Part shown: positions 1 to 64,000 of the stretch, in pieces
How the letters are laid out: each line of letters starts with the position of its first letter
Position numbering within the stretch: the stretch's first letter is position 1
IMG/VR virus record: IMGVR_UViG_3300035703_000009
Location: 62,001-126,000 of that record
Direction: 5' to 3' (one strand)
Length of the DNA: 64,000 nt
Made by a program: the position numbers and the translations under genes
The notes under the pieces: model-generated
What the model saw: the letters and a program-made list of their open reading frames with translations, nothing else
Told to the model about the DNA's origin: nothing
Database searches by the model: none

Positions 1-264
1 GTCTTCACAGATCGGAGTTTCGTCGTCGTGTGCAGTAAGATCAGCACGACCGACACCATCACCAACATAATCCTTTTCGTACATGAACCACATGAACCAA
101 TCGAACCCATGGTCAGTTAATATACACGACCATAATTTGTGAACCAGATCGGCATATTGCTCGGTAAAATCATATAACTTGATGCCGAGTTGAAGTGCAG
201 AATCTGTCCTTTCTGTTTGTTTTACCATGAGATCGGTAAGTTCTTTGAAGTGAGTAAACGTCAT
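1..264 (-). CDS. Hypothetical protein, 3' end truncated by the window edge (MTFTHFKELTDLMVKQ...)
   Basis: ATG at 264 overlaps the TAA of the topoisomerase gene; the frame stays open to position 1. Confidence 0.7.
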   Translation of the reverse strand, partial: MTFTHFKELTDLMVKQTERTDSALQLGIKLYDFTEQYADLVHKLWSCILTDHGFDWFMWFMYEKDYVGDGVGRADLTAHDDETPICED

Positions 265-2135
265 TATTCTTGAGGTATGTTTAAAATTCTTTCTTTACGA
301 GGAGCAGAGTCAGCACCGAACCACACATTTAAGGAGTCGCGGTGAGCAATGTCGTTTTTGATCTGCACGATCTTGGGATCCTTAATGATCTCAGCATACT
401 CAAAATCTTCGAGTGCAGCTAATCCTTTCTTATATTCTATGTTCCAACCTTTTGATTGGCTTTTTTGTGACCATTGGTCAAACTCCTGATTAGTATAAAA
501 ATTGAGCACGTCCTTGCCTTTTTTTGCGACTACTAGCGGAGTCATCACCTTGTAGACTCTGCCTTGGTCGAAGAGCTCTGGCCAAAATCGGTTAAAGAAG
601 TTGATGAGTAGAGCAGCGATCGAGTTTCCGTCTGGATCGGCATCAGTGTAGATGTAGATGCGGCCATATCGTAAGCCTCGAGGCTCTTCTCCAAGCTTTA
701 GTCCTAATGATGCCATTAGCTGAACTGCCTCGTCGTTCTTGATGATCTCTGAGCTCTTCATTTCGCTAACGTTAAGGAACTTACCTTTGAGAGGAAAGGC
801 TCCCTGGGTTTGAGTATCGCGAAACTTGCGCACTGCGGAAAGGGCTGAAAGTCCTTCATAGATTCCCAAGATGCAGGGACCACGGTCTCCTTTCTTTTGA
901 GCGTCGATTAACTTTGGAATCTTCGTCTTATCTAACGTGCTGTTGAGCTTACGTAGCTCTGCACGTTCTTGGGCAAGTGCTTTCTTTTCTACCCAGTCAA
1001 GCACCGATTGAATAATCTCCGACTTAAATATCGCTTTAGCTAGCTTGTCGCTAACCTCGTGCGAGGTCTCGAACTCCTTGGGCTCGGTGATCAGCTTTTC
1101 TTTGGTTTGTGAGCTAAATGCGGAGTTGACTATCGTGCAGTCTATAAAGACCATCATGTGTTGGCGAATGTCGCTGGGTTTTACGTCAACTTTGTGCTTC
1201 TTTTTGATCATCTCACGCAGCTGTGCGATGAGCTGATTGGTGATGTACTCGACGTGAGTACCTCCGTCTTTAGTGTGGACAGAGTTCACAAAGCTTACGG
1301 TAGCGAACCCCTTTTCAGACTTAGCAAAGCCTATGTTCCAGTCCTTTGACTCTTCGTAATGGAAGTCGGTCGTGTAGAGCTTGATGTACTCTTCAAAGCT
1401 CTTAAACTTGATCGTGTGTTCCCAACTCTGACCATTGTCAGTCTTTGCAAACTTTAAGGTCAGCTTAGGGTTGCAGGCAACCACGTCCAAGCAGCGCTTA
1501 AAGATCATGAAATAAGTAGTCTCATCGATTGAGCTCATCTTAAAGCGCTCAAGGTCAGGTTGATACACGATTTGGGTAAATCCGCGCTTGGCTGGAGTGA
1601 TCACTGCTTTGCTGCGTTTGTGCATGTTATCAGTGAACTCCTGCTCAAACTTATTTTTTCCATCACAAGTAGCGATGAAGAAACTCTTACTGAAGATGTT
1701 GGTGAGAGTCGCACCCACGCCATTGGTTCCAGCAACAGTTCTCTTTTCAGAGTCATCGAAGTTTGAACCGGCCTTGAGATTGGAAAAGATCATTTCTGGA
1801 ATCCACTCTTTGTGCACTCGGTGTTTCTCGACTGGAATTCCACCATTATCCATCACTGAGATGGCGTTGGTGGTCATGTTGATTGCTACCTGGATCTCAT
1901 TGAGCTTTGGATTGCGACGATGTTCGTCGACCGAGTTAGAGATGATCTCATCGAAAAGCTTAATAAAGCCTGGATTGTAGGTCACCTCTTGCGACCAAAT
2001 CTTTTCACCGTCATATAGGTGTTGTTCATCAGTGTGCATCGAGGTCGAACCGATGTACATGAACGGGCGTAGCAGAACGTGCTCAATATCGGTGAGCTTC
2101 TGGTACTTTTCTTCTATTCCTTTTTGTTTAGCCAT
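264..2135 (-). CDS. Type IIA DNA topoisomerase, ATPase/TOPRIM large subunit (T4 gp39+gp60-like)
   Basis: EHVLLRPFMYIGS, GHKL motifs DEIISNSVDE and DNGGIP, GTNGVG, TOPRIM EGLSA, PLKGKFLN, DADPDG, YKKGLA. Confidence 0.95.
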   Translation of the reverse strand: MAKQKGIEEKYQKLTDIEHVLLRPFMYIGSTSMHTDEQHLYDGEKIWSQEVTYNPGFIKLFDEIISNSVDEHRRNPKLNEIQVAINMTTNAISVMDNGGIPVEKHRVHKEWIPEMIFSNLKAGSNFDDSEKRTVAGTNGVGATLTNIFSKSFFIATCDGKNKFEQEFTDNMHKRSKAVITPAKRGFTQIVYQPDLERFKMSSIDETTYFMIFKRCLDVVACNPKLTLKFAKTDNGQSWEHTIKFKSFEEYIKLYTTDFHYEESKDWNIGFAKSEKGFATVSFVNSVHTKDGGTHVEYITNQLIAQLREMIKKKHKVDVKPSDIRQHMMVFIDCTIVNSAFSSQTKEKLITEPKEFETSHEVSDKLAKAIFKSEIIQSVLDWVEKKALAQERAELRKLNSTLDKTKIPKLIDAQKKGDRGPCILGIYEGLSALSAVRKFRDTQTQGAFPLKGKFLNVSEMKSSEIIKNDEAVQLMASLGLKLGEEPRGLRYGRIYIYTDADPDGNSIAALLINFFNRFWPELFDQGRVYKVMTPLVVAKKGKDVLNFYTNQEFDQWSQKSQSKGWNIEYKKGLAALEDFEYAEIIKDPKIVQIKNDIAHRDSLNVWFGADSAPRKERILNIPQE

Positions 2136-3731
2136 TTATTTTGGAGCTAATTTTTTTATCTTAAGAGCCTCTAAAAAGTATTGAGGCACCTTCTTATTAT
2201 CTAATATCTGATCAAAGCACTCGTCGAGAATATAGGTCTCAGCCCAGTCCTCTTCGCTACGAACGCTACGTCCGTATGCTTGTAATAGGTCGATCAGGGT
2301 CTTCCAGTTATACCATTCCGGCTTGATCTCAAGTCTACGCTTGATTTTTTTACTCACCAAGTTTGGAAAAGGCACTTTAAGTATGACCTGAAACCTTGAA
2401 AAGTCGTCCTTTAAGTCGATACCGGTAAACATCGATGGAGATACTAATACTGTTTCTAGGCTCGAAGTTAAATGTGTCTCTAAAGATTTTTCTCTGGTAG
2501 CTGAGTCATGGAAGATGAATCGCTTGTCCTTGATTGAGGCCTTGATCCAGTTGCTTAGCTCATAGTTTGAGGTATGAACGATGCCTTTGTGCTTGGCGTT
2601 TTTTTCAAGGATCTTGGTCAAGATCGGAACTGCTCTAGCAAAGGTCTCCTTCTTGTTGTAGTATGACATCTTGCCAAACTTAAGATAGATGACTGGTCGC
2701 TTTTCGGCGTCAAACGGGCAGGGCAGGGCAAGGTGAGTCGACTCCTCAGCATCCACTCCCATGATGTAGGAGAAAAGCTCCTTATCGAGGATGGTGCCTG
2801 ACATAAAGATCACATGGTCGTAATTGTCCCAAAAGGTCTCCTTAAGGTAGATGTTACCCCAAATCGGCTCGACTAGGACTCGAACGTGACCATAATTGTC
2901 AAGCTCCTTTTCAAAGGACCAGTTAGTCTCGTAGTTCTTGCGATCGTTGACGAATCGATTGAGCTTACACATCGTCTTGTCAACATGATCGGCTTTTTGC
3001 ACTAGTGCCAGCTTCTTTGCCCTGGCCCTGATCTCTTTTGCTTCTTCGATGAGGTCAGCTGCCTTGGCGGCAAGCAGCGGAACGAGGATGGATTCCACCC
3101 AGTCTGCAGCTTCAGTAAGCGAAGTGATGTTGTCTAGGTCGCGTTCCATCCATGGTTGCCAGACGTCTAGTAACTTTAGGCTACGTTCTGAAAAGACTGA
3201 TGCGACAAAGTCACAAAAGGTCTCTTCAAAGGAATGAGCCTCGTCGATTATCAATAGCTTTGCACCACGCTCTGCCAGGAGGTCTGGCGAGTACATCGCA
3301 TAAGAAGTAATTAAGTGGAAATTGGTGAGGCTCAGCGGGTTCCTGACAAAGTGAGATTGGGCTATCTTGTATGGACATACTTCGCACTTGTTCTCAGTAG
3401 ACTTATTGAGTATGCTGGCATCGCCACAGCTCATGTTCTGCTTACGACACCAGTAATTGCCCTTGCCTTTTAGATTAGCGATAAAACTAAAGTCTCGGAT
3501 GTACTGGTCTTGCAAGATCTTGGTGTTGGTCAATACATCGATTTTTGCTTTCTTGTTGATGGTCTTGCGATACCACTCAGCAATCATGATTGCAGCGTAA
3601 GACTTGCCTGTGCCAGTGGGAGCATCGATCATCATGAACTTTTTGTCCCTGTTTTGAATTGAGTCCTTGACGAACTCTAAGATCTGATCTTGTTGAGGTC
3701 TGGGTGTGAATTCTAGTTTTATTTCTGCCAT
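2136..3731 (-). CDS. DinG/XPD-family SF2 helicase with probable FeS cluster
   Basis: Q motif PRPQQ, Walker A APTGTGKS, DEAH, MSGT, QAYGRSVRS, four Cys in WCRKQNMSC...CEVCPY. Confidence 0.9.
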   Translation of the reverse strand: MAEIKLEFTPRPQQDQILEFVKDSIQNRDKKFMMIDAPTGTGKSYAAIMIAEWYRKTINKKAKIDVLTNTKILQDQYIRDFSFIANLKGKGNYWCRKQNMSCGDASILNKSTENKCEVCPYKIAQSHFVRNPLSLTNFHLITSYAMYSPDLLAERGAKLLIIDEAHSFEETFCDFVASVFSERSLKLLDVWQPWMERDLDNITSLTEAADWVESILVPLLAAKAADLIEEAKEIRARAKKLALVQKADHVDKTMCKLNRFVNDRKNYETNWSFEKELDNYGHVRVLVEPIWGNIYLKETFWDNYDHVIFMSGTILDKELFSYIMGVDAEESTHLALPCPFDAEKRPVIYLKFGKMSYYNKKETFARAVPILTKILEKNAKHKGIVHTSNYELSNWIKASIKDKRFIFHDSATREKSLETHLTSSLETVLVSPSMFTGIDLKDDFSRFQVILKVPFPNLVSKKIKRRLEIKPEWYNWKTLIDLLQAYGRSVRSEEDWAETYILDECFDQILDNKKVPQYFLEALKIKKLAPK

Positions 3732-3753
3732 GCAAATACTATACTACATTATT

Positions 3754-4020
3754 TTAGCTTTGGTCTAAAACCCTTAGTCCATAACCTAAATCAAACCAGG
3801 AAAATTCTCTTTCTGCAAACTTCTTGGAAGAACGAAAGTTCAACTTGTACTCTTCAAGAAACCACTTTTTCCACTCTTTGTGCTGTTCTGGAGTGATGGT
3901 ATTGTTTGAGAACCATTCTTTGTCGGTCTGCAGCACAGACGAGTCGACACCAGCGATCTCGAGCTGTTTGTGGACTGCGACTAGCGCAAACTGCAGTTTA
4001 GTTAGTTTAGTAGATTTCAT
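3754..4020 (-). CDS. Hypothetical phage protein
   Basis: 88 aa ORF co-oriented and tightly packed with neighbours. Confidence 0.7.
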   Translation of the reverse strand: MKSTKLTKLQFALVAVHKQLEIAGVDSSVLQTDKEWFSNNTITPEQHKEWKKWFLEEYKLNFRSSKKFAEREFSWFDLGYGLRVLDQS

Positions 4021-4026
4021 AGTATT

Positions 4027-4245
4027 TTATTTTTTACTGCGATTTATGATTGTGTATGAACCACACATCTTTATTGTTCCATTACATTCACATGTAGATT
4101 TGAAAGTAATGCAGCCTGAATCATCAACTACGTAGGAATCAGTGCGATACTGACCTTTGGCATCGTAAATGAGATAACGACCAGATTTACTACACGAGGA
4201 GAATATAGTTAATCCTAAGAGGAAAATGATGAGTTCTTTTTTCAT
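4027..4245 (-). CDS. Small lipoprotein
   Basis: Start moved to ATG 4245 (MKKELIIFLLGLTIFSSC): basic N-terminus, hydrophobic core and lipobox Cys. Confidence 0.7.
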   Translation of the reverse strand: MKKELIIFLLGLTIFSSCSKSGRYLIYDAKGQYRTDSYVVDDSGCITFKSTCECNGTIKMCGSYTIINRSKK

Positions 4246-4247
4246 TA

Positions 4248-5039
4248 TTATGAAGATTGATTTAATTGACTTTTGAAATACCAAAGAGTTCGCCCATTCA
4301 CATCTAATATTTGATCATCTGATTTTCCATAGCACTTGATCCAATCAGCAAAGCCTCCCGAAGGCACGTTGAATGGATTCTGCCAGTCCTTCAACTGACC
4401 TCCTCCGATCAAGTAGGATTCAAACGGAGCCTGTGAACAGAGCTCAAGTATCTTTGGATTACTAGTTATGGCTTCTCGAGCAGTCACAAATGGATTTTGG
4501 TCTGCCCGATATAGGATCTCAGCACGTAAGTAGTTTCCGATGCCATTGAAGTAACGTTGGTCCATTAACACAATGTGAATTGGTCGATTAAAAGCGCGCT
4601 TATGTAGATCAGTTACAATGTTTTGCACAAATTCTTTAGGTTCACTAAGAGGACACGGACCTCGGTGTGAGACCCAGCCATCGCTCCACTTCCACCGTGC
4701 AAACCTGCGAGCATCGACTAGACAAAGTCTTTTGCCTGAAACTGCATGAAACTTTAAGTGAGCGTGCTTTGGAGTGGAAAGGTCATCAGCTAGTTGCCAG
4801 TAACCAGACATTCCCATTGAAGCTGAGATTAAGTATTGATCTTTGCCTGAAGAAAGGATTAGCATTAGCTCTTTGCCCCTAGCTTTAGCTGAGATGGAAA
4901 AGAGTTGTAAATTAGATGGTTGTACTAGAGAAAGTCGACGAACAACCTCAGGCGAGACTGAGATGCTGGTGAAGTCTTCGCCAGCACAAGAGTCATTGAT
5001 GTACTCGGACATGATCTTTATTTCGGCTAATTCTGGCAT
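4248..5039 (-). CDS. Fpg/Nei-family DNA glycosylase, NEIL1-like with zincless finger
   Basis: Start at 5039 gives catalytic N-terminal M-P-E; RGKE, GMSG, DARRFA, H2TH FNGIGNYLRAEILYR, C-terminal GRTLWY with no CxxC pairs. Confidence 0.92.
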   Translation of the reverse strand: MPELAEIKIMSEYINDSCAGEDFTSISVSPEVVRRLSLVQPSNLQLFSISAKARGKELMLILSSGKDQYLISASMGMSGYWQLADDLSTPKHAHLKFHAVSGKRLCLVDARRFARWKWSDGWVSHRGPCPLSEPKEFVQNIVTDLHKRAFNRPIHIVLMDQRYFNGIGNYLRAEILYRADQNPFVTAREAITSNPKILELCSQAPFESYLIGGGQLKDWQNPFNVPSGGFADWIKCYGKSDDQILDVNGRTLWYFKSQLNQSS

Positions 5040-5230
5040 TATGCTTCTTTTAGTCTTAGGTAAGTAGAATAATTGATTTGGGCTTGGATCCAATCGGTTT
5101 GAGGTCGACTATCCCACTCGATCCATGCGTTATGGATTTCAGAGTCTAGCACAAAAACCGACTCCATTCTCTTAATGAGATCGTAAAGACGATTGAGATC
5201 TTCTTCTTTGACCCAGATAGTTATCATCAT
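5039..5230 (-). CDS. Hypothetical protein
   Basis: 63 aa ORF whose stop overlaps the glycosylase ATG; preceded by a bipartite promoter motif. Confidence 0.65.
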   Translation of the reverse strand: MMITIWVKEEDLNRLYDLIKRMESVFVLDSEIHNAWIEWDSRPQTDWIQAQINYSTYLRLKEA

Positions 5231-5248
5231 GCCCTATTCTTTTGATTA

Positions 5249-5274
5249 AGATACTAAATTTTTTCCAACGGTTA
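5249..5274 (-). promoter_or_regulatory. Putative middle-type bipartite promoter TAACC-N15-GTATCT
   Basis: Partial match to the motif recurring upstream of replication operons. Confidence 0.5.
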
Positions 5275-5277
5275 AAG

Positions 5278-5285
5278 ATAAATAA
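5278..5285 (+). promoter_or_regulatory. Putative late promoter ATAAATAA
   Basis: Resembles the T4 gp55 late promoter TATAAATA; recurs upstream of structural genes. Confidence 0.65.
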
Positions 5286-5302
5286 TAAAAAATCTCGAAC
5301 AA

Positions 5303-5533
5303 ATGAGTAATCCTGTAATGAATTACAATCAATTCATGTCAGCTTTCAAAAAGGCTGCATCTGGCTATAGCGGCAAGGCAAACATCAAGAATGATGATGC
5401 TACTGGAACTGCAAAAGTTAAGCAAGAATTGGCTGAAGGCCCAGTTAAGGGTAAAGGAACGCCTCACATCGACAAGTACACTAAACAGTATCTGTCAACT
5501 GTGAAGAACAAGAACATTGTAAAAACTAAGTAA
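5303..5533 (+). CDS. Small basic hypothetical protein, possibly virion-internal
   Basis: 76 aa, Lys-rich, follows a late promoter. Confidence 0.7.
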   Translation: MSNPVMNYNQFMSAFKKAASGYSGKANIKNDDATGTAKVKQELAEGPVKGKGTPHIDKYTKQYLSTVKNKNIVKTK

Positions 5534-5539
5534 ATCCAA

Positions 5540-5794
5540 ATGCAGAGAGCAATTCAAACATTTGAAGAGTTCGCGCTTTATGAAAAGAAGGGTGATCTTA
5601 AGAAGCTAGTAGGCAAGGAGGAAGACGAAGAACTCACAGTCAATGATGCCAAGAAACTTGGAGTCAAGATTGCAAACATGGAAGGTGAGGAAAAGAAAAA
5701 ATATGTCGGAATCGTTAACTTTCTAGGGGCTTCGTGTAACCTCTACAATGAACTTTGGAAGAACTACAAGAGAGTCAGAGATCGTAAAGCCTAA
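5540..5794 (+). CDS. Hypothetical protein with capsid-targeting-like N-terminus
   Basis: MQRAIQTFEEFALYE leader; TAATG coupling to the next gene. Confidence 0.7.
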   Translation: MQRAIQTFEEFALYEKKGDLKKLVGKEEDEELTVNDAKKLGVKIANMEGEEKKKYVGIVNFLGASCNLYNELWKNYKRVRDRKA

Positions 5795-6609
5795 TGAGCA
5801 AACTTTTCGAAAAATATGGAGACGAGGCTAGCGCAAAAGACGGAGGTTTCGTCTTCCAAGCAATCATTAGCCATGATGTAAAGTGGGAGATAGTTAACGG
5901 GGAGACCAAAATAGACCCGAAAAAAATTAGTTCCACTTTACACCAAGTTGATGTTTTTCCCGATATCAAGCTTTCTGAAGGTAGTGCTCTTTCCACATAT
6001 GTGATGCTGAGCGAAGTCAACATTCTAAAGAGAAAATTTGAGCTGGCAAGCGAAGCCATCAAAAAGAGGCTTAAGCCCGAATATCGCCAAGAGGTCGAAT
6101 CACTAAAGGCCAGGGGACTCACCAGCGAACAACGCAAAGCGCTTAACCTGCGACACTTTCAAAACACTTATTATGAAGCATCGGTCGTGACCGATCGGCT
6201 AGTATTACGCGAAGTTTCAACCAGCGGAATCGACTCAGGCTCGCCGAGAATCACCTTAAAGATCTCGACTGGCATGGTTGACACGCTGGATGCCAAGCCA
6301 GCTAAGACTTGGGAGGCATTCACTATCAAAGTAGACGGATCTACTCAGCTAGTCTTAAATAACTCGACTGAAGCTATTTCTTCTATCCAAGAGTTTGATG
6401 AGATTGAGAAGGTAAACGATGTGGTCTTTAGGACCATCTTGCCATCTCTGCTACTAGAATTCAAAGGCGACCGAGTATTCATAGACACACTATCAAACAG
6501 GTCAGCTCAAGTAGCGGTAGGCTCGCTTACTGACTATGATAACCTGTTTACAGTATCGGACAAAACAGTAACGGGTCAAACTGCTCCGCCTGCCGCGATA
6601 AATAAATAA
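5794..6609 (+). CDS. Hypothetical late protein
   Basis: 271 aa ORF in the late operon. Confidence 0.75.
   Translation: MSKLFEKYGDEASAKDGGFVFQAIISHDVKWEIVNGETKIDPKKISSTLHQVDVFPDIKLSEGSALSTYVMLSEVNILKRKFELASEAIKKRLKPEYRQEVESLKARGLTSEQRKALNLRHFQNTYYEASVVTDRLVLREVSTSGIDSGSPRITLKISTGMVDTLDAKPAKTWEAFTIKVDGSTQLVLNNSTEAISSIQEFDEIEKVNDVVFRTILPSLLLEFKGDRVFIDTLSNRSAQVAVGSLTDYDNLFTVSDKTVTGQTAPPAAINK
6598..6605 (+). promoter_or_regulatory. Putative late promoter ATAAATAA
   Basis: 25 nt upstream of the tail tube ATG. Confidence 0.65.
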
Positions 6610-6629
6610 AACAAAATAATCACGATAAA

Positions 6630-7199
6630 ATGGCCGGATTACCACATTGGAATAATTCTAGAGCTGCTACTAACTATTACGAACCGATTTTCTTAAATCA
6701 GTTTGAGGTTATTATCACTCCACCTGCAGCAATTGCAGACAACGTTGACCTTTTGGTTGAGCACGTAATGTCTATCGGAGGCCTACCTGAGTTGACTCCG
6801 ACTGAGACTGTGACTCAGACATATAAGTTTGCTAAGCGTTCATACGCAGCAGCTGTTCCAGCAGACACAGTTGCGAACCTGGATATTAAGTTTTCAATTA
6901 ACTTGAACGAGGACAATAACATGTACATTTATAACATCCTCAGAGGATGGGCAGACCTCGCATACGATCCCCTGACTGGTCGTCAAGGTCTAAAAAGAGA
7001 CTACTATGGAGAAATCTATGTAGCTATCTTCAATAAGGCAGGTGACATCTTCAGAGAGTTTAGGTTTACGCCAGTAATCCCACAAGGCGGACTTACTCCG
7101 ATGGCTCTTGACTACTTGTCAAACAACCTTTATGAAGTGACTGCTAAATTTAGAGCAGATGCTTGGAAAGAGACTAGAGTAGGTCAAATCACCGTTTAA
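6630..7199 (+). CDS. Tail tube protein (gp19-like)
   Basis: 189 aa; EPIFLNQFEV, W..L.YDPLTG.QGLKRDY and C-terminal F.AD.W resemble myophage tube proteins. Confidence 0.7.
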   Translation: MAGLPHWNNSRAATNYYEPIFLNQFEVIITPPAAIADNVDLLVEHVMSIGGLPELTPTETVTQTYKFAKRSYAAAVPADTVANLDIKFSINLNEDNNMYIYNILRGWADLAYDPLTGRQGLKRDYYGEIYVAIFNKAGDIFREFRFTPVIPQGGLTPMALDYLSNNLYEVTAKFRADAWKETRVGQITV

Positions 7200-7215
7200 A
7201 ATAACTAGAACTAAC

Positions 7216-7869
7216 ATGGAAATGTTTAACGTGCATCGCAGAGATGTAATGAATTTCGATAACTATATGGACCTTAAGAAACCAGGTTTTGGCGGACCTA
7301 GCTCAGCTGTCGCTTTTAAAGACAAGAGCGGTAAGCGAGTTGTGGACAATCCAAAGCTACAGGAGTTTCAAAGAGTGGTCGAGAGAGATCCAATGTTTGC
7401 CAGCAAACACTATGACTCTACTTATAAAGCAATGACTCATGATGTCATCTACAAGCAAGAAAAGAAAAAGCCAGTAAAATACCGCGATCCTTACTTGACT
7501 GCACTACCTGTGGTCGACATTTCAAAGGTCGAAGAGAGCTTTGCCTGCACATCATTTAGAAAGTTTGTTAACGAGCAGGATGAAAGCGATTTTGAGTTGC
7601 CTGAGCTAGACTTTGAAGACGAGAAAATGCTACCTGGAGATCATGACGATAGTGAATACGAAGTAAGAGGAGAAGACTTTGAAGAGATGGAAGAACCTAT
7701 TGAGCAGGACGATGAGTTTGAAATGGATGAGCCGGACGAAAAAGACGACTTTTATGATGAGGACAAACCTCCAATGGAAAGCGAACCCACTTCGAAGGAC
7801 ATCGATGACATTGAACGAATGCTAAAATCCTTTGAAACAGGAGGAAGCGACGAAGAATACGAAGACTAA
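7216..7869 (+). CDS. Hypothetical protein with highly acidic C-terminal half
   Basis: 217 aa; D/E-rich tail after SFRKFVNE. Confidence 0.8.
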   Translation: MEMFNVHRRDVMNFDNYMDLKKPGFGGPSSAVAFKDKSGKRVVDNPKLQEFQRVVERDPMFASKHYDSTYKAMTHDVIYKQEKKKPVKYRDPYLTALPVVDISKVEESFACTSFRKFVNEQDESDFELPELDFEDEKMLPGDHDDSEYEVRGEDFEEMEEPIEQDDEFEMDEPDEKDDFYDEDKPPMESEPTSKDIDDIERMLKSFETGGSDEEYED

Positions 7870-7872
7870 AAC

Positions 7873-7900
7873 AAAGGCCGAGATAATCTCGGCCTTTTTT
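7873..7900. terminator. Bidirectional intrinsic terminator
   Basis: AAAGGCCGAGA-TAA-TCTCGGCCTTTTTT between convergent genes. Confidence 0.9.
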
Positions 7901-8303
7901 ATTTTACTTGAACTACTTGCACCTTTTCTATTTCCCGGATCTCGATCTCCTCTAACTCCTTTGATTTTATTAGAGTGTAATCGAACTTAATGTTCTCGTA
8001 TTGGTCCTCAATGAAGTCCAACGTGTTAAGGATCAGTGAGGTCGAAATGTTTGAGTTTAAGTAGATAACTTGCTTGTACTTTTGGTTCTTGATGTTGACC
8101 GCTTTATCTAGGAGTTTTTTGACCTCATAGTTTAGCAAAAAAGACTGTATTTTGTTTGGCACTATAAACTTAGTCTTAAACTTTTCTTTAATGATCTTGT
8201 TAACGTTAAGCACATAGTCTTCCTTGCTCTTCTTTTCAAATGCAGCAATGAAGTGTTTATACTCACGAACAAAGATTATGCTTACTGTTCTCTCTTCCAT
8301 CAT
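7899..8303 (-). CDS. Hypothetical protein
   Basis: 134 aa; ATGA overlap with the dCMP deaminase stop. Confidence 0.75.
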   Translation of the reverse strand: MMEERTVSIIFVREYKHFIAAFEKKSKEDYVLNVNKIIKEKFKTKFIVPNKIQSFLLNYEVKKLLDKAVNIKNQKYKQVIYLNSNISTSLILNTLDFIEDQYENIKFDYTLIKSKELEEIEIREIEKVQVVQVK

Positions 8304-8719
8304 ACTTCTAATTTTACGACGTCGACCCCAGCTTCCCTAAGTATCTGTAAGTTACTGACATCTCGATATTCTTCAGCATAGATCACCCGCTTGATTCCAG
8401 CTTGGATGATGAGCTTGGTGCAGTCTTTACAAGGAGAAAGTGTGACATATAGTGTCGCACCTTCGACGTTTTGAGTAGACCGAGCCACCTTTAAGATTGC
8501 ATTTGCCTCAGCATGTAATACATACCAGTGAGTGTTTCCATCGCAGTCTTCACACTCGTTATTAAAGCCTTTAGGCGTGCCATTGAAGCCGTCTGAAATA
8601 ATGGTTCCGTCTTTCACGATTATAGCGCCGACTTTTTTACGAGTACAACAAGAAAGAACAGACCATTGTTTGGCCATCTTTAAGTAAGTGATGTGGTATT
8701 TAAGCTCCTTGCTGATCAC
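8300..8719 (-). CDS. dCMP deaminase
   Basis: KVGAII, GFNGTP, HAEANAI and SPCKDC zinc motifs. Confidence 0.93.
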   Translation of the reverse strand: MISKELKYHITYLKMAKQWSVLSCCTRKKVGAIIVKDGTIISDGFNGTPKGFNNECEDCDGNTHWYVLHAEANAILKVARSTQNVEGATLYVTLSPCKDCTKLIIQAGIKRVIYAEEYRDVSNLQILREAGVDVVKLEV

Positions 8720-8909
8720 GGTTGGAAGGTTTTAGGTTATTAGGTAGGACGGCTGTCGCGATTACAATGATCGCGAGCCACTGCATGTAACTCAAGTCAA
8801 CAGCAAAGGTCTTGGCTAAGAATAGAGAATACATCACCCAGCAGATGGCGGCACAGGTGAGATACTCGAATGCTACTGGAAGGTATTTGATGAATTTAAA
8901 GTCTTTCAT
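8700..8909 (-). CDS. Small two-TM membrane protein
   Basis: Two hydrophobic segments in 69 aa. Confidence 0.65.
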   Translation of the reverse strand: MKDFKFIKYLPVAFEYLTCAAICWVMYSLFLAKTFAVDLSYMQWLAIIVIATAVLPNNLKPSNRDQQGA

Positions 8910-8910
8910 G

Positions 8911-9777
8911 TTATTGGATGTTTGTGTGGATCCACTTTAGCAGAGGATCTTCTAGTAATTTAGGATCAGGATTTTTAAAGTCTGCAAAGAACTTAATTAA
9001 GTCGGAAGTAGGGTCCCCGTTCTCACTTATGAGGTTGACACCTACTGCTGGGATAGATTCTGGCACAAGTTCAGAGGTCAGCATCTTTTCGATTGCCTCA
9101 AAATGGTGCTCATAGATGTGAAACGAGTTATCGATGTGAGTGTATGTGCCCATCTCTAAGTCCGGATAGTGCGGTTTTAGGTGAGCAAGTGCCTGTGATT
9201 GCAAGACGGTAAAAAAAGCCAAGTCAGTCGGTAGTCCCCAAATCACGTCATTACTGCGCATTGAAATGGTGAGGTTGAGCTTGTTTTCACGAATATGAAA
9301 GATTCCATACATGGTGCACACAAAATCCCGGTTTGAGCGATACTGATGTTTTGGCAAGTTAAAGTGCATGATGGCTTGTCGCGAGTCCTTGTCCTTGATT
9401 AGGGAAGAGATCGCCCAGTCATACTGGCTAAAATCATGGTCATTGAGCTCGGTAAAAAGAAGGTTGCCATACGACGAATTTACCGTACCGTCATAGTTTT
9501 GAATGGTCGTCCAGAACTTGGCATACTCAGAGATGAAGTCGGCGTCGTTGCGTCCCATAAAATACCACAGCAGCTCAGCGGCGATGTATTTCTTTTGGGA
9601 AGACCTAAATTGATTTGAATATAGACATGACAGCGGATCCTCTAAGATCAGGACAGTATTGATGTTTTCCTTAACTAGCAGATCTCGAGGTCTGGTCTCG
9701 TATTCTGGGTTAGTCATTAGCTCATGTAGGCTTTCTCCATATACTGATGCAAAACTCTTGTCTTTATATACACGCAT
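8911..9777 (-). CDS. Thymidylate-synthase-family enzyme, T4 gp42 (dCMP hydroxymethylase)-like
   Basis: VNSSYG, DSRQAI, catalytic DFVCT, MRSNDVIWGLPTD, SFHIYE; start moved to 9777 because the upstream ATG lies inside the promoter motif. Confidence 0.85.
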   Translation of the reverse strand: MRVYKDKSFASVYGESLHELMTNPEYETRPRDLLVKENINTVLILEDPLSCLYSNQFRSSQKKYIAAELLWYFMGRNDADFISEYAKFWTTIQNYDGTVNSSYGNLLFTELNDHDFSQYDWAISSLIKDKDSRQAIMHFNLPKHQYRSNRDFVCTMYGIFHIRENKLNLTISMRSNDVIWGLPTDLAFFTVLQSQALAHLKPHYPDLEMGTYTHIDNSFHIYEHHFEAIEKMLTSELVPESIPAVGVNLISENGDPTSDLIKFFADFKNPDPKLLEDPLLKWIHTNIQ

Positions 9778-9796
9778 AGTCTTAGTATTTGACTTT

Positions 9797-9823
9797 TTAT
9801 ACATGGCATCGCACTACAAGTTT
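9797..9823 (-). promoter_or_regulatory. Bipartite promoter AAACT-N16-GTATAA
   Basis: Exact match to the recurring motif. Confidence 0.65.
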
Positions 9824-9835
9824 TAATCTCGACAA

Positions 9836-9843
9836 ATAAATAA
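9836..9843 (+). promoter_or_regulatory. Putative late promoter ATAAATAA
   Basis: Upstream of the plus-strand operon starting at 9858. Confidence 0.6.
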
Positions 9844-9857
9844 ATAAAATAGAATAG

Positions 9858-10226
9858 ATGTCTCTACAAAAGGTTTGGATAAAATGGGGTCAATTGAATG
9901 TTCAGTGGGGAGCAATCAACCTGACGTGGAGCGAGATCTATACGTATCTTGAAATAGCGAAAGGCAGTGGAGCCGGTGGAATAATAGTTGATCCAGAAAA
10001 AGTATGGAGCAGCGTTGATGCTGACCTAAAGAAACAAGGATACGATAAGGATACTCGAGAAAAGTTTTTAAAGGTAGTGGTCAAGGTAAATGGACTTGAA
10101 ACTGACTCTTCTAGAAAAATGGAGAGCATTAAAAAGTCGATCACTGTCGACCACATTAAAAATACGATAGCTAAGGTGACTCCTGAAGTAAGAGTTCACG
10201 CGATACAGGTTAAAAGAAATGGGTAA
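9858..10226 (+). CDS. Hypothetical late protein
   Basis: 122 aa; Trp-rich N-terminus. Confidence 0.75.
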   Translation: MSLQKVWIKWGQLNVQWGAINLTWSEIYTYLEIAKGSGAGGIIVDPEKVWSSVDADLKKQGYDKDTREKFLKVVVKVNGLETDSSRKMESIKKSITVDHIKNTIAKVTPEVRVHAIQVKRNG

Positions 10227-10986
10227 GAACTTTAATTCTTTTTCAGAACTGATTAAGGGTCGATCTGAGTCGGGTTTTAAATCATTTAAAGACCTCGCGA
10301 GCAAAATATCGACTGTCCCAGGTGCCGCACCTGTGCAAGAAAACATAGAAACTCCTCAAGTCGATCTAAACATCGAGGTCGACACTCAAGAGGACAAGTC
10401 AGTAGTTTCTAACCTAATTGAAAAGCTTTTAGAGTCTGACGACTCAAGCCAGACTCCTATAAATGAGAGCCTTTCTCAAGCAGAAACTGACCTGCCATTA
10501 GAAGGCAAGAACCTAGAAGAAGCCCTTGCGACTCTAATAAAAAGAATCGATGGGCTCTCAACAGGCATGCCGGTTACGCCAGAGGTCTTGCCAGAGCCAG
10601 TAAAAGAAGCACGACCTGAAGAACCAAACAAAGCATATAGAGTATTTAGAGATATAGACGAGACATTTGAGTGTAATCTAACAGTTGAAGGAACTAGCTT
10701 AGCTAATTCTAAAGTAAGACTTGTGCTCGAATCTGATGCATGGAACTTTGTGTTTTATGGCAAAGTGTACGGAGACGGCAAGTGTGTCGTTCCAATAAAA
10801 AAAGGTATTCCACTAGTGGAAGGAGCTACTGGAAAGATTAAATTAGAGGTAATTGCAGAAGAACAACTTTTCATAGGTTGGGAAGACAACTTTAAAATCG
10901 CTGCCTCCAAAAAGGTAAAAGTTGACCTAAAGGAGCAAAAAGCAGTTAAGGTCAGTTTTAACAAGCCGCTCAATGAAAAAGGATAA
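10219..10986 (+). CDS. Hypothetical late protein with beta-rich C-terminal domain
   Basis: 255 aa; low-complexity N-terminal half. Confidence 0.75.
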   Translation: MGKNFNSFSELIKGRSESGFKSFKDLASKISTVPGAAPVQENIETPQVDLNIEVDTQEDKSVVSNLIEKLLESDDSSQTPINESLSQAETDLPLEGKNLEEALATLIKRIDGLSTGMPVTPEVLPEPVKEARPEEPNKAYRVFRDIDETFECNLTVEGTSLANSKVRLVLESDAWNFVFYGKVYGDGKCVVPIKKGIPLVEGATGKIKLEVIAEEQLFIGWEDNFKIAASKKVKVDLKEQKAVKVSFNKPLNEKG

Positions 10987-10995
10987 TTTTAACGC

Positions 10996-11796
10996 ATGCC
11001 AACACTTGATTTAACGAACGTTAACGTATCTGCTTCTTTTCAAAGGCTACTACAGATCGACGATGCTGGAAACCAGTACAATGGTGCAGGCTCATTAATT
11101 AATACGCTAAGAATTCAAAAGACAATCTATCCAGAAATTAACTTTGCTGGAATAGACTATACTGTGATTCCTAACGGATCGTACATGATTGGATTTGATT
11201 CGGGAGCAGGCGGCAAGTTAGTGAAGTTAGATAACTCAGGCTCAATAACTGTCATAGAAGGTGCAGGAGGCGGAGGAATCATCACCAGTATATCAGACAC
11301 GAACACTGTCGACCTTGCGATAATTAGCGGAGACCTGTCGGCAGTAATTAAATATCAAAACTCTCCAGACATCGTGTTAAGTAGCGATGCCTCAGGCTTG
11401 ATCGCGAGCTTCGCTTCTGCCAATATTAGTCAGTTTACTAATAACACAGGATATACAACTTTATCTTCTTTTTCATCTGGTACAGGTATTTCTTATGATA
11501 ATCTTACAGGAGTAATAACTAACTCTGCTCCTGATCAAACTGTAGTATTAACTCCTGGAACAAATATAGGCATAAGTGGTACTTATCCAAGCTTTACAAT
11601 AAATGGATTAAATTCTGAAAGAAGAAATGACTGGGTAGCACCTTATTCTTATTGCGGTTCAGCTCCAAATGGTTCAGCAGAATCAGCATCAGTGTGGACA
11701 ATATATAGAATACAAGTAGCAAGTGATGGAACGGTGACTACATTATCAGCTACCAATGTAAAATGGACAGACAGATATACAACAATTTATACATAA
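10996..11796 (+). CDS. Tail-fibre-like structural protein, apparently chimeric
   Basis: G/S/T-rich fibre motifs (GTGISYDNLTGVIT, GTNIGISGTYPSFTI); codon usage changes mid-gene. Confidence 0.6.
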   Translation: MPTLDLTNVNVSASFQRLLQIDDAGNQYNGAGSLINTLRIQKTIYPEINFAGIDYTVIPNGSYMIGFDSGAGGKLVKLDNSGSITVIEGAGGGGIITSISDTNTVDLAIISGDLSAVIKYQNSPDIVLSSDASGLIASFASANISQFTNNTGYTTLSSFSSGTGISYDNLTGVITNSAPDQTVVLTPGTNIGISGTYPSFTINGLNSERRNDWVAPYSYCGSAPNGSAESASVWTIYRIQVASDGTVTTLSATNVKWTDRYTTIYT

Positions 11797-11809
11797 AAAT
11801 AAAAAAACT

Positions 11810-12106
11810 ATGCCTTTAATAAGCACACAACCTGTAACAGTAGACGGAAAAGAATATCCATTTTTAGCATTAAATATGGCTGTAAGTCCATTTTGGCAAC
11901 CTGAATATGTAGGAGGTTCAATAGCTTTGAGATTTACTCCATTCAGATATGACGAAAATCACAATGTAGAGAAATTAGAAAATCCTGATTATCAGAAAGT
12001 AATTTCTATGATGGATGTTTTTGATAATGGAACATCTCAGGAAAAAGATATTGCAAATAAAATAATGCTACAAATTCAAGAATTAATTAATTATAAAGGT
12101 TTTTAA
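11810..12106 (+). CDS. Hypothetical protein, possible fibre assembly factor
   Basis: 98 aa, between fibre-like genes in the AT-rich cassette. Confidence 0.7.
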   Translation: MPLISTQPVTVDGKEYPFLALNMAVSPFWQPEYVGGSIALRFTPFRYDENHNVEKLENPDYQKVISMMDVFDNGTSQEKDIANKIMLQIQELINYKGF

Positions 12107-13275
12107 TGGCAACTATAACATCAGCAGCAACAGGCAATTGGAGTAATACAGCAACTTGGGTTGGTGGAGTTGTACCTACAACAGTTGATGATGTTGTAAT
12201 AGGAGCAGGACATACTGTAACTTTAGATGTTAATGCTACTATACTTACGTTAACAGGTGCTGCAAATACAGCTTCAAATTTAGCTATAACAACAAGTAGA
12301 ACATTTACTTGTACCGCTGCAAATGGTATTACACAAAAGTCTATTAGTAACTCGACAGCGGGTTTAGTAGAAATATCAGGTGTTGGAATAACAGTAAATA
12401 TAAATGCTAATATTAGAAATATAAACGATTCATTAAGTAGTTCGGCAATAAGAATTGTTAGTATTTGTACTGTGAATATAGTTGGTAATGTTACAAATAC
12501 AGCACCAAGAAGTGCTTCAAGCGCAACAATTACACCAACTATATCTATATCCGCAGGAGCAACAGTAAATATTTTAGGGGATGTTATTTGCAATCCAGCA
12601 ACTGTTGGTGCAATTAACTTTGTTTGTATTCTTGCTAATAATAATGCTACAATAAACATTACAGGTAATTTAAGTTCAGGTATATTAACAACAGGTCAAA
12701 ATGCTATTTTAAATAATACAACTGCAATTACAATTAATGTAACAGGTAATGTCACAGCAAATTTAGCAACTGTAATTAATTCTAATCAATCATCAACAAT
12801 AACAGTAGTTGGTACAATAACTGCAAGTAATTCAGCAGTTGGTATAAATATGTCATCAGGAAATATTACAATATCCACACCTTGTCTAAATGCAACAAAT
12901 GGTGTAATGGCAGTATTATCTCCAAATGTAAAAATATACAGTAGTGCAATTGCAAGTTGGAGATTTTTAACAGATATTCCAGCAACTAATAAATTTCTTT
13001 ATTCAGCAGGCGTAGCACTTGGCAACCCAGTAATAGCGAATGTTAGAGATGGAACAGTTTATGGTGCATCAAATGAATTAACAGGCTCATTAATTATGGC
13101 AGTACCAAGTGATGTAAGAAAAAGTGTCCCTACAGATGCAACAGTTGGAACAGCAGATTTAACAGCACAAGACATATTTACAGAAATAGCAAATAGTTCT
13201 GACCCTATTGCTGTAAGATTAAGAAACATAGCAACAGTACAAACAACTGGAGCACAATTAGCATCATATAATTAA
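12106..13275 (+). CDS. Beta-helix adhesin / receptor-binding-like protein, paralogue 1
   Basis: GNWSNTATWVGGVVP N-terminus; repeated (I/V)NI(T/V)GN(V/L)T coils. Confidence 0.7.
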   Translation: MATITSAATGNWSNTATWVGGVVPTTVDDVVIGAGHTVTLDVNATILTLTGAANTASNLAITTSRTFTCTAANGITQKSISNSTAGLVEISGVGITVNINANIRNINDSLSSSAIRIVSICTVNIVGNVTNTAPRSASSATITPTISISAGATVNILGDVICNPATVGAINFVCILANNNATINITGNLSSGILTTGQNAILNNTTAITINVTGNVTANLATVINSNQSSTITVVGTITASNSAVGINMSSGNITISTPCLNATNGVMAVLSPNVKIYSSAIASWRFLTDIPATNKFLYSAGVALGNPVIANVRDGTVYGASNELTGSLIMAVPSDVRKSVPTDATVGTADLTAQDIFTEIANSSDPIAVRLRNIATVQTTGAQLASYN

Positions 13276-14266
13276 CTATGGCAGATAAGTATCCTTTGGC
13301 AAATGGTGTTTGGAGCAATGCAGCAAACTGGAATGGTGGAACTAAACCCATTGCAGGAGACGATGTATATGCAGATGGTAAGACTGTAACTATTGATGAA
13401 AATGTAAATGTCGGAACTATTAGAAATACGCTTAGAAGTGGTGGTACAACAGGAGGTGCTTTCTTAGTTACTTCTGGAGGGTTTACCATAACAACTACAT
13501 CCGCACAAGGCTTTTTTCCTAACATAGGTACATACCTATTACAGTTAAGCCACACTACAGGAACAAACATAATAAATGGCTCGATAGTCTGTCCAGGTAC
13601 ATCTAATAATGGCATATCAATTAGTGGTGTAGGTGGGACTACTAATATCAACGGAAACATAACAACTAATGGAGCTTCCATTGCTCTTCTTGTTTCAGCG
13701 GCAGCTACGGTTAATATAGTTGGCAATTTACAAGCAGGCAGTTCATCAAGTTGTTGCTCTATTACAGCAGCAGCAACTTTAGCTGTAACTGGAAATGTAA
13801 CAGGGGCAGCAGGAGGTAATGGCTCTGGTATAAGCAATGCATCAGTAGCAGCTACAATTACTATAACTGGCAATGTTACAGGGCAAGTAGGTGCTGGAAT
13901 AAATAGCAATCAAAACTCGACAATAAACATAACTGGAAATTGCACAGCAGCAAATCAAGCTGCAATATTAGCAACATCTTCAAATTTAGTCACAGTAGTA
14001 GGAACAATAACAGCAAGTAATTTAGCAGTTGGTATAAACGTTTCATCATGCACAATTTCCACTCCATGTCTAAATGCTTCTAATGGTGTTAATGCTGTTT
14101 ATTCTGCAAATGTAAAAATATATGCTTCTGCTGTTGCAAGTTGGCTATATAAAGACGAATTAAACAATAATAAATTTTTATATAGTGCAGGTGTAGCACT
14201 TGGCAATCCAGTAATAGCAAATGTTAGAAATGGAACAGTTTATGGAGCGTCAAATGAATTAACAGG
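12988..14266 (+). repeat. Dispersed ~98 bp near-identical direct repeat (12988-13085 and 14169-14266)
   Basis: Both copies encode NKFLYSAGVALGNPVIANVR(D/N)GTVYGASNELTG. Confidence 0.85.
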
Positions 14267-14459
14267 AACAATGATAGTTCCAAGCCCAAGCGATGTAAGA
14301 ATTTCAGTACCAACAGATAATACAGTAGGAACAGGACAATTAACAGCAGCAGATTTTCTTGCTGCAATAGCTGCTTCATCTGACCCTATAGCTGTAAGAT
14401 TAAACAATGTATCTACAGTAGATACAAGTGGAGCGCAAATGGCAAGTTATAATGTGTAA
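13278..14459 (+). CDS. Beta-helix adhesin / receptor-binding-like protein, paralogue 2
   Basis: GVWSNAANWNGG N-terminus, same coil repeats; C-terminus nearly identical to paralogue 1. Confidence 0.7.
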   Translation: MADKYPLANGVWSNAANWNGGTKPIAGDDVYADGKTVTIDENVNVGTIRNTLRSGGTTGGAFLVTSGGFTITTTSAQGFFPNIGTYLLQLSHTTGTNIINGSIVCPGTSNNGISISGVGGTTNINGNITTNGASIALLVSAAATVNIVGNLQAGSSSSCCSITAAATLAVTGNVTGAAGGNGSGISNASVAATITITGNVTGQVGAGINSNQNSTINITGNCTAANQAAILATSSNLVTVVGTITASNLAVGINVSSCTISTPCLNASNGVNAVYSANVKIYASAVASWLYKDELNNNKFLYSAGVALGNPVIANVRNGTVYGASNELTGTMIVPSPSDVRISVPTDNTVGTGQLTAADFLAAIAASSDPIAVRLNNVSTVDTSGAQMASYNV

Positions 14460-14519
14460 TGTTTTTTAGGATAGCTCTACCAGAAAGAATAAGTATTTCA
14501 TGACCTATAATATAATAAC

Positions 14520-16190
14520 TTACCCTATCTTAGTTAGAGTCATCTCCGAAAAGTGATCGACTGTTTTTACCATGATTCGATAGTTAAAAAGCTCTTCAGG
14601 TAAGGACTCATGAGAGACGACAAAAATCGTCATACCATACTTAGTAGAATATTCTCTTAGTATTTCTATCGCCATATACACGTTATTCTTGTCTAGTGAG
14701 CTAAAGATCTCGTCCAAGAACATCACGTTCATCTGTGAGTGCTTCATCTTGATCAGCTCAATAAAGGCTAAAAGCACGATGAGGTTCATCTTTTTACGTT
14801 GACCGCTAGAAAGACTTTCCGGTGAGATCTCCAATCCCATATAGGAGATGATTGGGTCAAAATCGCTGTTAAACTCAAAGGAAAACTTGAATTCTAATTT
14901 TTGTGAGATCTCAAAGATGCGAGCGTTTAGAGTCGGAATGATTTTATCAATTAGAGTCTTTTTGATGCCTGAGTCTGAAAGCAAGGAATCTAGTGTGCTG
15001 CTTAACTCGTACTCTTTTTCTTTAGTTTGGGCTTGAGTACTATCTGTGTCTAAGTTCTGCTGTATGGTTTCGATGATTGCTTCAATAGAGTTAGTCTCGT
15101 CAGTAGCTACTTCCTCCATCATCTTTTTAAGGCTAGTCTCAAGCGATTCGAGGTCTGCCTTGACTCGATAAAAGTCTGCCTTGGCTGAGTTTTGGTCATC
15201 AGTTAACTCCTCTAACTTAGAGTTTAGAGTTGAGAAAGATTCTTTGAGCGCAGGCAAGGACTCATCAAGGGTCTTTTTCTTAAGCTCGATAGATTCTTTG
15301 GTCTTGATAGCAGAGTCAGAGGTTAGGTCGTTTAAACAGTGTGGACACCTGTTCTTTTGGTATAAAGTAAGTTTATCGTTCACTTCAGAGATCGCTGCTC
15401 TGGCGCGACTGACCTCGTCCCTGACCTGATTGAGTTTCTGTTGAGTGCCGCTAATTGAATCCTTAAATGATGTATATCGACTTTTAATGTTCTCTAGGTC
15501 GGCGCGACGCTCTTCAATCTTAAAGGTAAGGTCGTCGGACTGCACCTCTTTTTTCTTGCTAAGCTTTTCCCTAAGCTGTGCAAGTTGGTCTAGAGAAGAC
15601 TGCAGAGTGGTCGAGTGTCTAGAGATTTGTGAGTTAAGCAGGTCGAGCTCTTTTTTGGCCTGACGCATCTCTTCCTTTACTATGCCTCGCATGTCAGTTA
15701 AAATGTCGATGCCAAAGATGCGATCGACTATCTTTCTCTTATCCGACTGACTCAGGTTAACGAACGACTTAAAATCATCGAATGACAGGCTAATTGTGTT
15801 ACAAAAAACCGAGAATGGGATCTTTGCAAGCTCTTCCTCGATGAAATCGTCGACCTTACGCTTGTCGGGTAGATTAAAGTGTGAACCATTCACCTCAATG
15901 TTACTAAAGTTAGGATCAATGCCTCTAGACAAGTCGACCTGGTCTCCTGAATTGGTCAAAAACTTGATGTTGGTGAAGGCATTTCGATTAACCCAGTTAG
16001 GAACATCCTTCATCTTACGAATGGCAGACCTACCGTAGATCGAAACAGTCAATGCCTCCTTTATAGAGGATTTTCCAGCGCCGTTTTCACCTTCTACAAG
16101 TATTAACTTAGGTTCATCGTCGAAGGTTAAGGTCTGTAGACAGTTGCCGTATGATAAGATATTCTTAAATGATAGCTCTAAAATCTTCAT
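14520..16190 (-). CDS. Recombination nuclease ATPase subunit (gp46/SbcC/Rad50-like)
   Basis: GENGAGKS, CPHC zinc hook, LSSGQ signature, FLDE Walker B, VVSH. Confidence 0.95.
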   Translation of the reverse strand: MKILELSFKNILSYGNCLQTLTFDDEPKLILVEGENGAGKSSIKEALTVSIYGRSAIRKMKDVPNWVNRNAFTNIKFLTNSGDQVDLSRGIDPNFSNIEVNGSHFNLPDKRKVDDFIEEELAKIPFSVFCNTISLSFDDFKSFVNLSQSDKRKIVDRIFGIDILTDMRGIVKEEMRQAKKELDLLNSQISRHSTTLQSSLDQLAQLREKLSKKKEVQSDDLTFKIEERRADLENIKSRYTSFKDSISGTQQKLNQVRDEVSRARAAISEVNDKLTLYQKNRCPHCLNDLTSDSAIKTKESIELKKKTLDESLPALKESFSTLNSKLEELTDDQNSAKADFYRVKADLESLETSLKKMMEEVATDETNSIEAIIETIQQNLDTDSTQAQTKEKEYELSSTLDSLLSDSGIKKTLIDKIIPTLNARIFEISQKLEFKFSFEFNSDFDPIISYMGLEISPESLSSGQRKKMNLIVLLAFIELIKMKHSQMNVMFLDEIFSSLDKNNVYMAIEILREYSTKYGMTIFVVSHESLPEELFNYRIMVKTVDHFSEMTLTKIG

Positions 16191-17302
16191 TAGTCGTAAT
16201 TCTTGCTGTTCTTTAATTGATCGTAAATGCTCTTAAACTTGCTCACGATCTGTTCTCTCTTGTACTCAGCAAGGTTCAAGTCGGATAACTGACTGTCTAG
16301 CACAGTAAAGATATTGTATTCATAGTTAGAACCAAGCTCAACTTCACTCTTTTTCTTTAGTTGATCGACTGAATAGGAGAAGAACTCAAGTCGACGATGT
16401 CCTGCATCCTTAATGAGTTCAGTGAATTTGGCCACAGGAAAGGTAGCAGAAAAGCTTGATTCAATTAGCACGTCAACAAAGTTATTCTTAAAGACCTTGA
16501 TGAGCTGCTCTGGGTTTAGGTTAAGCAGGTCTAGTATGTTAATCTTTAGGTGCTTTGGTGAGACCTGATTCTCGATGAAGCGTTCGGTAAAATCGGAGCC
16601 GTCTGCATTGATCACGTAGAAGCCTTTAGGGTTCCCTCGGTCACCTCGATCCATCTCGTAAGGTGTTCCTACATATAAGACATTTCGCTTTTCCTGGCGT
16701 ATATGAATGTGTCCTGAATATATCTTCTTAATGTGACTAATGTCTTCAAATTCTAATCCATGCTCAAGAGTGGTAACTGAGTTTAGGTCAAAGCCAGTAA
16801 AGTCCGCATGGCAGAATAAGTAGTCTGTGTTTGGACGCGACTTTATCTCTTCGCGGAGCAGAGTTAAGTCTGCTATCCATGGAAGAATTAAGACATGGTG
16901 ATGGTTTACTTTGATGAGTTCAGGCCGCTCAAAGATGTGAAAGTTTGGGTACATCTTGTCATAACCTTTAAGCGAGTGTAAGTCAGTACGATCTTTGTAG
17001 TAGCAATCATGATTACCGACGAAGAAATAAACTCCGCGCTTGAACTTGGCACACAACTTCTCGGCTATCTGATGTGAGACGTCCTGAATACGAATGTTGG
17101 TCGATTCGCGAACGTGGTTCCAATCGCCTACTTGAAGGAGTATGTCCTGAGCCGGATCGAAGCCGTCTTCATCGACCTGCGAGATAAAAGTATTGAGTAA
17201 GTATGATGTCTGTATGTCTGACCACTCTACTGAGTTGTTTCTGACCCCCAGGTGAAGATCACCAAGAACAAATATTTTTCGAATTCCTTGTAAATCCATC
17301 AT
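16190..17302 (-). CDS. Recombination nuclease subunit (gp47/SbcD/Mre11-like)
   Basis: GDLHLG, VGD, GNHD and SGHIH metallophosphoesterase motifs; adjacent to gp46. Confidence 0.93.
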   Translation of the reverse strand: MMDLQGIRKIFVLGDLHLGVRNNSVEWSDIQTSYLLNTFISQVDEDGFDPAQDILLQVGDWNHVRESTNIRIQDVSHQIAEKLCAKFKRGVYFFVGNHDCYYKDRTDLHSLKGYDKMYPNFHIFERPELIKVNHHHVLILPWIADLTLLREEIKSRPNTDYLFCHADFTGFDLNSVTTLEHGLEFEDISHIKKIYSGHIHIRQEKRNVLYVGTPYEMDRGDRGNPKGFYVINADGSDFTERFIENQVSPKHLKINILDLLNLNPEQLIKVFKNNFVDVLIESSFSATFPVAKFTELIKDAGHRRLEFFSYSVDQLKKKSEVELGSNYEYNIFTVLDSQLSDLNLAEYKREQIVSKFKSIYDQLKNSKNYD

Positions 17303-17517
17303 TGCTGCGCGAGTTTATCAAGGTCAACTATGTTGGATATTTTTTTGATCTTCTCTAGAATCTCAGCGGTCTCATCAGCAGTCGCAAAAGAAAAGGCATA
17401 CGCTGAGTTGTTCATGTAAAAGCTAATGCTTGTGCTGCTGGCCAACTTGATTTGGCTTACCTGGTCAAGGTTGATGATTGTCTCTCCACCGGAATATGTA
17501 AACTTGATGTTGGTCAT
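17299..17517 (-). CDS. Hypothetical protein
   Basis: 72 aa, coupled to gp47. Confidence 0.7.
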   Translation of the reverse strand: MTNIKFTYSGGETIINLDQVSQIKLASSTSISFYMNNSAYAFSFATADETAEILEKIKKISNIVDLDKLAQQ

Positions 17518-17519
17518 GG

Positions 17520-18092
17520 TTAGTGAATTCTTTTTTTGTGTATTTTGCCGTCTAAGATCTTGTACTTATTGTTAAGTTCGATGAGTAAGATCTCCTGTAT
17601 TTCTGTTTCCATCATATCGAACAGCTTCTTATACTCAATCGAAGTAATGGAGGATATTACCTCCATTGCATAGATCGGGTTGTAGAACAAATTCTCCGAT
17701 CCCTTCTTATCTAGTGAATCATTGATGCGATTAAACAAGAAATTGACCTCATCTTTAGACAGCTTAAGCTTGTTTGAAAACGGTTTATTTGTCTTTTTGT
17801 TTATTAGTATAATTATCTCTGGATCCTTTTGGACGAACTCAAAGATGCTATTCAAGATTAGTTTTGTATCAAGCGCATCTTCATACTCATATAAGTCTTT
17901 AAGATATTCGTTTGAGTAATCACTTGAGACCGATATTTTTCTTCGATATTCATAGTCTTCAGATTCAACTAGACCATCTCCAGTGTTGTATCTATTGTTA
18001 AAGATCTTGTCTTCTTTTAGTATGGTTTCCTCTACTGAAGTATCATCCTCGATTGGGTCCTCGATTTCTTCGTATTGATCGTCGTTGTACAT
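17520..18092 (-). CDS. Hypothetical protein with acidic N-terminus
   Basis: 190 aa ORF in the replication operon. Confidence 0.75.
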   Translation of the reverse strand: MYNDDQYEEIEDPIEDDTSVEETILKEDKIFNNRYNTGDGLVESEDYEYRRKISVSSDYSNEYLKDLYEYEDALDTKLILNSIFEFVQKDPEIIILINKKTNKPFSNKLKLSKDEVNFLFNRINDSLDKKGSENLFYNPIYAMEVISSITSIEYKKLFDMMETEIQEILLIELNNKYKILDGKIHKKRIH

Positions 18093-18107
18093 GCATGTTT
18101 TGTTATT

Positions 18108-19583
18108 TTAGATTGCCTTGAATAGCGCGTCATAATCGTCGTCGGTGGCCTCAAGCTGAGGGTCGATTGGTTTGCCTAGGTCATTATATTCTGAACGCAA
18201 TTCATCTTGCATTTTATTTACTTCTTCATCGTCACTATAAAACTCACTAGCTTGACCAACCTCTTCAGTCAACCTAAAGTATTCTTTCGACATTGAATAG
18301 AACTTATAGCTTTCCTCAAATCCGTTATCACGGTTGGCAATGACTTTTATCTTCATTCGGCTCTCAAGCGGGCTACGCATTAGACCAAATAAAGAGTCAA
18401 CTGTATGAATTAAACCAAAGGATTCAGCAACTGAGTCCATGCCTAAGTCAAAGTCGTTGATTGATTCACGTTTTACTTGAGTCGCACTGATTACACACCA
18501 TTCGTTACGCATGGCAACTCCTCTAAGTTCTTCAGAAATGGACTTAATCTTTTCATAAAGTCCATTTTGATCCTTGACAGGCCTTAATAGGTTGAGGTAG
18601 TCAACTACTATCACTTTAAATTTACGATTGAGCTTGCTCTCAAGGCGTAGGAAATAGTTTTCGATGTCGATCGCAGTGGCTCCACCGGTCGGAAACTCCT
18701 TCACATAAAGGTCACCTTTGATTTGGCCAGCATCTTTCAATGCAGTGAGTCGACGTCCAATGATTGATAGCGATTCCTTATCGGTGAACTTCACGTACTC
18801 ATCAGAGCGTATGCTTAACACATTGGCACCGATTCGTTTCATGTACTGACGATCTGGCAGCTCAACTGTGACTAATCCTGTTAGGTTGAGCTGCATCGAT
18901 CTGGCTGCAATGTTACCAAGCACCATCGATTTACCGACCTTAGGTCGACCTTGGAATACGACCAATGACTTTGGATTCCAACCTCCGCCTAATGCCTTAT
19001 CAAAGAAAGGAAAACCGGTTGGACTGCCTGCCTTAGGTAACTGGATGTGAGACTCTGGACTAAAGAAGTTGAGACCTGTGTCTCCGCTTGAAAAGTTGAT
19101 CGCCAACTTACTGCTAATGTCATTGCGAACCTTTTCAGAGATCTTATCGATGTTTTCAGGATCGATTGTCGTCGTCTTTAAGTACGTGAGTAAATCAAAA
19201 ACAGTAAGATTAAGATTTCTAAGCAGGATAAAAGAACGTACGTATTTGTAAAGATAGTCGTAGTTATATTCGCGTAGGTTGAAAGTATAAAGGTCATCAA
19301 AGTCTTCATCGTTGATTGAGCTATTTGTTAAGTCTAAGTAGCTTTTCAGCTCTCGACGGTTTGGAATTTTTTCATACTCCCTAAAGAACCTCATCGCCAC
19401 TTTAAAGGATTCCTGTCGATTCTCCTCGTTAAAGTAAGTCGGGCGAACCATTGGGATAAGCTCTTCTCTACGTAACGAATCATGGCTCTTAGGTCTCATT
19501 TCGCTAGCGACATCTTCATCATCAAGGATGAAGTTCCAGACCATTTTTTCTAGAGAGTCAATATTTTCGGTAAAATCTATCAT
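18108..19583 (-). CDS. Replicative DnaB-like helicase (gp41-like)
   Basis: PTGFPFFD, GRPKVGKS, VKEFPTG, VVDYLNL, SATQ, AESFG. Confidence 0.93.
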   Translation of the reverse strand: MIDFTENIDSLEKMVWNFILDDEDVASEMRPKSHDSLRREELIPMVRPTYFNEENRQESFKVAMRFFREYEKIPNRRELKSYLDLTNSSINDEDFDDLYTFNLREYNYDYLYKYVRSFILLRNLNLTVFDLLTYLKTTTIDPENIDKISEKVRNDISSKLAINFSSGDTGLNFFSPESHIQLPKAGSPTGFPFFDKALGGGWNPKSLVVFQGRPKVGKSMVLGNIAARSMQLNLTGLVTVELPDRQYMKRIGANVLSIRSDEYVKFTDKESLSIIGRRLTALKDAGQIKGDLYVKEFPTGGATAIDIENYFLRLESKLNRKFKVIVVDYLNLLRPVKDQNGLYEKIKSISEELRGVAMRNEWCVISATQVKRESINDFDLGMDSVAESFGLIHTVDSLFGLMRSPLESRMKIKVIANRDNGFEESYKFYSMSKEYFRLTEEVGQASEFYSDDEEVNKMQDELRSEYNDLGKPIDPQLEATDDDYDALFKAI

Positions 19584-19918
19584 TCGAAAGTATAAAAAGT
19601 GAGTAATCCTTTTTGAGTAAAGTGAATTTCTTCACCCTTGACCTCAAGTAATTGCTGTGAGATCAAGACTTTGATCTTTTTAACTAGATCTTGTTTGAAA
19701 GTTTCATCTTTTAGCTGATCACCAAAGACGTATTTGAAAGTTTTGCTTGAAAACTTCATGTTTTGGGGGTCCAGTTTCTTACCTTTTATCTCTATCACTC
19801 GAAGCAAGTACTGCGAAATATCAAAAAGGACCGCAAGATCGTCTTGCAGGTCCTTATGCGAGTGTAAGTTAAGATAGTATTTGATCGGAAGATCAGAGCG
19901 CAGTTTCATTTGATTCAT
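19580..19918 (-). CDS. Hypothetical protein, possible winged helix
   Basis: C-terminal LLEVKGEEIHFTQKG resembles a wHTH wing; lies between uvsX and helicase. Confidence 0.65.
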   Translation of the reverse strand: MNQMKLRSDLPIKYYLNLHSHKDLQDDLAVLFDISQYLLRVIEIKGKKLDPQNMKFSSKTFKYVFGDQLKDETFKQDLVKKIKVLISQQLLEVKGEEIHFTQKGLLTFYTFE

Positions 19919-21092
19919 TTAGAGTTTCTAATTCATCGTCTTCCATCTCGATGATTCCGTCTTGCGTCTCTGGAAACTTGAACATTGGTTTGATTGCTTT
20001 TTCGTCTAGTTCTTTTAATACGGCATCAGTAAAAAGTCTAGGAGAAAAGAATTCTCTAACTGGTACCTCATCACCATTGTGACGAATGATGTAATTTTTT
20101 GCTTGGATGCTCGGTTTCACATAAAGTGTTTCACCTCCGAGCTCAAACGAGTGGCACTTTGCCTGGTCTTCTGGTTTTAACTTTGAGTACTCCTTTTCAG
20201 TGAGCTTTGACGCCCGTATGACTCCGCAGTTTTCCCAGTTAACGAACTGTTCAAGGCCAACATAAGGATTCATGCCCTTGTGAAAGGAGATATGAAATTC
20301 TACATCGATTGGTTTGGCCAAGCGATTCTTACGAGTCTTGGAGCGAACGATGATTCCGGTTGTAGTCTTGTTTTCGTCACGAAGAGTTCCTTTGCTCAAC
20401 ATCACGATGATTGAAGCCGAGAATTCAGGTCCACCTCCACCCGACATGCCTTTTGGCGTGTATTGGTCCATTGAAGCATATGTGTGGTTAGTAAAGATGA
20501 ACGGAACTCGAAGGTTTGAAAGGTCAAGCGTGAAAGATTTAAATAGCGCACGAAGTTCCTTAGAGCGAAGACCCATATCGGCTGCGTTTTTACCCGCATC
20601 CATGTCTCTCTTGCTCTTATCAGTGTCGAGCATGCCGACTGAATCGACAAACATCGCGCACTTGAGACCTGGATTTTCTCTCATCGTATCGATAAAGTCA
20701 TTGATGAAGAACTTTACTTCGCTAATGAGACCCATGCGAAGATACTTTAACTTGTCAAGATCGACTCCAAACTTGATATAGTCTGAACGATCGATCGCAC
20801 CTTCAGTATCGATGTAGAAAACATAGTAGCCTTTCTTTTGTAGCTCACGAACCGCGTTTAAACATAAGAAGGTCTTGCCTGCACCAGAATCACCAGCAAT
20901 ACCGATGCTACGTGTGTTTGGATAACCTCCAAAGATTGAACCTGAAAGCTGAGCATTTAGGATAAAGTTTCCTGTTGGAATGTATTCATCAATGTCGACA
21001 AATCCCATTAGGGCAACTTTTGATTTGACTCTCTTTTCTAAGATGTCATTGAATTTATTAAATGCAGATAGTGCATCCTTTGAACTCGCCAT
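19893..21092 (-). CDS. uvsX: RecA/UvsX recombinase
   Basis: AGDSGAGKT, YIDTEGA, FVDSVG, DMGLRSK, FTNHTY, SGGGG. Confidence 0.92.
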   Translation of the reverse strand: MASSKDALSAFNKFNDILEKRVKSKVALMGFVDIDEYIPTGNFILNAQLSGSIFGGYPNTRSIGIAGDSGAGKTFLCLNAVRELQKKGYYVFYIDTEGAIDRSDYIKFGVDLDKLKYLRMGLISEVKFFINDFIDTMRENPGLKCAMFVDSVGMLDTDKSKRDMDAGKNAADMGLRSKELRALFKSFTLDLSNLRVPFIFTNHTYASMDQYTPKGMSGGGGPEFSASIIVMLSKGTLRDENKTTTGIIVRSKTRKNRLAKPIDVEFHISFHKGMNPYVGLEQFVNWENCGVIRASKLTEKEYSKLKPEDQAKCHSFELGGETLYVKPSIQAKNYIIRHNGDEVPVREFFSPRLFTDAVLKELDEKAIKPMFKFPETQDGIIEMEDDELETLNESNETAL

Positions 21093-21112
21093 GTAATACA
21101 GATTTTAGAATC

Positions 21113-21138
21113 TTTTACTTAAAATGAGGAAAAAGTTC
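21113..21138 (-). promoter_or_regulatory. Bipartite promoter GAACT-N15-GTAAAA
   Basis: Upstream of uvsX. Confidence 0.6.
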
Positions 21139-21693
21139 TTACTCAGAAAGATAAGAAAGGAGTAGAGTCGAGCAAGCTAGCGCGAGAGAATCGCAGACTT
21201 CGCCCTTAAGCAGGCGAGTGAATCTCACCTTTTCGACCGAGTGGAAATGATTTGCAGGTTCGACTCCAGGTAGCTTTGCAAGATTGCCGCCTTGGTCTAA
21301 TTTATCGCTGATATTGACTGCAAAGCAGGAGTATTCCTTAGTGAAAGGAATCGTGTGTTTTATTTTTCCCAAATAGAGTACGTGATCGACGTCGACTGCT
21401 GTGATTCCAGCTTCTCTATTTAAGCAAGAAAGAACTATCTCAAAGGAAGAATCGCTTACATTTGGATCGTAGGTCTCGGTAATACAACGAGACTCTTCAG
21501 CATCAGAAAGGTAATCTTTATATTTGAACAAGAAGACGTTACGGATCTGGCCTTGATCGTTTGTGTCAAACGGTAAGATGCAGATGCTCTTTTCTTTAGA
21601 AGAAATACGCTTAAACTTGCCCTTATCGCCATAAAAGCTTAGGACTTCAAACTTATCGTCTGTGTACTCTTGTTTTTTGTCTAGTCCGAACAT
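21139..21693 (-). CDS. Degenerate Nudix-fold protein
   Basis: SICILPF strand, CLNREAGI as a remnant of RELxEExG, LYLG. Confidence 0.5.
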   Translation of the reverse strand: MFGLDKKQEYTDDKFEVLSFYGDKGKFKRISSKEKSICILPFDTNDQGQIRNVFLFKYKDYLSDAEESRCITETYDPNVSDSSFEIVLSCLNREAGITAVDVDHVLYLGKIKHTIPFTKEYSCFAVNISDKLDQGGNLAKLPGVEPANHFHSVEKVRFTRLLKGEVCDSLALACSTLLLSYLSE

Positions 21694-22355
21694 TATACTT
21701 CTCTAACTGTGATTTGAGGGCTTGCCGGCGCTGCCTCTTTTTTCTTTACCGGAGTAGGATCTAACGACTCTTTCATGGAGTCAGCGATCACTTGTTTATT
21801 TATCACGGACTGCAAGTATTCTGAAAGTTCATCTAAGAACTTATCTTTGTTTTCAGCGCTTGCATACATCATCTTTAGCAGCTTCTTGTCAGGCAAACGA
21901 ACTTTAAGAGACACTGATATTTGCGACTCTTCAGAGTTAAACATGGCAAACATGTTAGTCTTATGTGTGACTTGTGCGGGTTGAGGAGGTACTTGTGGCT
22001 GCACCTGTGATTGGTTCACCACAGGTTGAGATTGGGTGACCTGAACTTGAGGCTGGCTTGTGTTGGCAGGCTGAACGTTTATCTTAGGCTTGGGCCCTTG
22101 AATCGCTTCAACCTCGCTTCTAGACAGGGGCTGAGCGTCTCCATGTATCATCATCAGGTTAGAGTTGAGTTTGGTCGAATCGATTTTAGATCCGTCATCA
22201 AAGACTACGTCAAACCCTCCAAGTCTGTTTGGATGGACGTCTCTACATCTAACTACCTTGCCTATTAGTTCAGGACGATCTGTCTTGATCCACTGAAACT
22301 TTTGGTTGGTAAAGTTCTCTTTTAACGAGATTAGCTTGTTTTCATCAAAACTCAT
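21693..22355 (-). CDS. Hypothetical protein with Q/P-rich linker
   Basis: Start moved to ATG 22355 (MSFDENK) to avoid overlap with the upstream ORF. Confidence 0.7.
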   Translation of the reverse strand: MSFDENKLISLKENFTNQKFQWIKTDRPELIGKVVRCRDVHPNRLGGFDVVFDDGSKIDSTKLNSNLMMIHGDAQPLSRSEVEAIQGPKPKINVQPANTSQPQVQVTQSQPVVNQSQVQPQVPPQPAQVTHKTNMFAMFNSEESQISVSLKVRLPDKKLLKMMYASAENKDKFLDELSEYLQSVINKQVIADSMKESLDPTPVKKKEAAPASPQITVREV

Positions 22356-22374
22356 TGTGTCTGGTGTTTTTTCG

Positions 22375-22620
22375 TTATCCGTGGAGCTCGTCCATGGTAG
22401 CAGCCCCTTTACGATTTTCAATTTCTTTAAGAAAATCATCGTTTACTGGATTATTTGTGGATGACATGCTGCCTGCGTCATATATCGCATAGTATGGAGA
22501 GATCGTTACCTTGGCCTCTTTCATCTTTTTTCTGATTTCTCTTACTTGAGGAATGGTTACCGAGTTTTTGTTGGCATCAAGGAATCCTTCTAGCCAGTTG
22601 ATAAATGAATTAGCGTCCAT
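22375..22620 (-). CDS. Hypothetical phage protein
   Basis: FINWLEGF motif common in small phage proteins. Confidence 0.7.
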   Translation of the reverse strand: MDANSFINWLEGFLDANKNSVTIPQVREIRKKMKEAKVTISPYYAIYDAGSMSSTNNPVNDDFLKEIENRKGAATMDELHG

Positions 22621-22622
22621 GT

Positions 22623-22916
22623 TTATTGGTTATTTTGAATGATTTTAGCTCCTGCGGTCTCAAGTGTTAGCACTAGGTTTTCCTTACGAAGCTCTTCGAC
22701 TTCTTCCTGTGCTTTCTTGATTAGGTCAGCGATCTCAATGTCGCTGGCGCCGATTGCATTTAGGACCTGAAAGGTCACATCCTCTATGTTACTCGTGCGA
22801 TAAGGCAAGACATGATATTCCTCGCCAAATTTCTTTTCTAAGCCTTCACACGCAGTCTGTACTTGCTGAACATCAGCTTTAGTCGGAAAGCCTATGATAA
22901 AAATTGGTTTTGCCAT
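22623..22916 (-). CDS. Hypothetical protein
   Basis: 97 aa; TAATG-coupled to the polymerase fragment. Confidence 0.7.
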   Translation of the reverse strand: MAKPIFIIGFPTKADVQQVQTACEGLEKKFGEEYHVLPYRTSNIEDVTFQVLNAIGASDIEIADLIKKAQEEVEELRKENLVLTLETAGAKIIQNNQ

Positions 22917-24343
22917 TACTTCTTTGCATTTTTTAAACTCTTGATCTCGCCTTGGGTTTTAATACGTTCGTCATAAAGTCTGGTCAAGATCGTACGTGCT
23001 ACTGAATCGTTTGCGCTAGAAAAAACCGTGTCGTTTTTAGTGAAGATTTCTCCACCTTTTATCTTGACCCTGTCTTTCTTACCAAGATAAGTGTCTGGCG
23101 AGATGTTGAACTGTATTTGAATATTTGGGTACATCGATGAGAAGTCATAACATGACACGTAGTTATAGTAGTCTGGGTTTGGCTTCATAACATATGCTCC
23201 CTCATAAGTTGCGTCTTCCGGTGTTCCTTCTCCCCACGGAAGTTTCATCATCTTTAGGTTCTTGTTTAAGAACTCACGACACATGAGGATCTCTGCAATA
23301 TAGACTGGGCTGAATACTTTATTGACCTCTACTTGTGCGACGTTAGCAATTGAGTAAGCCACATCAAGAAGAGAGAGCTTGTCCTCAATTAACTTAACGA
23401 GCACTACGTCGATCACATTGTAAAGAGTAAAGAGATAGGTGTCCTTTTGAAAATCAAAGAAGGTAGAGTATTTATGTTTCAGCTTGTTTGCACCGAGTAC
23501 TAGGCCGGCAATATGGTCGAGCTTGTAGTTTTCAACTACCTTGTAGGGCTTTAGCTTTTCAAACACTTGCATATAGTCTAAGACTCCTAAATGGGATGGG
23601 ATCTTGTTCTTTGACACATGAGAGCGAGAAGGCATGTTTTGCATGGAATCGAGCTTTAGGTTACGTGCACGATTCATCAGGTACTTCCAGTCAAATTCGG
23701 TCACGTTCCAGCCTGTCACAAACGATAGCTTTGGAACGATGTTATGAAAGTAGAAGCTCATCAACTCTTCTTCGCTATTGAAGTATTTGTATTTGATCTT
23801 AAACTCTTGCTGGAATAACCTGGCGTCCTCTGGTTTTAATGGAATGATCTTTCTAAAGTAGTCATTGACTTCTACTTCCATACGTGAGATCTCTTCCTGA
23901 GTTAACCCGTTTGGATGGTCATCGTCGTTTAGGATGGAAAGTATGTAGGTGACGTTGTCTTCGTTACAGAAGGAGATGAGACCGACTGGCATGCGAGCGC
24001 CTTCTGGATCTGGAAAAGAGTCATTTATTAGCTTGATCTCGATATCGAGGTAGGTCTTCTTTGGTAAGTTGTCAAAGCTGTAAATTGCTTCAAGCTCACT
24101 AGGGCTTAGTTTGTCTTGGATTAACTCTTGCACTCTAAACTGACTCACGTATTTACCTCCAGTTTGACTCTTCTTCACGAAACGACCGTCCCAGTTACGT
24201 TGCGTAGTGGCGGTCTGTGACTCAACCCAGTTGAAAAGCTCGTGATCGAGCACCCTTTTTCTGATGAAGGCTATCTTACCCGCCGCATCGTAATATGAAA
24301 TGAGTAGTGTGCCGTCTTCTAATACTTCTGAGCCTATTATCAT
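22916..24343 (-). CDS. Family B DNA polymerase, N-terminal part only (exonuclease plus motif A)
   Basis: ExoI YLDIEI, ExoII GWNVTEFD, ExoIII YNVID, YEGAYV, motif A YDFSSMYPNI; motifs B and C absent. Confidence 0.88.
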   Translation of the reverse strand: MIIGSEVLEDGTLLISYYDAAGKIAFIRKRVLDHELFNWVESQTATTQRNWDGRFVKKSQTGGKYVSQFRVQELIQDKLSPSELEAIYSFDNLPKKTYLDIEIKLINDSFPDPEGARMPVGLISFCNEDNVTYILSILNDDDHPNGLTQEEISRMEVEVNDYFRKIIPLKPEDARLFQQEFKIKYKYFNSEEELMSFYFHNIVPKLSFVTGWNVTEFDWKYLMNRARNLKLDSMQNMPSRSHVSKNKIPSHLGVLDYMQVFEKLKPYKVVENYKLDHIAGLVLGANKLKHKYSTFFDFQKDTYLFTLYNVIDVVLVKLIEDKLSLLDVAYSIANVAQVEVNKVFSPVYIAEILMCREFLNKNLKMMKLPWGEGTPEDATYEGAYVMKPNPDYYNYVSCYDFSSMYPNIQIQFNISPDTYLGKKDRVKIKGGEIFTKNDTVFSSANDSVARTILTRLYDERIKTQGEIKSLKNAKK

Positions 24344-24603
24344 ACTTGTGGTTTAAACATTTCGTTAATGTGGCCGCACTTTGCACACGCAATCACCGGT
24401 AAGGGTACGATTGAGTCTTGAGGCGCACCAGTCATGAACTTAGAAATCTTCTTGATCTTCATTTTTTCTTCAAAGACGTCGTGACCACATGAGTCACAAG
24501 TCAAGTAAGGTGCATCAGATAGGTTAACGTTTACCTTAGCACCGCCGTTTGGATTTGGGTTTGGGTTGGTTGGAGCTCCTGCTCCGCCGATGATTGCTTC
24601 CAT
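24340..24603 (-). CDS. Small zinc-ribbon protein
   Basis: CDSC...CAKC. Confidence 0.75.
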   Translation of the reverse strand: MEAIIGGAGAPTNPNPNPNGGAKVNVNLSDAPYLTCDSCGHDVFEEKMKIKKISKFMTGAPQDSIVPLPVIACAKCGHINEMFKPQV

Positions 24604-24617
24604 TATGTGTAGTTATT

Positions 24618-25085
24618 TTAGTAGCCTCTTTTTTGACGATCGCGATTTTCTTGGTTCTTGCTCATATACATATTATACATCTCTTGAGGAGTCATGCCGA
24701 TCGAGATTGCATAGTTCATGAAAAAATGGAGCATGTCGATTATCTCGAACTTACACTCTAGCTGATCAGCCTCAGAAAGATCGCTAAATTTCATAGATTC
24801 GTACTTTGCATGGTTCTTTTTCCAGTACTTCCACACTGCATTACCGTGACCGTCCTTGATTCCACCAAGAGCATCAGTTGCTTCATGTATCTCATCAATG
24901 AGACTATGTGAATTGACGTGCCAGAAGTCCATGACCTCACGTAAAGTCATCTCGGAAAAATTGAAACCGTACACGTTTTCTTGAGTGTCCTTCTGAAGGT
25001 TCAAAATGTCGCCTAAGGTGTCAGTTGACTTAGAGTACAAGTCATTTACTTCTAAGTCTGAACATTGGTTGTCAGTATTTGCCAT
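24618..25085 (-). CDS. Dimeric all-alpha dUTPase/dCTPase (T4 gp56-like)
   Basis: DEIHE, WKYWK, KFEIIDMLHFFMN, YMSKNQENRDRQKRGY. Confidence 0.85.
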   Translation of the reverse strand: MANTDNQCSDLEVNDLYSKSTDTLGDILNLQKDTQENVYGFNFSEMTLREVMDFWHVNSHSLIDEIHEATDALGGIKDGHGNAVWKYWKKNHAKYESMKFSDLSEADQLECKFEIIDMLHFFMNYAISIGMTPQEMYNMYMSKNQENRDRQKRGY

Positions 25086-25106
25086 TTGCCTATTTATTTT
25101 GAGATC

Positions 25107-25133
25107 TTGTACTTTTGAAAAGCTAAGGAGTTC
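25107..25133 (-). promoter_or_regulatory. Bipartite promoter GAACT-N16-GTACAA
   Basis: Upstream of the dNTPase-polymerase operon. Confidence 0.65.
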
Positions 25134-25174
25134 TTTATTTTCCTGCTTTTTTTAGAAATTCAGCCCGTTTGCAG

Positions 25175-25182
25175 ATAAATAA
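25175..25182 (+). promoter_or_regulatory. Late promoter ATAAATAA
   Basis: Upstream of the tail sheath gene. Confidence 0.7.
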
Positions 25183-25202
25183 TTAAAAATACAAGAATAG
25201 AA

Positions 25203-28160
25203 ATGGCCGAACAAAGGATCAATCTGAATAATTTTAAGTCAAGTGGCGTCTATACGATAGAAATAGACCAAAGCGAGAACTTGACCCTTCCTCTTACTAC
25301 AGGCAGACTCGTTGTAGGGTCCAGCCGAGTAGGTCCATTCAATACTGTCGTACTGATCAATGACATAAGAACACTAAGAGCAGTCTATGGTGAAATCGAC
25401 CCTAAGTTAGAAAAAGAGGGTAGTTATTTCCACAGAACAATTGAGGTATCACTAAAAGAAGGGCCGGTATTTGCATTGAATGTAATCGGTTTGGACACAG
25501 ACACTGATGTGTCAGCAAACTTAGACCAAGCATACTTTAAAACTTTCAATAGCGAATCTGCAGCGAATAATAATCCAGACACAGTTGCAAACACTTACCC
25601 AATGGTAGAGTTCTTCAATAGAAAACGACTATGGTTTGCTGATTCATATCAATTGAACCGCTCAAAGAACCTAGCCCTAGGTGACGATTTCGTCGCTAAT
25701 CCTGGAGGATTCGGCCAGACTACTTTGCAATCAAATAAGATCTTATCTTTTGCGAACTTAGGAAGCGCAAATTCAACTATCTGGGTTAGAAAGTCAGATG
25801 TTCGTGGATTTGACATCACTGCAAAAGAGTGGTTCTCAACAATCGGAGGCGGAAACTCAATAGAATATCCTTCTTTCGTTCACCCTGACGATTTCATCTC
25901 AGACTATTTTGTAGAAGTCATCATTGTGAATGGAGACTGGACAAATTATTTAAAACTTGCAAAAGATCCAATTTACAAGACGTTCTTCGATGACTCAGGT
26001 CTTAAAATATCAAGAGCTGCTGAGTTCTTTGCGTTACGTGAAATTAAAGTAATCAGCAGAACAATTGGATGTTTAATTCCAGACTTCAAAGATCAGAGCG
26101 GACTTACTGTTTCGATTGATCGTTTAATAAACAGATTATTCCCAACTACCGGAGTTCTCTGTGCACTAGATACTAGAAAGCTTGATCTTATCGATTTAGA
26201 AACTAACGATCCATTCACTGACTCTGATGTGACTACTCACCGTGTAGATATTGTCGGTCATGGTTTTGATGACCTTGCATACTATATTGATAACGGAACC
26301 TATGATACTGATGGAAACACAGTTGCGTTAAGTAAATTAGTTGACACTCTAAGCTACTCTAAGCCGGCTGATGGTGAACTAATCTACATATTTGATGCAA
26401 ATTATGCTGAAGTAAACTTAGCTGCAAATATTGCTATCGGAGAAATTTACACCATCACAGCGGCTAACGATTACATAGTTGCAACTAAAGGAAGCACGCT
26501 TTACGAAGCTTACACAAAAGGATTCATAAAGACTGGTGACACGATAACTGATGGCTCTAACTCTTATTATGTTAAGGTGTTAGACACTCTTGCGACAGGA
26601 TCACCTTCTATACCATACATCAAGATCGAAACATACTCAGACATTGCTTTACTTAATCAAGAGAATGCAACTGACTTGGTATACACTGATGGCGCAGATG
26701 ACTTTGTGAAGTTTATCCTTCAAGATGGAGACGATTTCAAATACATATTTGATTTGGACACTGATTTCTTTTCATACTCAATCACTCAACCTAATACTAT
26801 TACTTTGGGAGTTTTTGCTGCTAATAAGTCACTAGTCGATGAGTACATCAAAGTCAATCAATACATTAAAGCTAAATCAACAGACGGTCGCGTCCGATTA
26901 CTTAAGATAATCTCAGTGAGCAGCGCGACTCAACTAACTAGCCCTGCAACTTACACATACACAGTCAAGACCATGGCGCCAAGCGTTGATAATGTGGTAG
27001 GAATCGACTATGATGCGGATCCAGCACTAGGATACGCTGCAGCTCTTAAAGTTTATAAAGGAGTTTACAACTTTGCACCGACGCTTAAGGGTCAATATGC
27101 TCCGGGTTACAAGATCCGCGAAGCGTTACTGCCAAAAGCAGATTCAGACGGTCAGCGCCAAAGAGAAATTCTTAGCTACTTATTTGAAAGCACCTCGATT
27201 CCACAGGCTCTTGCTACTGGAGAACTGGTTGACTTCAGATATGTGGTTGATTCATATCAAGGTGAGATCTACTCTTCATCTAAATATTACTTAGCGAAAC
27301 TTGCTGCGATGCACGGCCAAGCAATGGCCCTATTGAATGCACCATCGGTTCAACAGTTTGAACAGAGTGTTGACCCAAGCTTCATTGATACAACTACTAA
27401 GTTAGTGTCTGCTGAGTATATTGCTCAAGGAGGAGACCTTTCTTTGAATCCAAGCTTTACTTTCCAGTTTGCTGAGGAAGACGTAAACGGAGTTCCGCTA
27501 TCGTCATATGCAACTTATTACTTCCCTAACCTAATCATTAGAAGCGGTAATAAGAACCTTTCAGTTCCGCCAGCAGCATATGTATCTAACCTATATGTTA
27601 AGAAGTTTAAGAACGGTACGCCTTTCTTAATTGTAGCCGGTGGTAAGCGAGGAGCAATTAATGATTCTGAAGTAGTAGGAATAGAATATGACTTAACCGA
27701 TGAAGACAGAAACTTCTTAGAGCCAGCAGGCCATAACCTAATTGTTAAACGTAGAGGATTTGGAATTATCTTGTTCTCTAACAATACTGCTTACCAAAGA
27801 ATCAACTCTGCTCTAAATAACGCTCACGTAAGAGATAACTTATCGACTATTGAAAGAGACATTGAGAAGATACTTTTCAACTTCTTGTTTGACTTTAACG
27901 ATGAGATCACGCGATTAAGAGTTAAGACGCTAGTTCAAAACTACTTAGACGCAGTGGTATCAGCCAGAGGATTAAGCTCTTATGAAGTAATCTTTGACTC
28001 TTCAAACAACACTAACGAGGTGATTTCAGCAAACACAGCGATAATTGATATTCGTGTTGATTTCCCAAGAGGAATTCACAAGTTCATCAATCGTATCACT
28101 ATCACTAGAGTCGGAGGACAACTTAGCTCCGAATCTACTGGATTCATCCCTAGCTTCTAA
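25203..28160 (+). CDS. Contractile tail sheath protein (gp18-like)
   Basis: N-terminal SSGVYTIEID, GPFNT, VPPAAYV, AGGKRG, FDFNDEITR, DSSNNT sheath C-terminal motifs. Confidence 0.9.
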   Translation: MAEQRINLNNFKSSGVYTIEIDQSENLTLPLTTGRLVVGSSRVGPFNTVVLINDIRTLRAVYGEIDPKLEKEGSYFHRTIEVSLKEGPVFALNVIGLDTDTDVSANLDQAYFKTFNSESAANNNPDTVANTYPMVEFFNRKRLWFADSYQLNRSKNLALGDDFVANPGGFGQTTLQSNKILSFANLGSANSTIWVRKSDVRGFDITAKEWFSTIGGGNSIEYPSFVHPDDFISDYFVEVIIVNGDWTNYLKLAKDPIYKTFFDDSGLKISRAAEFFALREIKVISRTIGCLIPDFKDQSGLTVSIDRLINRLFPTTGVLCALDTRKLDLIDLETNDPFTDSDVTTHRVDIVGHGFDDLAYYIDNGTYDTDGNTVALSKLVDTLSYSKPADGELIYIFDANYAEVNLAANIAIGEIYTITAANDYIVATKGSTLYEAYTKGFIKTGDTITDGSNSYYVKVLDTLATGSPSIPYIKIETYSDIALLNQENATDLVYTDGADDFVKFILQDGDDFKYIFDLDTDFFSYSITQPNTITLGVFAANKSLVDEYIKVNQYIKAKSTDGRVRLLKIISVSSATQLTSPATYTYTVKTMAPSVDNVVGIDYDADPALGYAAALKVYKGVYNFAPTLKGQYAPGYKIREALLPKADSDGQRQREILSYLFESTSIPQALATGELVDFRYVVDSYQGEIYSSSKYYLAKLAAMHGQAMALLNAPSVQQFEQSVDPSFIDTTTKLVSAEYIAQGGDLSLNPSFTFQFAEEDVNGVPLSSYATYYFPNLIIRSGNKNLSVPPAAYVSNLYVKKFKNGTPFLIVAGGKRGAINDSEVVGIEYDLTDEDRNFLEPAGHNLIVKRRGFGIILFSNNTAYQRINSALNNAHVRDNLSTIERDIEKILFNFLFDFNDEITRLRVKTLVQNYLDAVVSARGLSSYEVIFDSSNNTNEVISANTAIIDIRVDFPRGIHKFINRITITRVGGQLSSESTGFIPSF

Positions 28161-28166
28161 TCTAAC

Positions 28167-28195
28167 GGGGGAGATTTTTCTCCCCCATTTTTTTT
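28167..28195 (+). terminator. Intrinsic terminator
   Basis: GGGGGAGA-TTTT-TCTCCCCC followed by a T8 run. Confidence 0.9.
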
Positions 28196-28212
28196 AAAAA
28201 TAACTCAAAAGA

Positions 28213-28824
28213 ATGGCCGAAACATTAAAGATTGATGCGCTCAAAGGCATCGTTCCAGACGCAGTGTTAGCTCAGATTCCTGATACTGCTGCAAAATTCA
28301 ACATCACTACAAACTTAAGACTCGCTCACTTTCTAGCCCAATGTGCTCACGAAAGCGGAGGCTTTAAAGCTGTGACTGAGAACTTAAATTACTCAGCAGA
28401 CGGTTTACTTAAGATCTTCCCGAAGTACTTTGCAAACAAGTTAAACGAGTCTTATGCTAGAAACCCAGAAAAGATCGCATCTAGAGTTTATGCAAGCCGC
28501 ATGGGCAATGGAGACGAATTATCAAAGGATGGATTCAAGTTTAGAGGACGCGGTTACATACAGTTGACCGGAAAAGACAATTACACAAAATTCACCCAAT
28601 TTATTGGAGAAGATTGCGTAGCTAATCCTGATCTAGTAGCAACAAAATACCCATTGGCATCTGCTGCTTTTTTCTTTAATTCAAATGGATTATGGGCTCT
28701 TTGCGATAAAGGAGCAGATACTGCAGCAGTTACAGCAGTCACAAAAAGAGTAAACGGTGGAACACATGGACTAGACGATCGTCTAGCTAAGTTTAACGCC
28801 TACCGCGCAAAGTTAAGCGCGTAA
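28213..28824 (+). CDS. GH19 (chitinase-like) endolysin
   Basis: AHFLAQCAHESGGF, ENLNYS, FRGRGYIQLTG, VNGGTHGL. Confidence 0.92.
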   Translation: MAETLKIDALKGIVPDAVLAQIPDTAAKFNITTNLRLAHFLAQCAHESGGFKAVTENLNYSADGLLKIFPKYFANKLNESYARNPEKIASRVYASRMGNGDELSKDGFKFRGRGYIQLTGKDNYTKFTQFIGEDCVANPDLVATKYPLASAAFFFNSNGLWALCDKGADTAAVTAVTKRVNGGTHGLDDRLAKFNAYRAKLSA

Positions 28825-29124
28825 TTACTCGTAGTTTTCAAGATCAACTTCGTTTTCGTCATCTAAGATGGCAATCACCTCGTTTGATAGAATAACGTAG
28901 TGTTTTTCTCCCTTATACATCAGTTCAACTCCGGCATATCTGTTGCAGAGGACAGTGTCTCCAGGTTTAACCAACATTGGATTATTGATAGACCCGTCAC
29001 CGCATGCAATTACAAGGCCGATGTTGGGCTTTTTTACTGCTTTTTCCGGAATGAGAATTCCTTGGGAAGTCTTGGTCTCTTTTTGACGAGGTTTAATTAA
29101 GATTCTTTCGTATAATGGCTTCAT
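28825..29124 (-). CDS. groES: Co-chaperonin GroES
   Basis: KPLYERILI, mobile loop TSQGILIP, VKPGDTV, YAGVE. Confidence 0.92.
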   Translation of the reverse strand: MKPLYERILIKPRQKETKTSQGILIPEKAVKKPNIGLVIACGDGSINNPMLVKPGDTVLCNRYAGVELMYKGEKHYVILSNEVIAILDDENEVDLENYE

Positions 29125-30257
29125 AGTGAAGAAAGGTTATTTTTAAGAGCGGTAAATTTTTGTGATAAAAACTTAGAGGTAGAGTATGTCTCAAAGTGTT
29201 GTTCTAGAGCCTTCCTGATTTCATCTGGGAAAACTTTGATTGATAGACGTATTATCTTAATATTGAAGAGTAGGTGTGCTCTGATCTCATCTATTTTATC
29301 TTGATCCTTGATCTTGTTTACATTAGCTATCTCTTTGATAAAAGTGTCGATAAAATTTGAGTCCAGCTCATCCATTAAGTCGATCAACTTTGTATCAAAT
29401 CTTTGTTGCAGGTTAAAGATGATTTTCTTAGCCTTAGCCGGAGTAATGTTGGTCACCTTAGGTATGTTATCTGACTTGTCGCCTAATAGTATCTTAGAAA
29501 GAAGCTCCTCAGAGACGTTTACTTGGTGTTCAACGTAGTCTTTGCTCTTGATGCTCTTGATCACCTTGTCGATGGTAGAACCGCCAATATGACTCTCGCT
29601 TAAAGAAAAGAAACTATCACTCTCATCATCAGCCTTATCTGGCACAAGATTAGTTGACACAAATAACTTCTTCGTCTTGCTCATCTGCTTTGGCACAATT
29701 AGCAGCACGTTCTTTGATGGATTATCAACCAACTGTTTTAGGTCTTGATCTACCGAATAGATTAGGATGTCAGTGTTTAACTTAGAGCATAGGTAGGCGA
29801 TGATGTCGTCTCCCTCAGTGTTCTTAAACCTGTAGTGATTGACTCCACAGTTTTCCAGAGCAGAGACGATTACCTGTTGAAAATAGTCAAAGAATAAGTA
29901 TTGGTGGTCATCATACTTACGATTGCCTTTGTATGTGAACTCAGTTGGCGCTGAGCTGGTCTTAAATTCGCTTGACTCAAAAAAACCGGAGATGTAATCT
30001 TTACGCCAGCTTTTTGAGTCAAATACGAAGTGGACAGCAGTTAACGATGAACCTATAGGGGAGATTAAGGAATTCAAATAGGTAAAACAAAAGTTTCTAA
30101 ATGAGACCTTTACTTGATCCTTTAACCGACAGTTGCCTTCATTAAATAGGTCATCAAACCAATAAGTCTCACCAACTCGTTTGTCTTTGAAAGAGACCGA
30201 TTTGGTAACACTTATTGCTACGTTGATGAAGGCATTTCCGTCGATTATTAGGTTCAT
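29121..30257 (-). CDS. 5'-3' exonuclease / T4 RNase H-like flap endonuclease
   Basis: IIDGN, FDSKSWR, YKGNR, EGDDII, DQDLKQL, GDKSDNIP. Confidence 0.9.
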   Translation of the reverse strand: MNLIIDGNAFINVAISVTKSVSFKDKRVGETYWFDDLFNEGNCRLKDQVKVSFRNFCFTYLNSLISPIGSSLTAVHFVFDSKSWRKDYISGFFESSEFKTSSAPTEFTYKGNRKYDDHQYLFFDYFQQVIVSALENCGVNHYRFKNTEGDDIIAYLCSKLNTDILIYSVDQDLKQLVDNPSKNVLLIVPKQMSKTKKLFVSTNLVPDKADDESDSFFSLSESHIGGSTIDKVIKSIKSKDYVEHQVNVSEELLSKILLGDKSDNIPKVTNITPAKAKKIIFNLQQRFDTKLIDLMDELDSNFIDTFIKEIANVNKIKDQDKIDEIRAHLLFNIKIIRLSIKVFPDEIRKALEQHFETYSTSKFLSQKFTALKNNLSSL

Positions 30258-30259
30258 GG

Positions 30260-30562
30260 CTATTGCTGTGTTTCTGAAGTAGGAGTTTCCTCTACTTCTG
30301 GAGATGGTGTTGATTTACGTAAGGTTCTGATTGCTGAGGCTAATGTTTCAGATTCCTGTAAGTTGAATGAACCTTTGGCCTGTGCATAGTTTGCGGAGGC
30401 AACTAGCACGAATAGCGCTTGGGCTGGATTCATTTCATGAATAAACTTTTCATAGTTTGATTCCTCAGTGTAGGAGATTGAACCAAAAAGCACGGATTTA
30501 GGTGCTTCTTGTGGTGAATTCTCGGTAGCTGTTTTTTCTACGGTTGTTGTAGATTCTTCCAT
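30260..30562 (-). CDS. Hypothetical protein
   Basis: 100 aa ORF in operon. Confidence 0.7.
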   Translation of the reverse strand: MEESTTTVEKTATENSPQEAPKSVLFGSISYTEESNYEKFIHEMNPAQALFVLVASANYAQAKGSFNLQESETLASAIRTLRKSTPSPEVEETPTSETQQ

Positions 30563-30580
30563 GGTAGTAATTGGATTTTT

Positions 30581-31603
30581 TTATAGGTCTTTAAATAAAT
30601 CATCATATTCATCAGAGCTGGCAGCAGGAGTAGCGACTGAGGCTGGCTTCGCTGATTCTGATTTTGAGCTAGTAGTAGCAGTAGTACCAAAGTCTAGGTC
30701 TTCATCCTTTGCCATTGGTGCGTTGTTCTTAGTCGGCTTTAGTTTTGAACGAACTAACTCGTTCATCTTAGCATCTTTGCTCTTTTCAAGCACCATCTCT
30801 AGCACTTGGCGTTGTGGAATGGCTGCAACCACTGCTTCAGCAACCTTTGTGTAGGTCTCTTCAGTCCAAGGTTGATGAGCGTATTCGTCCATCGATGGAG
30901 TGTTCTTAGTTAAGAACTCGTTTACTAATTTGATGACTTTCTCATCATTTTTAACCTGGACTTGCTTGTCTCCGATCTTGAAAACAAAAGGAGTAACTTC
31001 GTCCATGAACTTGCACTTAGACCAGTCTCTGAACTCTTTGGTCTTTTTACCGACAACACAAAGAAAGTCCTTTCCTTCGAGTAAGTGGAATGGATTGATC
31101 TTTCTGGTAGGTTCAAGGCCATCGATTTCCTCTGGATTCATTTGTTGGTCGATGAGCTGATCAACTTGGTTTCTAAACTTAAATATTAGAACCTTGCCCT
31201 CTAGCTCTGGACGCTGAGGATCTTTTTTGATGTATACTGCAGAGTGGTGTGTGTACCATCTTGAAAAGTTTGATTCGAGTTCTTTGGCGAGATCAGGTTC
31301 TTCTTTTCTAAGCGAACGAATAACTGACTCGATTGTCCATAGAATGGAAGGCTGCTCTACGTTAGAAGGGCAGTCAACTATTAGGGATTCCTTAGTAAGA
31401 GGATTCCAAAACTTAGCTGTATATTTGGTGAATTTGCTAAGCTTTTTGTTGGCGATGTACGGTAAAAAACGCATCACCGATTTGTAAGAGCCATTAAAGG
31501 CATTTGGATCTGGATCGTAAACATTTGGATCTACTTTCTTGGTTTTCTGAGAGTTCTTCTGTTTTGAGAATGATTCTTCTGGTAGGTCGAAAAAGTCTGT
31601 CAT
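30581..31603 (-). CDS. Single-stranded DNA-binding protein (gp32-like)
   Basis: MRFLP, NPFHLLEGKDF, DWSKCKF and acidic-aromatic C-terminal tail DEYDDLFKDL. Confidence 0.85.
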   Translation of the reverse strand: MTDFFDLPEESFSKQKNSQKTKKVDPNVYDPDPNAFNGSYKSVMRFLPYIANKKLSKFTKYTAKFWNPLTKESLIVDCPSNVEQPSILWTIESVIRSLRKEEPDLAKELESNFSRWYTHHSAVYIKKDPQRPELEGKVLIFKFRNQVDQLIDQQMNPEEIDGLEPTRKINPFHLLEGKDFLCVVGKKTKEFRDWSKCKFMDEVTPFVFKIGDKQVQVKNDEKVIKLVNEFLTKNTPSMDEYAHQPWTEETYTKVAEAVVAAIPQRQVLEMVLEKSKDAKMNELVRSKLKPTKNNAPMAKDEDLDFGTTATTSSKSESAKPASVATPAASSDEYDDLFKDL

Positions 31604-31624
31604 AGTAAGTTTATTTTTTGATTA

Positions 31625-31650
31625 TTATACTAAAAATTGGGTGAAAGTTT
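31625..31650 (-). promoter_or_regulatory. Bipartite promoter AAACT-N15-GTATAA
   Basis: Upstream of the SSB gene. Confidence 0.7.
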
Positions 31651-31664
31651 CTAATGATAGACAG

Positions 31665-31689
31665 AAAATGCCTCACTAAGGAGGCATTC
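31665..31689 (-). terminator. Intrinsic terminator
   Basis: AATGCCTC/GAGGCATT stem with a short T tail on the minus strand. Confidence 0.7.
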
Positions 31690-31710
31690 TATGTTAGAAC
31701 TTGAGAGAAA

Positions 31711-31980
31711 TTACTTTGCTTTCAGTTCAGTTGTTAAGTCTTCACGATAAAGCTTAGCTGATGTTTGAACGGCAGCAATTGCGGCTTTTGCAGTAGCACC
31801 TTTAGCTACTTTTCTGATTTCTTGTAACTTCTTTTTTAAACGGTTACCTGCACTTTTTACGCCTTTGCCATAGTACCTTTGAGCATCTTCTTCAGCTGCT
31901 GCAATAAGTTCATTTACCGGTCCAAATATAGCAGCTTGAGCAGCAGCTACTTCTTCTTTAAGTTTGTTAAACTGATCCAT
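31711..31980 (-). CDS. Histone H1-like Hc1-family nucleoid protein
   Basis: DAQRYYGKGVKSAGNRLKKKLQEI matches the Hc1 pattern of Bacteroidota/Chlamydia. Confidence 0.7.
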   Translation of the reverse strand: MDQFNKLKEEVAAAQAAIFGPVNELIAAAEEDAQRYYGKGVKSAGNRLKKKLQEIRKVAKGATAKAAIAAVQTSAKLYREDLTTELKAK

Positions 31981-32000
31981 GTTATTTATTTTTAGATTTC

Positions 32001-32026
32001 TTGTACTTGATCTAAGAATAAAGTTT
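32001..32026 (-). promoter_or_regulatory. Bipartite promoter AAACT-N15-GTACAA, plus late ATAAATAA at 31982-31989
   Basis: Upstream of the Hc1 gene. Confidence 0.65.
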
Positions 32027-32772
32027 TATAGATTATTGATGATTTCGTCTACCTTAGGTGAAAATTTGGCTTCTGGGTAGTTTTGAGAGGCGAATGTCAC
32101 CCATTTTTGCATTACTTGAGAGTATTCTTCTTGAGTGATGTAGCTAGATTCGATGAATGGCCTTAAATACTCATCGAATACTTGGTCTAGAGGCTTTCCC
32201 TGTTGTGCTGCACTGGCATACATGCCTTCGACCATCGACTCTACCTCGTCATCCAATAAAAAGTACTTATAACTCTTTTTTGCTAGCTCTCGCTCATCTG
32301 GATTGGATGGCATCTCGTTAAACGCCTCACGACCGCTGCCTATTTGTTCAAGGTGGTTGGTCTCGTGGGTTAAAATGTCGATTAATCTTGCAAAAAGTTT
32401 AGTATAAAGATGTGGCTCTTGGTTTGGGTCCAAAATTAGGTGAATTATGATCTTATGATATAGATTAGGCTTACTTACGTGCAGGTTTGCATCGATCGCA
32501 TAGCCATATTCTGAGTAGTTTAGCTCTTCCCAAGGCAAGTTCTTAAAGTGCTCGTCGCTTGTGAAGTTAGCGTTGGGATCCCGACGTAAAAATAGGACAA
32601 GATCAAATGCATATGGCTCTGTGAACTCCATGCCAGCATGTTTTGAGTATCTCTCAGAGATAGGTTCACGAGCAGTCCTGATCTTTTGAATCAACTTAGT
32701 CGCAAGATCCTTGATAAAAAGATTCTCTGATTCAAAGCTCTCGCTAACGAATTTGGTGAATGACTTGACCAT
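32026..32772 (-). CDS. HExxH (zincin-like) protein with capsid-targeting-like leader
   Basis: ILTHETNHLEQ plus downstream EVES; N-terminus MVKSFTKFVSE. Confidence 0.65.
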   Translation of the reverse strand: MVKSFTKFVSESFESENLFIKDLATKLIQKIRTAREPISERYSKHAGMEFTEPYAFDLVLFLRRDPNANFTSDEHFKNLPWEELNYSEYGYAIDANLHVSKPNLYHKIIIHLILDPNQEPHLYTKLFARLIDILTHETNHLEQIGSGREAFNEMPSNPDERELAKKSYKYFLLDDEVESMVEGMYASAAQQGKPLDQVFDEYLRPFIESSYITQEEYSQVMQKWVTFASQNYPEAKFSPKVDEIINNL

Positions 32773-33251
32773 TACTTTCTTAGTGTGATAAACGTTACCT
32801 CAATGTTGTGTGTGGTAGCTTCTCCCTTTTTAGTAAAAAACACGCTAGTGTCTGGCTTTCGATTACCGAACATGTCAGTCAAGGAAGCGTTTTTTAGCTT
32901 TTCAAGGAAGGGTAAGTCTGAGTCTGCTACGTGTGATTTCTTACCGGTGACCACTTCGATCAGTTTTTTACGTTTGGTCTCAAGCTCAGAGTCTGACATC
33001 TTATTTTTGTCAGTGCTTGCTATGTTCTTTTTTGTCCAGTCAGTAAGTTCTTTTTCAGTAGAGGAAAACGTTGGGTAATCGGCAGTTGAGCTTCCGTCCG
33101 GATATGTTTTCTTTTTGATTTTACTGTATTCATCTGGTTCAAGAAAGACATATATAAACTCTTTCTCAGCTTGGGTAGAAGCGGCTGCGGTTGGATCGAC
33201 CATTGCCTCCTGTTCAAGTAATAACTGTGTGTATGGTTTAATGTGTTTCAT
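32772..33251 (-). CDS. Hypothetical protein with capsid-targeting-like leader
   Basis: MKHIKPYTQLLLE N-terminus; late promoter upstream. Confidence 0.7.
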   Translation of the reverse strand: MKHIKPYTQLLLEQEAMVDPTAAASTQAEKEFIYVFLEPDEYSKIKKKTYPDGSSTADYPTFSSTEKELTDWTKKNIASTDKNKMSDSELETKRKKLIEVVTGKKSHVADSDLPFLEKLKNASLTDMFGNRKPDTSVFFTKKGEATTHNIEVTFITLRK

Positions 33252-33272
33252 GTTGAGTCTAGTTGCTTATTG

Positions 33273-33280
33273 TTATTTAT
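33273..33280 (-). promoter_or_regulatory. Late promoter ATAAATAA
   Basis: Upstream of the ORF starting at 33251. Confidence 0.65.
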
Positions 33281-33286
33281 CTAAAC

Positions 33287-33313
33287 AAAAAAGCAGCAAA
33301 GTATTTTGCTGCT
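33287..33313 (-). terminator. Intrinsic terminator after nrdA
   Basis: AGCAGCAAA/TTTGCTGCT stem with a T run on the minus strand. Confidence 0.85.
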
Positions 33314-33341
33314 CTATTAAAAGTATTGTATGGTGATGAGG

Positions 33342-35147
33342 TTAGCCGTCGCACATAAGGCAATCTTTCGTTGCTCTAGCTGCAATGTCTCCGCGTAACA
33401 CTGATTCAGTTCGCATGTAATATAGGGTCTTGACACCAGCTTTATACGCTTCAAAGTGAACTTGATTGATGAACTTAGGCTCGGCTTCACTAGGAAAGGC
33501 TAGGTTTAAGGAAACTGACTGGTCAATATATTGTTGACGTAATCCGGCTTGCCTAACTAGCTCAAGTTGATTGATCTCTTTGAAGGTCAAAAACACTTCC
33601 TTTAGAGGAATGTAATGAGCTTGATCGGGTTCAGGCAGCTTTGACCACTTGTTTTTTGAGATAGGATTGCCTTTATCGTTGAGCTTAACTAACCAGCTAT
33701 CCATGAAGTCGAGTCCCTGTACGGATCCGTCGTCTTCTAAGATCTTATCCCAAGCATCTTTAGTGTTGTGTCCTATCTTGTCTAAGGATTTTTCCAATAC
33801 TGGATTCTTGCGAATGAACGTTCCCTTAGCTGTTTGCTCAGTAAAGACGTTAGCTGCCCATGGTTCTATGCCTGGCGAAACGTCGCCAGAAAGCTTGGAA
33901 TTAGTTACAGTCGGCGCGATCGCTCGCAAGTGAGTGTTTCGCATACCAGTGCCAACACACCATAATGGTTCCCCATACTCTCTAGCTAGGTCGCGACTTG
34001 CGCGCTCGCTTTCAATCTTAAGTTGTGAAAAGATCTTCCTGGTCTCAAACTGAGCCTGTAAAGAATCAAATGGGATGTTTCTCTCTTGTAAGTATGTGTG
34101 CCAGCCTAGGACTCCTAATCCTAATGCTCGTCCCTTTTCGGCAGAACGAATTGAGTTCTCAAATCCACGCATGTATTTAGCGCGTTGAATAAACTCTTCG
34201 AGCACTCCATCTAAGAACCAAGTGGCTGTGTAGATTAAGTCAGTGTCCTTCCACTCATCGTACTTTGCTAGGTTTAAAGAAGAGAGACAACACACGAAAG
34301 AGTGATTCTCATCGGTATGTAAGGTGATTTCAGAACAGATGTTGGTCATGAATACCTTTAGACCATTCTTTTTATAGGCCTCTGGGTTCTGGTTATTGAC
34401 GTTACCCTTGTACATGATGTAAGGCTCACCAGTTGCTTTACGTTTTCTAAGAACGGCGGTCCACCGCTTACGCGCTTCTTTGTCACCCTGCTCTAACTTA
34501 TCCATGAAACTGTCTGATACGACAACGCATTGGTGTAAGTTTAGACTCTGACGATTCACATCTCCCTTAGGTTCTCTGATTTCGAGCCATTCCCAAAAGT
34601 CTCCATGTTCAATATCTATGTTTACCGATGCGGCACCTCGACGAACTGATCCTTGATTGGTAGCCAATACTGCTGAGTCGTAGATCTTGCAGAATGGCAC
34701 AACGCCATCGGATGTTCCGTTTTGAGAAATCTTAGAGCCGGCAGGTCTGATCTGATTTACTCCAATTCCGACTCCGCCACCGTGCTTGGCAAGTAGCATC
34801 ATTTCTAGGTTTTTGCCACCGATTTCTTGGATGGAGTCACCAACATCGATTCCAAAGCAGGAGATCGGCAAGCCTCTTTCAGTTCCAGTGTTTGAAAATA
34901 CAGGAGAGGCTAGATTAAGCCAACCCTTCCAAAGGTAGTCAAAGAACTTAGAGGCCAGTTCTGGCTTACCTAGTCGCTTGGCAATAGTAGTACTTACTCG
35001 CCAGTAAGCGTCCTTTGGGGTCTCCCCAGATAGCAAGTAGCCCTTTGATACTGTCTTAACATAGACTTCAGTATTTGCCCAAACAGGAAAGTGAACTCCA
35101 ATTTCCCAGCCTAGGCTTTCGCCGTGATTTATTTCTTTTTCTGTCAT
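33342..35147 (-). CDS. nrdA: Class I ribonucleotide reductase alpha subunit, no ATP cone
   Basis: GLPISCF, GGGVG, RRGA, TNICSEI, CCLSSLNL, AIAPT, KTLYY, C-terminal CLMCDG. Confidence 0.95.
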   Translation of the reverse strand: MTEKEINHGESLGWEIGVHFPVWANTEVYVKTVSKGYLLSGETPKDAYWRVSTTIAKRLGKPELASKFFDYLWKGWLNLASPVFSNTGTERGLPISCFGIDVGDSIQEIGGKNLEMMLLAKHGGGVGIGVNQIRPAGSKISQNGTSDGVVPFCKIYDSAVLATNQGSVRRGAASVNIDIEHGDFWEWLEIREPKGDVNRQSLNLHQCVVVSDSFMDKLEQGDKEARKRWTAVLRKRKATGEPYIMYKGNVNNQNPEAYKKNGLKVFMTNICSEITLHTDENHSFVCCLSSLNLAKYDEWKDTDLIYTATWFLDGVLEEFIQRAKYMRGFENSIRSAEKGRALGLGVLGWHTYLQERNIPFDSLQAQFETRKIFSQLKIESERASRDLAREYGEPLWCVGTGMRNTHLRAIAPTVTNSKLSGDVSPGIEPWAANVFTEQTAKGTFIRKNPVLEKSLDKIGHNTKDAWDKILEDDGSVQGLDFMDSWLVKLNDKGNPISKNKWSKLPEPDQAHYIPLKEVFLTFKEINQLELVRQAGLRQQYIDQSVSLNLAFPSEAEPKFINQVHFEAYKAGVKTLYYMRTESVLRGDIAARATKDCLMCDG

Positions 35148-35163
35148 CTTTTAAAAGTTATTG

Positions 35164-36162
35164 TTAGTCAAATAATGCGTCTTCGTCCCAGTTTTCGTTT
35201 TCGCCAGCCTTCGAATAATCAGTGGGACGAATGGCAAAAAAGTCAGTATGAGTGACACCACCAGTAAGATGATAGAACCAGTCGAGCTTGTCTGCTGACT
35301 CGTTATCGTATTCAAATATAGGCAGGTATCCAAGTTCCATCAACTTCTCATTAGCTCTGCGAATGATGAAGTTTTTGAGATCGTATTTCTTTAGGTTCTC
35401 AAGGTCTCCCATCTCAAACATCTTATCGATGAATTTGAGTTCCATCTCCACCATTAGCTGGGCGGCTTCTTCCACTTGAGACTGAACCGAATCCTTCAAT
35501 TCAGGATATTCTTCGCACATGTGACGAAATAATTGGCACCCCATCTTTGAGTGAAGAGATTCATCACGAACTGACCACTTCATCTGTTGTCCGACTCCTT
35601 TGAGTAGGTTTCTCATTTGAAATGAATATAGTACGGCAAAGGAAGAGTATAGAGAGACTCCTTCGGCGAAGGCTGAGAATATCGCTAATGACTTGGCAAC
35701 ATCCTTGCGAGCATCGGCTGAATGTAACAAGTCCTCGTGAGAGTAATCCGCATTAGTCTCCATCAAAAATTCAAACTTAGAGGCGATTGAAGGCTCATGT
35801 AAAAAGGCTGCAAAGTCTTCGAGACCAAGGGTCTCATTTAAGTATGAATATGCGACTGCATGGATGGTTTCCTGTGAGCCAAACATTATGGCCATCTGCT
35901 TGATCTCATGTTTTGGGAACCACTTGGTGACCATGCCGGTCCAGTAGTCTGAGACTGCACATTCAGTCTGAGCAAATCCAAGTAGGATGTTGCCGACTAG
36001 ATTCTTTTCAGCTGGTGTAAGGTGTTCGTTCCAGTCCTTTACGTCGCCTTGCATCGATATTTCTGTGTGTAGCCAAAAGGCCTGAGCCTGTTTGAGCCAG
36101 CCTTCTGTAAAATATATTGGAAATTCAAAAGGCTTGTATTCAATTCTCTCTTCAAATAGCAT
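35164..36162 (-). CDS. nrdB: Class I ribonucleotide reductase beta subunit
   Basis: AFWLHTE, ETIHAVAY, AEGVSLYSSF, RDESLH, DFFAIRPTDY. Confidence 0.95.
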   Translation of the reverse strand: MLFEERIEYKPFEFPIYFTEGWLKQAQAFWLHTEISMQGDVKDWNEHLTPAEKNLVGNILLGFAQTECAVSDYWTGMVTKWFPKHEIKQMAIMFGSQETIHAVAYSYLNETLGLEDFAAFLHEPSIASKFEFLMETNADYSHEDLLHSADARKDVAKSLAIFSAFAEGVSLYSSFAVLYSFQMRNLLKGVGQQMKWSVRDESLHSKMGCQLFRHMCEEYPELKDSVQSQVEEAAQLMVEMELKFIDKMFEMGDLENLKKYDLKNFIIRRANEKLMELGYLPIFEYDNESADKLDWFYHLTGGVTHTDFFAIRPTDYSKAGENENWDEDALFD

Positions 36163-36183
36163 CTGTCGTAATATTTTAGAAAA

Positions 36184-36247
36184 AAATATCCCATCCTAGC
36201 TGAAACTAAATTGAAAAACAATATGCTCTGGCTGTGATAGGATATTT
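36184..36247 (-). promoter_or_regulatory. Long imperfect hairpin in the nrdB 5' leader
   Basis: 12 bp outer stem AAAUAUCCUAUC/GAUGGGAUAUUU plus inner stems; late promoter at 36264-36271. Confidence 0.55.
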
Positions 36248-36309
36248 GATTAGGTCATCTTGATTATTTATCTTGTGATAGACTTTCAAGACTCGGTGGG
36301 TTAGAAAAA

Positions 36310-37479
36310 TTATGCTTCAACAAATTCAAATCTCAGACGCTTGTTGATTGGGTCAACTTTGAAAACTTTAACCATTGGGTATCGATTTAAGTTTTCTTGA
36401 AGGTCATTACGCTTTAATTGTACCTCATAGCTTTCGCCATTGATGTCGATTGAGATTGAATTTTTATTTTTGTTAATTGTGTAGGAAAAGCTATTGTTCT
36501 CAGTCTTGTTACGTAATTCCTGCCACTGTAACTTTTCACCGTTTACTTGAGACTTGTCTAAGGTCAACACGATGCGGTATTGATTACCCTTAGTAGTGAC
36601 GTCTTTGACATAAACTGAAATCTTATCGCCGACTCTGTAGTTCTTACGAACATCATCGTAGTTTTCAAACTCTGACTTGTGGATTAGACCGGTGTAGTAA
36701 CCATCGATCTCAACAAAGATACCGAAATCGTATGGGTTATTGGTCAACACTCCAGTGTATGGCTCATCGAATTTAAGTTCGGTGATCATTTTTGGCATGG
36801 AATGAGAGACATATTTCTTGTAAGACAGGATGAATAGATCATTTGCAGAGTCATAGTTGTCAACCATCACAGTAAGTGTCTTACCTAGAAGATCACCGAA
36901 GTTATGAACTACGTTCGCTGCGGCATGAGAACCTGGAACAAAGCACTCGACTTCATTTTGGTAGATTGCAAGGTACCCGCCTTTGATAAGCTTCTTAAGC
37001 TTGATTTCAAATGAAGTCTCATTTGCAAGGTGAACAAACAATTCTTGCTTATAAGAGACAGAGAGTGCTTTCTTTTCAGAACCAATATATTCTCCGTCCT
37101 TGGCTGAGTGATATAGTTTAACGTAGAACTCGTTGTTTTTACCGGCAGCAAGTTCATCAATCGATTTTGAGTATTCTTTTATTGGAACTATGATGCTTAC
37201 TCCTGAATTGACTTCCTCAGTCAATATAGAACGGTCTGCTTTTAAAAGGTGGGTAGCTCTAACCTTGTATACTTCGTTTAAGATAAGGTCTTTGCTTTCC
37301 ATTTTTGAGGTAGTACCACCATTGCGACCGGACATGAGGTCATATAGTTCTTGAGCATACGGCTCATGACAATAAATTTTTAATTTTGATTTTTTGTCCT
37401 CTTTAGTGAGAATGATATTGGGGTTATATTTGCCAATATTTTGAAATGGATCTAATTGTGTAGGTACGAGTGCTAGCAT
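36310..37479 (-). CDS. S1 RNA-binding domain protein (ribosomal protein S1-like)
   Basis: KGGYL..ECFVPGS, FGIFVEIDG..GLIHKSE and YRVGDKISVYV S1 repeats. Confidence 0.8.
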   Translation of the reverse strand: MLALVPTQLDPFQNIGKYNPNIILTKEDKKSKLKIYCHEPYAQELYDLMSGRNGGTTSKMESKDLILNEVYKVRATHLLKADRSILTEEVNSGVSIIVPIKEYSKSIDELAAGKNNEFYVKLYHSAKDGEYIGSEKKALSVSYKQELFVHLANETSFEIKLKKLIKGGYLAIYQNEVECFVPGSHAAANVVHNFGDLLGKTLTVMVDNYDSANDLFILSYKKYVSHSMPKMITELKFDEPYTGVLTNNPYDFGIFVEIDGYYTGLIHKSEFENYDDVRKNYRVGDKISVYVKDVTTKGNQYRIVLTLDKSQVNGEKLQWQELRNKTENNSFSYTINKNKNSISIDINGESYEVQLKRNDLQENLNRYPMVKVFKVDPINKRLRFEFVEA

Positions 37480-37498
37480 GGTATGATTTTATAGTAAT

Positions 37499-37525
37499 TT
37501 ATATCATGCAAGTTGATTAAAGTTT
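37499..37525 (-). promoter_or_regulatory. Bipartite promoter AAACT-N16-ATATAA
   Basis: Upstream of the S1-like gene. Confidence 0.55.
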
Positions 37526-37533
37526 TAGAAAGC

Positions 37534-40500
37534 TTACAAATATTCTCTAAAAAGACCAACTTTATCTGCACCTGCTGCCAGGAATTGGTCGACGAAGAGC
37601 AAAAACAAAGGATTTGCAGGGCTTAATCGTTCCCAGGAAGGTATGTCATCTTGACTCACAACCGGATGGAGATTACGCACAGTCAGATAGCTAGGCTTAG
37701 TTGAATCGACCATCGAAAAAGAAAAGTTAGTAGTATCGAGCTTTGGTGTAGGAGGAAGAGGCACAGTAGCAGTTACATGGTCGGCGATTCCGGCTATCAA
37801 AGCAACTAGCATAGGTAATGGTGAGTTTGCGATTGGCCCCAATACTGTTTCAACGATCTTTAGCTTTTCTTGTATGACGTCAGTGTCCATTATTTGCATG
37901 GTGTTTGACTTTCCGGTGTTTTCCCTAATTTTAGTTATTCCTATAAATGTTGGAAGATATGGTGGAGCGATTGGTGGAAAGAAAGACGGCAATGAATATT
38001 GGATAGATTCAAGTAGGTTTATTTTGGTACCTTTTGCGCTCTTGAGCAAAGAAATTATCTTGTAAAACTGGTCTAATATTTTTTCTGCGATGTCAAAACC
38101 AAGGTCAATAAAGTTCTTAAGCACTGCAAGCAGATCACTTGGATTTATGCTTAAAAAATCAAAGTCTAGTGTGGAAAAAGATGGAAGAACATCACGATCA
38201 GACTGGGCAACTACGTTGCCTGAGCTAAATGGAGATGAAGTAGGAGCCTTGATAATGGACCTAGTTGATAGATTTGTGTTAACATCGTCCGGAGAGTCAT
38301 AATTGACGTTTGGTTTGTAACCTCCGTCTGAGATGGCACTCTTTTGCGAGTCATCAGGTTCACAGGTAACTATCTTTATGTCTGAGTCCAATTTAGTAGG
38401 TTGTGCAGGCTTAGAACTTAGTGCGGCAGCTTCGCCAGCAGTCAATGTACTGTCGGCCGGCGTTATTTGCTTTGGACTTGGAGCAGTATATTTCTTTGGA
38501 TCAGGAAGAGAGTTATCTAAGAAGTCCATTAGCGCATTAAGCAAGACTGGCTTTAGCAAGTTAAGGTCAATCTTGATGCGTGCTGGAAAAGGAGTTCGAG
38601 CAGGATTTGGAATCCTTAGCTCAAAAAGAGAAGCAAGTATGCCGGAAAACGATGCAGCAAAGGTCAGTAAGTTAAAGGCTGGCACTGGAATGGCTAAGTT
38701 AGCTGGGACCGTGTTCTTTATTATCCCAATGTATGAACTAGTTAGTTCTCTAGGTGAGATCGTTTTCTTATCGCCTACCAGCGACTTAAATTGCTTTGGA
38801 GTGAGGCTCTTTACGTAGCCATCGAGTACTAGTCTAACTGACTCAATGATTGGAATTGCAGGAGAAAGCCCACTAAGATCTAGCTGAAATCCGCTCTTGG
38901 CACAACACGGAGAAAAAGGATTAAAGTCTACTTTAAGCTGACCTAGTGCAGCAAGAGCGGCTGGAGTCAAGGCAAGTGCCTCTTTGACCCTAGCATTATC
39001 AAAAATGTCAGAAAATTGTACTTGTAGTGTTTGTAACTCTTTTTCTAGGTCTCTTTTTTTCTTTGGATCCTTTTCGGCATTTACCTTGTCCTTTTGAGAG
39101 TTTACTTTTGCAGCTTGAGCCTTTACTGCGGCTTCTCCACCGCTACCTTTGAGTGAATCGACCAGTGTTGAGTTGACGTCTAGCAAATACTTTTGGATCT
39201 TGTCAAAGTCTTTTTCAACGTCTAGTGATTGGCCAGAGGCTAGGTCTCCATCGATTTTCGTCTTAATCTTGGTCTTGTTCTTTGCTAATTGCACAAGGAG
39301 CATATTGCGAAGCTTTAAGCTGTCTTGTGAGATGAAGTTTGACTTATACATGCTAGAAAACTCAAGCACTTCATTTAAAAAGTCAAGGATGGCGTTCGGC
39401 TGTGGCTCGAGCTTGCTTGAGTCCTTTGGAATAGAGATGGTCGGAAACTTTAGTCGATCATAGTATGTCTTCATGTCAGCCTTGATCGCACTGATCTTTT
39501 CATCCATGTCGGAACCATCTATCTTTACCTGTTCACGAATGGTCTTGGCAGCTGCATCATCACCATTGGCTAGTGCTTGCTGTAAATTAAGTAAGAGCTG
39601 ATCTTGACGTTTAGTGATCTTTGTCTTTAGCTCGTTTGCTTTTGTCAGGTTAGGCTTGCCTAAATCATTGATGCGCTGATGGATCGCTCGCTTTGCGTCT
39701 TCGATCGCATCCTTAGCTGACTCGGTCTTATCTAGGATATTTTGAAGCCTTTCATGAGGTCCTAAATTGGATATTGATAGTTCTAAGTTTCTTTTCTCAC
39801 GAGCTACCTTAAGTAGGCGGTTTTTATTGCCTGAAGACTTTGCAGTTGACTCGACAACATTAAGAATGTTGCGTTGCTTTGCGACTTGAGCCTTTTGAGC
39901 TGAACTCAAGTTAAACTCTTTGCCGTCTATTGCTTCTTTTGCTAGTCTTTGTATCTTTTCACGATTTGCAAGGAATGCGACTGATTTTTGCACTCCAGGT
40001 TTGATAGATTCCTCATCACCTGAAAAACCGAACTTTGGAGAAGGTCCCCTAACTGTAAAGATGTGTTGCTTAAATCCTGTGCTCGACACAAAAAAGATGA
40101 TTGGTGAGATGAAGATGCCATTAATAGTCAAAAATATGACTATTGTGCCCATTGGAGTAGCAATTGAGACTAGCGGCAACCATATCACGGGTAAAGGAAT
40201 TTTAATGAGCCCGCCTGGAGTAGGAATCACAAAGCCAACTGGCCAGTACCTAAGCTGGTTAAAGTTAGGTAGGTTCGGCATGGGAATCAAGCCCATGATG
40301 TTTGCGACCAGCGAAAACTGTACCCAATAACAAAGCTGATTTGAACAAGGTAAAGTTGCATCGGTACCTTCAGTGATGCTTTTTAAATATAGAGGATCTT
40401 TTCCTAACTTGCCCATCACCGAGACACAGTTTGCAGGTTGGGTTTCCTGATCCATTTTGTCAAAACACTCTGGGCTCTGCTTTTTTAAGCGGGCTTTTAC

Positions 40501-42075
40501 CTTTTCTGGACTGGGCTTTAAGTCATCCATCACTCCCTTGATCCTTGCGATCTCCGAGCTAAGGTCAGAAAGAGCAGTGGCTACCGCTAAGTTTTGATTT
40601 TTGATTCCATTAACGATGTTGCGTAGTGTTGATGAAGAGTCAGTTGTGAACTTATTGACTCGACCAATGGCTAAAAGTAATTGGACTTCACGTCTAGCAA
40701 TGTTTCTAAACACTGCACGAATGCCGTCCTTTGCTGGATCGATTACTTGCATTCTTTTTTCCCTTTTCTTGTTGTCAAAAGTTACTTCAAAGTTTTGATA
40801 AAACTGTTGTAGCTTATCAAGATCCTTGACAAAGTATTCAGAACCATTTTCTCTCTTTTTCTCAGATTCAGTACCCTTGACTTTAGGATCGATTGCGGCA
40901 GCTTCAGTAGTTAATCCGCGATCGTCTAAAGTGAATAAGTTGTTGATTGGATCTGCAAGTAGATTGTAATAGTTGGTGTAGATCTTACCTAACACTGGAA
41001 CGTCTGTTGCTTGTGATAACTCATCTACTGAAAAAATGGATGAACTCGCAAAGAAGGACTGTTTTTCTAATAGAGAGTTACCTTTGACTGGAAAATCTAC
41101 TTTTTGATTTACATAAGTCTTGGTTTGCTGGTCTTGTACTTGGGTCTCAAGCTTGAAAGAAAAGAGCTGTGGAAAGTTGATCTTAAACTTAAAAAATGAT
41201 TGGTTTGCTGCCTGATTCACGGAAGTAGGAGCAGAACCTACTTCAAATACTTGGATGCACTGTGAATATGCAGAGATTTGAGACTGTATTTGAGTAAGCT
41301 GTGAACGGTCAATGTAGTTAGAATATAGGTTGGATAGCGCAGTAGAGATGTCTGAATTAGCCGCACCGCTATTTAAACCTCCAACTAAGGCATTATAATA
41401 CTTATTGTTAAAGACTGGAATCGATGCTTCCTTGCCTTTAAGAAGGTTTTGTTGTACTAGGACTTGTGACTCAAGGTTAGCGATGTTTAAGTTGATCATC
41501 TCAAGACTAACTGAGAGATTAGCGATATTTGCACCTTTAGTTATCTTATTAAGTAGAGTAGAGCGTTCGGTATTTGCTTGATCGAGCTTGATCTTTAGCT
41601 CTTTTTCCTTTTCTAAGACTGAACTAAATTCCTTTAGTATTCTGGCTAATTCGTTTGCCCTTTCCTCAAAATAAGAGGCAACTGGCTCAAAGTTATCTTG
41701 ATATTCGATTAGTTTATCATGTAAGGCTGAGTATTTGACATAGAGCTCGCGTTCTTTTTCAAGGGAAGCAGAAATGGTCTCGACCGAGTCTATACATTTT
41801 TTGACCGGATTAGCAGTTGGCGTGTTTTCAAGGTCTTGGATTAGTTTTTCAATGTCCGCCGTGCTTAGCTCCGGTAATAACTGTGGAGCTGGTTCTTCAC
41901 AGGGAAGCTCAGTGATCTGTCCAAAGGGAGCGCCTACTTCATCAGTAGGATCGCACAAGGATAGGTCATACAGCTCTTTGAGCTGTTGTTCAGTAAACTT
42001 GCTCTTGACTTCACTAGGAGGGATCCCGAGAACGTTTGCAATTTCATTGATGATTAAGTCGATAACTGAGTCCAT
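37534..42075 (-). CDS. Large (1513 aa) coiled-coil protein with hydrophobic segments, probable virion protein
   Basis: Late promoter ATAAATAA at 42081-42088; helical regions plus a hydrophobic, Pro-rich block. Confidence 0.7.
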   Translation of the reverse strand: MDSVIDLIINEIANVLGIPPSEVKSKFTEQQLKELYDLSLCDPTDEVGAPFGQITELPCEEPAPQLLPELSTADIEKLIQDLENTPTANPVKKCIDSVETISASLEKERELYVKYSALHDKLIEYQDNFEPVASYFEERANELARILKEFSSVLEKEKELKIKLDQANTERSTLLNKITKGANIANLSVSLEMINLNIANLESQVLVQQNLLKGKEASIPVFNNKYYNALVGGLNSGAANSDISTALSNLYSNYIDRSQLTQIQSQISAYSQCIQVFEVGSAPTSVNQAANQSFFKFKINFPQLFSFKLETQVQDQQTKTYVNQKVDFPVKGNSLLEKQSFFASSSIFSVDELSQATDVPVLGKIYTNYYNLLADPINNLFTLDDRGLTTEAAAIDPKVKGTESEKKRENGSEYFVKDLDKLQQFYQNFEVTFDNKKREKRMQVIDPAKDGIRAVFRNIARREVQLLLAIGRVNKFTTDSSSTLRNIVNGIKNQNLAVATALSDLSSEIARIKGVMDDLKPSPEKVKARLKKQSPECFDKMDQETQPANCVSVMGKLGKDPLYLKSITEGTDATLPCSNQLCYWVQFSLVANIMGLIPMPNLPNFNQLRYWPVGFVIPTPGGLIKIPLPVIWLPLVSIATPMGTIVIFLTINGIFISPIIFFVSSTGFKQHIFTVRGPSPKFGFSGDEESIKPGVQKSVAFLANREKIQRLAKEAIDGKEFNLSSAQKAQVAKQRNILNVVESTAKSSGNKNRLLKVAREKRNLELSISNLGPHERLQNILDKTESAKDAIEDAKRAIHQRINDLGKPNLTKANELKTKITKRQDQLLLNLQQALANGDDAAAKTIREQVKIDGSDMDEKISAIKADMKTYYDRLKFPTISIPKDSSKLEPQPNAILDFLNEVLEFSSMYKSNFISQDSLKLRNMLLVQLAKNKTKIKTKIDGDLASGQSLDVEKDFDKIQKYLLDVNSTLVDSLKGSGGEAAVKAQAAKVNSQKDKVNAEKDPKKKRDLEKELQTLQVQFSDIFDNARVKEALALTPAALAALGQLKVDFNPFSPCCAKSGFQLDLSGLSPAIPIIESVRLVLDGYVKSLTPKQFKSLVGDKKTISPRELTSSYIGIIKNTVPANLAIPVPAFNLLTFAASFSGILASLFELRIPNPARTPFPARIKIDLNLLKPVLLNALMDFLDNSLPDPKKYTAPSPKQITPADSTLTAGEAAALSSKPAQPTKLDSDIKIVTCEPDDSQKSAISDGGYKPNVNYDSPDDVNTNLSTRSIIKAPTSSPFSSGNVVAQSDRDVLPSFSTLDFDFLSINPSDLLAVLKNFIDLGFDIAEKILDQFYKIISLLKSAKGTKINLLESIQYSLPSFFPPIAPPYLPTFIGITKIRENTGKSNTMQIMDTDVIQEKLKIVETVLGPIANSPLPMLVALIAGIADHVTATVPLPPTPKLDTTNFSFSMVDSTKPSYLTVRNLHPVVSQDDIPSWERLSPANPLFLLFVDQFLAAGADKVGLFREYL

Positions 42076-42097
42076 CAGATTTATTTATTAGAAACTA

Positions 42098-42124
42098 AAA
42101 AGGGCAGCTAAGCGCTGCCCTTTT
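42098..42124. terminator. Intrinsic terminator after groEL
   Basis: AAAAGGGCAGC-TAAGC-GCTGCCCTTTT. Confidence 0.88.
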
Positions 42125-42154
42125 CCATTAAAGCTTTACACGAATGGCCGAAAT

Positions 42155-44553
<2,399 letters not shown>

Positions 44554-44569
44554 AAAAGGCTTAGCTATT

Positions 44570-45313
44570 TTATGCTTGGAAGTCTTGTACTACAGGTAGG
44601 CTGGAGAGTTTCAGTAAAATTTGGGCACAAACAAAAACATCCTTTTGACAGTAGGTAGCGATGCGAGGAACGTCTCCTTCTTGCCAAAATACTCTGCCTA
44701 CTTCTTCGCCTCGGATATCGTCTTTAGGTGTAGGCAAGCCTAGGGCAGTTGCTAACAACTCAAGAGATGCGAAACCTTCTTGCCATGCACCAAAGCTCCA
44801 AAGCTCAGAAGTATCAATTAGTGGCATTTCCCAAGGTTTAAGGTTGGTAAGCTGAAGACCTTTAGGCAAAGGGCGACCTGACATGATAATTCTTTTACAC
44901 ATCATTGGTACATCAAATCGCTTGATGTTGTGACCAACAAACTTATAGGTTGCAAACTTTTCAAAGACTGTTGAAATACCTTCAAGCACCTCTTGCTCGT
45001 CCTTTGATGCATAACTTTTGATGGTCATTTTAGGAAAATTACCTATCACTGGATCGTTTTCAAAAGAGATTCGACCAAAGGATGCACAGACGATACGACT
45101 AAACTCGGGAGTAAGTCCGGCTTTTGCTACATATAGTGAGTCATCTGACATTTCTCTGTTTTCTTCAAATCGGGTGCGAAGGTAGTCGCAGCGCTTACGC
45201 CAAAGCTCAGCCATTTTTGGGCTAGCGTCTTCAAGGTCGCTTAGAGTCGCGTAGGTTGATGCTGTTTCCAGGTCAAAAAAGACCATTTTTGCAAGTTCTG
45301 ATTGAGAGTACAT
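44570..45313 (-). CDS. DEDD 3'-5' exonuclease (PolB-exonuclease-like, Bacteroidota-type)
   Basis: FFDLET, GHNIKRFDVP, YCQKDV. Confidence 0.88.
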   Translation of the reverse strand: MYSQSELAKMVFFDLETASTYATLSDLEDASPKMAELWRKRCDYLRTRFEENREMSDDSLYVAKAGLTPEFSRIVCASFGRISFENDPVIGNFPKMTIKSYASKDEQEVLEGISTVFEKFATYKFVGHNIKRFDVPMMCKRIIMSGRPLPKGLQLTNLKPWEMPLIDTSELWSFGAWQEGFASLELLATALGLPTPKDDIRGEEVGRVFWQEGDVPRIATYCQKDVFVCAQILLKLSSLPVVQDFQA

Positions 45314-45859
45314 TTATGATGGGTTATTTTTCAATTGGTTTTCAATGTGGTTAGCGATGATGATGACTGCTTCGTCCTGGATCCACCAGTGTTCTTTGCC
45401 ATTTACCGTCAACGAAAAGTCACCGTCGGATGGGTCAAGAACTACATTGGTGATCGATTGGATGGGATTGTGTCGAGCTCTATCGTTTTCCTCCATCTCA
45501 AGATGGATTTTACGTAAGGATTCAGGTAATTTACGAGCAGACTTATTATTCTCTTCCTGACGTTTTTTACGGCGTTCAGTGCGCGCTATGTGCTTTGTGT
45601 GATTATAGTAGTCAGTCGACTCACCAGTTGGACCATGTATAATGATGACTTCAAGGTCGCTCCAGTCGGTGACTTTTTCCCAGTTTTTAAGGATGAATAT
45701 CTTGGCACACTCTGCCACATGACTCATTGCTGCTATATGCTTACGGTACTCATTAAAAAAGTCTTTCTCTGTCCAAAAGATGGAATTGCGATAGCCATTT
45801 TCAAAGTCCTCTTCATTCATGAAGCAAGGAGTAAATATTTTTCCAGGTATCTGTTGCAT
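45314..45859 (-). CDS. Hypothetical protein
   Basis: 181 aa, preceded by promoter motif TAACC-N15-GTATTA (45869-45894). Confidence 0.75.
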   Translation of the reverse strand: MQQIPGKIFTPCFMNEEDFENGYRNSIFWTEKDFFNEYRKHIAAMSHVAECAKIFILKNWEKVTDWSDLEVIIIHGPTGESTDYYNHTKHIARTERRKKRQEENNKSARKLPESLRKIHLEMEENDRARHNPIQSITNVVLDPSDGDFSLTVNGKEHWWIQDEAVIIIANHIENQLKNNPS

Positions 45860-45891
45860 ACTCTGATATAATACTAAACTTAGGTAATTGG

Positions 45892-46185
45892 TTAAATTAT
45901 CTCACCCTTTGCGATCTCTTCAGCACGATTGAGAATGGTTAAGTGTTTCTCGATCTGCGCTCTCCACCAATCCCTGCTTAAGTTAGCATCTTGTGTGTCT
46001 GCAAAAATGGTGAATATCTTTTTAGGTATCACTTCCTCGTAAGTAGGACCATAGAATACCCATTTTTTCTTTATGATCACGACAGTACCTAGGTAAAATT
46101 CTGTACGTGTAGATTCGCCGTATTCACAGGCATCATAGAATGTTTGATACTGTAGATTTATTCCGTTTATGTTGATTTCTTTCAT
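45892..46185 (-). CDS. Hypothetical protein
   Basis: 97 aa ORF. Confidence 0.7.
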   Translation of the reverse strand: MKEININGINLQYQTFYDACEYGESTRTEFYLGTVVIIKKKWVFYGPTYEEVIPKKIFTIFADTQDANLSRDWWRAQIEKHLTILNRAEEIAKGEII

Positions 46186-46186
46186 A

Positions 46187-46672
46187 TTAGTCAGGGATTA
46201 CTATTTCGTTTGTAGCACGATATTCCAACTCTTGTGCATATAATTTATTTGCAAAACAATCAGTCGTACCGCGTTCGGCATTATATCGAATACACGCTTT
46301 AATCCACTCATTGCTCATTTGATGCATCGGTACCCAAGTTAAAGGTTGACGGCCGTCCTTGCCTCTACCGCCACGGTGAAAGTTCTCACGGATAACTTCA
46401 AACGGTGCATCAGAATAGACGCTGAGCTCAGTATAGAGTAAAGGGTCATTCCACTTTTTACCTATTAGTTTGAGCAAAAAGATCCATATCTTTAAAAGAA
46501 AGTTCTTTTTTGTTTCATTAACGTTTCGACGTAAGTATTCTGAACCACCGTCTACCATGTATTGATGGCCATTGTTATCGGTGTATGTAACATAGTCATG
46601 ACGATGCATTGACTTTAAGATAGTACCATCTGGTGTACGAATCTGATTTAGGATTATTTGTTTTTCTTCCAT
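46187..46672 (-). CDS. Conserved phage hypothetical protein
   Basis: TPDGTILKSMHRHDY and VDGGSEYLRR motifs typical of a widespread phage family. Confidence 0.75.
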   Translation of the reverse strand: MEEKQIILNQIRTPDGTILKSMHRHDYVTYTDNNGHQYMVDGGSEYLRRNVNETKKNFLLKIWIFLLKLIGKKWNDPLLYTELSVYSDAPFEVIRENFHRGGRGKDGRQPLTWVPMHQMSNEWIKACIRYNAERGTTDCFANKLYAQELEYRATNEIVIPD

Positions 46673-46736
46673 CTTTTTTAGATTTTATTTGTTATTAAAG
46701 TATTGATAGTTTATTTCTAAGTTTAGTAGTCCCATG

Positions 46737-48275
46737 TTATTTGCTGGCTAATTCAGCCACTCTTTTTCTGATTTGAGTTAATGTTGTTTGATTGTAAAGC
46801 TTACCGTCTTCAAAGATAGTTTGCAAAAGACCAGTTGCTTCTTGCTCTGGTGTGCATTCAGTATGGACAACATACTCACCGTCCTCTTCAGACACTGCAA
46901 CGAATCCTTTAAGTGATTTCTTGGTGCCGTCATCCGTTATTGGGTCCTTGTAGATGTTGTAACCTACTCCATTGATCTCAAACCATGCGCCTTTGGCTGC
47001 AAAGCCTAAAGCATCGCGAGTGTTACATTGGTAGGTAAAGGAACCAACGCCTAAGACGATGTTAGTGGTTGCAAAACCATTCTCAGCAAGCTTCTCGTAA
47101 ATCTGAATCTGCCGTTCTAGTGTGATTGAGTCACCGTATATCGCTCCAATGTGAGAGTCAAGCAACTTGTAACCGGCCTCAGTGGTAGTGCCGCCGAATA
47201 TTTCCCATAGGAGTTGGATTACTCCTTTCTTTTCGTCCGTTGAAATCCACTTGCCAGTCTCATTAACTCGATAGCCAAGGACTGATCTATCTACTCCATG
47301 TTCAACAGTAACTTCATAGTCATGGTAGCCACAAACGATTCGAACCGGATCTCCTGAGTCAGGGCGTATCACCAGCTTACCGTTGCGTGCCATGATCTTG
47401 GCCTTGTTTTCAGGCAAGTATTTAGTGATCAGAGTCCAAAGGTCAAATGTGTCGGATACGATGGATAAGATTCCTTCTGGGAATTGATCAAGGTAATAAT
47501 CGATCATCTTGCTCTCACCCATGGTAAAGATGCACGTGGTAGAAACTGAGTGTTCTGACGCATTCACTGAGCTGATGCAGACTTCATTAGTCGGCTCATC
47601 GTAGAAGTAGCGAGCAGCCGGAATGACTACTAGTGTGTCTGAGCCGCGAAAGGATGTGGCATGACCCAGGCCAGATGTCATCATGTCCCAAGGAGACAGA
47701 CCACGTGCGCTAAAGTCGTGAGCTAAGTAGTCAATCAACCACTTGTTTGCAGGATCTGTCTTTGCTACCCATTGTGCTAGATTGCGACGATACTGCAGAG
47801 CGATCGTTGCTGATGTAGTTGGTTTCCAAGCAATGGAACTGATGATCGTCTCTAGATAAAGAGTTAACCACGCAAAACCATCAACGGTATTGATGAAGGT
47901 CATGTGAGGTATGTTTGGATTGGTCTCTATTCCCTCAGGAAGAGACTTGATTCGTATCGGTAAGTAACCCAGGTCGTGTAGTGCTTCAAAGTGAGAGCCA
48001 TCATATTTTAGACCTAGGTACATGCACATGTCTTTTGTAAAGATTAATGCAGCATCTTTAGGTAGCTCAAAAAAGTTTTCTTGAAACTCGTCACGAAGCC
48101 AGCGAACTACCAGTTGCTGGCCGAACGACAGGATCTTTTTGACGCCAGTTGGCGCGTACTTTAGGCTACGTGGGATCCATGTGCCATATAGTTTTTGGGT
48201 GCCTGGCGCAAGCATTCTTTTATGGCCTATCTTATAGCCATCTGTGTAGTACAGGGCAGTTGGTTTAAAACTCAT
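46737..48275 (-). CDS. NAMPT-family enzyme (Namat-like, NARP1)
   Basis: TDGYKIGH, HDFSARG, ASEHSV, SIVSDTFD, VIRPDSGDP, IYGDSIT, KKSLKG. Confidence 0.92.
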   Translation of the reverse strand: MSFKPTALYYTDGYKIGHKRMLAPGTQKLYGTWIPRSLKYAPTGVKKILSFGQQLVVRWLRDEFQENFFELPKDAALIFTKDMCMYLGLKYDGSHFEALHDLGYLPIRIKSLPEGIETNPNIPHMTFINTVDGFAWLTLYLETIISSIAWKPTTSATIALQYRRNLAQWVAKTDPANKWLIDYLAHDFSARGLSPWDMMTSGLGHATSFRGSDTLVVIPAARYFYDEPTNEVCISSVNASEHSVSTTCIFTMGESKMIDYYLDQFPEGILSIVSDTFDLWTLITKYLPENKAKIMARNGKLVIRPDSGDPVRIVCGYHDYEVTVEHGVDRSVLGYRVNETGKWISTDEKKGVIQLLWEIFGGTTTEAGYKLLDSHIGAIYGDSITLERQIQIYEKLAENGFATTNIVLGVGSFTYQCNTRDALGFAAKGAWFEINGVGYNIYKDPITDDGTKKSLKGFVAVSEEDGEYVVHTECTPEQEATGLLQTIFEDGKLYNQTTLTQIRKRVAELASK

Positions 48276-48284
48276 ATTGTAGAT

Positions 48285-48773
48285 TTATTTTTTAAGTATG
48301 ACTATGGTTACTATACAATCTTTTAGCTCGCGTTTAATGATTTGCTTGATTTTTTCCCAGTCTCCACCGGCAAGACCCGCACCAATCATCGGTAAACCGA
48401 TATGCATGCCCTTAAAGTTATGGTTGATCTTTCGCATGCACAGGGTGATTGCATCATAATCGACTGGCACGGCATCACCATCTGCGTGGTTACGTCCATA
48501 TTTGTATTGAGTGTATGCATTAAGCACGAAAACTCCGCGTTTCATGTCCGCCCTAGAGACCAGTACCCCATCAATCTGACCAAGCTTATTGATGTCGCCT
48601 CGATATTGAGTGTTTTCTAACTTAAATAGGTCACAACCAAATGCCGATGCCATGTGAGGAGCTAAGCCGGCTCCCATGGTGCACATGCAGTTACAACCGT
48701 GTGCGATCACGTCAAACTCTCCATCTTTTGCAAGGGTGATTAAGTTGCCAAACACTTCAGTATAGTTATTCAT
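48285..48773 (-). CDS. Macrodomain (ADP-ribose binding/hydrolase)
   Basis: GNL, IAHGCNCMCTMGAGLA, NAYTQ, PMIGAGLAGGDW; start moved to ATG 48773. Confidence 0.88.
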   Translation of the reverse strand: MNNYTEVFGNLITLAKDGEFDVIAHGCNCMCTMGAGLAPHMASAFGCDLFKLENTQYRGDINKLGQIDGVLVSRADMKRGVFVLNAYTQYKYGRNHADGDAVPVDYDAITLCMRKINHNFKGMHIGLPMIGAGLAGGDWEKIKQIIKRELKDCIVTIVILKK

Positions 48774-49263
48774 GGTTTTCGAGTATTTGTAGTGAGGCCT
48801 GAAGTAGGTCATCGAACTTTGAGTAGTTTGGAACGCGGTAACGATCACACACGATGTCAACGTTACCCTTGCGCCAAAAACCTTCTGGACAGCACACTAG
48901 TAGCTTATCAGAGTCTGCAAACTTGCCTAGCTCTAATAGGGAGATAGGTGACTTGGTGTTAGGATCAAAATACATGATGATTAGAGTTGCCTCCTCCAAT
49001 GCGGTCAATTCCCAGTTTACTTGTTGGTAGAAGTTGGCGTTTTCAAACGTTTGTTCCCAACTGGAGTCCCAGTCTTCTCTACGCGGACTGTAAACTACTA
49101 CTTCTACTCCATTTTCTTCGTAAAACTGGATGGCTTTCTTTTGCCAGTCCTCTGCCTTACCCATTTCAATGCTGCCTGCAAGAAAGATGGAAGGCTTGGT
49201 TGAATCTGAGTCTCTAAAGATCGGAGCTGGTGGTTTGATAACGTGGACGGATTGATTTTTCAT
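48766..49263 (-). CDS. Nucleoside 2-deoxyribosyltransferase-like N-glycosidase
   Basis: IFLAGSIE, PRREDWD, QVNWE, PISLLELG with the catalytic Glu. Confidence 0.8.
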   Translation of the reverse strand: MKNQSVHVIKPPAPIFRDSDSTKPSIFLAGSIEMGKAEDWQKKAIQFYEENGVEVVVYSPRREDWDSSWEQTFENANFYQQVNWELTALEEATLIIMYFDPNTKSPISLLELGKFADSDKLLVCCPEGFWRKGNVDIVCDRYRVPNYSKFDDLLQASLQILENHE

Positions 49264-49278
49264 AAAGTATATGTTATT

Positions 49279-50163
49279 TTAAAAGACATCAAGTTGACCT
49301 ACTACTGAGTTTTCAATGTCTGAATAGCTATTGCTACAGTAGATGCCGTCAAGATGCTTACTAAGCTCATCAAAGCCTGCTGAAAATATGCCGTGTGAAA
49401 CGACTAGGTAAATCTTGCCAGTTCTTTCAGGCTGGGTCTTTTTGATCTCTTCGGCGATGTTTAAGAAAGTTCGACCGCCGTCACAGATGTCATCGATGAT
49501 GATTAGATTCTTTGAGTAGTGATCGATTCTGACTGGCACGTGAGTCTTACTCAGTTTACCATCGGTGTCTCGATACTTGCTACAGGTAAGGACCTCACCT
49601 GTGAATTGTAGGTTCTTAGCAACAGTATAGATCTTCTTTAGACTACCTGCGTCAGGTGAAACAAAGACGCATGATTCTAGGAAAGAGCTGACTGCTAGGT
49701 CTCGATTAGCTGCCACACGACTGATGAATGAGCTGACTATTTGAGTATTGTCAACCACTTTAAGTCGATTGATGCAGGCAGCTGCGACATCTGAGTGAAC
49801 ATCAATGCAGGTGACGCTCTCGAACTCCAATGAGTTTAGGATAGGAGCGATCACGTCTCGTAAGTAAGAAGTTCCACCTTCAACGAACTGTCGATCGCTG
49901 CGAGCTCCCATCACGTAAGGAACATACAGGTGGATTTCTTTGACTCCAAGATTACGAAGAGCTTTGGTAGCGCAGATGATTATCTCAAGATCCTTAAAGG
50001 AGTTGAAACGTGATCTGATCTCGACCATGTCTTTTTTTGGATTGATGCTTGAATGAATGGATACTGCATCAAGCAACTGAATGTCCTGCTGGCCGTCTGG
50101 AAAACGGGAGATTTTGTACTTGATTTCTGAGCAAGACTGGTCAACTAAATTTAAGATTTTCAT
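49279..50163 (-). CDS. Ribose-phosphate pyrophosphokinase-like enzyme (Adps-like, NARP1)
   Basis: FPDGQ, PYVMGARSDR, DVHS, SPDAGS, IIDDICDGGRTF, VSHGIFS. Confidence 0.9.
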   Translation of the reverse strand: MKILNLVDQSCSEIKYKISRFPDGQQDIQLLDAVSIHSSINPKKDMVEIRSRFNSFKDLEIIICATKALRNLGVKEIHLYVPYVMGARSDRQFVEGGTSYLRDVIAPILNSLEFESVTCIDVHSDVAAACINRLKVVDNTQIVSSFISRVAANRDLAVSSFLESCVFVSPDAGSLKKIYTVAKNLQFTGEVLTCSKYRDTDGKLSKTHVPVRIDHYSKNLIIIDDICDGGRTFLNIAEEIKKTQPERTGKIYLVVSHGIFSAGFDELSKHLDGIYCSNSYSDIENSVVGQLDVF

Positions 50164-51104
50164 TCAAAACTGAATTTATTTGGAGTTAATAAAAGACTAC
50201 TTTCTGTTGATGCTGAGTCGGTACGATATTTTAGGACTGCTAGATCTTTGGCTTTTGCCTCGACCTCAACATCCACATCCAAGTCATAGTGAGGAATGAC
50301 CTCATAAATGTAATCGGCATGCGATCGATTGAGAGCGCTGGCATCTTCGTACAATCTAGTACTACTATAGTGCTGCAGCGGTTTATGTTTGTACCAAGTA
50401 GAAGCTGCAAGGTGTGCGGCTTCTTGCGGAGAGAGACCGCTTGTGCAGAATCTATGATGTAGGTGGTCAAAGGTGATCGGGCAGCCTACTCCATTATAGA
50501 TGCCGTCATATAGGTCAAGCACGCTGAACTGGGTGGCTTTATCGTCATTTTCGACAACAAGGCGGGCCTTGGTAGAGTCAGCCAGGCGATCGAAGTTTGT
50601 GCAAAACCGCTGGATTGCAGAAGGCTTGTCGCCATATGTGCCGCCGATATGGATGTTGATTGGTGCGGCATAGCTTTTAGGCAGCTGCATGAGATCCATG
50701 ATGCGTGCGTGCTGGTCCAGATCATATATCGTCTTGTCGACTATACTTTGAGTAGGAGAAGCAAGCACATCGAACTGGCCTGGGTGAAAGGAGATGCGCA
50801 AGTTGTGTTGGTGCACGAACTCGCCGATTTGCTGCATGATCCCTACTAGCTTATCATAGTTAGGTAGCTGTTCGAACATATACTCGCTCATCCAAGGAAA
50901 TATGTCACTGGACATGCGATAGACTCTAATGTCATGCTCTAGGTTCCACTGCAGTATCTTACAAAGATCTTGTAGGTTCTGTTCAGCAAGTAGAGCCGCT
51001 CGAGCAATGCCTTGTTCTAGCCATGTCTTTTTGACCATGCCTCGATTTATAGTAATCCCTTGCTCACGCAAGCTAAGGTTGATGCAACAATATCCTAATC
51101 TCAT
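50160..51104 (-). CDS. uvsE: UV-damage endonuclease
   Basis: RLGYCCIN, RMSSDIFP, FHPGQF, VENDD, FDHLHH, SHAD, EAKAKD. Confidence 0.92.
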   Translation of the reverse strand: MRLGYCCINLSLREQGITINRGMVKKTWLEQGIARAALLAEQNLQDLCKILQWNLEHDIRVYRMSSDIFPWMSEYMFEQLPNYDKLVGIMQQIGEFVHQHNLRISFHPGQFDVLASPTQSIVDKTIYDLDQHARIMDLMQLPKSYAAPINIHIGGTYGDKPSAIQRFCTNFDRLADSTKARLVVENDDKATQFSVLDLYDGIYNGVGCPITFDHLHHRFCTSGLSPQEAAHLAASTWYKHKPLQHYSSTRLYEDASALNRSHADYIYEVIPHYDLDVDVEVEAKAKDLAVLKYRTDSASTESSLLLTPNKFSFE

Positions 51105-51142
51105 ATTGCTAATGTACTACAAATGGGTGAAAACTAAAAATT

Positions 51143-51242
51143 CCGCGAGCGGGCGCCCTACTAGAGTAGCTATTATAGTAATAATTATAGTAAGAATAGA
51201 GTAATACTATAGTACTACTATAGCTACACCCACCCACCACCC
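51143..51242. other. Structured intergenic element at a strand switch (candidate origin or ncRNA)
   Basis: GC clamp, 62 nt imperfect AT-rich inverted repeat at 51166-51227, and a CCCACCCACCACCC tract. Confidence 0.45.
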
Positions 51243-51246
51243 ATTG

Positions 51247-51324
51247 TTGTACTAGCAAAAAAGCTTATGGTTTTGAGAATAAATATCATATTGAGTAGAA
51301 CTCTTTAATAACTTCAACGTATAA
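51247..51324. promoter_or_regulatory. Back-to-back bipartite promoters: minus AAACC-N16-GTACAA (51247-51273) and plus GAACT-N16-GTATAA (51298-51324)
   Basis: Both match the recurring motif. Confidence 0.65.
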
Positions 51325-51355
51325 TCATTTTAGGCCTTAAAATTATCCACAATGA

Positions 51356-52015
51356 ATGACCATTGTCAGCATAGACTTTTCCATCTTATATCCTGGAGTC
51401 TGCATCTGCAGAGATTTTACCAAGTTTAAGTGGATAGCGTTAGCTAATACTAACGTTAGAAAAAAGGATTCAGATAACTTTGATTACGTTAACTCAACTT
51501 ATCCAAACATAAAGATCTTAAGAACTACTACTAGAAGAAAAAAAGAGCAAGAATATCATCTAACTGAAAGAACCAAGCTAATCAATTACCTTGAAGCAAT
51601 CGATCTACTCGTTTCTGAAATAGAAAAAGAAGTAAATGGAGAAGACGTTCTTGCATGTCTCGAAGGAATATCCTTTGGTTCTAGCGGTAACTCGCTAGTT
51701 GACATCTCACAAGCGACTGGCATCTTAAAGTATCACTTAACTACTAGAATCCTAAAGAATCAACACGATAGATTTTTTATCTTTAGCCCAAGCGAGCTCA
51801 AAAACGCGATAGGTTGCAAAGGTAATGCAAACAAAAACGACATACTAGCGAAATTTAAGAGCGACCCAATCATAGAATCGGTAAAGCAATCTGACTTATT
51901 TAAACTCGTCAACCAAGAAAAATGGATATTAGAAGGAGACAAGATCCTTTCGCCTATTACTGACATGATTGATTCCTATTTAGGGGTGGTCAAGGTACAT
52001 GGGCTCTTAAAATAA
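51356..52015 (+). CDS. RuvC-like Holliday junction resolvase
   Basis: SIDFS..PGVC, LEGISFGS, SPSELK, DMIDSY. Confidence 0.8.
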   Translation: MTIVSIDFSILYPGVCICRDFTKFKWIALANTNVRKKDSDNFDYVNSTYPNIKILRTTTRRKKEQEYHLTERTKLINYLEAIDLLVSEIEKEVNGEDVLACLEGISFGSSGNSLVDISQATGILKYHLTTRILKNQHDRFFIFSPSELKNAIGCKGNANKNDILAKFKSDPIIESVKQSDLFKLVNQEKWILEGDKILSPITDMIDSYLGVVKVHGLLK

Positions 52016-52024
52016 TCTCGCTAA

Positions 52025-52423
52025 ATGGCAAGAAAGAAACGTGGTGATCAACACTACATCAATAATAGAGATTTCACCGACGAAATCATCAAGTGTAAAA
52101 AGACTAGCGAGCTCAGCCCGTTTGCAATCGAATGTTTTATTTCTCTGGCAAACCGAGCAGTAGATCGTCTCTACTTTAGGGATGAACGTGATCGCGAGGA
52201 CTGCATTCAGTCGGCGCTATTAGACTGCTTAAAGTACTGGAAAAGCTTTGATGAGACTCGTACTGGAACTCCTAATGCATTTGCTTACTTCACCCAAATG
52301 TGCAAGAACGGTTATGCTAAGGAATGGAAAAAGATCCATAAGAAGACCGGTTTAGATAAGGAGGATAAATTAGAGTTTCTTTCCTTAAACACTTCAGGCG
52401 AAAGCTCGATTTATAGCATCTAA
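52025..52423 (+). CDS. Late-transcription sigma factor (gp55-like)
   Basis: HYINNRDF, REDCI, CLKYWKSFD, NAFAYFTQ. Confidence 0.8.
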   Translation: MARKKRGDQHYINNRDFTDEIIKCKKTSELSPFAIECFISLANRAVDRLYFRDERDREDCIQSALLDCLKYWKSFDETRTGTPNAFAYFTQMCKNGYAKEWKKIHKKTGLDKEDKLEFLSLNTSGESSIYSI

Positions 52424-52435
52424 CCTAAATACCTA

Positions 52436-52443
52436 ATAAATAA
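52436..52443 (+). promoter_or_regulatory. Late promoter ATAAATAA
   Basis: Upstream of the large structural operon. Confidence 0.7.
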
Positions 52444-52461
52444 TACAAATAGGAAAACTTA

Positions 52462-55400
52462 ATGCTAGTCCAAAACCTAGAATTCTTTGATAAGTTTGGC
52501 CAAAACCTCAACCTAAACTTTAATGTGGCCTCTGGGGTATGGGAGGGCAAGATATACTTTGAACCTATATCAAACTATCTATTTGACAATGAAAACCTCT
52601 TTGTCTTAGAAAAAGTGGGAACTACTTATAAGTTTCCTCAGCTAGCAAACAATCAGCAATACTTTGAGTTTGCTTGGGTTTCAAACAAGACATCAAACGA
52701 ATTCTTTTTGTATGAGGTAGTTCGTGACATTCAGTTAGATGAGAAGTTCATCACCAAGATCGATAAATCAGTCATCAAGTATTCAGACATTGATCCTGTG
52801 AACACCAACTCTCTATTGGACGTGTCAATACCTTTACAAGTAAACATAGCCTTCTGTCCTACTGACGAGGTCTCTTTTGAGAGAACTCTACAGATGTTTT
52901 GGTTTAACGGCACTAGCCGAGTAAAGATCGCTGAGTTATACTTTTATGGAGAAGGAGTGGAAGAGGACACTCGATTTAGGAATTGGGCCGAAAACTTTGG
53001 CATTAGGTTTCTACGCGAGGACGCAAATATCCTTAAGAACTATGACATCAAAGAGGCTTTTCCAGACATGGAAGCCCTTAATCAGATCAGAAAGGAGCTC
53101 TTAGTGAGCAAAGACCAGGTGTACCCATACGTCGGTACTTATAAGGGACTCGTTAACTTTATCAATTTGCTTGGATACAAGGATGTGCTAAGGATCAAGG
53201 AATATTGGTTGAACTACAATCAAAGGTCGGCTTACTACAACAAGATGACCCTAATCGACATCAGCGATTACCTAGATGATGGCATCATCCAGTCGCTTGA
53301 CTTGGAGGACAAGAATCGTAACCTAAAATTTGGCAAACAATTTAAGAAGACTGAGTTTTTGGCTCTTGTTTATCAATTCACAGTCGCCACTGATAATTTC
53401 GATGACGATAACATCCCAATAGTTGAAGAGACCACTGAATTCACTGTAAACGAGATCTTCTATAAGCTGAACCTACTAAATGATAAGATCAAGAATGAGT
53501 TTCTACCGATAAATGTAAAGGTAAAGGACATAATCGGTGAGTTTATTTACTTTCAAAAGATAACTCTAACCTATTGGACCGATCCTAACCGAATCTTTGA
53601 TTACATGGTCAATGATTACGCAGAGATTGACGTTTATCCTGGGAAAGATGCGGACCTTACCTTACGTGCATTGGATCCTTTGTATCGTAGGGTCAGCGAG
53701 GTGGGCCTCGACCTTGGAGTAGCTAGGATCAACAATAACGGTTCAAAGAATCCATTTGAGTACTCTCAAGTCATCTCCACTAGGACAGAGGCTGAGAACT
53801 ACATCGAAAATATCGAGACCTTTTACACTGAGATAAAGAACCAACGAATTCCTAACCTTGGAAAGAAGCTAACTTGGGAATTCGGCGACGATCCACAACG
53901 CGTGATCGGTGCACCCACAGTTTTTACCCTTGATACTGGCAAGTTTACTTTACAGGACCTTAGGGGAGTTAGACTGGACGACTTGGATGCGATCGCACCA
54001 GGGCTTGATCCGCACTGGACTTTTCAAAACATCGATTTTAGGAACTTTTACGAGGTCAACTGGAGAATCACAAAGCCCGGACCAAACCCATATAACTTTG
54101 AGATCAGAGGCAGGATAGTAGACCTATTTGCCCTACCTCACGTATTACCCTTTGCCGGCACCTATCGAGTCATCGTTGAGCTCTTTGATTTTTCAGGAAA
54201 TGTCAGTGTCTTTAGTCGATTTGTCACAGTGCAGGACGACAAGAAACCTGAGATACTAGCAATCACCAGGCTTGAAGACAAGTTCGACTATTTCCTAGAC
54301 AACTTAAAAAACGTGAGGCTGCAAGATTTTGGAGCATCTCATCTATATTATCCAAAGGTCAATGTATTAGACAATGAAGATGCTGCTGTAAAGCTAGATC
54401 CCTATAAGAACCTATTAGAGTGGATCTCTTTTTACAAACATCGTTATGGCATGGGCCAAAGCTTATATGACGCTGAGATTTATGACTCAAACTTGGGAAC
54501 CTGGGTACCATACGCTGATACTACTCAATCTCACCCAAAGAAAGGATATTGGGGACTGGGAGAAGGCGACCTGCCAATTCAACTAAAGGACTTTAGTGAC
54601 GTTGAGGTTGGTGAACTTTATTGGATGAGAATCACTGACCTCATCTACTTGGACGATTTTAATGCAGGTTTTTACCTAATTAACCCAGCTCCAGGAAACT
54701 CAATCTTCATGTCGCTATTTTCTGAGTACGTGATCCCTAACTTTTCTACCCTAGAGGAGTTGGCAGTAATCTTAAACGATAGCGATCACCCAGGAATCAA
54801 TCTTTTTAATTACGAGGTGATTGAAGGAAAGATCCATGCACAAGCCGAATACCTAAGCAAAGAAATGTATCACATCCTTGGACATGGAGGATTTAGTCCA
54901 GGTAGTCCAGGTAGTCCAGGATTTAGTCCAGGTAGTCCAGGGTTCAGTCCTAGCCCATTTTTTGACGAGTACGTTGAAAACGGTTACGTTGAAAACGGTT
55001 ACGTAGGTAACTATTTCATCAATTCAAGCGTAAACAATACTCCTCTTACCCAAATCAATGGTACTGAGTCTAGCGACAAATACACTTTCTTTTTACCCAG
55101 AAAGGTTTTTTCGCAAAAGCTGATTGACTTTCTAACTAACATATCGCCTGTATTTGACATAGAGACTCTTTTCTTATTAGCTAAGACGAGCGACGTACTC
55201 ACTGGTGCGGTGCAAGATCCTACTTTTTGGCGAGACATCAAATGTTGGAAGTTTGTGGATGACGTGCAAATCGGCCACCTGCCTACAACCATCGACCAGA
55301 ACGCATTAAACATTAATGACATCAAGCTGTTTGAGGAAAGCTTTGCTGTTCCGGAAAATGCGATAGTCTTTTTTGTGGTAAATAGCTTAGACGGAAAAAA

Positions 55401-55662
55401 CGAGTTCTATTGGACTCTAACTGATTCTCGAACCGGTGATGTGGTCATGCAAGTGAGATCTGTGCCGTTTTTTGCATGGAAGTTTAAAGATCTTGGTACG
55501 TTTAGCCTAAGTTGCAGAGTTATCGATAACCGAGGCACTGAGTACACAAATGAGGTCAAAAACTTTGTTCAAGTTCTTGATAAAAGACAATACATCACAG
55601 GTGTCGAGAGACGACTTAACGATAGAAAGATAAAAATAATTAAGAGCGGCTCTCTGAGCTAA
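52462..55662 (+). CDS. Large structural protein (baseplate/tail-associated, PKD/Ig-like elements)
   Basis: Late promoter; GTYKGLVNFINLLGY baseplate-wedge-like motif; GTYRVIVELFD and GTFSLSCRVID Ig-like strands. Confidence 0.6.
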   Translation: MLVQNLEFFDKFGQNLNLNFNVASGVWEGKIYFEPISNYLFDNENLFVLEKVGTTYKFPQLANNQQYFEFAWVSNKTSNEFFLYEVVRDIQLDEKFITKIDKSVIKYSDIDPVNTNSLLDVSIPLQVNIAFCPTDEVSFERTLQMFWFNGTSRVKIAELYFYGEGVEEDTRFRNWAENFGIRFLREDANILKNYDIKEAFPDMEALNQIRKELLVSKDQVYPYVGTYKGLVNFINLLGYKDVLRIKEYWLNYNQRSAYYNKMTLIDISDYLDDGIIQSLDLEDKNRNLKFGKQFKKTEFLALVYQFTVATDNFDDDNIPIVEETTEFTVNEIFYKLNLLNDKIKNEFLPINVKVKDIIGEFIYFQKITLTYWTDPNRIFDYMVNDYAEIDVYPGKDADLTLRALDPLYRRVSEVGLDLGVARINNNGSKNPFEYSQVISTRTEAENYIENIETFYTEIKNQRIPNLGKKLTWEFGDDPQRVIGAPTVFTLDTGKFTLQDLRGVRLDDLDAIAPGLDPHWTFQNIDFRNFYEVNWRITKPGPNPYNFEIRGRIVDLFALPHVLPFAGTYRVIVELFDFSGNVSVFSRFVTVQDDKKPEILAITRLEDKFDYFLDNLKNVRLQDFGASHLYYPKVNVLDNEDAAVKLDPYKNLLEWISFYKHRYGMGQSLYDAEIYDSNLGTWVPYADTTQSHPKKGYWGLGEGDLPIQLKDFSDVEVGELYWMRITDLIYLDDFNAGFYLINPAPGNSIFMSLFSEYVIPNFSTLEELAVILNDSDHPGINLFNYEVIEGKIHAQAEYLSKEMYHILGHGGFSPGSPGSPGFSPGSPGFSPSPFFDEYVENGYVENGYVGNYFINSSVNNTPLTQINGTESSDKYTFFLPRKVFSQKLIDFLTNISPVFDIETLFLLAKTSDVLTGAVQDPTFWRDIKCWKFVDDVQIGHLPTTIDQNALNINDIKLFEESFAVPENAIVFFVVNSLDGKNEFYWTLTDSRTGDVVMQVRSVPFFAWKFKDLGTFSLSCRVIDNRGTEYTNEVKNFVQVLDKRQYITGVERRLNDRKIKIIKSGSLS
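54886..55004 (+). repeat. In-frame tandem repeats: (GF)SPG units and 2.3 copies of TACGTTGAAAACGGT
   Basis: Repeated AGTCCAGG units; YVENG-YVENG-YV. Confidence 0.85.
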
Positions 55663-55669
55663 TAAATAA
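55662..55669 (+). promoter_or_regulatory. Late promoter ATAAATAA
   Basis: Upstream of the ORF at 55689. Confidence 0.65.
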
Positions 55670-55688
55670 ACTAAAATAATCGATAACG

Positions 55689-56684
55689 ATGGCATTTACT
55701 CCAGTTGATCTACCGATTCAAGAGATACTGTTAACCAACTTCATCACGGATATTGCAACACTTAGCAATGCCAACTCCCTGTTGCTTAAAGATAAGCTTG
55801 AAGACCTTCTCAATAACTTTGAGATAGACACAAACACGATCTCAATAGGTACAGACAATCCAATTAACTACATCAGGACGCAGTCCATGGTCTTACAGGG
55901 ATCTGGTTTTACCTATCAGACCGGCACACCGGCTCAGATCATTGCAAAGCTCGAAAAAAATATCCTTGGCGAGTCTGTGTTTACTGTCGATCGACTCATT
56001 GCTAACGCATCAGTCAACACCGATGTCTTAACAATAAACACGATTTCAGTAGCAAATGACGTGACGATTGACCCTACGGCTACTGCCACTATAAACTCAC
56101 CAATCACTTTCACTAACTCAGTGATAGAATCAAAGGAGACAACTATCGTAGACTTTGTGAAGAATGGTCTTGATGCTGAGGGAACTATCACTCTGACCAG
56201 CACAAGCCGACAAAACATTTTTGTTAAAATCAGAACGACTACTGCTCCAACGCTAAACCCAATATATAATGGTGGAGGCGCATTTAACACAATCAGTCTA
56301 TTTGCCCTTTACATCGACTTTGACCTCAATAATCCTCCTCTAGAAAATTCAGTATTTAGAATCCACCTAGTAGACATTGTTGAAACCAACGGTAACTCGA
56401 TAATCGGTGATGTCGCAACTGCTACTATCCCGATCGTGTTTAGAGCAGGTACTAACCAAAGCACATCAACTCCTATAATCCTACAAGCAGGTTTAGGCTC
56501 AGCTTCATATGACGTTGGAATCAATCCAAATAGCACTAACGTGACAGTCAGCGATCAAGTATTGAAGAGTTTAGTGCCTACCCAATACGGACACTCTCTT
56601 TCTATGCTATACATTATCGATGAAAACTTAGACGATCGTCTGATGATTAACGGCATGGTAGGCATGGAATTCATGGTTCCGTAA
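55689..56684 (+). CDS. Putative structural protein
   Basis: T/I/N-rich beta composition; in the late operon. Confidence 0.6.
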   Translation: MAFTPVDLPIQEILLTNFITDIATLSNANSLLLKDKLEDLLNNFEIDTNTISIGTDNPINYIRTQSMVLQGSGFTYQTGTPAQIIAKLEKNILGESVFTVDRLIANASVNTDVLTINTISVANDVTIDPTATATINSPITFTNSVIESKETTIVDFVKNGLDAEGTITLTSTSRQNIFVKIRTTTAPTLNPIYNGGGAFNTISLFALYIDFDLNNPPLENSVFRIHLVDIVETNGNSIIGDVATATIPIVFRAGTNQSTSTPIILQAGLGSASYDVGINPNSTNVTVSDQVLKSLVPTQYGHSLSMLYIIDENLDDRLMINGMVGMEFMVP

Positions 56685-56700
56685 AAAATTAAAAGCGTAA

Positions 56701-58854
56701 ATGGCAGTAACTTCGCTAATCAAGCCCGTACAAAACAAAAAGGGCATCTTTTATAACTTTCAGAGCGCGCTCGAAGACATCAACATTACACTAAGTAATA
56801 GCGAAAATGCCGTGCGATTCTCTAAGTTTGTGTTGCTTAGAGTGCCTGAAATCGGAGAGCCTGACACTTTACAAACAGACAATAAGATCCAATTTTATTC
56901 TCAAGGTGAGACTCCTCTAATCGAGGGACTTAACACAGACAACAACGTTAATCTTGCACAAAGCTTTCAAAACTATGCGCTTAATCTTGAAGCTTTACTA
57001 TTAAGTCGGCCTCAATATAAAAAGGATGAAAAGTTAACCGTTTCTGAAAGAGTATTTTGGAAGTGGATAAAGGAACTCGGTGCGATCAGGTTCCAGGACG
57101 CAAACACTCTTGAAAAGAACTTTACGATACTTGGAACTGGACCTGGCTCTGAGCGATTTGTTGAAAAACCAGAAACTAACTCAACTTATAAAAGAGTGGT
57201 AAAATATGTCGGAGACATCGATGTAGTTAACTCGCTCAAGAACAACAATAACTCATACACTGAGATTTATATCCACGTTCCATCGAATGTGGGTACTACC
57301 CCACATGTCCTATTTAAGTCAATTAAAGATGCGAATTACTATCCGAGCATGACTATCGCAAACATCGGTGCTGACCCACTAAACATAGAATACTTAGCCG
57401 GTAGAAAATATAATGAGGTTCATCCATTTGGACTTTCTCTCAAGGCTTTTTATGACCTAGATAGCTCAGAAGCCCTTGCTCAAATCAAGAACAGTTTTAC
57501 CGCTGTTTATTCAGCTGGTAACTGGTTCAATAAGACAGTCAAGAATGCATACTACACTGACGTTTACTTAGATCCTACTACAGGCTCTCCTTCGCCTGAT
57601 CCAGTCAGCGGAGACACCAATCGATATAACGTAGCAAAAGACCAGTTCGTCTTTAAGCAAGTTGACCTAAAGAGCGTTGAGTACGTACGTACTACCCTCG
57701 ATGGCATCTCCATCGATTTTGATCTTAATAACTATAAGCTTGCGAGCGAAAACGCTGAAATTAAAGTATTTTCACAGTTTAATGATTACGTTGCAAATCG
57801 TGATTTTGAGTTTAATGCCATCCTTATTTACTATGACACTTATGATCCAAACAACTTGGACTCAAATGGTGTTCCAGTGGACTTTAAGACGAACCTATAT
57901 GGCGTCTTATTCTTAGATCGCATCCAACAGAGCGGCCTAGAGTTCCAGATTCCGACTATCCTAAAGTACAAGCAAGATCCTTTGAATAAGGTCAACGGTA
58001 ACGCTTTCTCCTTTAAGCTGAACTTAAAGCTGGACTCTTCGATCGAGGATGCTCTAGTAGAGCGTTCAATCAATGACTATTCCACTTTCTCGCTCGAGCT
58101 CTTTACCGATGTCTTGACTGAGTTTAAGCAGTTACAACAACGTTACAACGATAAGCTACTCGAACTAGACAAGCTTCGTCAAGACGTTGAGAACCTAAAG
58201 GGACTATTGCTTAACACTGAGGACCAAACTGAATTAGCCAATCGCGTCTCTAATCTTGAGACTTCATTGACTGCCAATTCTGCCATCTTTGAAAACACGG
58301 CTGCCCTAATAAACCTAATCACTAGCGTGAACGACAAGGTCGATTCCATCGTGACAGGTACCACAAACGCTAAGGTATCATATGATATTGATGCTGTTCG
58401 CCCAGGCGAGGGCATTGCGATCGATCGTCGTACTCCAGGCAGGATAAGGGTGGTCAACTCTAACCAACAATACAACATAGCGAATAGCTCGATCGGAAAC
58501 ATCTTTAACAATAATGTGGTCACACTATCTACTTTTACTAATTACTTAGTTCACCAAAATAGCGGAGCTCCTATCGTTTTAGAAAAAGACTTGCAAGTAT
58601 TCATCACAGACTACCCAACATATTGGAAAAAAGGCCAGACTCTGCGCCTAGTTTTTGATGATGAACTTGTGTTGGGAAACTATAACTTAAAGTTTTACAC
58701 AGACTACACTAATCGCCAGAGCTTAGGTCAATATGGAGTTCAAATAGGAGTTATAATCGCAGATGAGTTTACGTCGTCTGATAACAAACCTATCTTTGAT
58801 ATTATCTGCATGAACGAAAACACCCTAAGCTTTAGAATAGACAAAATAAGATAA
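56701..58854 (+). CDS. Putative structural protein with coiled coil
   Basis: 717 aa; in the late operon. Confidence 0.6.
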   Translation: MAVTSLIKPVQNKKGIFYNFQSALEDINITLSNSENAVRFSKFVLLRVPEIGEPDTLQTDNKIQFYSQGETPLIEGLNTDNNVNLAQSFQNYALNLEALLLSRPQYKKDEKLTVSERVFWKWIKELGAIRFQDANTLEKNFTILGTGPGSERFVEKPETNSTYKRVVKYVGDIDVVNSLKNNNNSYTEIYIHVPSNVGTTPHVLFKSIKDANYYPSMTIANIGADPLNIEYLAGRKYNEVHPFGLSLKAFYDLDSSEALAQIKNSFTAVYSAGNWFNKTVKNAYYTDVYLDPTTGSPSPDPVSGDTNRYNVAKDQFVFKQVDLKSVEYVRTTLDGISIDFDLNNYKLASENAEIKVFSQFNDYVANRDFEFNAILIYYDTYDPNNLDSNGVPVDFKTNLYGVLFLDRIQQSGLEFQIPTILKYKQDPLNKVNGNAFSFKLNLKLDSSIEDALVERSINDYSTFSLELFTDVLTEFKQLQQRYNDKLLELDKLRQDVENLKGLLLNTEDQTELANRVSNLETSLTANSAIFENTAALINLITSVNDKVDSIVTGTTNAKVSYDIDAVRPGEGIAIDRRTPGRIRVVNSNQQYNIANSSIGNIFNNNVVTLSTFTNYLVHQNSGAPIVLEKDLQVFITDYPTYWKKGQTLRLVFDDELVLGNYNLKFYTDYTNRQSLGQYGVQIGVIIADEFTSSDNKPIFDIICMNENTLSFRIDKIR

Positions 58855-58862
58855 CCCAGTAA

Positions 58863-61800
58863 ATGGAAACTAAACATACGCTTAGTGATGTTCTAAAGAG
58901 ACTAGTTGTCGACATCGACAACATGAACTCTTTCCTATATAGCTTAGAGAACATCCTAGAATCAAAATCAGAAAACGTTGATGTGACTCAAACGAAGGCT
59001 GATGGAACACTAACCACCATCAATGTGCCGTCTTTTGGTTACCTAAAGGGTAAGATTGAGGACATTAACTCTAGGTTTGACACTCTACTTTCAACAAATA
59101 GCGACGTCATTGGAATCAAATCTTCCACTGGTGAAGTCAGAAAGTTTGAGTTAAAAAAGACCTCACAGGTTTTAGCTGATCTTGAGAACGTAGCTAGTGC
59201 CCAAATCACCCTACCTACTGAGTTCAAAGTAAAGAACAACTGGTTTTTTGAGTCATTTTTGAACCCTTTGCTCTATGTTGGACTGGACCTCTCCGGTGTG
59301 CTAACCGATGACATCGATAGGTTCTCAGTAAAGCGAGTCATCATCAATGCAGTAAACAATGATGATTTTGCCGCCTTTTTTGACACTAATTACAAGGGAC
59401 GTAATAACGTTTCCTTAACTTCTCTACGTAATGACCTAAACGATAACGGAATTGACTTTTTTGAGGATGATAACCTAGTCGAGGTCGACACTGCAGTCAA
59501 CCGATATAAAGGATCATTCGATGTGCTTCGTATACTAGAAGAAACTGGTGTGCAAACGTTAAACAATAATCAGACAGCATCCGTCGTTCGTAATCGATAT
59601 AAACTAAACTCTTTAAGCTACACTGACTCTCTTTCTGGCATTCAAAACTCTAAGATCCTTGCTGAGGGTGACGTGTTAATCACCGCTAATGACTCTGAGT
59701 ACAAAGTGCTCTCAGTAAATAAGACCGATACTGAAGTCGTGCTTGAAAGAACGTTCGGCATCGATCCAATCACCATTGGAGCGTCTATATTACGTATCAA
59801 GCCACAACCATATCGTTTTCCAGAGTTACAAGTGAATGTTGGATTCAACGAGCGTGAGGTGATCTTTATACGTCCAGTGAGCAAGAGCGCTAACTTAACG
59901 ATCGATGAATACTCAAACGGTATTGCGATCTACACTAATGAGCTAACAATTCCTTTACAAGACAGCAGCACATCTAGCCTAGAGAGCTATTACAATAATT
60001 TCGTTTCTGACTTTGGTTTAATCTTATTGAACTTAGCTAAAGAAAGAAAGCTTCCAGCGATTATCGGCTCTAAGCCTAATGCACCAACGATTGACGCTGC
60101 AAACTTTAAGGTGGTCCAGATCGACCAACACATACAGGACGATCAAAACATCACAAAGATCACCAGCACAATCAAGGAAAAAGCACAAGTCGAAAAAGAA
60201 ATCGATGAGCTTAACAAGAAGATTGACGTGACTAAGGCACAGATCACTACTTCAGCCAAGACTCCACAAGAATCTAAACGCCTTGAAAAGGTCCTAAAGG
60301 AGACCTATTCTACTCGTGACGAAAAGGTGACTACTCTTTCGACTCTAGTAACCAACGCTACTTTACAGATAAACACAACTCCACAGTTTGTGACCAACAA
60401 GAAATACGCAATTCGCGGTTTCTGGCAAATCCCAACGGCTCAGACGACTGTGTATGGCAACCAACAGGTTGCCCAGTTCAAGTATCGTTATCGCTACTTA
60501 AGTAAGTCCGGAAACCAGCCAAATGCGACTCAACAGACCTTCTTAGACACAGACGGCACCACCAAGTCCGCAACCTTTTCTCCATGGATAGAACAGCTAG
60601 CTAAGGCTCGTACAAAAGAGCTAGACACTACAACTGGTCTCTACATCTGGAGCGAAGAAAAAGTCAACGATGTTGATGCGGTCAACTCAAACCAATTAGA
60701 GATCTCAATTCGTAAGGGTGAGATCGTCGAAATCCAAATCAAGTCTCTTTCAGAAGCAGGCTGGCCAGACAACCCAGTTGAATCGGATTGGTCTACATCA
60801 GTACAAGTGGCTTTTCCTGAAGAAATATCTTCACAGGAAGAAGGTACAGTCATCTCACAAAAGCTATTTGCAGATAAGACTAAGCTGGACTTTGAAAAGA
60901 CCCTGATCTCTAAGGGAATCGACACCCACACAGCAAGCCAGTTTACAACAGGCGATCGATTCTTTGCACATAAGACAACCGACATTGCCAGCGGATTCTT
61001 TACCACTGAAGGTAATGTGATTGACCTCTATGAACAATTAACGACTCTTAAGACAACTTTAGAAGCAGTCCAACAAGCTATTGCAAATGACACTGGAGTC
61101 ATTAAGATTTCAATCATCGATCCGGACGGTAACATCACTGACGTTGCGAATGGAGACACGATCAGTCTATTCGCCGGCTATTACAAGGACCTCATCAAGG
61201 ACACAACTGGAGGAACCGTTATTTACAATGAAGGTAAAGTAGTCACTAAGCAATACGCATTATCAATACAGAATACTTCAGCAAGCTTGCTTGAACTAAT
61301 CTCATATTTCTCAGCAAACATCGGGACTGGCATATTAGCTGAAGCAAATGACGGAATTCCATCAGATCCTAACGGTTATCCGGATAGCGACTATCACGTC
61401 AATCGTAGATACGACATCGTTCCCCTAGGAGTAAACAACAATACTACTCCATTCGTAAATGCATTTAAGCAGATTGCCAGTGAGCAGTCCGGTCAAGTAA
61501 AGAGCCAATTCGTTTATGCTAGAGTCAGAAACTATGGGTTATCTGAGGAAATTTATGCTCCTCAATATCCAACTAATATTACTTTAGGCTATGGACAATA
61601 CTATCTTTCAAGCTATCAATACTCCGGAACAACTGTAGGAACTGCGACTGTGCCTGTTAACTGGGGACACTATCTACCATATATGCCACTAGATCCATCT
61701 GGCCCCATTCCTAATGCTAATTCTAAGGTTTGGAACGGAACCACTGACTCATCAAGCAATGGTGTAGGAGGCGGCAGCCTTACTGAGTTTTGTATCAGTA

Positions 61801-62456
61801 AAGACCATCCAAGCCTAAAGACTCTTTTTGGAGCTAGCTTCTCTTGGGGAATCCCTGCGATCTCCTCCAAGTTTAGACCTGCATTTGCTACAACCAGCTC
61901 AACTGAACCTCAAAAGGTGCTACCTTTTTCCCATGCAATCCACTTTGAGACGTCAGTCGCTGAAGGTACCAATGCATTTGGAATAGAATATTATAAACAG
62001 GCTGCTAGAATAACACCTATCACGCCTACTGCTACTGCTGGAGAAGAGAAAAACTATCCAATTAAGTTAGGATTTACTCCAAACGACGAATACTTGATTG
62101 GAAAATACACATGTGGAGCTTACCTTTACATGTTCCCTCTGAACTATGATGCTATCTCTGTACAGGGTAATATACCATCTAGAGCTGCTAAGGGAGTAAA
62201 ATTAGGTTCTGAGAACGCGCTAAACATCCCGATCCTTTTCCAATTCAGATGCTCTGATAAGCTAGGATATATCGGTGGATTTAGAACCAGTGGCACTTTA
62301 AACAATATAAAATACCAAAAGAAGATCGGTCTTGACATAATCGTTAAGAACGATGTTCCGTTCTCGTTCGACCTGGAAGTTAGCGCACAATACCTTAAAG
62401 AAACGTCATTGGATGCACCTCTAGTTCAAGGAAAGGGAACGATTAAGACATTCTAA
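58863..62456 (+). CDS. Large putative structural protein
   Basis: 1197 aa with central coiled coil; in the late operon. Confidence 0.6.
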   Translation: METKHTLSDVLKRLVVDIDNMNSFLYSLENILESKSENVDVTQTKADGTLTTINVPSFGYLKGKIEDINSRFDTLLSTNSDVIGIKSSTGEVRKFELKKTSQVLADLENVASAQITLPTEFKVKNNWFFESFLNPLLYVGLDLSGVLTDDIDRFSVKRVIINAVNNDDFAAFFDTNYKGRNNVSLTSLRNDLNDNGIDFFEDDNLVEVDTAVNRYKGSFDVLRILEETGVQTLNNNQTASVVRNRYKLNSLSYTDSLSGIQNSKILAEGDVLITANDSEYKVLSVNKTDTEVVLERTFGIDPITIGASILRIKPQPYRFPELQVNVGFNEREVIFIRPVSKSANLTIDEYSNGIAIYTNELTIPLQDSSTSSLESYYNNFVSDFGLILLNLAKERKLPAIIGSKPNAPTIDAANFKVVQIDQHIQDDQNITKITSTIKEKAQVEKEIDELNKKIDVTKAQITTSAKTPQESKRLEKVLKETYSTRDEKVTTLSTLVTNATLQINTTPQFVTNKKYAIRGFWQIPTAQTTVYGNQQVAQFKYRYRYLSKSGNQPNATQQTFLDTDGTTKSATFSPWIEQLAKARTKELDTTTGLYIWSEEKVNDVDAVNSNQLEISIRKGEIVEIQIKSLSEAGWPDNPVESDWSTSVQVAFPEEISSQEEGTVISQKLFADKTKLDFEKTLISKGIDTHTASQFTTGDRFFAHKTTDIASGFFTTEGNVIDLYEQLTTLKTTLEAVQQAIANDTGVIKISIIDPDGNITDVANGDTISLFAGYYKDLIKDTTGGTVIYNEGKVVTKQYALSIQNTSASLLELISYFSANIGTGILAEANDGIPSDPNGYPDSDYHVNRRYDIVPLGVNNNTTPFVNAFKQIASEQSGQVKSQFVYARVRNYGLSEEIYAPQYPTNITLGYGQYYLSSYQYSGTTVGTATVPVNWGHYLPYMPLDPSGPIPNANSKVWNGTTDSSSNGVGGGSLTEFCISKDHPSLKTLFGASFSWGIPAISSKFRPAFATTSSTEPQKVLPFSHAIHFETSVAEGTNAFGIEYYKQAARITPITPTATAGEEKNYPIKLGFTPNDEYLIGKYTCGAYLYMFPLNYDAISVQGNIPSRAAKGVKLGSENALNIPILFQFRCSDKLGYIGGFRTSGTLNNIKYQKKIGLDIIVKNDVPFSFDLEVSAQYLKETSLDAPLVQGKGTIKTF

Positions 62457-62459
62457 TCG

Positions 62460-64000
62460 ATGACCCGTGAAATTCAATACACCAAAGTACTAACCGATGA
62501 CTCTAGCTTTCAACTAGTCAGAACCAATCCAAAGCTCACAGGCAATGTGAAGCTGACTATTAATGAGGCCGGCGACATGTGGCTTAATGCAATTAAAGCA
62601 AACCTTGAGCTTGCAAAGGACGACTATGCTAGGTTTCCAATAGACATTGCTCAGTCCTTACCTGCAAACATTTACCAGTTTTTCAAGAACGGCGAGACTC
62701 CAAAGGAAATCATCTTTGCTCTAACTGAGAGCATCGATTTGGTCAAGACCTCAAAGGACTTTAAGGATCAGTTTGACTTTTCAAACTACTTTAGCGGCAT
62801 CAAATATTTTCCATCCAATAAGTACGAGGAAAAGCTTACCTACTTTGCTCCTTTGTACCTAAAGAAGAACCTACCGAATTACTTTGTCATTCTTAAGATG
62901 AAGGGTCCTCTTAATAACCAGATTGTGCAAGATCGTCAGAACTTTGAGAGCGGCCAAACTCGTGACCAATACTTGATTGAGCTATTTAAGACTGCAACAA
63001 TCGTCAAGACATTTGATCTTAGTCCAACTAGCAATCCCGGTAAGTATCTTAGGACTTACCTAAATAGCCCTGGGTTCCCTGTGAGCCCACTTACTGTTTC
63101 ATTTAATGAGAATGATTACACCACTTGGAATGGGATCCTGATTGACTCTGGTGTGTTCGGAAGCAAAGGCGAATTACTCTACTCCCAATACGCTGATTCA
63201 ACTCCTTTAAAGTTTTTTGAAGAAAACATCACAAATGGATTTGAACGCAATGGTGTCATTGTACCTAACATCGTCAATTTGGAATTCATCTTTGACGATG
63301 AGACTTCTAATGATTACGAGTTTGACAGATATTTGGGAATCTATGTGGACACAGTTGAGCTCTCAAAGCTAGACATCGATCTTGCTCGACTCTATACCGA
63401 AAGAACAATTTGGCCAAACTCTCCAAAATTACGTAAGGAGTACTTTGAGAGCGATGAGGTAAAACTATTTCAATCGAACCAAAACGGAATCGTCTTGCCA
63501 ATCAAAAACCTTGACCTAAACTTAAACGAGTTCAGCACAATGTTTACTGATGCCGACTCTTTATACTTTAACTATATCACTGATAAAGACAATAAGTTAC
63601 GTCTTCCAAAGCTAACCTCTCCATACACAATAGAAAGATCGAATGAGGTGGCAGTGAGCCTAAATGCAGTAGGAACTATGATCACAGCTACTGTAGTAAG
63701 TTCTCATGCATTTGACACAGGTGACTTAGTGCAGATAGTTAGTCCAGATCCAGAATATGCTGGTGAGTTTTTTGTCACTAAGCTGTCTGACACACAGTTT
63801 CAATATATCTTGACCTCTACTCCAACTAATGCTGCTGCAAACGGAAACGCATCACAGGAAGTCGGCCAAGCTAAGATCACTCTGAGCGATCGTGAAATCG
63901 ACCTCGGCAAGTTCATCGGCGCAAGCAACGACCTTTTCTTGCAAGATGCGGGTTTTGCAAGCAAGATTGGAGGTCACTCACACGCAGTCATAAAAATAAA
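62460..64000 (+). CDS. Large putative structural protein, truncated by the window edge (MTREIQYTKVLTDDSSFQLVRTNPKLTGNVK...)
   Basis: ATG at 62460, 3 nt after the previous stop; frame appears open to the window end. Confidence 0.75.
   Translation, partial: MTREIQYTKVLTDDSSFQLVRTNPKLTGNVKLTINEAGDMWLNAIKANLELAKDDYARFPIDIAQSLPANIYQFFKNGETPKEIIFALTESIDLVKTSKDFKDQFDFSNYFSGIKYFPSNKYEEKLTYFAPLYLKKNLPNYFVILKMKGPLNNQIVQDRQNFESGQTRDQYLIELFKTATIVKTFDLSPTSNPGKYLRTYLNSPGFPVSPLTVSFNENDYTTWNGILIDSGVFGSKGELLYSQYADSTPLKFFEENITNGFERNGVIVPNIVNLEFIFDDETSNDYEFDRYLGIYVDTVELSKLDIDLARLYTERTIWPNSPKLRKEYFESDEVKLFQSNQNGIVLPIKNLDLNLNEFSTMFTDADSLYFNYITDKDNKLRLPKLTSPYTIERSNEVAVSLNAVGTMITATVVSSHAFDTGDLVQIVSPDPEYAGEFFVTKLSDTQFQYILTSTPTNAAANGNASQEVGQAKITLSDREIDLGKFIGASNDLFLQDAGFASKIGGHSHAVIKI

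What the first reader, a model, noticed from the sequence alone, without database searches (positions are those of the whole stretch)
4248..5039. Phage glycosylase that looks like animal NEIL1 rather than bacterial Fpg/Nei
The phage motifs run collinearly with human NEIL1 as I recall it (phage vs human): ISAKARGKELMLILS vs ISASARGKELRLILS; PKHAHLKF vs PRHAHLRF; LCLVDARRFARW vs LCFVDIRRFGRW; RGPCPL vs RGPCVL; AFNRPI..VLMDQRYFNGIGNYLRAEILYR vs AFDRPI..ALLDQRFFNGIGNYLRAEILYR; NPKILELC vs NPDLLELC; WIKCYG vs WLRCYG; NGRTLWY vs HGRTIWF. It lacks the bacterial CxxC zinc finger. Such a close match in a bacteriophage bears on the origin of NEIL1, through transfer to or from eukaryotes. NEIL1 acts on oxidised pyrimidines, which could also tie in with a modified-cytosine genome.
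Basis: partly seen in the sequence, partly recalled or inferred. Interest (0 to 1): 0.75.

Follow-up and report, generated by a model that had tools for sequence, protein, structure and literature searches.

The report
Phage-encoded NEIL1-type DNA repair glycosylase
A widespread freshwater jumbo phage carries a compact DNA-repair glycosylase that is a true relative of human NEIL1, not of bacterial Fpg/Nei, and it belongs to a large phage gene family that is the closest known kin of eukaryotic NEIL1.

Summary
Window 4248-5039 (minus strand) encodes a 263-aa protein starting Met-Pro-Glu. It matches human NEIL1 at E 5e-48, against 9e-12 for E. coli Fpg and 5e-3 for E. coli Nei. An AlphaFold model (pLDDT 95.9) superposes on human NEIL1 crystal structures (TM 0.85-0.88). 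All NEIL1 catalytic and DNA-contact residues are present, and there is no zinc finger. The gene is not a one-off: at least 360 IMG/VR viral contigs carry a homolog, always in the replication/nucleotide-metabolism module of large T4-like myoviruses. Here it is translationally coupled in an operon with a DinG/XPD-like helicase and topoisomerase II. Trees place the viral family (with a few sponge-symbiont Poribacteria nested inside) as sister to a eukaryotic NEIL1 clade that spans animals, choanoflagellates and Amoebozoa. A recent link to chordates is rejected (AU p 0.002). Which side donated the gene is unresolved. The most likely role is base-excision repair of oxidised bases in phage DNA, alongside a phage UvdE. 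A link to cytosine modification is possible but not obligatory. It is a new (phage) member of a known enzyme kind. Databases already auto-annotate it, but I found no paper that discusses it.

The parts
4248..5039 (-). NEIL1-type Fpg/Nei-superfamily DNA glycosylase/AP lyase, 263 aa. It has an N-terminal beta-sandwich, an H2TH motif and a C-terminal zincless finger.
   Evidence: Residues P2, E3, E6, K56, M77, R111, F113, N169, Y170, R172, Y237, R250 and W253 correspond to NEIL1 P2, E3, E6, K54, M81, R118, F120, N176, Y177, R179, Y263, R277 and W280.
5039..5230 (-). Small upstream ORF (63 aa) whose TAA stop overlaps the glycosylase ATG (TAATG), preceded by a purine-rich Shine-Dalgarno-like stretch. 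This indicates translational coupling.
   Evidence: The ORF is conserved in only 3 related loci.
3754..4020 (-). Conserved small ORF (88 aa) between the glycosylase and the helicase. Its function is unknown.
   Evidence: Found in 20 related viral loci. No Pfam or PHROG match.
2136..3731 (-). DinG/YoaA/XPD(Rad3)-family DNA repair helicase with a four-cysteine cluster. It lies directly downstream in the same operon.
   Evidence: It co-occurs within 6-8 kb of the glycosylase in 62 of 158 viral loci. No terminator was found between the genes.
264..2135 (-). T4-type DNA topoisomerase II large subunit, the last gene of the same minus-strand block.
   Evidence: E 1e-191. It is a neighbour in 54 of 158 viral loci.
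50160..51104 (-). UvdE UV-damage endonuclease, a second dedicated DNA-lesion enzyme of the phage.
   Evidence: A UvdE gene also sits next to a divergent family member, P0170.
8911..9804 (-). ThyA-fold pyrimidine hydroxymethylase-like enzyme with the cytosine-specifying Asp.
   Evidence: T4 dCMP hydroxymethylase and MilA at 4e-20, against ThyA at 2e-11 or weaker; Cys148 and Asp179 equivalents present. (a separate canonical ThyA in the genome). (present in 7 of 15 related contigs).
8300..8677 (-). dCMP deaminase.
   Evidence: PF00383, 2e-24. It is a neighbour in 47 of 158 loci.

Best explanation
The gene encodes an active, compact (tail-less) NEIL1-type bifunctional DNA glycosylase/AP lyase. After the initiator Met is removed, Pro2 attacks C1' of a flipped-out damaged nucleotide and forms a Schiff base, with Glu3 and Lys56 assisting. 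Met77, Arg111 and Phe113 fill the gap left in the helix. The H2TH motif (Asn169) and the zincless-finger hairpin (Arg250) hold the phosphate backbone. The strand is then cut by beta,delta-elimination. The gene is expressed from the replication/repair operon of a freshwater T4-like jumbo myovirus, together with a DinG/XPD-like helicase and topoisomerase II. Its likely job is to remove oxidised pyrimidines, ring-opened purines and hydantoins from phage DNA in duplex, single-stranded or fork contexts. That would complement the phage's UvdE, recombination proteins and ligase. In evolutionary terms it belongs to a large tailed-phage clade that is the nearest known relative of eukaryotic NEIL1. What is shown: homology, fold, residue conservation, operon context, family size and purifying selection. 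What is inferred: catalytic activity, substrate range and physiological role.
For: Sequence: human NEIL1 at 5e-48 against Fpg at 9e-12. A profile built only from viral members hits NEIL1 at 248 bits, and every other Fpg/Nei structure at 86 bits or less. Fold: pLDDT 95.9 and pTM 0.91; the top 50 PDB matches are all human NEIL1, TM 0.85-0.88. Residues: all catalytic and DNA-contact residues are conserved in 78-82 of 82 viral sequences. No zinc finger. Context: TAATG start/stop overlap, no terminator, and the helicase and topo II downstream. Synteny across 158 viral loci lies within replication/nucleotide-metabolism modules. Other repair genes in the genome are UvdE, SbcCD, UvsX and an ATP ligase. 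Selection: among natural variants in independent lake metagenomes, 6 are synonymous and 1 is a conservative A84V. Ecology: the phage is present in about 20 runs from 14 studies, mostly lake water. Phylogeny: the viral clade (81/85) and the eukaryotic NEIL1 clade (78/61) are separated from the Fpg/Nei outgroups (97/96*).
Against: No enzymatic or expression data exist; no RNA run was listed. The lesion-recognition loop differs from mammalian NEIL1: the viral consensus is GGGQLKDWxNP, Trp stands where NEIL1 has Tyr244, and there is no Lys242 equivalent. Substrate preference may therefore differ. A beta,delta-lyase leaves a 3'-phosphate, yet no PNK3P-type 3'-phosphatase was found in the 81%-complete genome, so completion of repair must rely on host or unrecognised functions. 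The host is unknown.
Confidence: 0.72

Rival explanations
1. It is an ordinary bacterial Fpg (MutM) or Nei picked up from the host, and the NEIL1 resemblance is superficial.
For: Pfam recognises only the generic Fpg N-terminal domain above threshold. Other phages do carry plain Fpg genes, such as Bacillus phage G gp292.
Against: It scores 85 bits against a 203-bit cut-off for the Fpg equivalog, and 39 against 252 for Nei. There is no Cys4 zinc finger. A gap of about 160 bits favours NEIL1. The Fpg/Nei outgroups are separated by a 97/96* branch. Among 185,579 species genomes, the pattern scan found full-length homologs only in a few Poribacteria MAGs.
Confidence: 0.02
2. It is a recent capture from an animal (or eukaryotic contamination of the assembly), so the phage copy is just a derived NEIL1.
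For: It is 38-47% identical to animal NEIL1. The AU test cannot reject placing the viral clade beside animal-type NEIL1 with the protist NEIL1s outside (p 0.23).
Against: Grouping the viral clade with chordate NEIL1 is rejected (dlnL 94.6, p 0.002). The viral clade is far more diverse than the eukaryotic one, with long internal branches. Synteny is conserved within phage replication modules across 158 loci. The gene shows prokaryotic operon coupling. The same DNA occurs in many independent lake metagenomes.
Confidence: 0.05
3. The enzyme's main role is tied to base modification, not general oxidative repair. It might police deamination or oxidation products of hydroxymethylcytosine (5hmU, 5fC, 5caC) in a modified phage genome, or attack unmodified host DNA.
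For: A dCMP/CMP-hydroxymethylase-like enzyme with the cytosine-specifying Asp, a dCMP deaminase and a separate canonical ThyA form a T4-like set. The hydroxymethylase-like gene lies within about 4 kb of the glycosylase and is syntenic in 31 of 158 loci. From my own knowledge, not tested here, human NEIL1 has reported activity on 5-hydroxymethyl- and 5-formyluracil.
Against: Only 7 of 15 large NEIL1-carrying contigs have the hydroxymethylase-like gene, and a 96%-complete 318-kb record lacks it. The catalytic pocket residues are those of general NEIL1. Poribacteria use the same family as a chromosomal gene, apparently as their only Fpg/Nei enzyme. No glucosyltransferase or dCTPase was looked for.
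Confidence: 0.15
4. It is a counter-defence enzyme that removes host-inflicted base adducts or crosslinks from phage DNA.
For: It sits in an early/replication operon with a repair helicase. From my own knowledge, NEIL-family enzymes can unhook some crosslinks and bulky adducts.
Against: There is no direct evidence. The PADLOC library was not searched and no anti-defence homology was tested. The conserved neighbours are replication and nucleotide-metabolism genes, not anti-defence islands.
Confidence: 0.05

Closest known systems
Human/metazoan NEIL1 (endonuclease VIII-like 1; PDB 1TDH, 5ITT, 6LWx)
   Same: It shares the two-domain fold, the Pro2/Glu3/Lys54 catalytic set, the Met81/Arg118/Phe120 gap-filling triad, the H2TH Asn176 and the zincless finger with Arg277. 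Identity over the whole glycosylase domain is 36-40%, with TM 0.85-0.88.
   Different: It lacks the roughly 100-residue disordered C-terminal interaction tail. It also lacks NEIL1 residues about 199-219 and a short loop near residues 62-70 (alignment). The lesion-recognition loop has its own conserved motif, GGGQLKDWxNP, with Trp in place of Tyr244 and no Lys242 editing site. It is encoded in a prokaryotic operon of a phage.
Mimivirus MvNei1 (L315; PDB 3A42/3A45/3A46), the published 'viral NEIL1 ortholog'
   Same: Both are virus-encoded Fpg/Nei enzymes with a zincless finger (PMC3188539).
   Different: MvNei1 is much more distant from this family than human NEIL1 is: 84 bits against 248 bits with the viral-family profile, and E 1.7e-7 against 5e-48 with the single protein. 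MvNei1 comes from a giant virus of amoebae, not from a tailed phage.
Bacterial Fpg/MutM and Nei (E. coli, Lactococcus, Geobacillus structures)
   Same: They belong to the same superfamily, use N-terminal Pro/Glu chemistry and have the H2TH motif.
   Different: The bacterial enzymes have a Cys4 zinc finger, which is absent here. Sequence scores are 61-83 bits against 248 for NEIL1. The protein fails the NCBIfam equivalog cut-offs. The bacterial enzymes form the outgroup in the trees.
Chromosomal NEIL1-like genes of Candidatus Poribacteria (sponge symbionts)
   Same: They have the same short zincless architecture, are 36-44% identical, and nest inside the viral clade with 99* support for their own group.
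   Different: They sit in ordinary cellular context, next to sulfatases, RlmL and an L,D-transpeptidase. They were found in only 5 of 151 sampled genomes of that phylum. They were the only Fpg/Nei-family gene detected in the four genomes searched.
Uncultured Caudovirales phage protein CAB4175610.1 / UniRef A0A6J5PUM3 ('Nei Formamidopyrimidine-DNA glycosylase')
   Same: It is a member of the same phage family, 56% identical, on a 249-kb contig.
   Different: It is a different phage. Its database name does not convey the NEIL1 affinity.

Membership tests
NEIL1 subtype of the Fpg/Nei (H2TH) glycosylase superfamily | N-terminal Pro (after Met removal) as nucleophile, followed by the catalytic Glu | tested here: met
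   The protein starts MPE. P2 and E3 are invariant in 82/82 viral and 33/33 eukaryotic sequences.
NEIL1 subtype of the Fpg/Nei (H2TH) glycosylase superfamily | Two-domain fold: N-terminal beta-sandwich plus a helical domain with the helix-two-turn-helix motif | tested here: met
   PF01149 at 2e-16 and PF06831 at 1e-7. AF2 model with pLDDT 95.9. TM 0.85-0.88 to NEIL1 crystal structures.
NEIL1 subtype of the Fpg/Nei (H2TH) glycosylase superfamily | Zincless finger: a C-terminal beta-hairpin without the four Cys, carrying the conserved Arg (NEIL1 R277) | tested here: met
   No CxxC...CxxC. Strands 242-245 and 251-254 in the model. R250 and W253 align with R277 and W280 and are invariant. There is a weak PF09292 Neil1-DNA_bind hit at 4.6e-4, below the gathering score.
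NEIL1 subtype of the Fpg/Nei (H2TH) glycosylase superfamily | Catalytic Lys54 and the gap-filling triad Met81/Arg118/Phe120 | tested here: met
   K56, M77, R111 and F113 are conserved in 78-82 of 82 viral sequences.
NEIL1 subtype of the Fpg/Nei (H2TH) glycosylase superfamily | Sequence closer to NEIL1 than to any other Fpg/Nei subfamily | tested here: met
   Single protein: 167 bits against 48 or less. Viral-only profile: 248 bits against 86 or less.
NEIL1 subtype of the Fpg/Nei (H2TH) glycosylase superfamily | Phylogenetic grouping with NEIL1 to the exclusion of Fpg/Nei | tested here: met
   The NEIL1-like ingroup is separated from six Fpg/Nei outgroups at 98* and 97/96*. Other subfamilies (NEIL2/3, MvNei, plant Fpg) could not be added to the tree.
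NEIL1 subtype of the Fpg/Nei (H2TH) glycosylase superfamily | Mammalian-type lesion-recognition loop (Lys/Arg242, Tyr244) | tested here: inconclusive
   An aromatic residue is retained (Trp219; W, F or Y in 79/82), but there is no Lys242 equivalent and the loop motif is distinct. The loop also varies among eukaryotic NEIL1s (Lys in 6/33), so it is not strictly defining.
NEIL1 subtype of the Fpg/Nei (H2TH) glycosylase superfamily | Disordered C-terminal protein-interaction tail of metazoan NEIL1 | tested here: not met
   The protein ends 10 residues after the zincless finger. The tail is a metazoan accessory and not part of the catalytic core.
NEIL1 subtype of the Fpg/Nei (H2TH) glycosylase superfamily | Glycosylase plus beta,delta-lyase activity on oxidised pyrimidines, Fapy lesions and hydantoins, including single-stranded and bubble DNA | not testable with these tools
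   This needs purified protein and lesion-containing oligonucleotides.
Bacterial Fpg/MutM | C-terminal Cys4 zinc finger and a score above the curated equivalog cut-off | tested here: not met
   No Cys4 motif. TIGR00577 scores 84.9 bits against a 203.3 cut-off.
Bacterial endonuclease VIII (Nei) | Cys4 zinc finger and a score above the curated equivalog cut-off | tested here: not met
   NF007763 scores 38.6 bits against a 252 cut-off. E. coli Nei sits on the outgroup side of the tree.

The most novel reading that the evidence does not exclude
Eukaryotic NEIL1, including the human enzyme, descends from a tailed-phage gene or one from the phage's bacterial host. On this reading the eukaryotic clade is nested within the much more diverse phage family and entered an early eukaryote (before Holozoa and Amoebozoa split) by virus-to-cell transfer. 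The same family demonstrably moved into Poribacteria chromosomes. The data do not exclude this. Forcing eukaryotic NEIL1 to be sister to the window's own phage subclade costs only 7.3 log-likelihood units (AU p 0.36). The viral clade is paraphyletic with respect to eukaryotes in 15% of rooted bootstrap trees.
Probability: 0.3. Interest if true: 0.75.

Novelty: new member of a known kind. Interest (0 to 1): 0.55.

Why it matters
NEIL1 is a much-studied human repair enzyme (replication-associated base-excision repair, RNA-editing-dependent specificity, cancer and metabolic phenotypes), and its evolutionary origin is obscure. The published classification lists a metazoan Neil1 subfamily, and the zincless-finger Mimivirus enzymes beside it (PMC3188539). 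This finding shows three things. A large, diverse family in tailed phages of lakes and other waters is the closest known relative of eukaryotic NEIL1, far closer than the Mimivirus enzyme. Eukaryotic NEIL1 itself reaches back at least to the common ancestor of animals and Amoebozoa. The gene has moved from phages into at least one bacterial lineage. Together these make the origin of NEIL1 directly testable by phylogenetics. They also offer hundreds of natural, small, tail-less NEIL1 orthologs for structural and mechanistic work, for example on the lesion-recognition loop. For phage biology, it adds oxidative base-excision repair to the list of repair functions carried by large aquatic phages, beside UvdE and recombination proteins.

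Tried and rejected
The following led nowhere or were limited.
- Megablast of 20 kb of the window against GenBank phages found no match. tblastn of the protein found only ordinary Fpg genes at 23-28% identity, several in 'UNVERIFIED' records that look like host contamination.
- Three single-protein scans of IMG/VR with divergent family members (P0170, P0179, P0163) found nothing, because that mode only reaches near-identical sequences. An alignment-led scan worked.
- Literature searches for phage NEIL1, endonuclease VIII-like in phages, and NEIL1 in choanoflagellates found nothing relevant. The two Mimivirus Nei papers are not held.
- No RNA-seq run holding the gene was listed.
- A PNK3P-type 3'-phosphatase that could process the beta,delta-lyase product was not found in the genome.
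- No tRNA gene in the window helps with the host.
- The first attempt to centre a genome search on a locus failed on syntax.
- I could not add NEIL2, NEIL3, MvNei1/2, plant/fungal Fpg or actinobacterial Nei to the tree, because no tool returned their sequences by reference.

I considered and rejected three ideas: bacterial Fpg/Nei, recent animal-to-phage capture or contamination, and an obligatory link to cytosine hydroxymethylation. The reasons are given under the rival explanations.
Full report
THE OBSERVATION. The window holds an ORF on the minus strand at 4248-5093. The upstream TTG is not the real start. The ATG at 5039 gives a 263-aa protein beginning Met-Pro-Glu-Leu-Ala-Glu, and every homolog starts the same way. 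The TAA stop of a small upstream ORF (5039-5230) overlaps this ATG as TAATG, and a purine-rich stretch precedes it. No terminator-like site lies between this gene and the downstream helicase.

WHAT THE PROTEIN IS. Pfam finds the Fpg N-terminal domain (2e-16), the H2TH domain (1e-7) and, weakly, the NEIL1-specific DNA-binding domain PF09292 (4.6e-4). Against all PDB chains, human NEIL1 scores 5e-48 (167 bits). E. coli Fpg scores 9e-12, Arabidopsis Fpg 1.5e-9, Mimivirus MvNei1 1.7e-7 and E. coli Nei 5e-3.

The NCBIfam models that define bacterial Fpg and Nei are missed by a wide margin: 85 bits against a 203-bit cut-off, and 39 against 252. A profile built only from viral-clade sequences (alignment A2, no eukaryotes) hits human NEIL1 over its full length at 8.6e-73 (248 bits). 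Everything else trails by about 160 bits: plant Fpg 86, MvNei1 84, E. coli Fpg 83, E. coli Nei 61, MvNei2 45, NEIL3 36, NEIL2 25.

An AlphaFold2 model built on a 61-sequence alignment has mean pLDDT 95.9 and pTM 0.91. Its 50 best PDB matches are all human NEIL1 (E about 1e-26, TM 0.85-0.88, 36-40% identity). In AlphaFold DB clusters the best cellular matches are eukaryotic NEIL1 entries at 30-36% identity. In the viral structure library nothing exceeds 23% identity.

RESIDUES. I aligned the protein with a primate NEIL1 of 390 residues (P0295). The window protein has P2, E3, E6, K56, M77, R111, F113, N169, Y170, R172, Y237, R250 and W253. These stand at the positions of NEIL1 P2, E3, E6, K54, M81, R118, F120, N176, Y177, R179, Y263, R277 and W280. 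Each is conserved in 78-82 of 82 viral-clade sequences.

None of 150 family representatives has a CxxC...CxxC zinc finger. The model ends in a two-stranded hairpin (242-245, 251-254) that carries R250, which is the zincless finger.

There are four differences from mammalian NEIL1.
- The roughly 100-residue C-terminal tail is absent.
- NEIL1 residues about 199-219 have no counterpart.
- A short loop near NEIL1 residues 62-70 has no counterpart.
- The lesion-recognition loop carries a family-specific motif, GGGQLKDWxNP, with Trp219 aligned to Tyr244 and no Lys242 equivalent.

THE GENOME AND THE NEIGHBOURHOOD. The window is bases 62001-126000 of a 207,110-bp IMG/VR viral record with estimated completeness of 81%. 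Its genes are those of a T4-like jumbo myovirus:
- topoisomerase II, a DnaB-like helicase and a B-family polymerase;
- tail sheath and tail-tube-like proteins;
- RNR large and small subunits;
- SbcCD, UvsX, a gp32-like SSB and an exonuclease;
- GroEL and NAD-salvage genes.

Directly downstream of the glycosylase, on the same strand, lie a conserved 88-aa ORF, a DinG/YoaA/XPD-family repair helicase with a four-Cys cluster, and the topoisomerase II large subunit. The genome also encodes UvdE (window 50160-51104) and an ATP-dependent ligase.

The same DNA is present in about 20 sequencing runs from 14 studies, mostly lake-water or freshwater metagenomes. Contigs from four of these runs cover the gene. 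Three of them carry seven variants between them: six synonymous third-position changes and one conservative A84V. This fits purifying selection.

THE FAMILY. The 90%-clustered protein database holds 1565 hits below 1e-5. The best 120 are proteins of about 260 aa at 53-76% identity, on metagenomic contigs up to 207 kb, and JGI labels many of them 'endonuclease VIII-like 1'. One member is CAB4175610.1 from an 'uncultured Caudovirales phage'.

The exhaustive search of 50%-identity representatives gives 136 clusters below 1e-30 and 427 below 1e-10. IMG/VR holds at least 360 viral contigs with a homolog. The nearest ESM Atlas clusters are 86-95% viral, mostly Uroviricota.

Across 158 viral loci the most frequent neighbours are the DinG-like helicase (62 loci), topoisomerase II large subunit (54), the tail-tube-like gene (58) and dCMP deaminase (47). 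In other subclades the neighbours are a guanylate-kinase-like protein, the topoisomerase II A subunit, a split B-family polymerase, RNR subunits and an ATP ligase. One deep-branching member sits next to UvdE. The gene is thus a stable component of the replication/repair module of a broad group of large myoviruses.

CELLULAR RELATIVES. The long hits are authentic eukaryotic NEIL1. They come from amphioxus, primates, tuatara, a tinamou, oyster, a tardigrade, the sponge Sycon, two choanoflagellates, three Amoebozoa (Endostelium, Vermistella, Planoprotostelium), Paulinella and the euglenid Ploeotia. Eukaryotic NEIL1 is therefore older than animals.

Among one genome for each of 185,579 prokaryotic species, a peptide-pattern scan found full-length homologs only in Candidatus Poribacteria MAGs and one unnamed MAG, plus a partial match in a Bryobacterales MAG. 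The scan has limited sensitivity. In Poribacteria the gene is chromosomal, lying next to sulfatases, RlmL and an L,D-transpeptidase. It was found in 5 of 151 sampled genomes of the phylum. It was the only Fpg/Nei-family gene detected in the four genomes searched.

PHYLOGENY. A quick tree of 118 rows (LG+C20 PMSF) used Salmonella and Listeria Fpg, phage G gp292 and E. coli Nei as outgroup. It separates the NEIL1-like ingroup (98*) into a eukaryotic clade (93) and a short, viral clade (84). The Poribacteria are nested deep in the viral clade.

A careful tree of 87 rows with six outgroups gives outgroup 97/96*, viral clade 81/85 and eukaryotic clade 78/61. When the 1000 bootstrap trees are rooted on the outgroup, both clades are monophyletic in 63%. 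Eukaryotes are paraphyletic in 18%, mostly through one wandering long branch. The viral clade is paraphyletic in 15%.

The AU tests gave three results.
- Viral clade plus chordate NEIL1 is rejected (dlnL 94.6, p 0.002).
- Viral clade plus animal-type NEIL1, with the protist NEIL1s outside, is not rejected (p 0.23).
- Eukaryotes plus the window's own phage subclade is not rejected (dlnL 7.3, p 0.36).

The conclusion is that the phage family and eukaryotic NEIL1 are each other's closest relatives and diverged long ago. A recent exchange with vertebrates is excluded. The direction of the ancient transfer is not resolved. The outgroup is distant and small, and the tool warned of long-branch effects.

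HOW IT MOST LIKELY WORKS. Established Fpg/Nei chemistry, together with complete conservation of the catalytic machinery, implies a bifunctional glycosylase/beta,delta-lyase that uses Pro2. The operon context, the companion UvdE, SbcCD, UvsX and ligase genes, and the sunlit freshwater habitat point to repair of oxidised bases in phage DNA during replication. This role is inferred, not shown. A beta,delta-lyase leaves a 3'-phosphate, and no PNK3P-type phosphatase was found in the incomplete genome, so the downstream steps are unknown.

THE MODIFIED-CYTOSINE IDEA. The ThyA-fold gene at 8911-9804 is closer to T4 dCMP hydroxymethylase and MilA CMP hydroxymethylase (4e-20) than to any thymidylate synthase (2e-11 or weaker). 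It has the equivalents of T4 Cys148 and of the cytosine-specifying Asp179. A canonical ThyA (290 bits) lies elsewhere in the genome, and a dCMP deaminase is adjacent. Hydroxymethyl-cytosine DNA is therefore plausible for this phage. However, only 7 of 15 large NEIL1-carrying contigs have the hydroxymethylase-like gene, and a 96%-complete one lacks it. The glycosylase is thus not tied to that pathway.

NOVELTY. The enzyme kind (a NEIL1-type zincless-finger glycosylase) is known, and annotation pipelines already tag these phage genes. The searchable literature did not yield any paper that describes phage NEIL1 orthologs or their position next to eukaryotic NEIL1. I file it as a new (phage) member of a known kind, with real evolutionary interest.

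Noticed in passing
window 8911-9804 (-), with 8300-8677 (-); canonical ThyA at G000:C1:176236-177336: This is a T4-like trio. A ThyA-fold enzyme is closest to dCMP/CMP hydroxymethylases and has the cytosine-specifying Asp. A dCMP deaminase is adjacent, and a separate canonical thymidylate synthase lies elsewhere. Together they suggest hydroxymethyl-cytosine (or a derivative) in the phage DNA.
   Followed up: partly
window 2136-3731 (-): A DinG/YoaA/XPD(Rad3)-family helicase with a four-Cys cluster (C-x7-C-x13-C-x2-C) is the most frequent neighbour of the glycosylase. Its best database relatives are in 630-735 kb 'uncultured phage' megaphage records (LR756501 and others) at 38-40% identity.
   Followed up: partly
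window 50160-51104 (-): A UvdE UV-damage endonuclease (189 bits) is encoded by the phage. Another UvdE lies right beside a divergent family member (P0170, locus L093), together with HNH, SmpB-like and sulfotransferase genes.
   Followed up: partly
L002-L005, G057, G068 (Candidatus Poribacteria MAGs): Sponge-symbiont Poribacteria carry a chromosomal copy of the phage-type NEIL1-like gene; one genome has two copies. It was the only Fpg/Nei-family gene detected in the four genomes searched, so it may have replaced the canonical enzyme. Only 5 of 151 sampled genomes of the phylum have it.
   Followed up: partly
window 22916-24343 (-); L102:7581-8990: The B-family DNA polymerase ORF is only 475 aa. 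In related loci a separate ORF of about 470 aa carries the exonuclease domain plus the start of the polymerase domain. The polymerase appears to be split into two genes in this lineage.
   Followed up: no
window 42155-43795 (-), 46737-48275 (-), 49279-50163 (-): The phage encodes a GroEL chaperonin (E 2e-157). It also has an NAD-salvage pair: nicotinamide phosphoribosyltransferase and ribose-phosphate pyrophosphokinase.
   Followed up: no
window 37534-42075 (-): A very large ORF of 1513 aa was not examined.
   Followed up: no
window 4027-4284 (-): A small ORF immediately downstream of the glycosylase has a lipoprotein-like signal (hydrophobic stretch ending ...FSSC). It has no homolog in any of the related viral loci, so it looks like a lineage-specific insertion in the operon.
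   Followed up: no
L009 (MG065691.1 Campylobacter phage A11a) and other UNVERIFIED records: Several 'phage' records carry an Fpg whose N- and C-terminal residues match enterobacterial MutM. Examples are Campylobacter phage A11a/A18a, the short Escherichia, Salmonella and Listeria 'phage' contigs, and two Salmonella genome contigs filed in the phage collection. These look like host DNA or mislabelled records, not phage genes.
   Followed up: no
P0228 (Paulinella micropora) and P0192 (Ploeotia vitrea): NEIL1 sequences attributed to a rhizarian (which groups among animal sequences in the tree) and to a euglenid come from a gene-model set and a transcriptome. They could be contamination or real patchy distribution. 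This matters for dating eukaryotic NEIL1.
   Followed up: no

Follow-up and report, generated by a model that had tools for sequence, protein, structure and literature searches.

A motif of the replication genes in a lake phage, very probably a phage-specific ECF-type promoter

Motif definition and distribution

The window analyzed here, a stretch of 64,000 nt from the 207-kb genome of a lake phage (G000), contains a two-box sequence that recurs ahead of replication genes, which raises the question of what kind of signal it is and which factor reads it. The initial annotation had listed ten sites with the consensus [AGT]AAC[TC]-N15/16-GTA[TC]AA (the strict pattern below) and regarded them as a phage promoter, an interpretation that held in each of its testable parts. 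In this genome and in many relatives the motif is (A/G)AAC(T/C)TT, 14–15 bases and GTAnAA, the latter being a better consensus for the -10 box than GTA(T/C)AA, and it is found at replication genes, tRNA arrays and the late-sigma gene.

The strict pattern has 21 matches in the 207-kb genome, versus 2.5 ± 1.5 (maximum 7) in dinucleotide shuffles, and within the window AAACY-N15/16-GTAYAA has 5 matches versus 0.42 expected by chance. The motif also survived the comparison with shuffled DNA that the initial annotation had proposed as its own refutation test: with shuffling confined to intergenic DNA, [AG]AAC[CT]-N15/16-GTANAA gave 14 matches versus 0.43. A chance origin of the motif is excluded. 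An unguided ranking of all 4-mer/4-mer dyads placed AACT-N17-ATAA at the top. Sites were scored in bits with a position weight matrix built from the best sites of the genome; 16 of the 27 sites above 16 bits are intergenic (intergenic DNA is 7% of the genome; p about 2e-12), and 15 of the 27 lie at most 40 nt upstream of a co-oriented ATG. The spacer, described earlier as always 15 or 16 nt, is mostly so: when 14 to 17 nt were permitted in four genomes, counts were 38 for 15 and 21 for 16, and lengths of 14 (n = 3) and 17 (n = 5) occur as well. There is no conserved T at -7.

The motif is oriented toward the gene, 7–37 nt ahead of start codons, and the downstream genes belong to replication and nucleotide metabolism. 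Since sites also precede tRNA arrays (G000 184739, 188956 and 190397), and the gp32 site comes immediately after a terminator hairpin that is conserved, the signal is one of transcription, not of translation. The promoter behavior proposed earlier is thus borne out by fixed orientation and distance to starts, by placement, and by boxes that are kept while the spacer drifts, and we infer from these features that the motif functions as a transcription start signal. The phage does encode an Hc1-like DNA-binding protein, which could suit a non-promoter role, either as a repressor, nucleoid-protein or replication-protein site or as a translation-related leader element. Such a role is very improbable, given the rigid 15/16 spacing of two boxes around a free spacer sequence, the strict orientation at a fixed short distance from starts, the positions after terminators and before tRNA genes, and the close resemblance to known sigma-dependent promoters.

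Sites in the window

The sequences at all ten listed sites are as described, but two of them are not members of this class (class III). The sites at 5249..5274 (-, 2.5 bits) and 45869..45894 (-, 3.6 bits) were assigned to a different, class II signal because the AAAC box is missing and only a TAGTATnnT box, 8–17 nt before the ATG, is present (TAGTATCTT, 17 nt upstream of ORF 5039-5230, and TAGTATTAT, 8 nt upstream of ORF 45314-45859, respectively). The strict pattern fits six of the ten (9797, 25107, 31625, 32001, 51247, and 51298), and in the other four it is the -10 box that departs from it (GTATCT at 5249, GTAAAA at 21113, ATATAA at 37499, and GTATTA at 45869). The matrix grades 9797, 31625, 32001, and 51247 as strong (22–25 bits), 21113, 25107, and 37499 as intermediate (10.8–12.7 bits), and 51298 as moderate (14.8 bits), yet the last is kept in relatives. 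Four good sites of 19–22.5 bits, at 19679, 22933, 41452, and 44585, had been overlooked. Features below are on the minus strand unless marked otherwise.

The thymidylate-synthase-like gene (Pfam Thymidylat_synt) has an AAACT-N16-GTATAA promoter at 9797..9823 (23.9 bits), and its true start is likely the in-frame ATG at 9777, 19 nt past the box. A candidate site at 19679..19704 (19.2 bits), located in ORF 19580-19918, is 95 nt upstream of the DnaB-like helicase gene (18108-19583, phrog_19). The UvsX/RecA gene (19893-21092, Pfam RecA) is preceded by the variant GAACT-N15-GTAAAA (21113..21138, 10.8 bits), and the site at 22933..22959 (20.0 bits), within the 3' end of the gene for the N-part of DNA polymerase, is 16 nt upstream of ORF 22623-22916. 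At 25107..25133 (11.4 bits) the variant GAACT-N16-GTACAA, a strict-pattern match, precedes the NTP pyrophosphohydrolase gene (24618-25085, phrog_173); this site and the late box GATAAATAA (25171-25192) of the tail sheath gene point away from each other. Structural genes carry late boxes (A/G)ATAAATAA instead of the motif.

The promoter of the gene for the gp32-like single-strand DNA binding protein (30581-31603, phrog_224) is found at 31625..31650 (22.2 bits). Adjoining it upstream is a terminator-like hairpin with a T run (AATGCCTC...GAGGCATTTT; 31665..31688), which appears to end the transcription unit of the Hc1 histone-like protein gene (31711-31980, Pfam Hc1), whose own promoter at 32001..32026 has the top score of the genome (24.7 bits). 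The S1-domain protein gene (36310-37479, Pfam S1) has a probable promoter, AAACT-N16-ATATAA, with a perfect -35 box and a weak -10 box (37499..37525, 12.7 bits). The match at 41452..41478 (22.5 bits), inside an ORF of 1513 aa with no start codon near, could be an internal promoter or else a chance match. A promoter at 44585..44611 (20.3 bits), in the 3' end of exonuclease gene 44570-45313, lies 31 nt upstream of the TTG start of another exonuclease gene (43804-44553, phrog_298). The uvdE gene (50160-51104, Pfam UvdE) has its promoter at 51247..51273 (22.4 bits), followed by a structured leader of 143 nt (fold z = -2.9). On the plus strand, a GAACT-N16-GTATAA promoter (51298..51324) serves the RuvC-like gene (51356-52015) and the gp55-like gene, which are separated by 9 nt.

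Conservation and phage specificity

In dozens of uncultured relatives the motif is present at orthologous positions, with both boxes kept and the spacer sequence free to vary. All 57 distinct related loci have a match of at least 14 bits 0–49 nt upstream of gp32, and in 42 related loci a match lies 300–499 nt before gp32, the same relative place as the Hc1 promoter; the hairpin and T run upstream of the gp32 promoter are kept in nearly all related loci. Upstream of UvsX, TAGAACTTTT...GTA(A/G/C)AA is kept in 37 of 46 distinct relatives. The initial annotation had placed the motif ahead of the ruvC-gp55 operon and proposed a cascade on that basis; of the 25 relatives having enough upstream DNA, 24 carry the same box pair, about 700 nt ahead of gp55, and the link from the middle class through gp55 to the late class therefore holds. 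The motif is present too in three distant relatives (217–271 kb), and G010, G013, and C291 have 14–22 sites each, 3–60 nt before ATGs, versus 0.4–0.7 expected. No enrichment of the exact motif was found in Lak-A1, LR756502 or LR756500. The public runs containing the phage (n = 20) are all DNA.

In a Bacteroidetes bin the motif is dense on a related phage contig and rare in the remainder: the contig (254 kb) has 10 exact matches, versus 5 in the other 2.25 Mb, which is below the reversed-pattern control. This agrees with the claimed phage specificity, as does the sequence itself with the statement that it is neither TTGACA/TATAAT nor the Bacteroidota TTTG/TAnnTTTG promoter; the early role is taken by a separate class of clustered promoters with a TAtaTTTAC box. 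Reading by host machinery, through a host ECF sigma (RpoE/SigW type) or through the host primary sigma with a hypothetical phage activator on the AAACTT box, is quite unlikely. The boxes resemble ordinary cellular ECF promoters, many phage ORFs have no assigned function, and sigma appropriation at middle promoters is known in T4-like phages (PMC2988021). However, no homolog of MotA or AsiA was found in the phage, the box is at -35 with ECF spacing and not at -30 like the MotA box, the -10 box differs from TAnnTTTG, and the one candidate host bin has, apart from its phage contig, just the few matches quoted above. Replication genes that hang on a stress-gated host sigma would also be at risk, and the phage carries an ECF sigma of its own.

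Phage sigma factors

The phage genome encodes an ECF-type sigma factor of 207 aa, an RpoD/RpoS-like sigma factor, and a gp55-like late sigma (52025..52423, plus strand; phrog_234, E 3.8e-16; weak Sigma70_r2). In line with the initial annotation, the AAC core indicates an ECF sigma; the 207-aa protein was identified by the gene search proposed there and is located outside the window (G000 153259-153882; TIGR02937 above cut-off). Among solved structures, SigW (5wuq) matches its sequence best, with an identity of only about 21%, and its AlphaFold model (pLDDT 79) has two helical domains, for which the best fold matches are all ECF sigmas. The DNA-facing helices RFTTWIxTIA(R/K)NE and N(E/L)NTVKTK(L/I)RK are invariant in 17 orthologs at 41–65% identity. 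This would parallel the invariant boxes, although the argument is only moderate, because any sigma is expected to have conserved recognition helices. The architecture of the motif is of the ECF type; judged from sequence, it is very probably a phage-specific ECF promoter, with the phage's own ECF-type sigma as its likeliest reader. Against this, GTAnAA differs from the CGT/GTC cores of characterized ECF sigmas, and the motif was not found upstream of the ECF operon, whereas cellular ECF sigmas usually autoregulate. The gene immediately follows the large terminase gene in what looks like a late region, so that early expression would depend on a TAGTATnnT box, conserved but unassigned.

The motif could instead be read by the RpoD/RpoS-like sigma of 288 aa (sigma288; G000 198975-199841), made early from host-type promoters and replacing the host primary sigma like SPO1 gp28; the ECF sigma would then serve a smaller class, e.g., the TAGTATnnT boxes. 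In G013, C291, and G010, sigma288-like genes lie within the clustered early-promoter region, so that they are probably made before any other phage sigma and, on the model of phage SPO1, are natural candidates for the next class, that of the replication genes. Aligned to SigA, the -12/-35-reading residues of sigma288 are changed (Q437K, T440L, R584N), so that TTGACA/TATAAT as such is not its target; the TA of GTAnAA could be -12T/-11A of a sigma70-type -10 element, and a spacing of 15–17 fits group 1–3 sigmas too. We nevertheless consider this alternative unlikely. The family is diverse (one or two paralogs, 238–332 aa in length and only about 30% identical), and its 4.2 recognition helix is not conserved across genomes that share an identical -35 box. 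Sigmas retaining region 1.2, as sigma288 does, normally require the T at -7 that the motif lacks, and the hallmark of an ECF promoter is a -35 box combining AAC and a T-tract.

On balance we lean toward the reading in which the ECF-type sigma recognizes the motif as a middle-class promoter and gp55 then activates the late genes, a sigma-promoter pairing that we infer from the evidence above. As promoter of the middle genes (those of the replication phase) in a T4-like jumbo phage, the motif would be bound by the 207-aa sigma with the core RNA polymerase of a host that is probably a member of the Bacteroidota. Domain 4 would read the -35 box (A/G)AAC(T/C)TT and domain 2 would read and melt the -10 box GTAnAA, 14–15 bp downstream, with transcription expected to start about 5–8 nt past the -10 box, giving leaders of 10–30 nt. 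The predicted class comprises DNA polymerase, helicase, gp32, UvsX, exonucleases, nucleotide-metabolism genes, the Hc1-like protein, tRNA arrays and the ruvC-gp55 operon, and the gp55-like sigma, as the downstream link, would turn on the (A/G)ATAAATAA late promoters.

Comparison with known systems

The overall system is a phage sigma cascade, a known kind of arrangement. ECF promoters have a common AAC at -35 and spacers of 14–17 (PMC5758882). Those of E. coli sigmaE, GGAACTT-N16-TCAAA, have a -35 GGAACTTTT, a -10 (T/C)GGTCAAAA and a preferred spacer of 16 (Rhodius et al., 2006; PMC1312014). The phage motif shares with them the AAC core followed by TT(T), the -10 form (GTxAAA/GTAnAA), the narrow spacing (GGAACTT to GTCAAA, 15; AAACTT to GTAnAA, 14–15), high information in both boxes and an A/T-rich region upstream. 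In contrast to sigmaE promoters, the -10 box has A instead of C at its third base and any base at its fourth, the -35 box begins with A/G-A and not GG, and the regulon consists of replication genes and not envelope stress genes; the sigma is phage-encoded, without a recognizable anti-sigma, and its own operon is without the motif. B. subtilis sigmaW reads tGAAACnTTTt and CGTA (TGAAAC-N16-CGTA; PMC5758882). The motif resembles sigmaW/ECF01 promoters in combining AAAC and a T-tract at -35 with a GTA-containing -10 box at an AAAC-to-GTA distance of 16–17, but has A or T, not C, before GTA; among proteins of solved structure, SigW is also nearest to the phage sigma in sequence.

In the cascade of Bacillus phage SPO1, host sigmaA is followed by gp28 and then gp33/34, and phage SP10 is comparable (PMC9429907, PMC13401047). 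Common to these phages and ours are several sigma genes, replication genes in the middle class and, by prediction in our phage, successive promoter classes that each depend on a product of the class before, whereas the phages differ in sigma families, consensus sequences and probable host phylum (Bacteroidota here), and our late stage follows the T4 gp55 type. In phage T4, middle promoters use MotA/AsiA and late promoters gp55, with TATAAATA (PMC2988021). The gene set (gp32, UvsX, gp55, tail sheath) is T4-like, the (A/G)ATAAATAA late boxes resemble TATAAATA, and the late sigma gene is, by prediction, expressed from the middle class as in T4; unlike T4, the phage is without MotA box, MotA, and AsiA, and its middle class seems to use a dedicated sigma, not appropriation. 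Group 2 jumbo phages, including the Prevotella Lak megaphages and Tenacibaculum phage PTm1, encode sigmas (Iyer et al., 2021; PMC7824862); that study lists genes and no cognate promoters. Like them, our phage has no RNA polymerase of its own and carries minimal (gp55-like) and RpoD-like sigma genes, and Lak and Mahaphage genomes are the best database matches for its UvsX and ECF sigma.

Over-representation of the class III motif

As a sequence feature, class III, the candidate middle promoter with the pattern (A/G)AAC(T/C)TT-N14/15-GTAnAA, has good support; its start sites and its pairing with a sigma factor are predicted. The initial annotation had listed ten sites in the window. The sequences of all ten stretches were correct, but only six obey the consensus proposed for them. 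Two, at 5249 and 45869, score only 2.5 and 3.6 bits against a position weight matrix trained on the best sites of the genome, and were removed, having nothing but a TAGTATnnT box, which lies very near the ATG. Four window sites were absent from that list (19679, 22933, 41452 and 44585).

The strict pattern occurs 21 times genome-wide, compared with 2.5 ± 1.5 times in dinucleotide shuffles, and AAACY-N15/16-GTAYAA was observed 5 times in the window (0.42 expected). As the matrix drifted at a lax threshold (109 sites where shuffles give 42), a cut-off of 16 bits was adopted, above which the genome contains 27 sites and shuffles about 3. The refined matrix consensus reads (t)AAAACTT(t)-N-(a)GTAyAA. 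Sixteen of these 27 sites fall in intergenic DNA, which makes up 7% of the genome, and 15 are followed within 40 nt by an ATG in the same orientation. The comparison with shuffled sequence had been named beforehand as one that could overturn the motif; when only intergenic DNA was shuffled, 14 sites were counted against 0.43. When half a million 4-mer dyads were enumerated blindly, AACT-N17-ATAA came out on top. The spacer of 15 or 16 nt described at the outset also predominates when 14–17 nt are permitted (15 nt, n = 38; 16 nt, n = 21; 14 nt, n = 3; 17 nt, n = 5).

Conservation of the motif in related phages

Comparison with relatives provides the strongest line of evidence for a probable function. 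A matrix match lies 0–49 nt ahead of the start of the gene for the gp32-like single-strand DNA binding protein in 57 of 57 distinct related loci, and 42 further matches are located 300–499 nt upstream of gp32, where the promoter of the Hc1 gene lies in the window; the rest of the same strand at these loci holds only 4 matches and the opposite strand 3. The boxes are kept among the related loci, the spacer sequence varies freely, and the gp32 promoter directly follows a conserved hairpin and T run. Ahead of the UvsX gene, the variant TAGAACTTTT...GTA(A/G/C)AA is present in 37 of 46 relatives, which rescues the previously listed site at 21113 and leaves the fourth base of the −10 box free. A UvsX subgroup has GATCC in place of GAACT. 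Covariation of the −35 box with a sigma helix was considered for this subgroup and discarded, since the other sites of G010, a subgroup genome, keep AAAC(C/T).

The motif had also been proposed to precede the ruvC-gp55 operon. In 24 of 25 relatives with enough upstream DNA, the box pair indeed precedes the RuvC-like gene, at a distance of about 700 nt from gp55. Scans for related loci with the RuvC-like protein and with the 288-aa RpoD/RpoS-like sigma factor (sigma288) gave no match, and the loci were supplied by gp55 and whole-record searches instead.

Three distant relatives were examined as whole records: G010 (217 kb), G013 (271 kb; CheckV completeness 100%) and C291 (254 kb). Their G+C content is 33–38%, and the ECF sigma factors that they encode are 41–43% identical to that of our phage. 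Each contains 14–22 sites 3–60 nt ahead of ATGs, where 0.4–0.7 are expected, and 5–13 sites in intergenic DNA (0.5–0.8 in shuffles). C291 is filed in a metagenomic bin of Bacteroidetes, and 10 of the 15 exact matches in that bin are on the 254-kb phage contig, the other 5 being spread over 2.25 Mb; the signal therefore belongs to the phage, as the initial annotation had it. In megaphages, the exact motif showed no enrichment: this was so for Lak-A1 (9 vs. 7 in the control), LR756502 (14 vs. 6) and LR756500 (5 vs. 6). Three class III sites of our phage lie ahead of tRNA arrays, so that the signal would act at the level of transcription, not translation.

Class III resembles promoters of ECF sigma factors

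Sigma70-type promoters have TTG at −35, A at −11 and T at −7 (TTGACA-N17-TATAAT). The primary promoters of Bacteroidota differ from those of E. coli and consist of TTTG at −33 and TAnnTTTG at −7. Class III had been described as neither type, and both distinctions stand: its −35 box is AAAC, the position corresponding to −7 is not conserved, and the TAnnTTTG box, found ahead of only 6 genes in the genome, is absent from class III sites. In T4, the MotA box is (a/t)(a/t)(a/t)TGCTTtA at −30, combined with a sigma70-type −10 box. A MotA/AsiA-dependent middle promoter was rejected on box sequence and position, and searches of the genome with PF09158 (MotCF) and PF09010 (AsiA) gave no match. Also rejected was a T4-type late promoter, a single TATAAATA-like box without −35 element, as the late boxes of this phage, (A/G)ATAAATAA, form a separate class.

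The AAC core had been taken as pointing to ECF sigma factors. At −35, (A/G)AAC(T/C) is nearly invariant in the genome sites and in the relatives, the −10 box (GTAnAA) is short and conserved at a narrow spacing of 14–17 bp, and an ECF sigma factor is available in the same system. The ECF promoters of B. subtilis share AAC at −35 with spacers of 14–17, and those of sigmaW read tGAAACnTTTt and CGTA (PMC5758882). The mapped consensus for E. coli sigmaE is GGAACTTTT and (T/C)GGTCAAAA, with GGAACTT preferably 16 nt from TCAAA, equal to 15 nt from GTCAAA (PMC1312014); in class III, AAACTT and GTAnAA are 14–15 nt apart. The counterparts of the −10 box GTAnAA are GTCAAA for sigmaE and CGTA for sigmaW. 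Judged as sequence patterns, the −35 and −10 boxes and the narrow spacing of class III match promoters of ECF sigma factors, in agreement with the initial suggestion.

Candidate sigma factors

Searching the whole genome for sigma domains identified three genes, encoding the gp55-like late sigma factor in the window, sigma288 (positions 198975–199841 of the record) and an ECF-type sigma factor of 207 aa (153259–153882 of the record); the phage ECF/sigma70-like gene that had been envisaged is thus present. The ECF protein scores 48.5 bits with TIGR02937 (cut-off 42.9), contains Sigma70_r2 and has SigW as its best sequence match among solved structures. Its AlphaFold model (pLDDT 79) predicts two domains, with ECF sigma factors as the best fold matches. 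Orthologs are encoded on at least 95 related viral contig stretches and, in the whole-record searches, by the longer related records (G006, G008, G010–G013 and C291); three of the fragmentary records searched (33–50% complete) gave no match. At 41–65% overall identity, both DNA-facing helices are invariant, paralleling the invariant promoter boxes.

Three relatives have their RpoD-like sigma genes within the cluster of early promoters, a position that would make a factor of the sigma288 type a natural reader of the next class, in place of the ECF protein. This family is heterogeneous, however, with one or two paralogs of about 30% identity, and its 4.2 helix is not constant among genomes with the same −35 box. 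Its −12 and −35 contact residues are unlike those of primary sigma factors. Because the ECF helices are invariant and the RpoD-like family is heterogeneous, with changed contact residues, we consider it more likely than not that the ECF sigma factor reads the class III motif.

The organization of the ECF operon, which comprises ORF p105 and the sigma gene, counts against this pairing: it lies just after the large terminase gene and lacks a class III motif. In more than 40 relatives the operon is instead preceded by a conserved T(A/T)GTAT(A/T/C)(A/T)T box with no correctly spaced AAC box, and G010, G013 and C291 have no convincing class III site there. Autoregulation of ECF sigma factors is usual but not universal. 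G013 and C291 share a conserved stretch, AAGAAACT...GTATAA, which was considered as an autoregulatory site and dismissed, as it is coding sequence and absent from our phage. The ORFs flanking the sigma gene, p105 and p157, are syntenic in the relatives; in a search for a partner anti-sigma factor, neither had a Pfam or PHROG match.

Gene content and probable host

The record is linear, 207,110 bp long, with 42% G+C and a CheckV completeness estimate of about 81%. Megablast of 20 kb and tblastn of a 1513-aa ORF revealed no close relatives in an annotated phage collection. Genes for replication and nucleotide metabolism form a module on the minus strand of the window, encoding a DnaB-like helicase, UvsX/RecA, a split family-B DNA polymerase, exonucleases, the gp32-like and Hc1 histone-like DNA binding proteins, an NTP pyrophosphohydrolase, ribonucleotide reductase, an S1-domain protein, GroEL, NAMPT and UvdE. 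The plus strand contains structural genes (tail sheath, large virion proteins) and the RuvC-like gene, followed 9 nt on by the gp55-like gene. Auxiliary genes inside the replication module include those for the GroEL chaperonin (42155–43795), nicotinamide phosphoribosyltransferase (46737–48275) and Hc1 (31711–31980), all on the minus strand.

Gene starts lack Shine-Dalgarno sequences and have A-rich leaders instead; in the window, an AAATAA-type A-rich sequence lies 5–25 nt ahead of about 95 of 248 starts, which fits translation initiation of the Bacteroidota style. The best database matches of UvsX and the ECF sigma factor are in Prevotella Lak megaphages and Mahaphage genomes, and for the latter Bacteroidetes hosts have been predicted (PMC7162821). 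C291 (CAIWBA010000291.1, 254,203 bp; stretches L208–L220), filed in an uncultured 'Bacteroidetes bacterium' MAG, is a related jumbo phage (identities of 79% for UvsX, 55–62% for gp55 and 41% for the ECF sigma factor), that is, a mis-binned virus, and gives weak host evidence. Based on the Lak and Mahaphage matches and the binning of this relative, a Bacteroidota host is probable, with Flavobacteriia, Chitinophagia and Cytophagia of lakes as candidates. Lake metagenomes commonly contain the phage, which is present in 20 runs, all of DNA, belonging to 17 studies.

Other promoter classes and a putative sigma cascade

Four promoter-like classes can be distinguished (E, II, III and L). Class E, AAAAGTTTTTTAgTGTCAA-N6-8-TnnTTATATTTAC, forms a cluster ahead of small genes, in a single region of each genome. 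It is strongly conserved, and its fuller consensus, AAAA(A)GTTTTTTA(G/C)TGTCAA-N6-8-TnnTTATATTTAC, lies 17–30 nt before small ORFs. Our phage has four copies at the truncated end of the record (204277–206746, plus strand; L202:18277–19900 and L203:60–790), and the clusters in G010 (48–10492), G013 (162002–169898) and C291 (68706–78545) comprise 7–15 copies. Its TAtaTTTAC box is similar in sequence to TAnnTTTG, the −7 box of Bacteroidota.

Class II (TAGTATnnT) is found 6–18 nt before a few ATGs. Boxes of the form TAGTAT(A/C/T)(A/T/G)T are at 5248–5256, 45868–45876 and 3738–3746 (all minus strand), and the box before the p105-ECF operon, conserved in more than 40 relatives, is at 152925–152933 of the record (plus strand). 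Genome-wide enrichment is weak (26 vs. 16.6 in shuffles); placement, and conservation before the ECF operon, hint at a promoter class. Used as −10 elements, these boxes would give mRNAs with almost no leader.

Class L, (A/G)ATAAATAA, lies 15–25 nt before about 45 ATGs, mostly of structural genes, and such counts are upper bounds because the AAATAA-type leaders overlap the late box. At four class III sites the −10 box and the late box are fused as GTATAAATAA (L201:18739–18763, L202:2956–2981, L202:4397–4421 and L202:12931–12956), three ahead of tRNA arrays and one ahead of a ClpP-like gene. The arrangement suggests that these genes are expressed both as middle and as late genes, which would keep them on through the late phase.

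In a cascade of the SPO1 type, each sigma gene is expected behind promoters of the preceding class. By placement this is seen for the gp55 operon, behind a conserved class III promoter, and for the sigma288-like genes of G013, C291 and G010, behind clustered early-type promoters. The predicted link from class III through gp55 to class L is well supported by conservation, and parallels T4, where gp55 reads TATAAATA; for the upstream links, from class E to sigma288 and from class II to the ECF sigma factor, it is placement that points to them. In a full four-tier scheme, host sigmaA would read the clustered TAtaTTTAC-type early promoters, leading to the RpoD/RpoS-like sigma factor; a delayed-early TAGTATnnT class would lead to the ECF-type factor, working without an anti-sigma; the latter would read AAACTT-N14/15-GTAnAA before replication genes, tRNAs and gp55; and gp55 would then read ATAAATAA. 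Such a cascade, with three phage-encoded sigma factors of three families in a widespread freshwater clade of 200–270 kb phages, probably of Bacteroidota, is a tentative reading that we hold to be possible rather than probable.

Phage-encoded sigma factors are textbook examples of temporal control in T4 and SPO1. To our knowledge, sigma genes of large T4-like Bacteroidota phages and of uncultured lake phages have been listed, their targets not. Phage sigma cascades are well known, from SPO1 and SP10 (PMC9429907, PMC13401047) and from the late sigma factor of T4, and group 2 jumbo phages carry minimal and RpoD-like sigma genes (PMC7824862); the finding is not categorically new. Neither these consensus sequences nor a phage regulon with ECF-type promoters was found described in the open-access literature searched. 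If the four-tier reading is true, it would be the first case in which an ECF sigma factor is shown to be indispensable for regulating the development of a virus, and the complete regulon would come with it. Class III also indicates that an ECF-type promoter grammar (AAC...GTxxAA) has been adopted for virus development. The complete candidate regulon, of about 25–30 promoters per genome and covering the replication module, tRNA arrays and the late-sigma gene, is readable from sequence alone and conserved over a large clade. A specific candidate reader makes the sigma-promoter pair directly testable; genes of unknown function in these phages could be sorted into time classes, and the pair may serve as an orthogonal expression part for Bacteroidota.

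Additional features of the genome

The family-B DNA polymerase is split: one gene, in the window (22916–24343, minus strand), encodes the N-terminal part, and another, far upstream at a distance of about 68 kb (L195:16537–17973, minus strand), encodes the C-terminal part. A class III site lies directly in front of the C-terminal gene. Near the N-terminal gene, the site falls within the 3′ end of the gene itself, ahead of the next ORF. Inside the 1513-aa ORF (37534–42075, minus strand), for which Pfam, PHROG and, in the phage collection, tblastn gave no match, lies a class III match of 22.5 bits (41452–41478). A stretch of about 9 kb (L201:18945–19202 and L202:1779–7629) holds 35 tRNA genes, every one of them on the plus strand, which together cover nearly all amino acids.

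Between the promoter at 51247–51273 and the uvdE ATG lies a leader of 143 nt (51105–51246, minus strand) that contains GGGTGGTGGGTGGGTG (51227–51242) and TACTATA-type repeats. It matches no Rfam family and folds better than 200 of 200 shuffles (z = −2.9); it may act as a leader with a regulatory role, as an origin-like region or as a small RNA.

What the first reader, a model, noticed from the sequence alone, without database searches (positions are those of the whole stretch)
8300..9777. Thymidylate synthase homologue with the dCMP-specifying Asp, two genes from dCMP deaminase
Seen: MRSNDVIWGLPTD has Asp where dUMP-specific ThyA has Asn (GLPFN). DFVCT, VNSSYG and DSRQAIM match T4 gp42 (DFMCT, INSNYG, DSRRGIM). 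Known: this Asp/Asn position determines dCMP versus dUMP preference. A gp56-like dCTPase/dUTPase is also present at 24618-25085. Two inferences are possible. The phage may replace cytosine with a C5-modified base (hmC, mC or OH-C). Alternatively it may make dTMP by a non-canonical route, dCMP to 5-methyl-dCMP to dTMP, using the co-operonic deaminase.
Basis: partly seen in the sequence, partly recalled or inferred. Interest (0 to 1): 0.7.

Follow-up and report, generated by a model that had tools for sequence, protein, structure and literature searches.

The report
Phage dCMP hydroxymethylase operon (hmC DNA)
An uncultured 207-kb freshwater T4-like phage carries a thymidylate-synthase relative with all the active-site marks of the T4 enzyme that turns dCMP into 5-hydroxymethyl-dCMP, so its DNA probably holds hydroxymethylcytosine in place of cytosine; this is a new member of a well-known kind of system.

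Summary
Window 8911-9804 (-) encodes a 297-aa thymidylate-synthase (TS) homologue with Asp at the E. coli N177 position. A small membrane ORF and then a dCMP deaminase follow it. A T4 gp56-like dCTPase lies at 24618-25085 (-).

Three published diagnostic positions (E. coli L143 / D169 / N177) read D/D/D, as in T4 gp42:
- XP12 5-methyl-dCMP synthase reads N/D/D.
- RB69 5-hydroxy-dCMP synthase reads E/N/D.
- ThyA reads L/D/N.

T4 Ser94, Tyr96, Glu60 and Cys148 are kept, as are the Ser/Arg deoxyribose markers. 253 of 256 metagenomic homologues share the signature. The best fold and sequence matches are MilA and T4 dCMP hydroxymethylase.

The most likely scheme is T4-like. The dCTPase makes dCMP. 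The hydroxymethylase makes hm-dCMP. The deaminase plus ThyA make dTMP.

The operon (TS, 2-TM ORF, deaminase, 134-aa ORF) is kept in 79 of 80 related IMG/VR contigs. This is a new member of a known kind, of modest interest. Any further decoration of hmC is untested.

The parts
8911..9804 (-). TS-family enzyme, predicted dCMP hydroxymethylase (5-hm-dCMP synthase). 297 aa from the first ATG; the conserved core starts at Met10 (ATG at 9777). Key residues: E77, S110, Y112, R142, D160, C163, R183, S184, D186, D194, H229, Y231.
8700..8909 (-). Small 69-aa protein with two predicted transmembrane helices, function unknown. Its ATG follows the TS stop codon directly and its end overlaps the deaminase start.
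   Evidence: A hydrophobic ORF of 63-97 aa sits in the same place in 75 of 79 related loci. No Pfam or PHROG match. No similarity to T4 Imm.
8300..8719 (-). Short dCMP deaminase of the S-TIM5 type, 139 aa, with HAE and PCxxC zinc motifs.
   Evidence: Present downstream on the same strand in 79 of 80 related loci at a median 76% identity.
7899..8303 (-). Conserved 134-aa Lys-rich protein of unknown function. Its start overlaps the deaminase stop. The predicted alpha/beta fold weakly resembles P-loop nucleotide/APS kinases but has no Walker A motif.
   Evidence: Present in 77 of 80 related loci.
7873..7897 (.). Hairpin with an 11-bp stem (6 G-C pairs), T run after it on the + strand only (the - strand tail is GTTTTAG), lying between the end of the minus-strand operon and the end of the convergent plus-strand gene.
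24618..25085 (-). T4 gp56-like dCTPase/dUTPase (MazG-type NTP pyrophosphohydrolase), 155 aa.

Best explanation
The ORF is a T4 gp42-type deoxycytidylate hydroxymethylase. By analogy with T4 dCH (inferred), Cys163 attacks C6 of dCMP, and Asp194 reads and protonates the cytosine N3/N4 edge. The one-carbon unit of 5,10-methylene-THF is transferred to C5. The exocyclic methylene intermediate is then hydrated by a water held by Asp160 and Ser110, rather than reduced. The products are 5-hydroxymethyl-dCMP and THF.

The gene heads a tightly packed four-gene minus-strand operon: hydroxymethylase, a 2-TM peptide, a dCMP deaminase and a 134-aa unknown protein.

Together with genes elsewhere in the genome it reproduces the T4 pyrimidine scheme:
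- The gp56-like dCTPase/dUTPase converts dCTP/dCDP to dCMP.
- Part of the dCMP is hydroxymethylated.
- Part is deaminated to dUMP, which the phage's own canonical ThyA methylates to dTMP.
- A nucleotide kinase and host NDP kinase then yield hm-dCTP for the T4-like polymerase. The kinase candidate is a 198-aa TMK/dNK-like P-loop protein at genome 23182-23778.

Virion DNA is therefore predicted to carry hmC largely in place of C.

Shown here: the sequence signature, fold, phylogenetic side, gene content and operon conservation. Inferred: the activity, the product, the extent of replacement, the kinase, and any later decoration.
For: Sequence and fold matches:
- The best sequence matches in the PDB are T4 dCH (4e-20) and MilA (5e-20); ThyA scores only 1e-9 to 1e-11.
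- The AF2 model has pLDDT 97. Its best fold matches are MilA (E 7e-22, TM 0.73-0.79, covering the C-terminal helical extension) and then T4 dCH (1e-16).

Signature at E. coli L143/C146/D169/N177:
- Query D/C/D/D, identical to T4 gp42.
- XP12 N/C/D/D, RB69 gp48 E/C/N/D, SP10 dUMP hydroxymethylase D/C/D/N, E. coli and the phage's own ThyA L/C/D/N.
- 253 of 256 family members read DCDD.
- E77, S110, Y112, R142, D160, C163, R183, S184, D186, D194, H229 and Y231 are invariant in 90 diverse homologues.

Published rules:
- Asp145, Ser94 and Asp179 are the dCH signature, and D145N is inactive (PMC6400193).
- N177D means dCMP, L143D/E means a non-methyl product, and D169N means 5-hydroxy-C (PMC13326640).
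- Ser/Arg means deoxyribose and Ala/Lys means ribose (PMC5175136).

Tree: query and T4 gp42 lie inside one clade (SH-aLRT 97). ThyA plus XP12 are split off at 99.

Genome content:
- Canonical ThyA elsewhere in the genome, and in two related contigs as well.
- gp56 homologue.
- The TS-deaminase module is kept in 79 of 80 relatives.
- TS(Asp177) plus dCMP deaminase plus MazG-like co-location is experimentally linked to modified-cytosine contigs (PMC8670742; bioRxiv 2024.12.05.627091).
Against: - No enzyme assay and no base-composition data exist. All public runs holding the phage are kept as contigs only.
- No clear T4 gp1-type dNMP kinase was found. There is only a weak TMK/dNK-like candidate. 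The record is about 81% complete.
- No T4-type alpha- or beta-glucosyltransferase and no hmC carbamoyltransferase were found.
- Identity to T4 gp42 is only about 25-27%. T4 sits on a long branch in the tree, so its exact placement is unsure.
- R127 is Gln, and there is a MilA-like C-terminal extension that T4 dCH lacks.
- The residue rules rest on a few characterised enzymes.
Confidence: 0.72

Rival explanations
1. The enzyme is a dCMP methyltransferase (5-methyl-dCMP synthase, XP12 type). The neighbouring deaminase prefers 5-methyl-dC nucleotides and makes thymidine nucleotides from them. The DNA carries 5mC.
For: - Asp at the N177 position.
- TS-deaminase co-location is typical of such systems, and 5 of 7 tested TS partners made 5mdCMP (bioRxiv 2024.12.05.627091).
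- XP12 itself has TS, deaminase and DHFR side by side.
Against: - The L143-equivalent is Asp (invariant D160), as in the hydroxymethylases. XP12 has Asn there, and T4 D145N loses hydroxymethylation.
- XP12 TS groups with ThyA, away from the query.
- The genome has its own canonical ThyA, so the bypass is not needed. The preprint presents the bypass as replacing a second TS.
Confidence: 0.07
2. The enzyme is a flavin-dependent 5-hydroxy-dCMP synthase, as in RB69 gp48 and DLP3 gp80. The DNA carries glycosylated 5-hydroxycytosine.
For: - Asp at 177 and an acidic residue at 143 are shared with that class.
- The genome has many glycosyltransferases.
Against: - The diagnostic D169N change is absent: D186 is invariant in the family.
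- The two weak PDB matches 9iqc and 9iqu, labelled only 'Thymidylate synthase' and of unconfirmed identity, score 5e-7 and 9e-7, against 4e-20 for T4 dCH.
- RB69 gp48 falls outside the query's clade.
Confidence: 0.04
3. The enzyme acts on dUMP, either as a second thymidylate synthase or as a dUMP hydroxymethylase fed by the adjacent deaminase. The DNA carries T or hmU.
For: - The adjacent deaminase makes dUMP.
- SP10 dUMP hydroxymethylase scores about as well as T4 gp42 by BLAST.
- Two family members have Asn at position 177.
Against: - Asp194 is invariant in 253 of 256 members. N177D/D179N swaps change the pyrimidine preference (PMC6400193; PMC8670742).
- Position 147 is Thr as in T4, not His.
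Confidence: 0.04
4. The enzyme is a dCMP hydroxymethylase, but the co-operonic deaminase also deaminates hm-dC nucleotides. The phage would then make both hmC and hmU, or use hmU as a base for hypermodification.
For: - Seven deaminases encoded next to TS(Asp) genes produced hmdU in an hm-dC-producing E. coli strain.
- The linkage is strict, in 79 of 80 loci.
Against: - Those seven were paired with predicted methylases, not hydroxymethylases.
- A canonical ThyA needs dUMP, which gives the deaminase an ordinary role.
- The deaminase is closest to the ordinary S-TIM5 and T4 dCMP deaminases.
Confidence: 0.1

Closest known systems
T4 gp42 deoxycytidylate hydroxymethylase (PDB 1B5E, 6A9A)
   Same: - TS fold.
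- Cys, Glu and Tyr catalytic set.
- Asp at the 143-, 169- and 177-equivalent positions, and Ser94.
- Ser/Arg deoxyribose markers.
- No TS-type C-terminal tail.
- Accompanied by a gp56-like dCTPase, a dCMP deaminase and a separate ThyA in a T4-like replication background.
   Different: - Only about 25-27% identity.
- A 55-residue helical C-terminal extension.
- R127-equivalent is Gln.
- Encoded next to the deaminase, whereas T4 has it next to beta-gt and imm.
- No T4-type glucosyltransferases or gp1 kinase were detected.
MilA CMP hydroxymethylase of Streptomyces (PDB 5JNH, 5B6D)
   Same: - Best structural match over the full length, including a C-terminal helical domain.
- Asp at both the 143- and 177-equivalent positions.
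   Different: MilA has Ala176/Lys133 (ribose preference). The query has Ser184/Arg142 (deoxyribose). MilA serves antibiotic synthesis, not DNA.
XP12 5-methyl-dCMP synthase with 5mC-selective deaminases (mSCD)
   Same: Asp at position 177, and a TS gene next to a dCMP-deaminase-family gene.
   Different: - XP12 has Asn at position 143 and groups with ThyA.
- That route replaces a canonical ThyA, whereas this phage has one.
RB69 gp48 / DLP3 gp80 5-hydroxy-dCMP synthases
   Same: TS homologues with Asp177 and an acidic residue at 143. They are accompanied by a dCTPase and by TMK-like kinases.
   Different: They carry D169N and bind flavin. The query keeps Asp.
MetaGPA TS(Asp177) - dCMP deaminase - MazG/PRA-PH modules in metaviromes
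   Same: The same gene set and co-location, experimentally associated with cytosine-modified contigs.
   Different: Here the dCTPase lies 15 kb away, and the host phage is a 207-kb T4-like freshwater phage.

Membership tests
Thymidylate synthase superfamily (PF00303) | TS fold and a profile match above the curated cut-off | tested here: met
   77.1 bits against a cut-off of 24.3. AF2 model at pLDDT 97, with TS-family folds as all top matches.
Thymidylate synthase superfamily (PF00303) | Catalytic Cys (E. coli C146), Glu58, Tyr94, Arg166, His207 and Tyr209 | tested here: met
   C163, E77, Y112, R183, H229 and Y231 are invariant in 90 homologues.
dCMP hydroxymethylase (T4 gp42 type) | Asp at E. 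coli N177 / T4 D179 (cytosine specificity) | tested here: met
   D194. 253 of 256 family members have Asp.
dCMP hydroxymethylase (T4 gp42 type) | Asp/Glu three residues before the catalytic Cys (T4 D145, E. coli L143), plus Ser two residues before the catalytic Tyr (T4 S94) | tested here: met
   D160 and S110, both invariant. The rule comes from PMC6400193.
dCMP hydroxymethylase (T4 gp42 type) | Deoxyribose markers: Ser at E. coli S167 and Arg at R126 (MilA has Ala/Lys) | tested here: met
   S184 and R142, both invariant. The rule comes from PMC5175136.
dCMP hydroxymethylase (T4 gp42 type) | Lacks the ThyA C-terminal tail that seals the active site for hydride transfer | tested here: inconclusive
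   The C-terminus does not align with the ThyA tail. It is a 55-residue helical extension that superposes on MilA's extra domain. Whether it reaches the active site was not examined.
dCMP hydroxymethylase (T4 gp42 type) | Converts dCMP plus CH2-THF to 5-hm-dCMP plus THF | not testable with these tools
   Needs an enzyme assay or in vivo LC-MS.
5-hydroxy-dCMP synthase (RB69 gp48 type) | Asn at E. coli D169 | tested here: not met
   D186 is invariant, whereas RB69 gp48 has Asn in that column. The rule comes from PMC13326640.
5-methyl-dCMP synthase (XP12 type) | Asp177 with a non-acidic residue at position 143, and kinship with the ThyA lineage | tested here: not met
   The query has Asp at 143 and XP12 has Asn. 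XP12 groups with ThyA at SH-aLRT 99, apart from the query.
Canonical ThyA | Asn177, Leu143 and His147 | tested here: not met
   The query reads D, D and T. The phage's other TS gene (L001:1486-2610) reads N, L and H.
T4-type hmC replacement pathway | dCTPase (gp56), dCMP deaminase and a separate thymidylate synthase | tested here: met
   gp56-like; deaminase; ThyA.
T4-type hmC replacement pathway | hm-dCMP-accepting dNMP kinase (gp1) | tested here: inconclusive
   No BLAST hit. phrog_139 matched only the P-loop of a different 142-aa APS-kinase-like protein (G000 183956-184384). A 198-aa TMK/dNK-like P-loop protein is a candidate. The record is 81% complete.
T4-type hmC replacement pathway | hmC glucosyltransferases (alpha-gt, beta-gt) | tested here: not met
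   PF09198 and PF11440 are absent and BLAST gives no hit. Other GT families are present.

The most novel reading that the evidence does not exclude
The hmC made by this enzyme may be only a handle. The 14-kb sugar-nucleotide, glycosyltransferase and FkbM-methyltransferase island elsewhere in the genome (six or more GTs of families not yet known to act on DNA) would build a new, possibly methylated, oligosaccharide on hmC. The conserved 2-TM peptide and the Walker-A-less kinase-like protein in the operon would be new accessory parts of the pathway.
Probability: 0.12. Interest if true: 0.65.

Novelty: new member of a known kind. Interest (0 to 1): 0.3.

Why it matters
- It extends the T4-style hydroxymethylcytosine pathway to a widespread clade of uncultured freshwater T4-like phages around 200 kb, distant from Straboviridae. 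The phage is seen in 20 lake, freshwater and subsurface metagenome runs.
- It gives a case where three published residue rules agree on the product.
- It shows that TS(Asp)-deaminase adjacency does not by itself mean the 5mC-to-T bypass.
- In practice, DNA of these phages may resist restriction enzymes and may be under-represented or mis-called in some sequencing workflows. The enzyme and its deaminase are candidates for nucleotide-modification tools.

Tried and rejected
- Megablast of the region against GenBank phages found no match.
- The search for related loci with the 90-sequence alignment failed because no conserved stretch was usable. The single protein worked.
It was rebuilt without that row.
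- BLAST of T4 gp1, alpha-gt and beta-gt and of the RB69 cluster proteins against all ORFs gave nothing.
- phrog_139 (dNMP kinase) gave only a P-loop match.
- DHFR, ThyX, carbamoyltransferase and the T4 GT families are absent.
- T4 Imm against the 2-TM ORF showed no similarity.
- For the 134-aa ORF, the Atlas search gave nothing and the fold searches gave only weak matches to P-loop-kinase-like folds (E about 1e-3, TM about 0.5).
- Sequencing runs are held only as contigs, so no read-level sign of modification could be sought.
- The glycan island is not conserved in five related long contigs: GT2 in 0 of 5 and FkbM in 2 of 5. It cannot be tied to the TS gene by co-occurrence.
- PHROG scans of ten large ORFs at 148-181 kb found only structural and lysis genes and unknowns.
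Full report
**Setting.** The window is bases 62001-126000 of a 207,110-bp IMG/VR virus record: linear, about 81% complete, 42% G+C. The window encodes T4-like replication and structural genes. These are the topoisomerase II large subunit, a helicase, gp46/47-like SbcCD, a gp41-like helicase, UvsX, a family-B polymerase piece and a tail sheath. By topoisomerase, the nearest GenBank phages are uncultured megaphages (54-56% identity), Ralstonia phage RsoM2USA, Xanthomonas phages X1 and BUDD, and Pseudomonas phage pf16 (37-45%). Near-identical sequence occurs in 20 lake-water, freshwater and subsurface metagenome runs, all kept as contigs.

**The observation.** It holds.
- ORF 8911..9804 (-) is 297 aa and contains all the quoted motifs.
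- It matches PF00303 and four PHROG 'thymidylate synthase' families.
- In the PDB its best sequence matches are T4 dCMP hydroxymethylase (4e-20) and MilA CMP hydroxymethylase (5e-20). ThyA proteins follow at 1e-11 to 1e-9.
- Downstream on the same strand lie a 69-aa ORF, a 139-aa dCMP deaminase and a 134-aa ORF. They abut or overlap one another. An 11-bp-stem hairpin at 7873-7897 closes the unit.
- The gene at 24618..25085 (-) is a full-length homologue of T4 gp56 (31% identity, 1e-23).

**What the enzyme is.** I aligned it with references fetched from annotated records: T4 gp42, RB69 gp48, XP12 TS, SP10 dUMP hydroxymethylase, E. coli ThyA and the phage's own ThyA. Three published diagnostic positions separate the known chemistries.
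- E. coli N177 to Asp gives dCMP specificity (PMC8670742; PMC6400193).
- L143 to Asp/Glu marks enzymes that add water or oxygen rather than hydride. T4 Asp145, with Ser94, holds the substrate water, and D145N is inactive (PMC13326640).
- D169 to Asn marks the flavin-dependent 5-hydroxy-dCMP synthases.

The readings at L143/D169/N177 are:

| Enzyme | L143 / D169 / N177 |
|---|---|
| Query | D / D / D |
| T4 gp42 | D / D / D |
| XP12 TS | N / D / D |
| RB69 gp48 | E / N / D |
| SP10 dUMP hydroxymethylase | D / D / N |
| E. coli ThyA and the phage's own ThyA | L / D / N |

Further points:
- The T4 Ser94 equivalent (S110) is present, and position 147 is Thr as in T4.
- MilA's ribose markers (Ala176/Lys133) are replaced by the deoxyribose markers Ser184/Arg142.
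- All these residues are invariant in an alignment of 90 homologues down to about 32% identity.
- 253 of 256 collected family members share the D-C-D-D signature.
- A maximum-likelihood tree splits ThyA plus XP12 from everything else (SH-aLRT 99). It places the query and T4 gp42 inside one clade (97), though T4 sits on a long branch.
- The AF2 model is very confident (pLDDT 97.2).
- Its best fold matches are MilA over the full length, including the C-terminal helical extension, then T4 dCH, then ThyA.

**Genomic context.** The genome encodes a full canonical ThyA (374 aa, 290 bits) with GLPFNIASY and Leu143. There is no ThyX and no DHFR. Two related contigs of 216 kb and 139 kb also carry both TS genes. 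The phage therefore has the ordinary dUMP-to-dTMP step, and the deaminase has its ordinary job of supplying dUMP. The deaminase is closest to the cyanophage S-TIM5 enzyme (2e-39) and to T4 cd (9e-26).

The published 5mC-deaminase bypass is described as replacing a second TS, which is not the situation here.

In 79 of 80 related IMG/VR loci (54-67% identical TS) the deaminase follows the TS gene on the same strand at 96-428 nt. In 75 of those 79, a hydrophobic two-helix ORF of 63-97 aa fills the gap. In 77 of 80 the 134-aa ORF is also present.

**The rest of the pathway.**
- No T4 gp1 homologue was found.
- A 198-aa P-loop protein at genome 23182-23778 resembles thymidylate and deoxynucleoside kinases (phrog_761 at 1e-5; Atlas feature score 0.95-0.98).
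- TMK-like kinases accompany TS homologues in DLP3, RB69 and RL38J1, so this is a reasonable but unproven candidate.
- T4-type glucosyltransferases and the hmC carbamoyltransferase are absent.

**Glycan island.** At genome 38150-51765, outside the window, a minus-strand run encodes:
- an NAD-dependent epimerase/dehydratase;
- a UDP-glucose/GDP-mannose dehydrogenase;
- a cytidylyltransferase;
- NAD synthase;
- three FkbM-type methyltransferases, one of them a weak, sub-cut-off match (20.6 bits against 22.7);
- glycosyltransferases of families 2 (two), 25 (two) and 11, plus a GT29-like protein.

LPS-like GTs acting on DNA have a precedent. However, the known DNA GTs are GT-B enzymes, and the island is not conserved in five related contigs. 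Its link to DNA is speculation. Virion or host-surface glycosylation is at least as likely.

**Unknown operon members.** The 134-aa protein is highly conserved, with 33 invariant columns. It models at pLDDT 84 as an alpha/beta fold with weak likeness to P-loop kinases such as APS kinase, T4 PNK and dCK (E about 1e-3, TM about 0.5). It has no Walker A motif. Its role is unknown. The 2-TM peptide has no detectable relatives outside the clade.

**Verdict.** The first inference is supported and sharpened to hmC. The second is a real mechanism, but the genome's own ThyA and the Asp160 signature argue against it. This is a new, divergent member of the dCMP hydroxymethylase family in a T4-like pyrimidine scheme. 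It is well precedented (T4, and the MetaGPA studies) and of modest interest. All functional statements are inferences from sequence, fold and context. No assay or base-composition data were available.

Noticed in passing
L011:18150-19921 and L012:691-11765 (genome 38150-51765, outside the window): A 14-kb minus-strand glycan island. It encodes an epimerase/dehydratase, UDP-Glc/GDP-Man dehydrogenase, cytidylyltransferase, NAD synthase, three FkbM methyltransferases (one a weak, sub-cut-off match), GT2 (two), GT25 (two), GT11, a GT29-like protein and several unknowns. It is not conserved in five related contigs. Its target (DNA, virion or host surface) is unknown.
   Followed up: partly
L001:1486-2610 (genome 176221-177345): A canonical ThyA of 374 aa, about 110 aa longer than E. 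coli ThyA because of two insertions (after W80 and before the RS(V)D motif). DNA ligase lies just upstream.
   Followed up: partly
window 8700-8909 (-): A small two-transmembrane-helix protein wedged between the hydroxymethylase and the deaminase. It is conserved in position in 75 of 79 relatives, with a C...Y...F...Y.QW motif. A membrane peptide inside a nucleotide-metabolism operon is unexplained.
   Followed up: partly
window 7899-8303 (-): A 134-aa Lys-rich protein, always the last gene of the operon. Its predicted fold weakly resembles P-loop kinases, but the P-loop is missing.
   Followed up: partly
L011:3182-3778 (+) with L011:2625-3185 (+): A 198-aa TMK/dNK-like P-loop protein next to a HAD-family phosphatase-like protein. 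It is a possible kinase for modified dNMPs.
   Followed up: partly
window 22916-24343 (-): The DNA polymerase match covers only 475 aa, about the N-terminal half of a family-B polymerase profile. The polymerase may be split into two genes.
   Followed up: no
L012:11831-12826 (+), L010:18735-19523 (+), L012:4377-5138 (-): Host-like auxiliary genes: a full DnaJ (J domain plus C-terminal domain), PhoH and NAD synthase.
   Followed up: no
window 8300-12300: 31-mers of this stretch occur at 50-66% share in about 19 lake-water or freshwater metagenome runs from many studies (2018-2025), and at 100% in one subsurface run. The phage clade is widespread in fresh water.
   Followed up: partly
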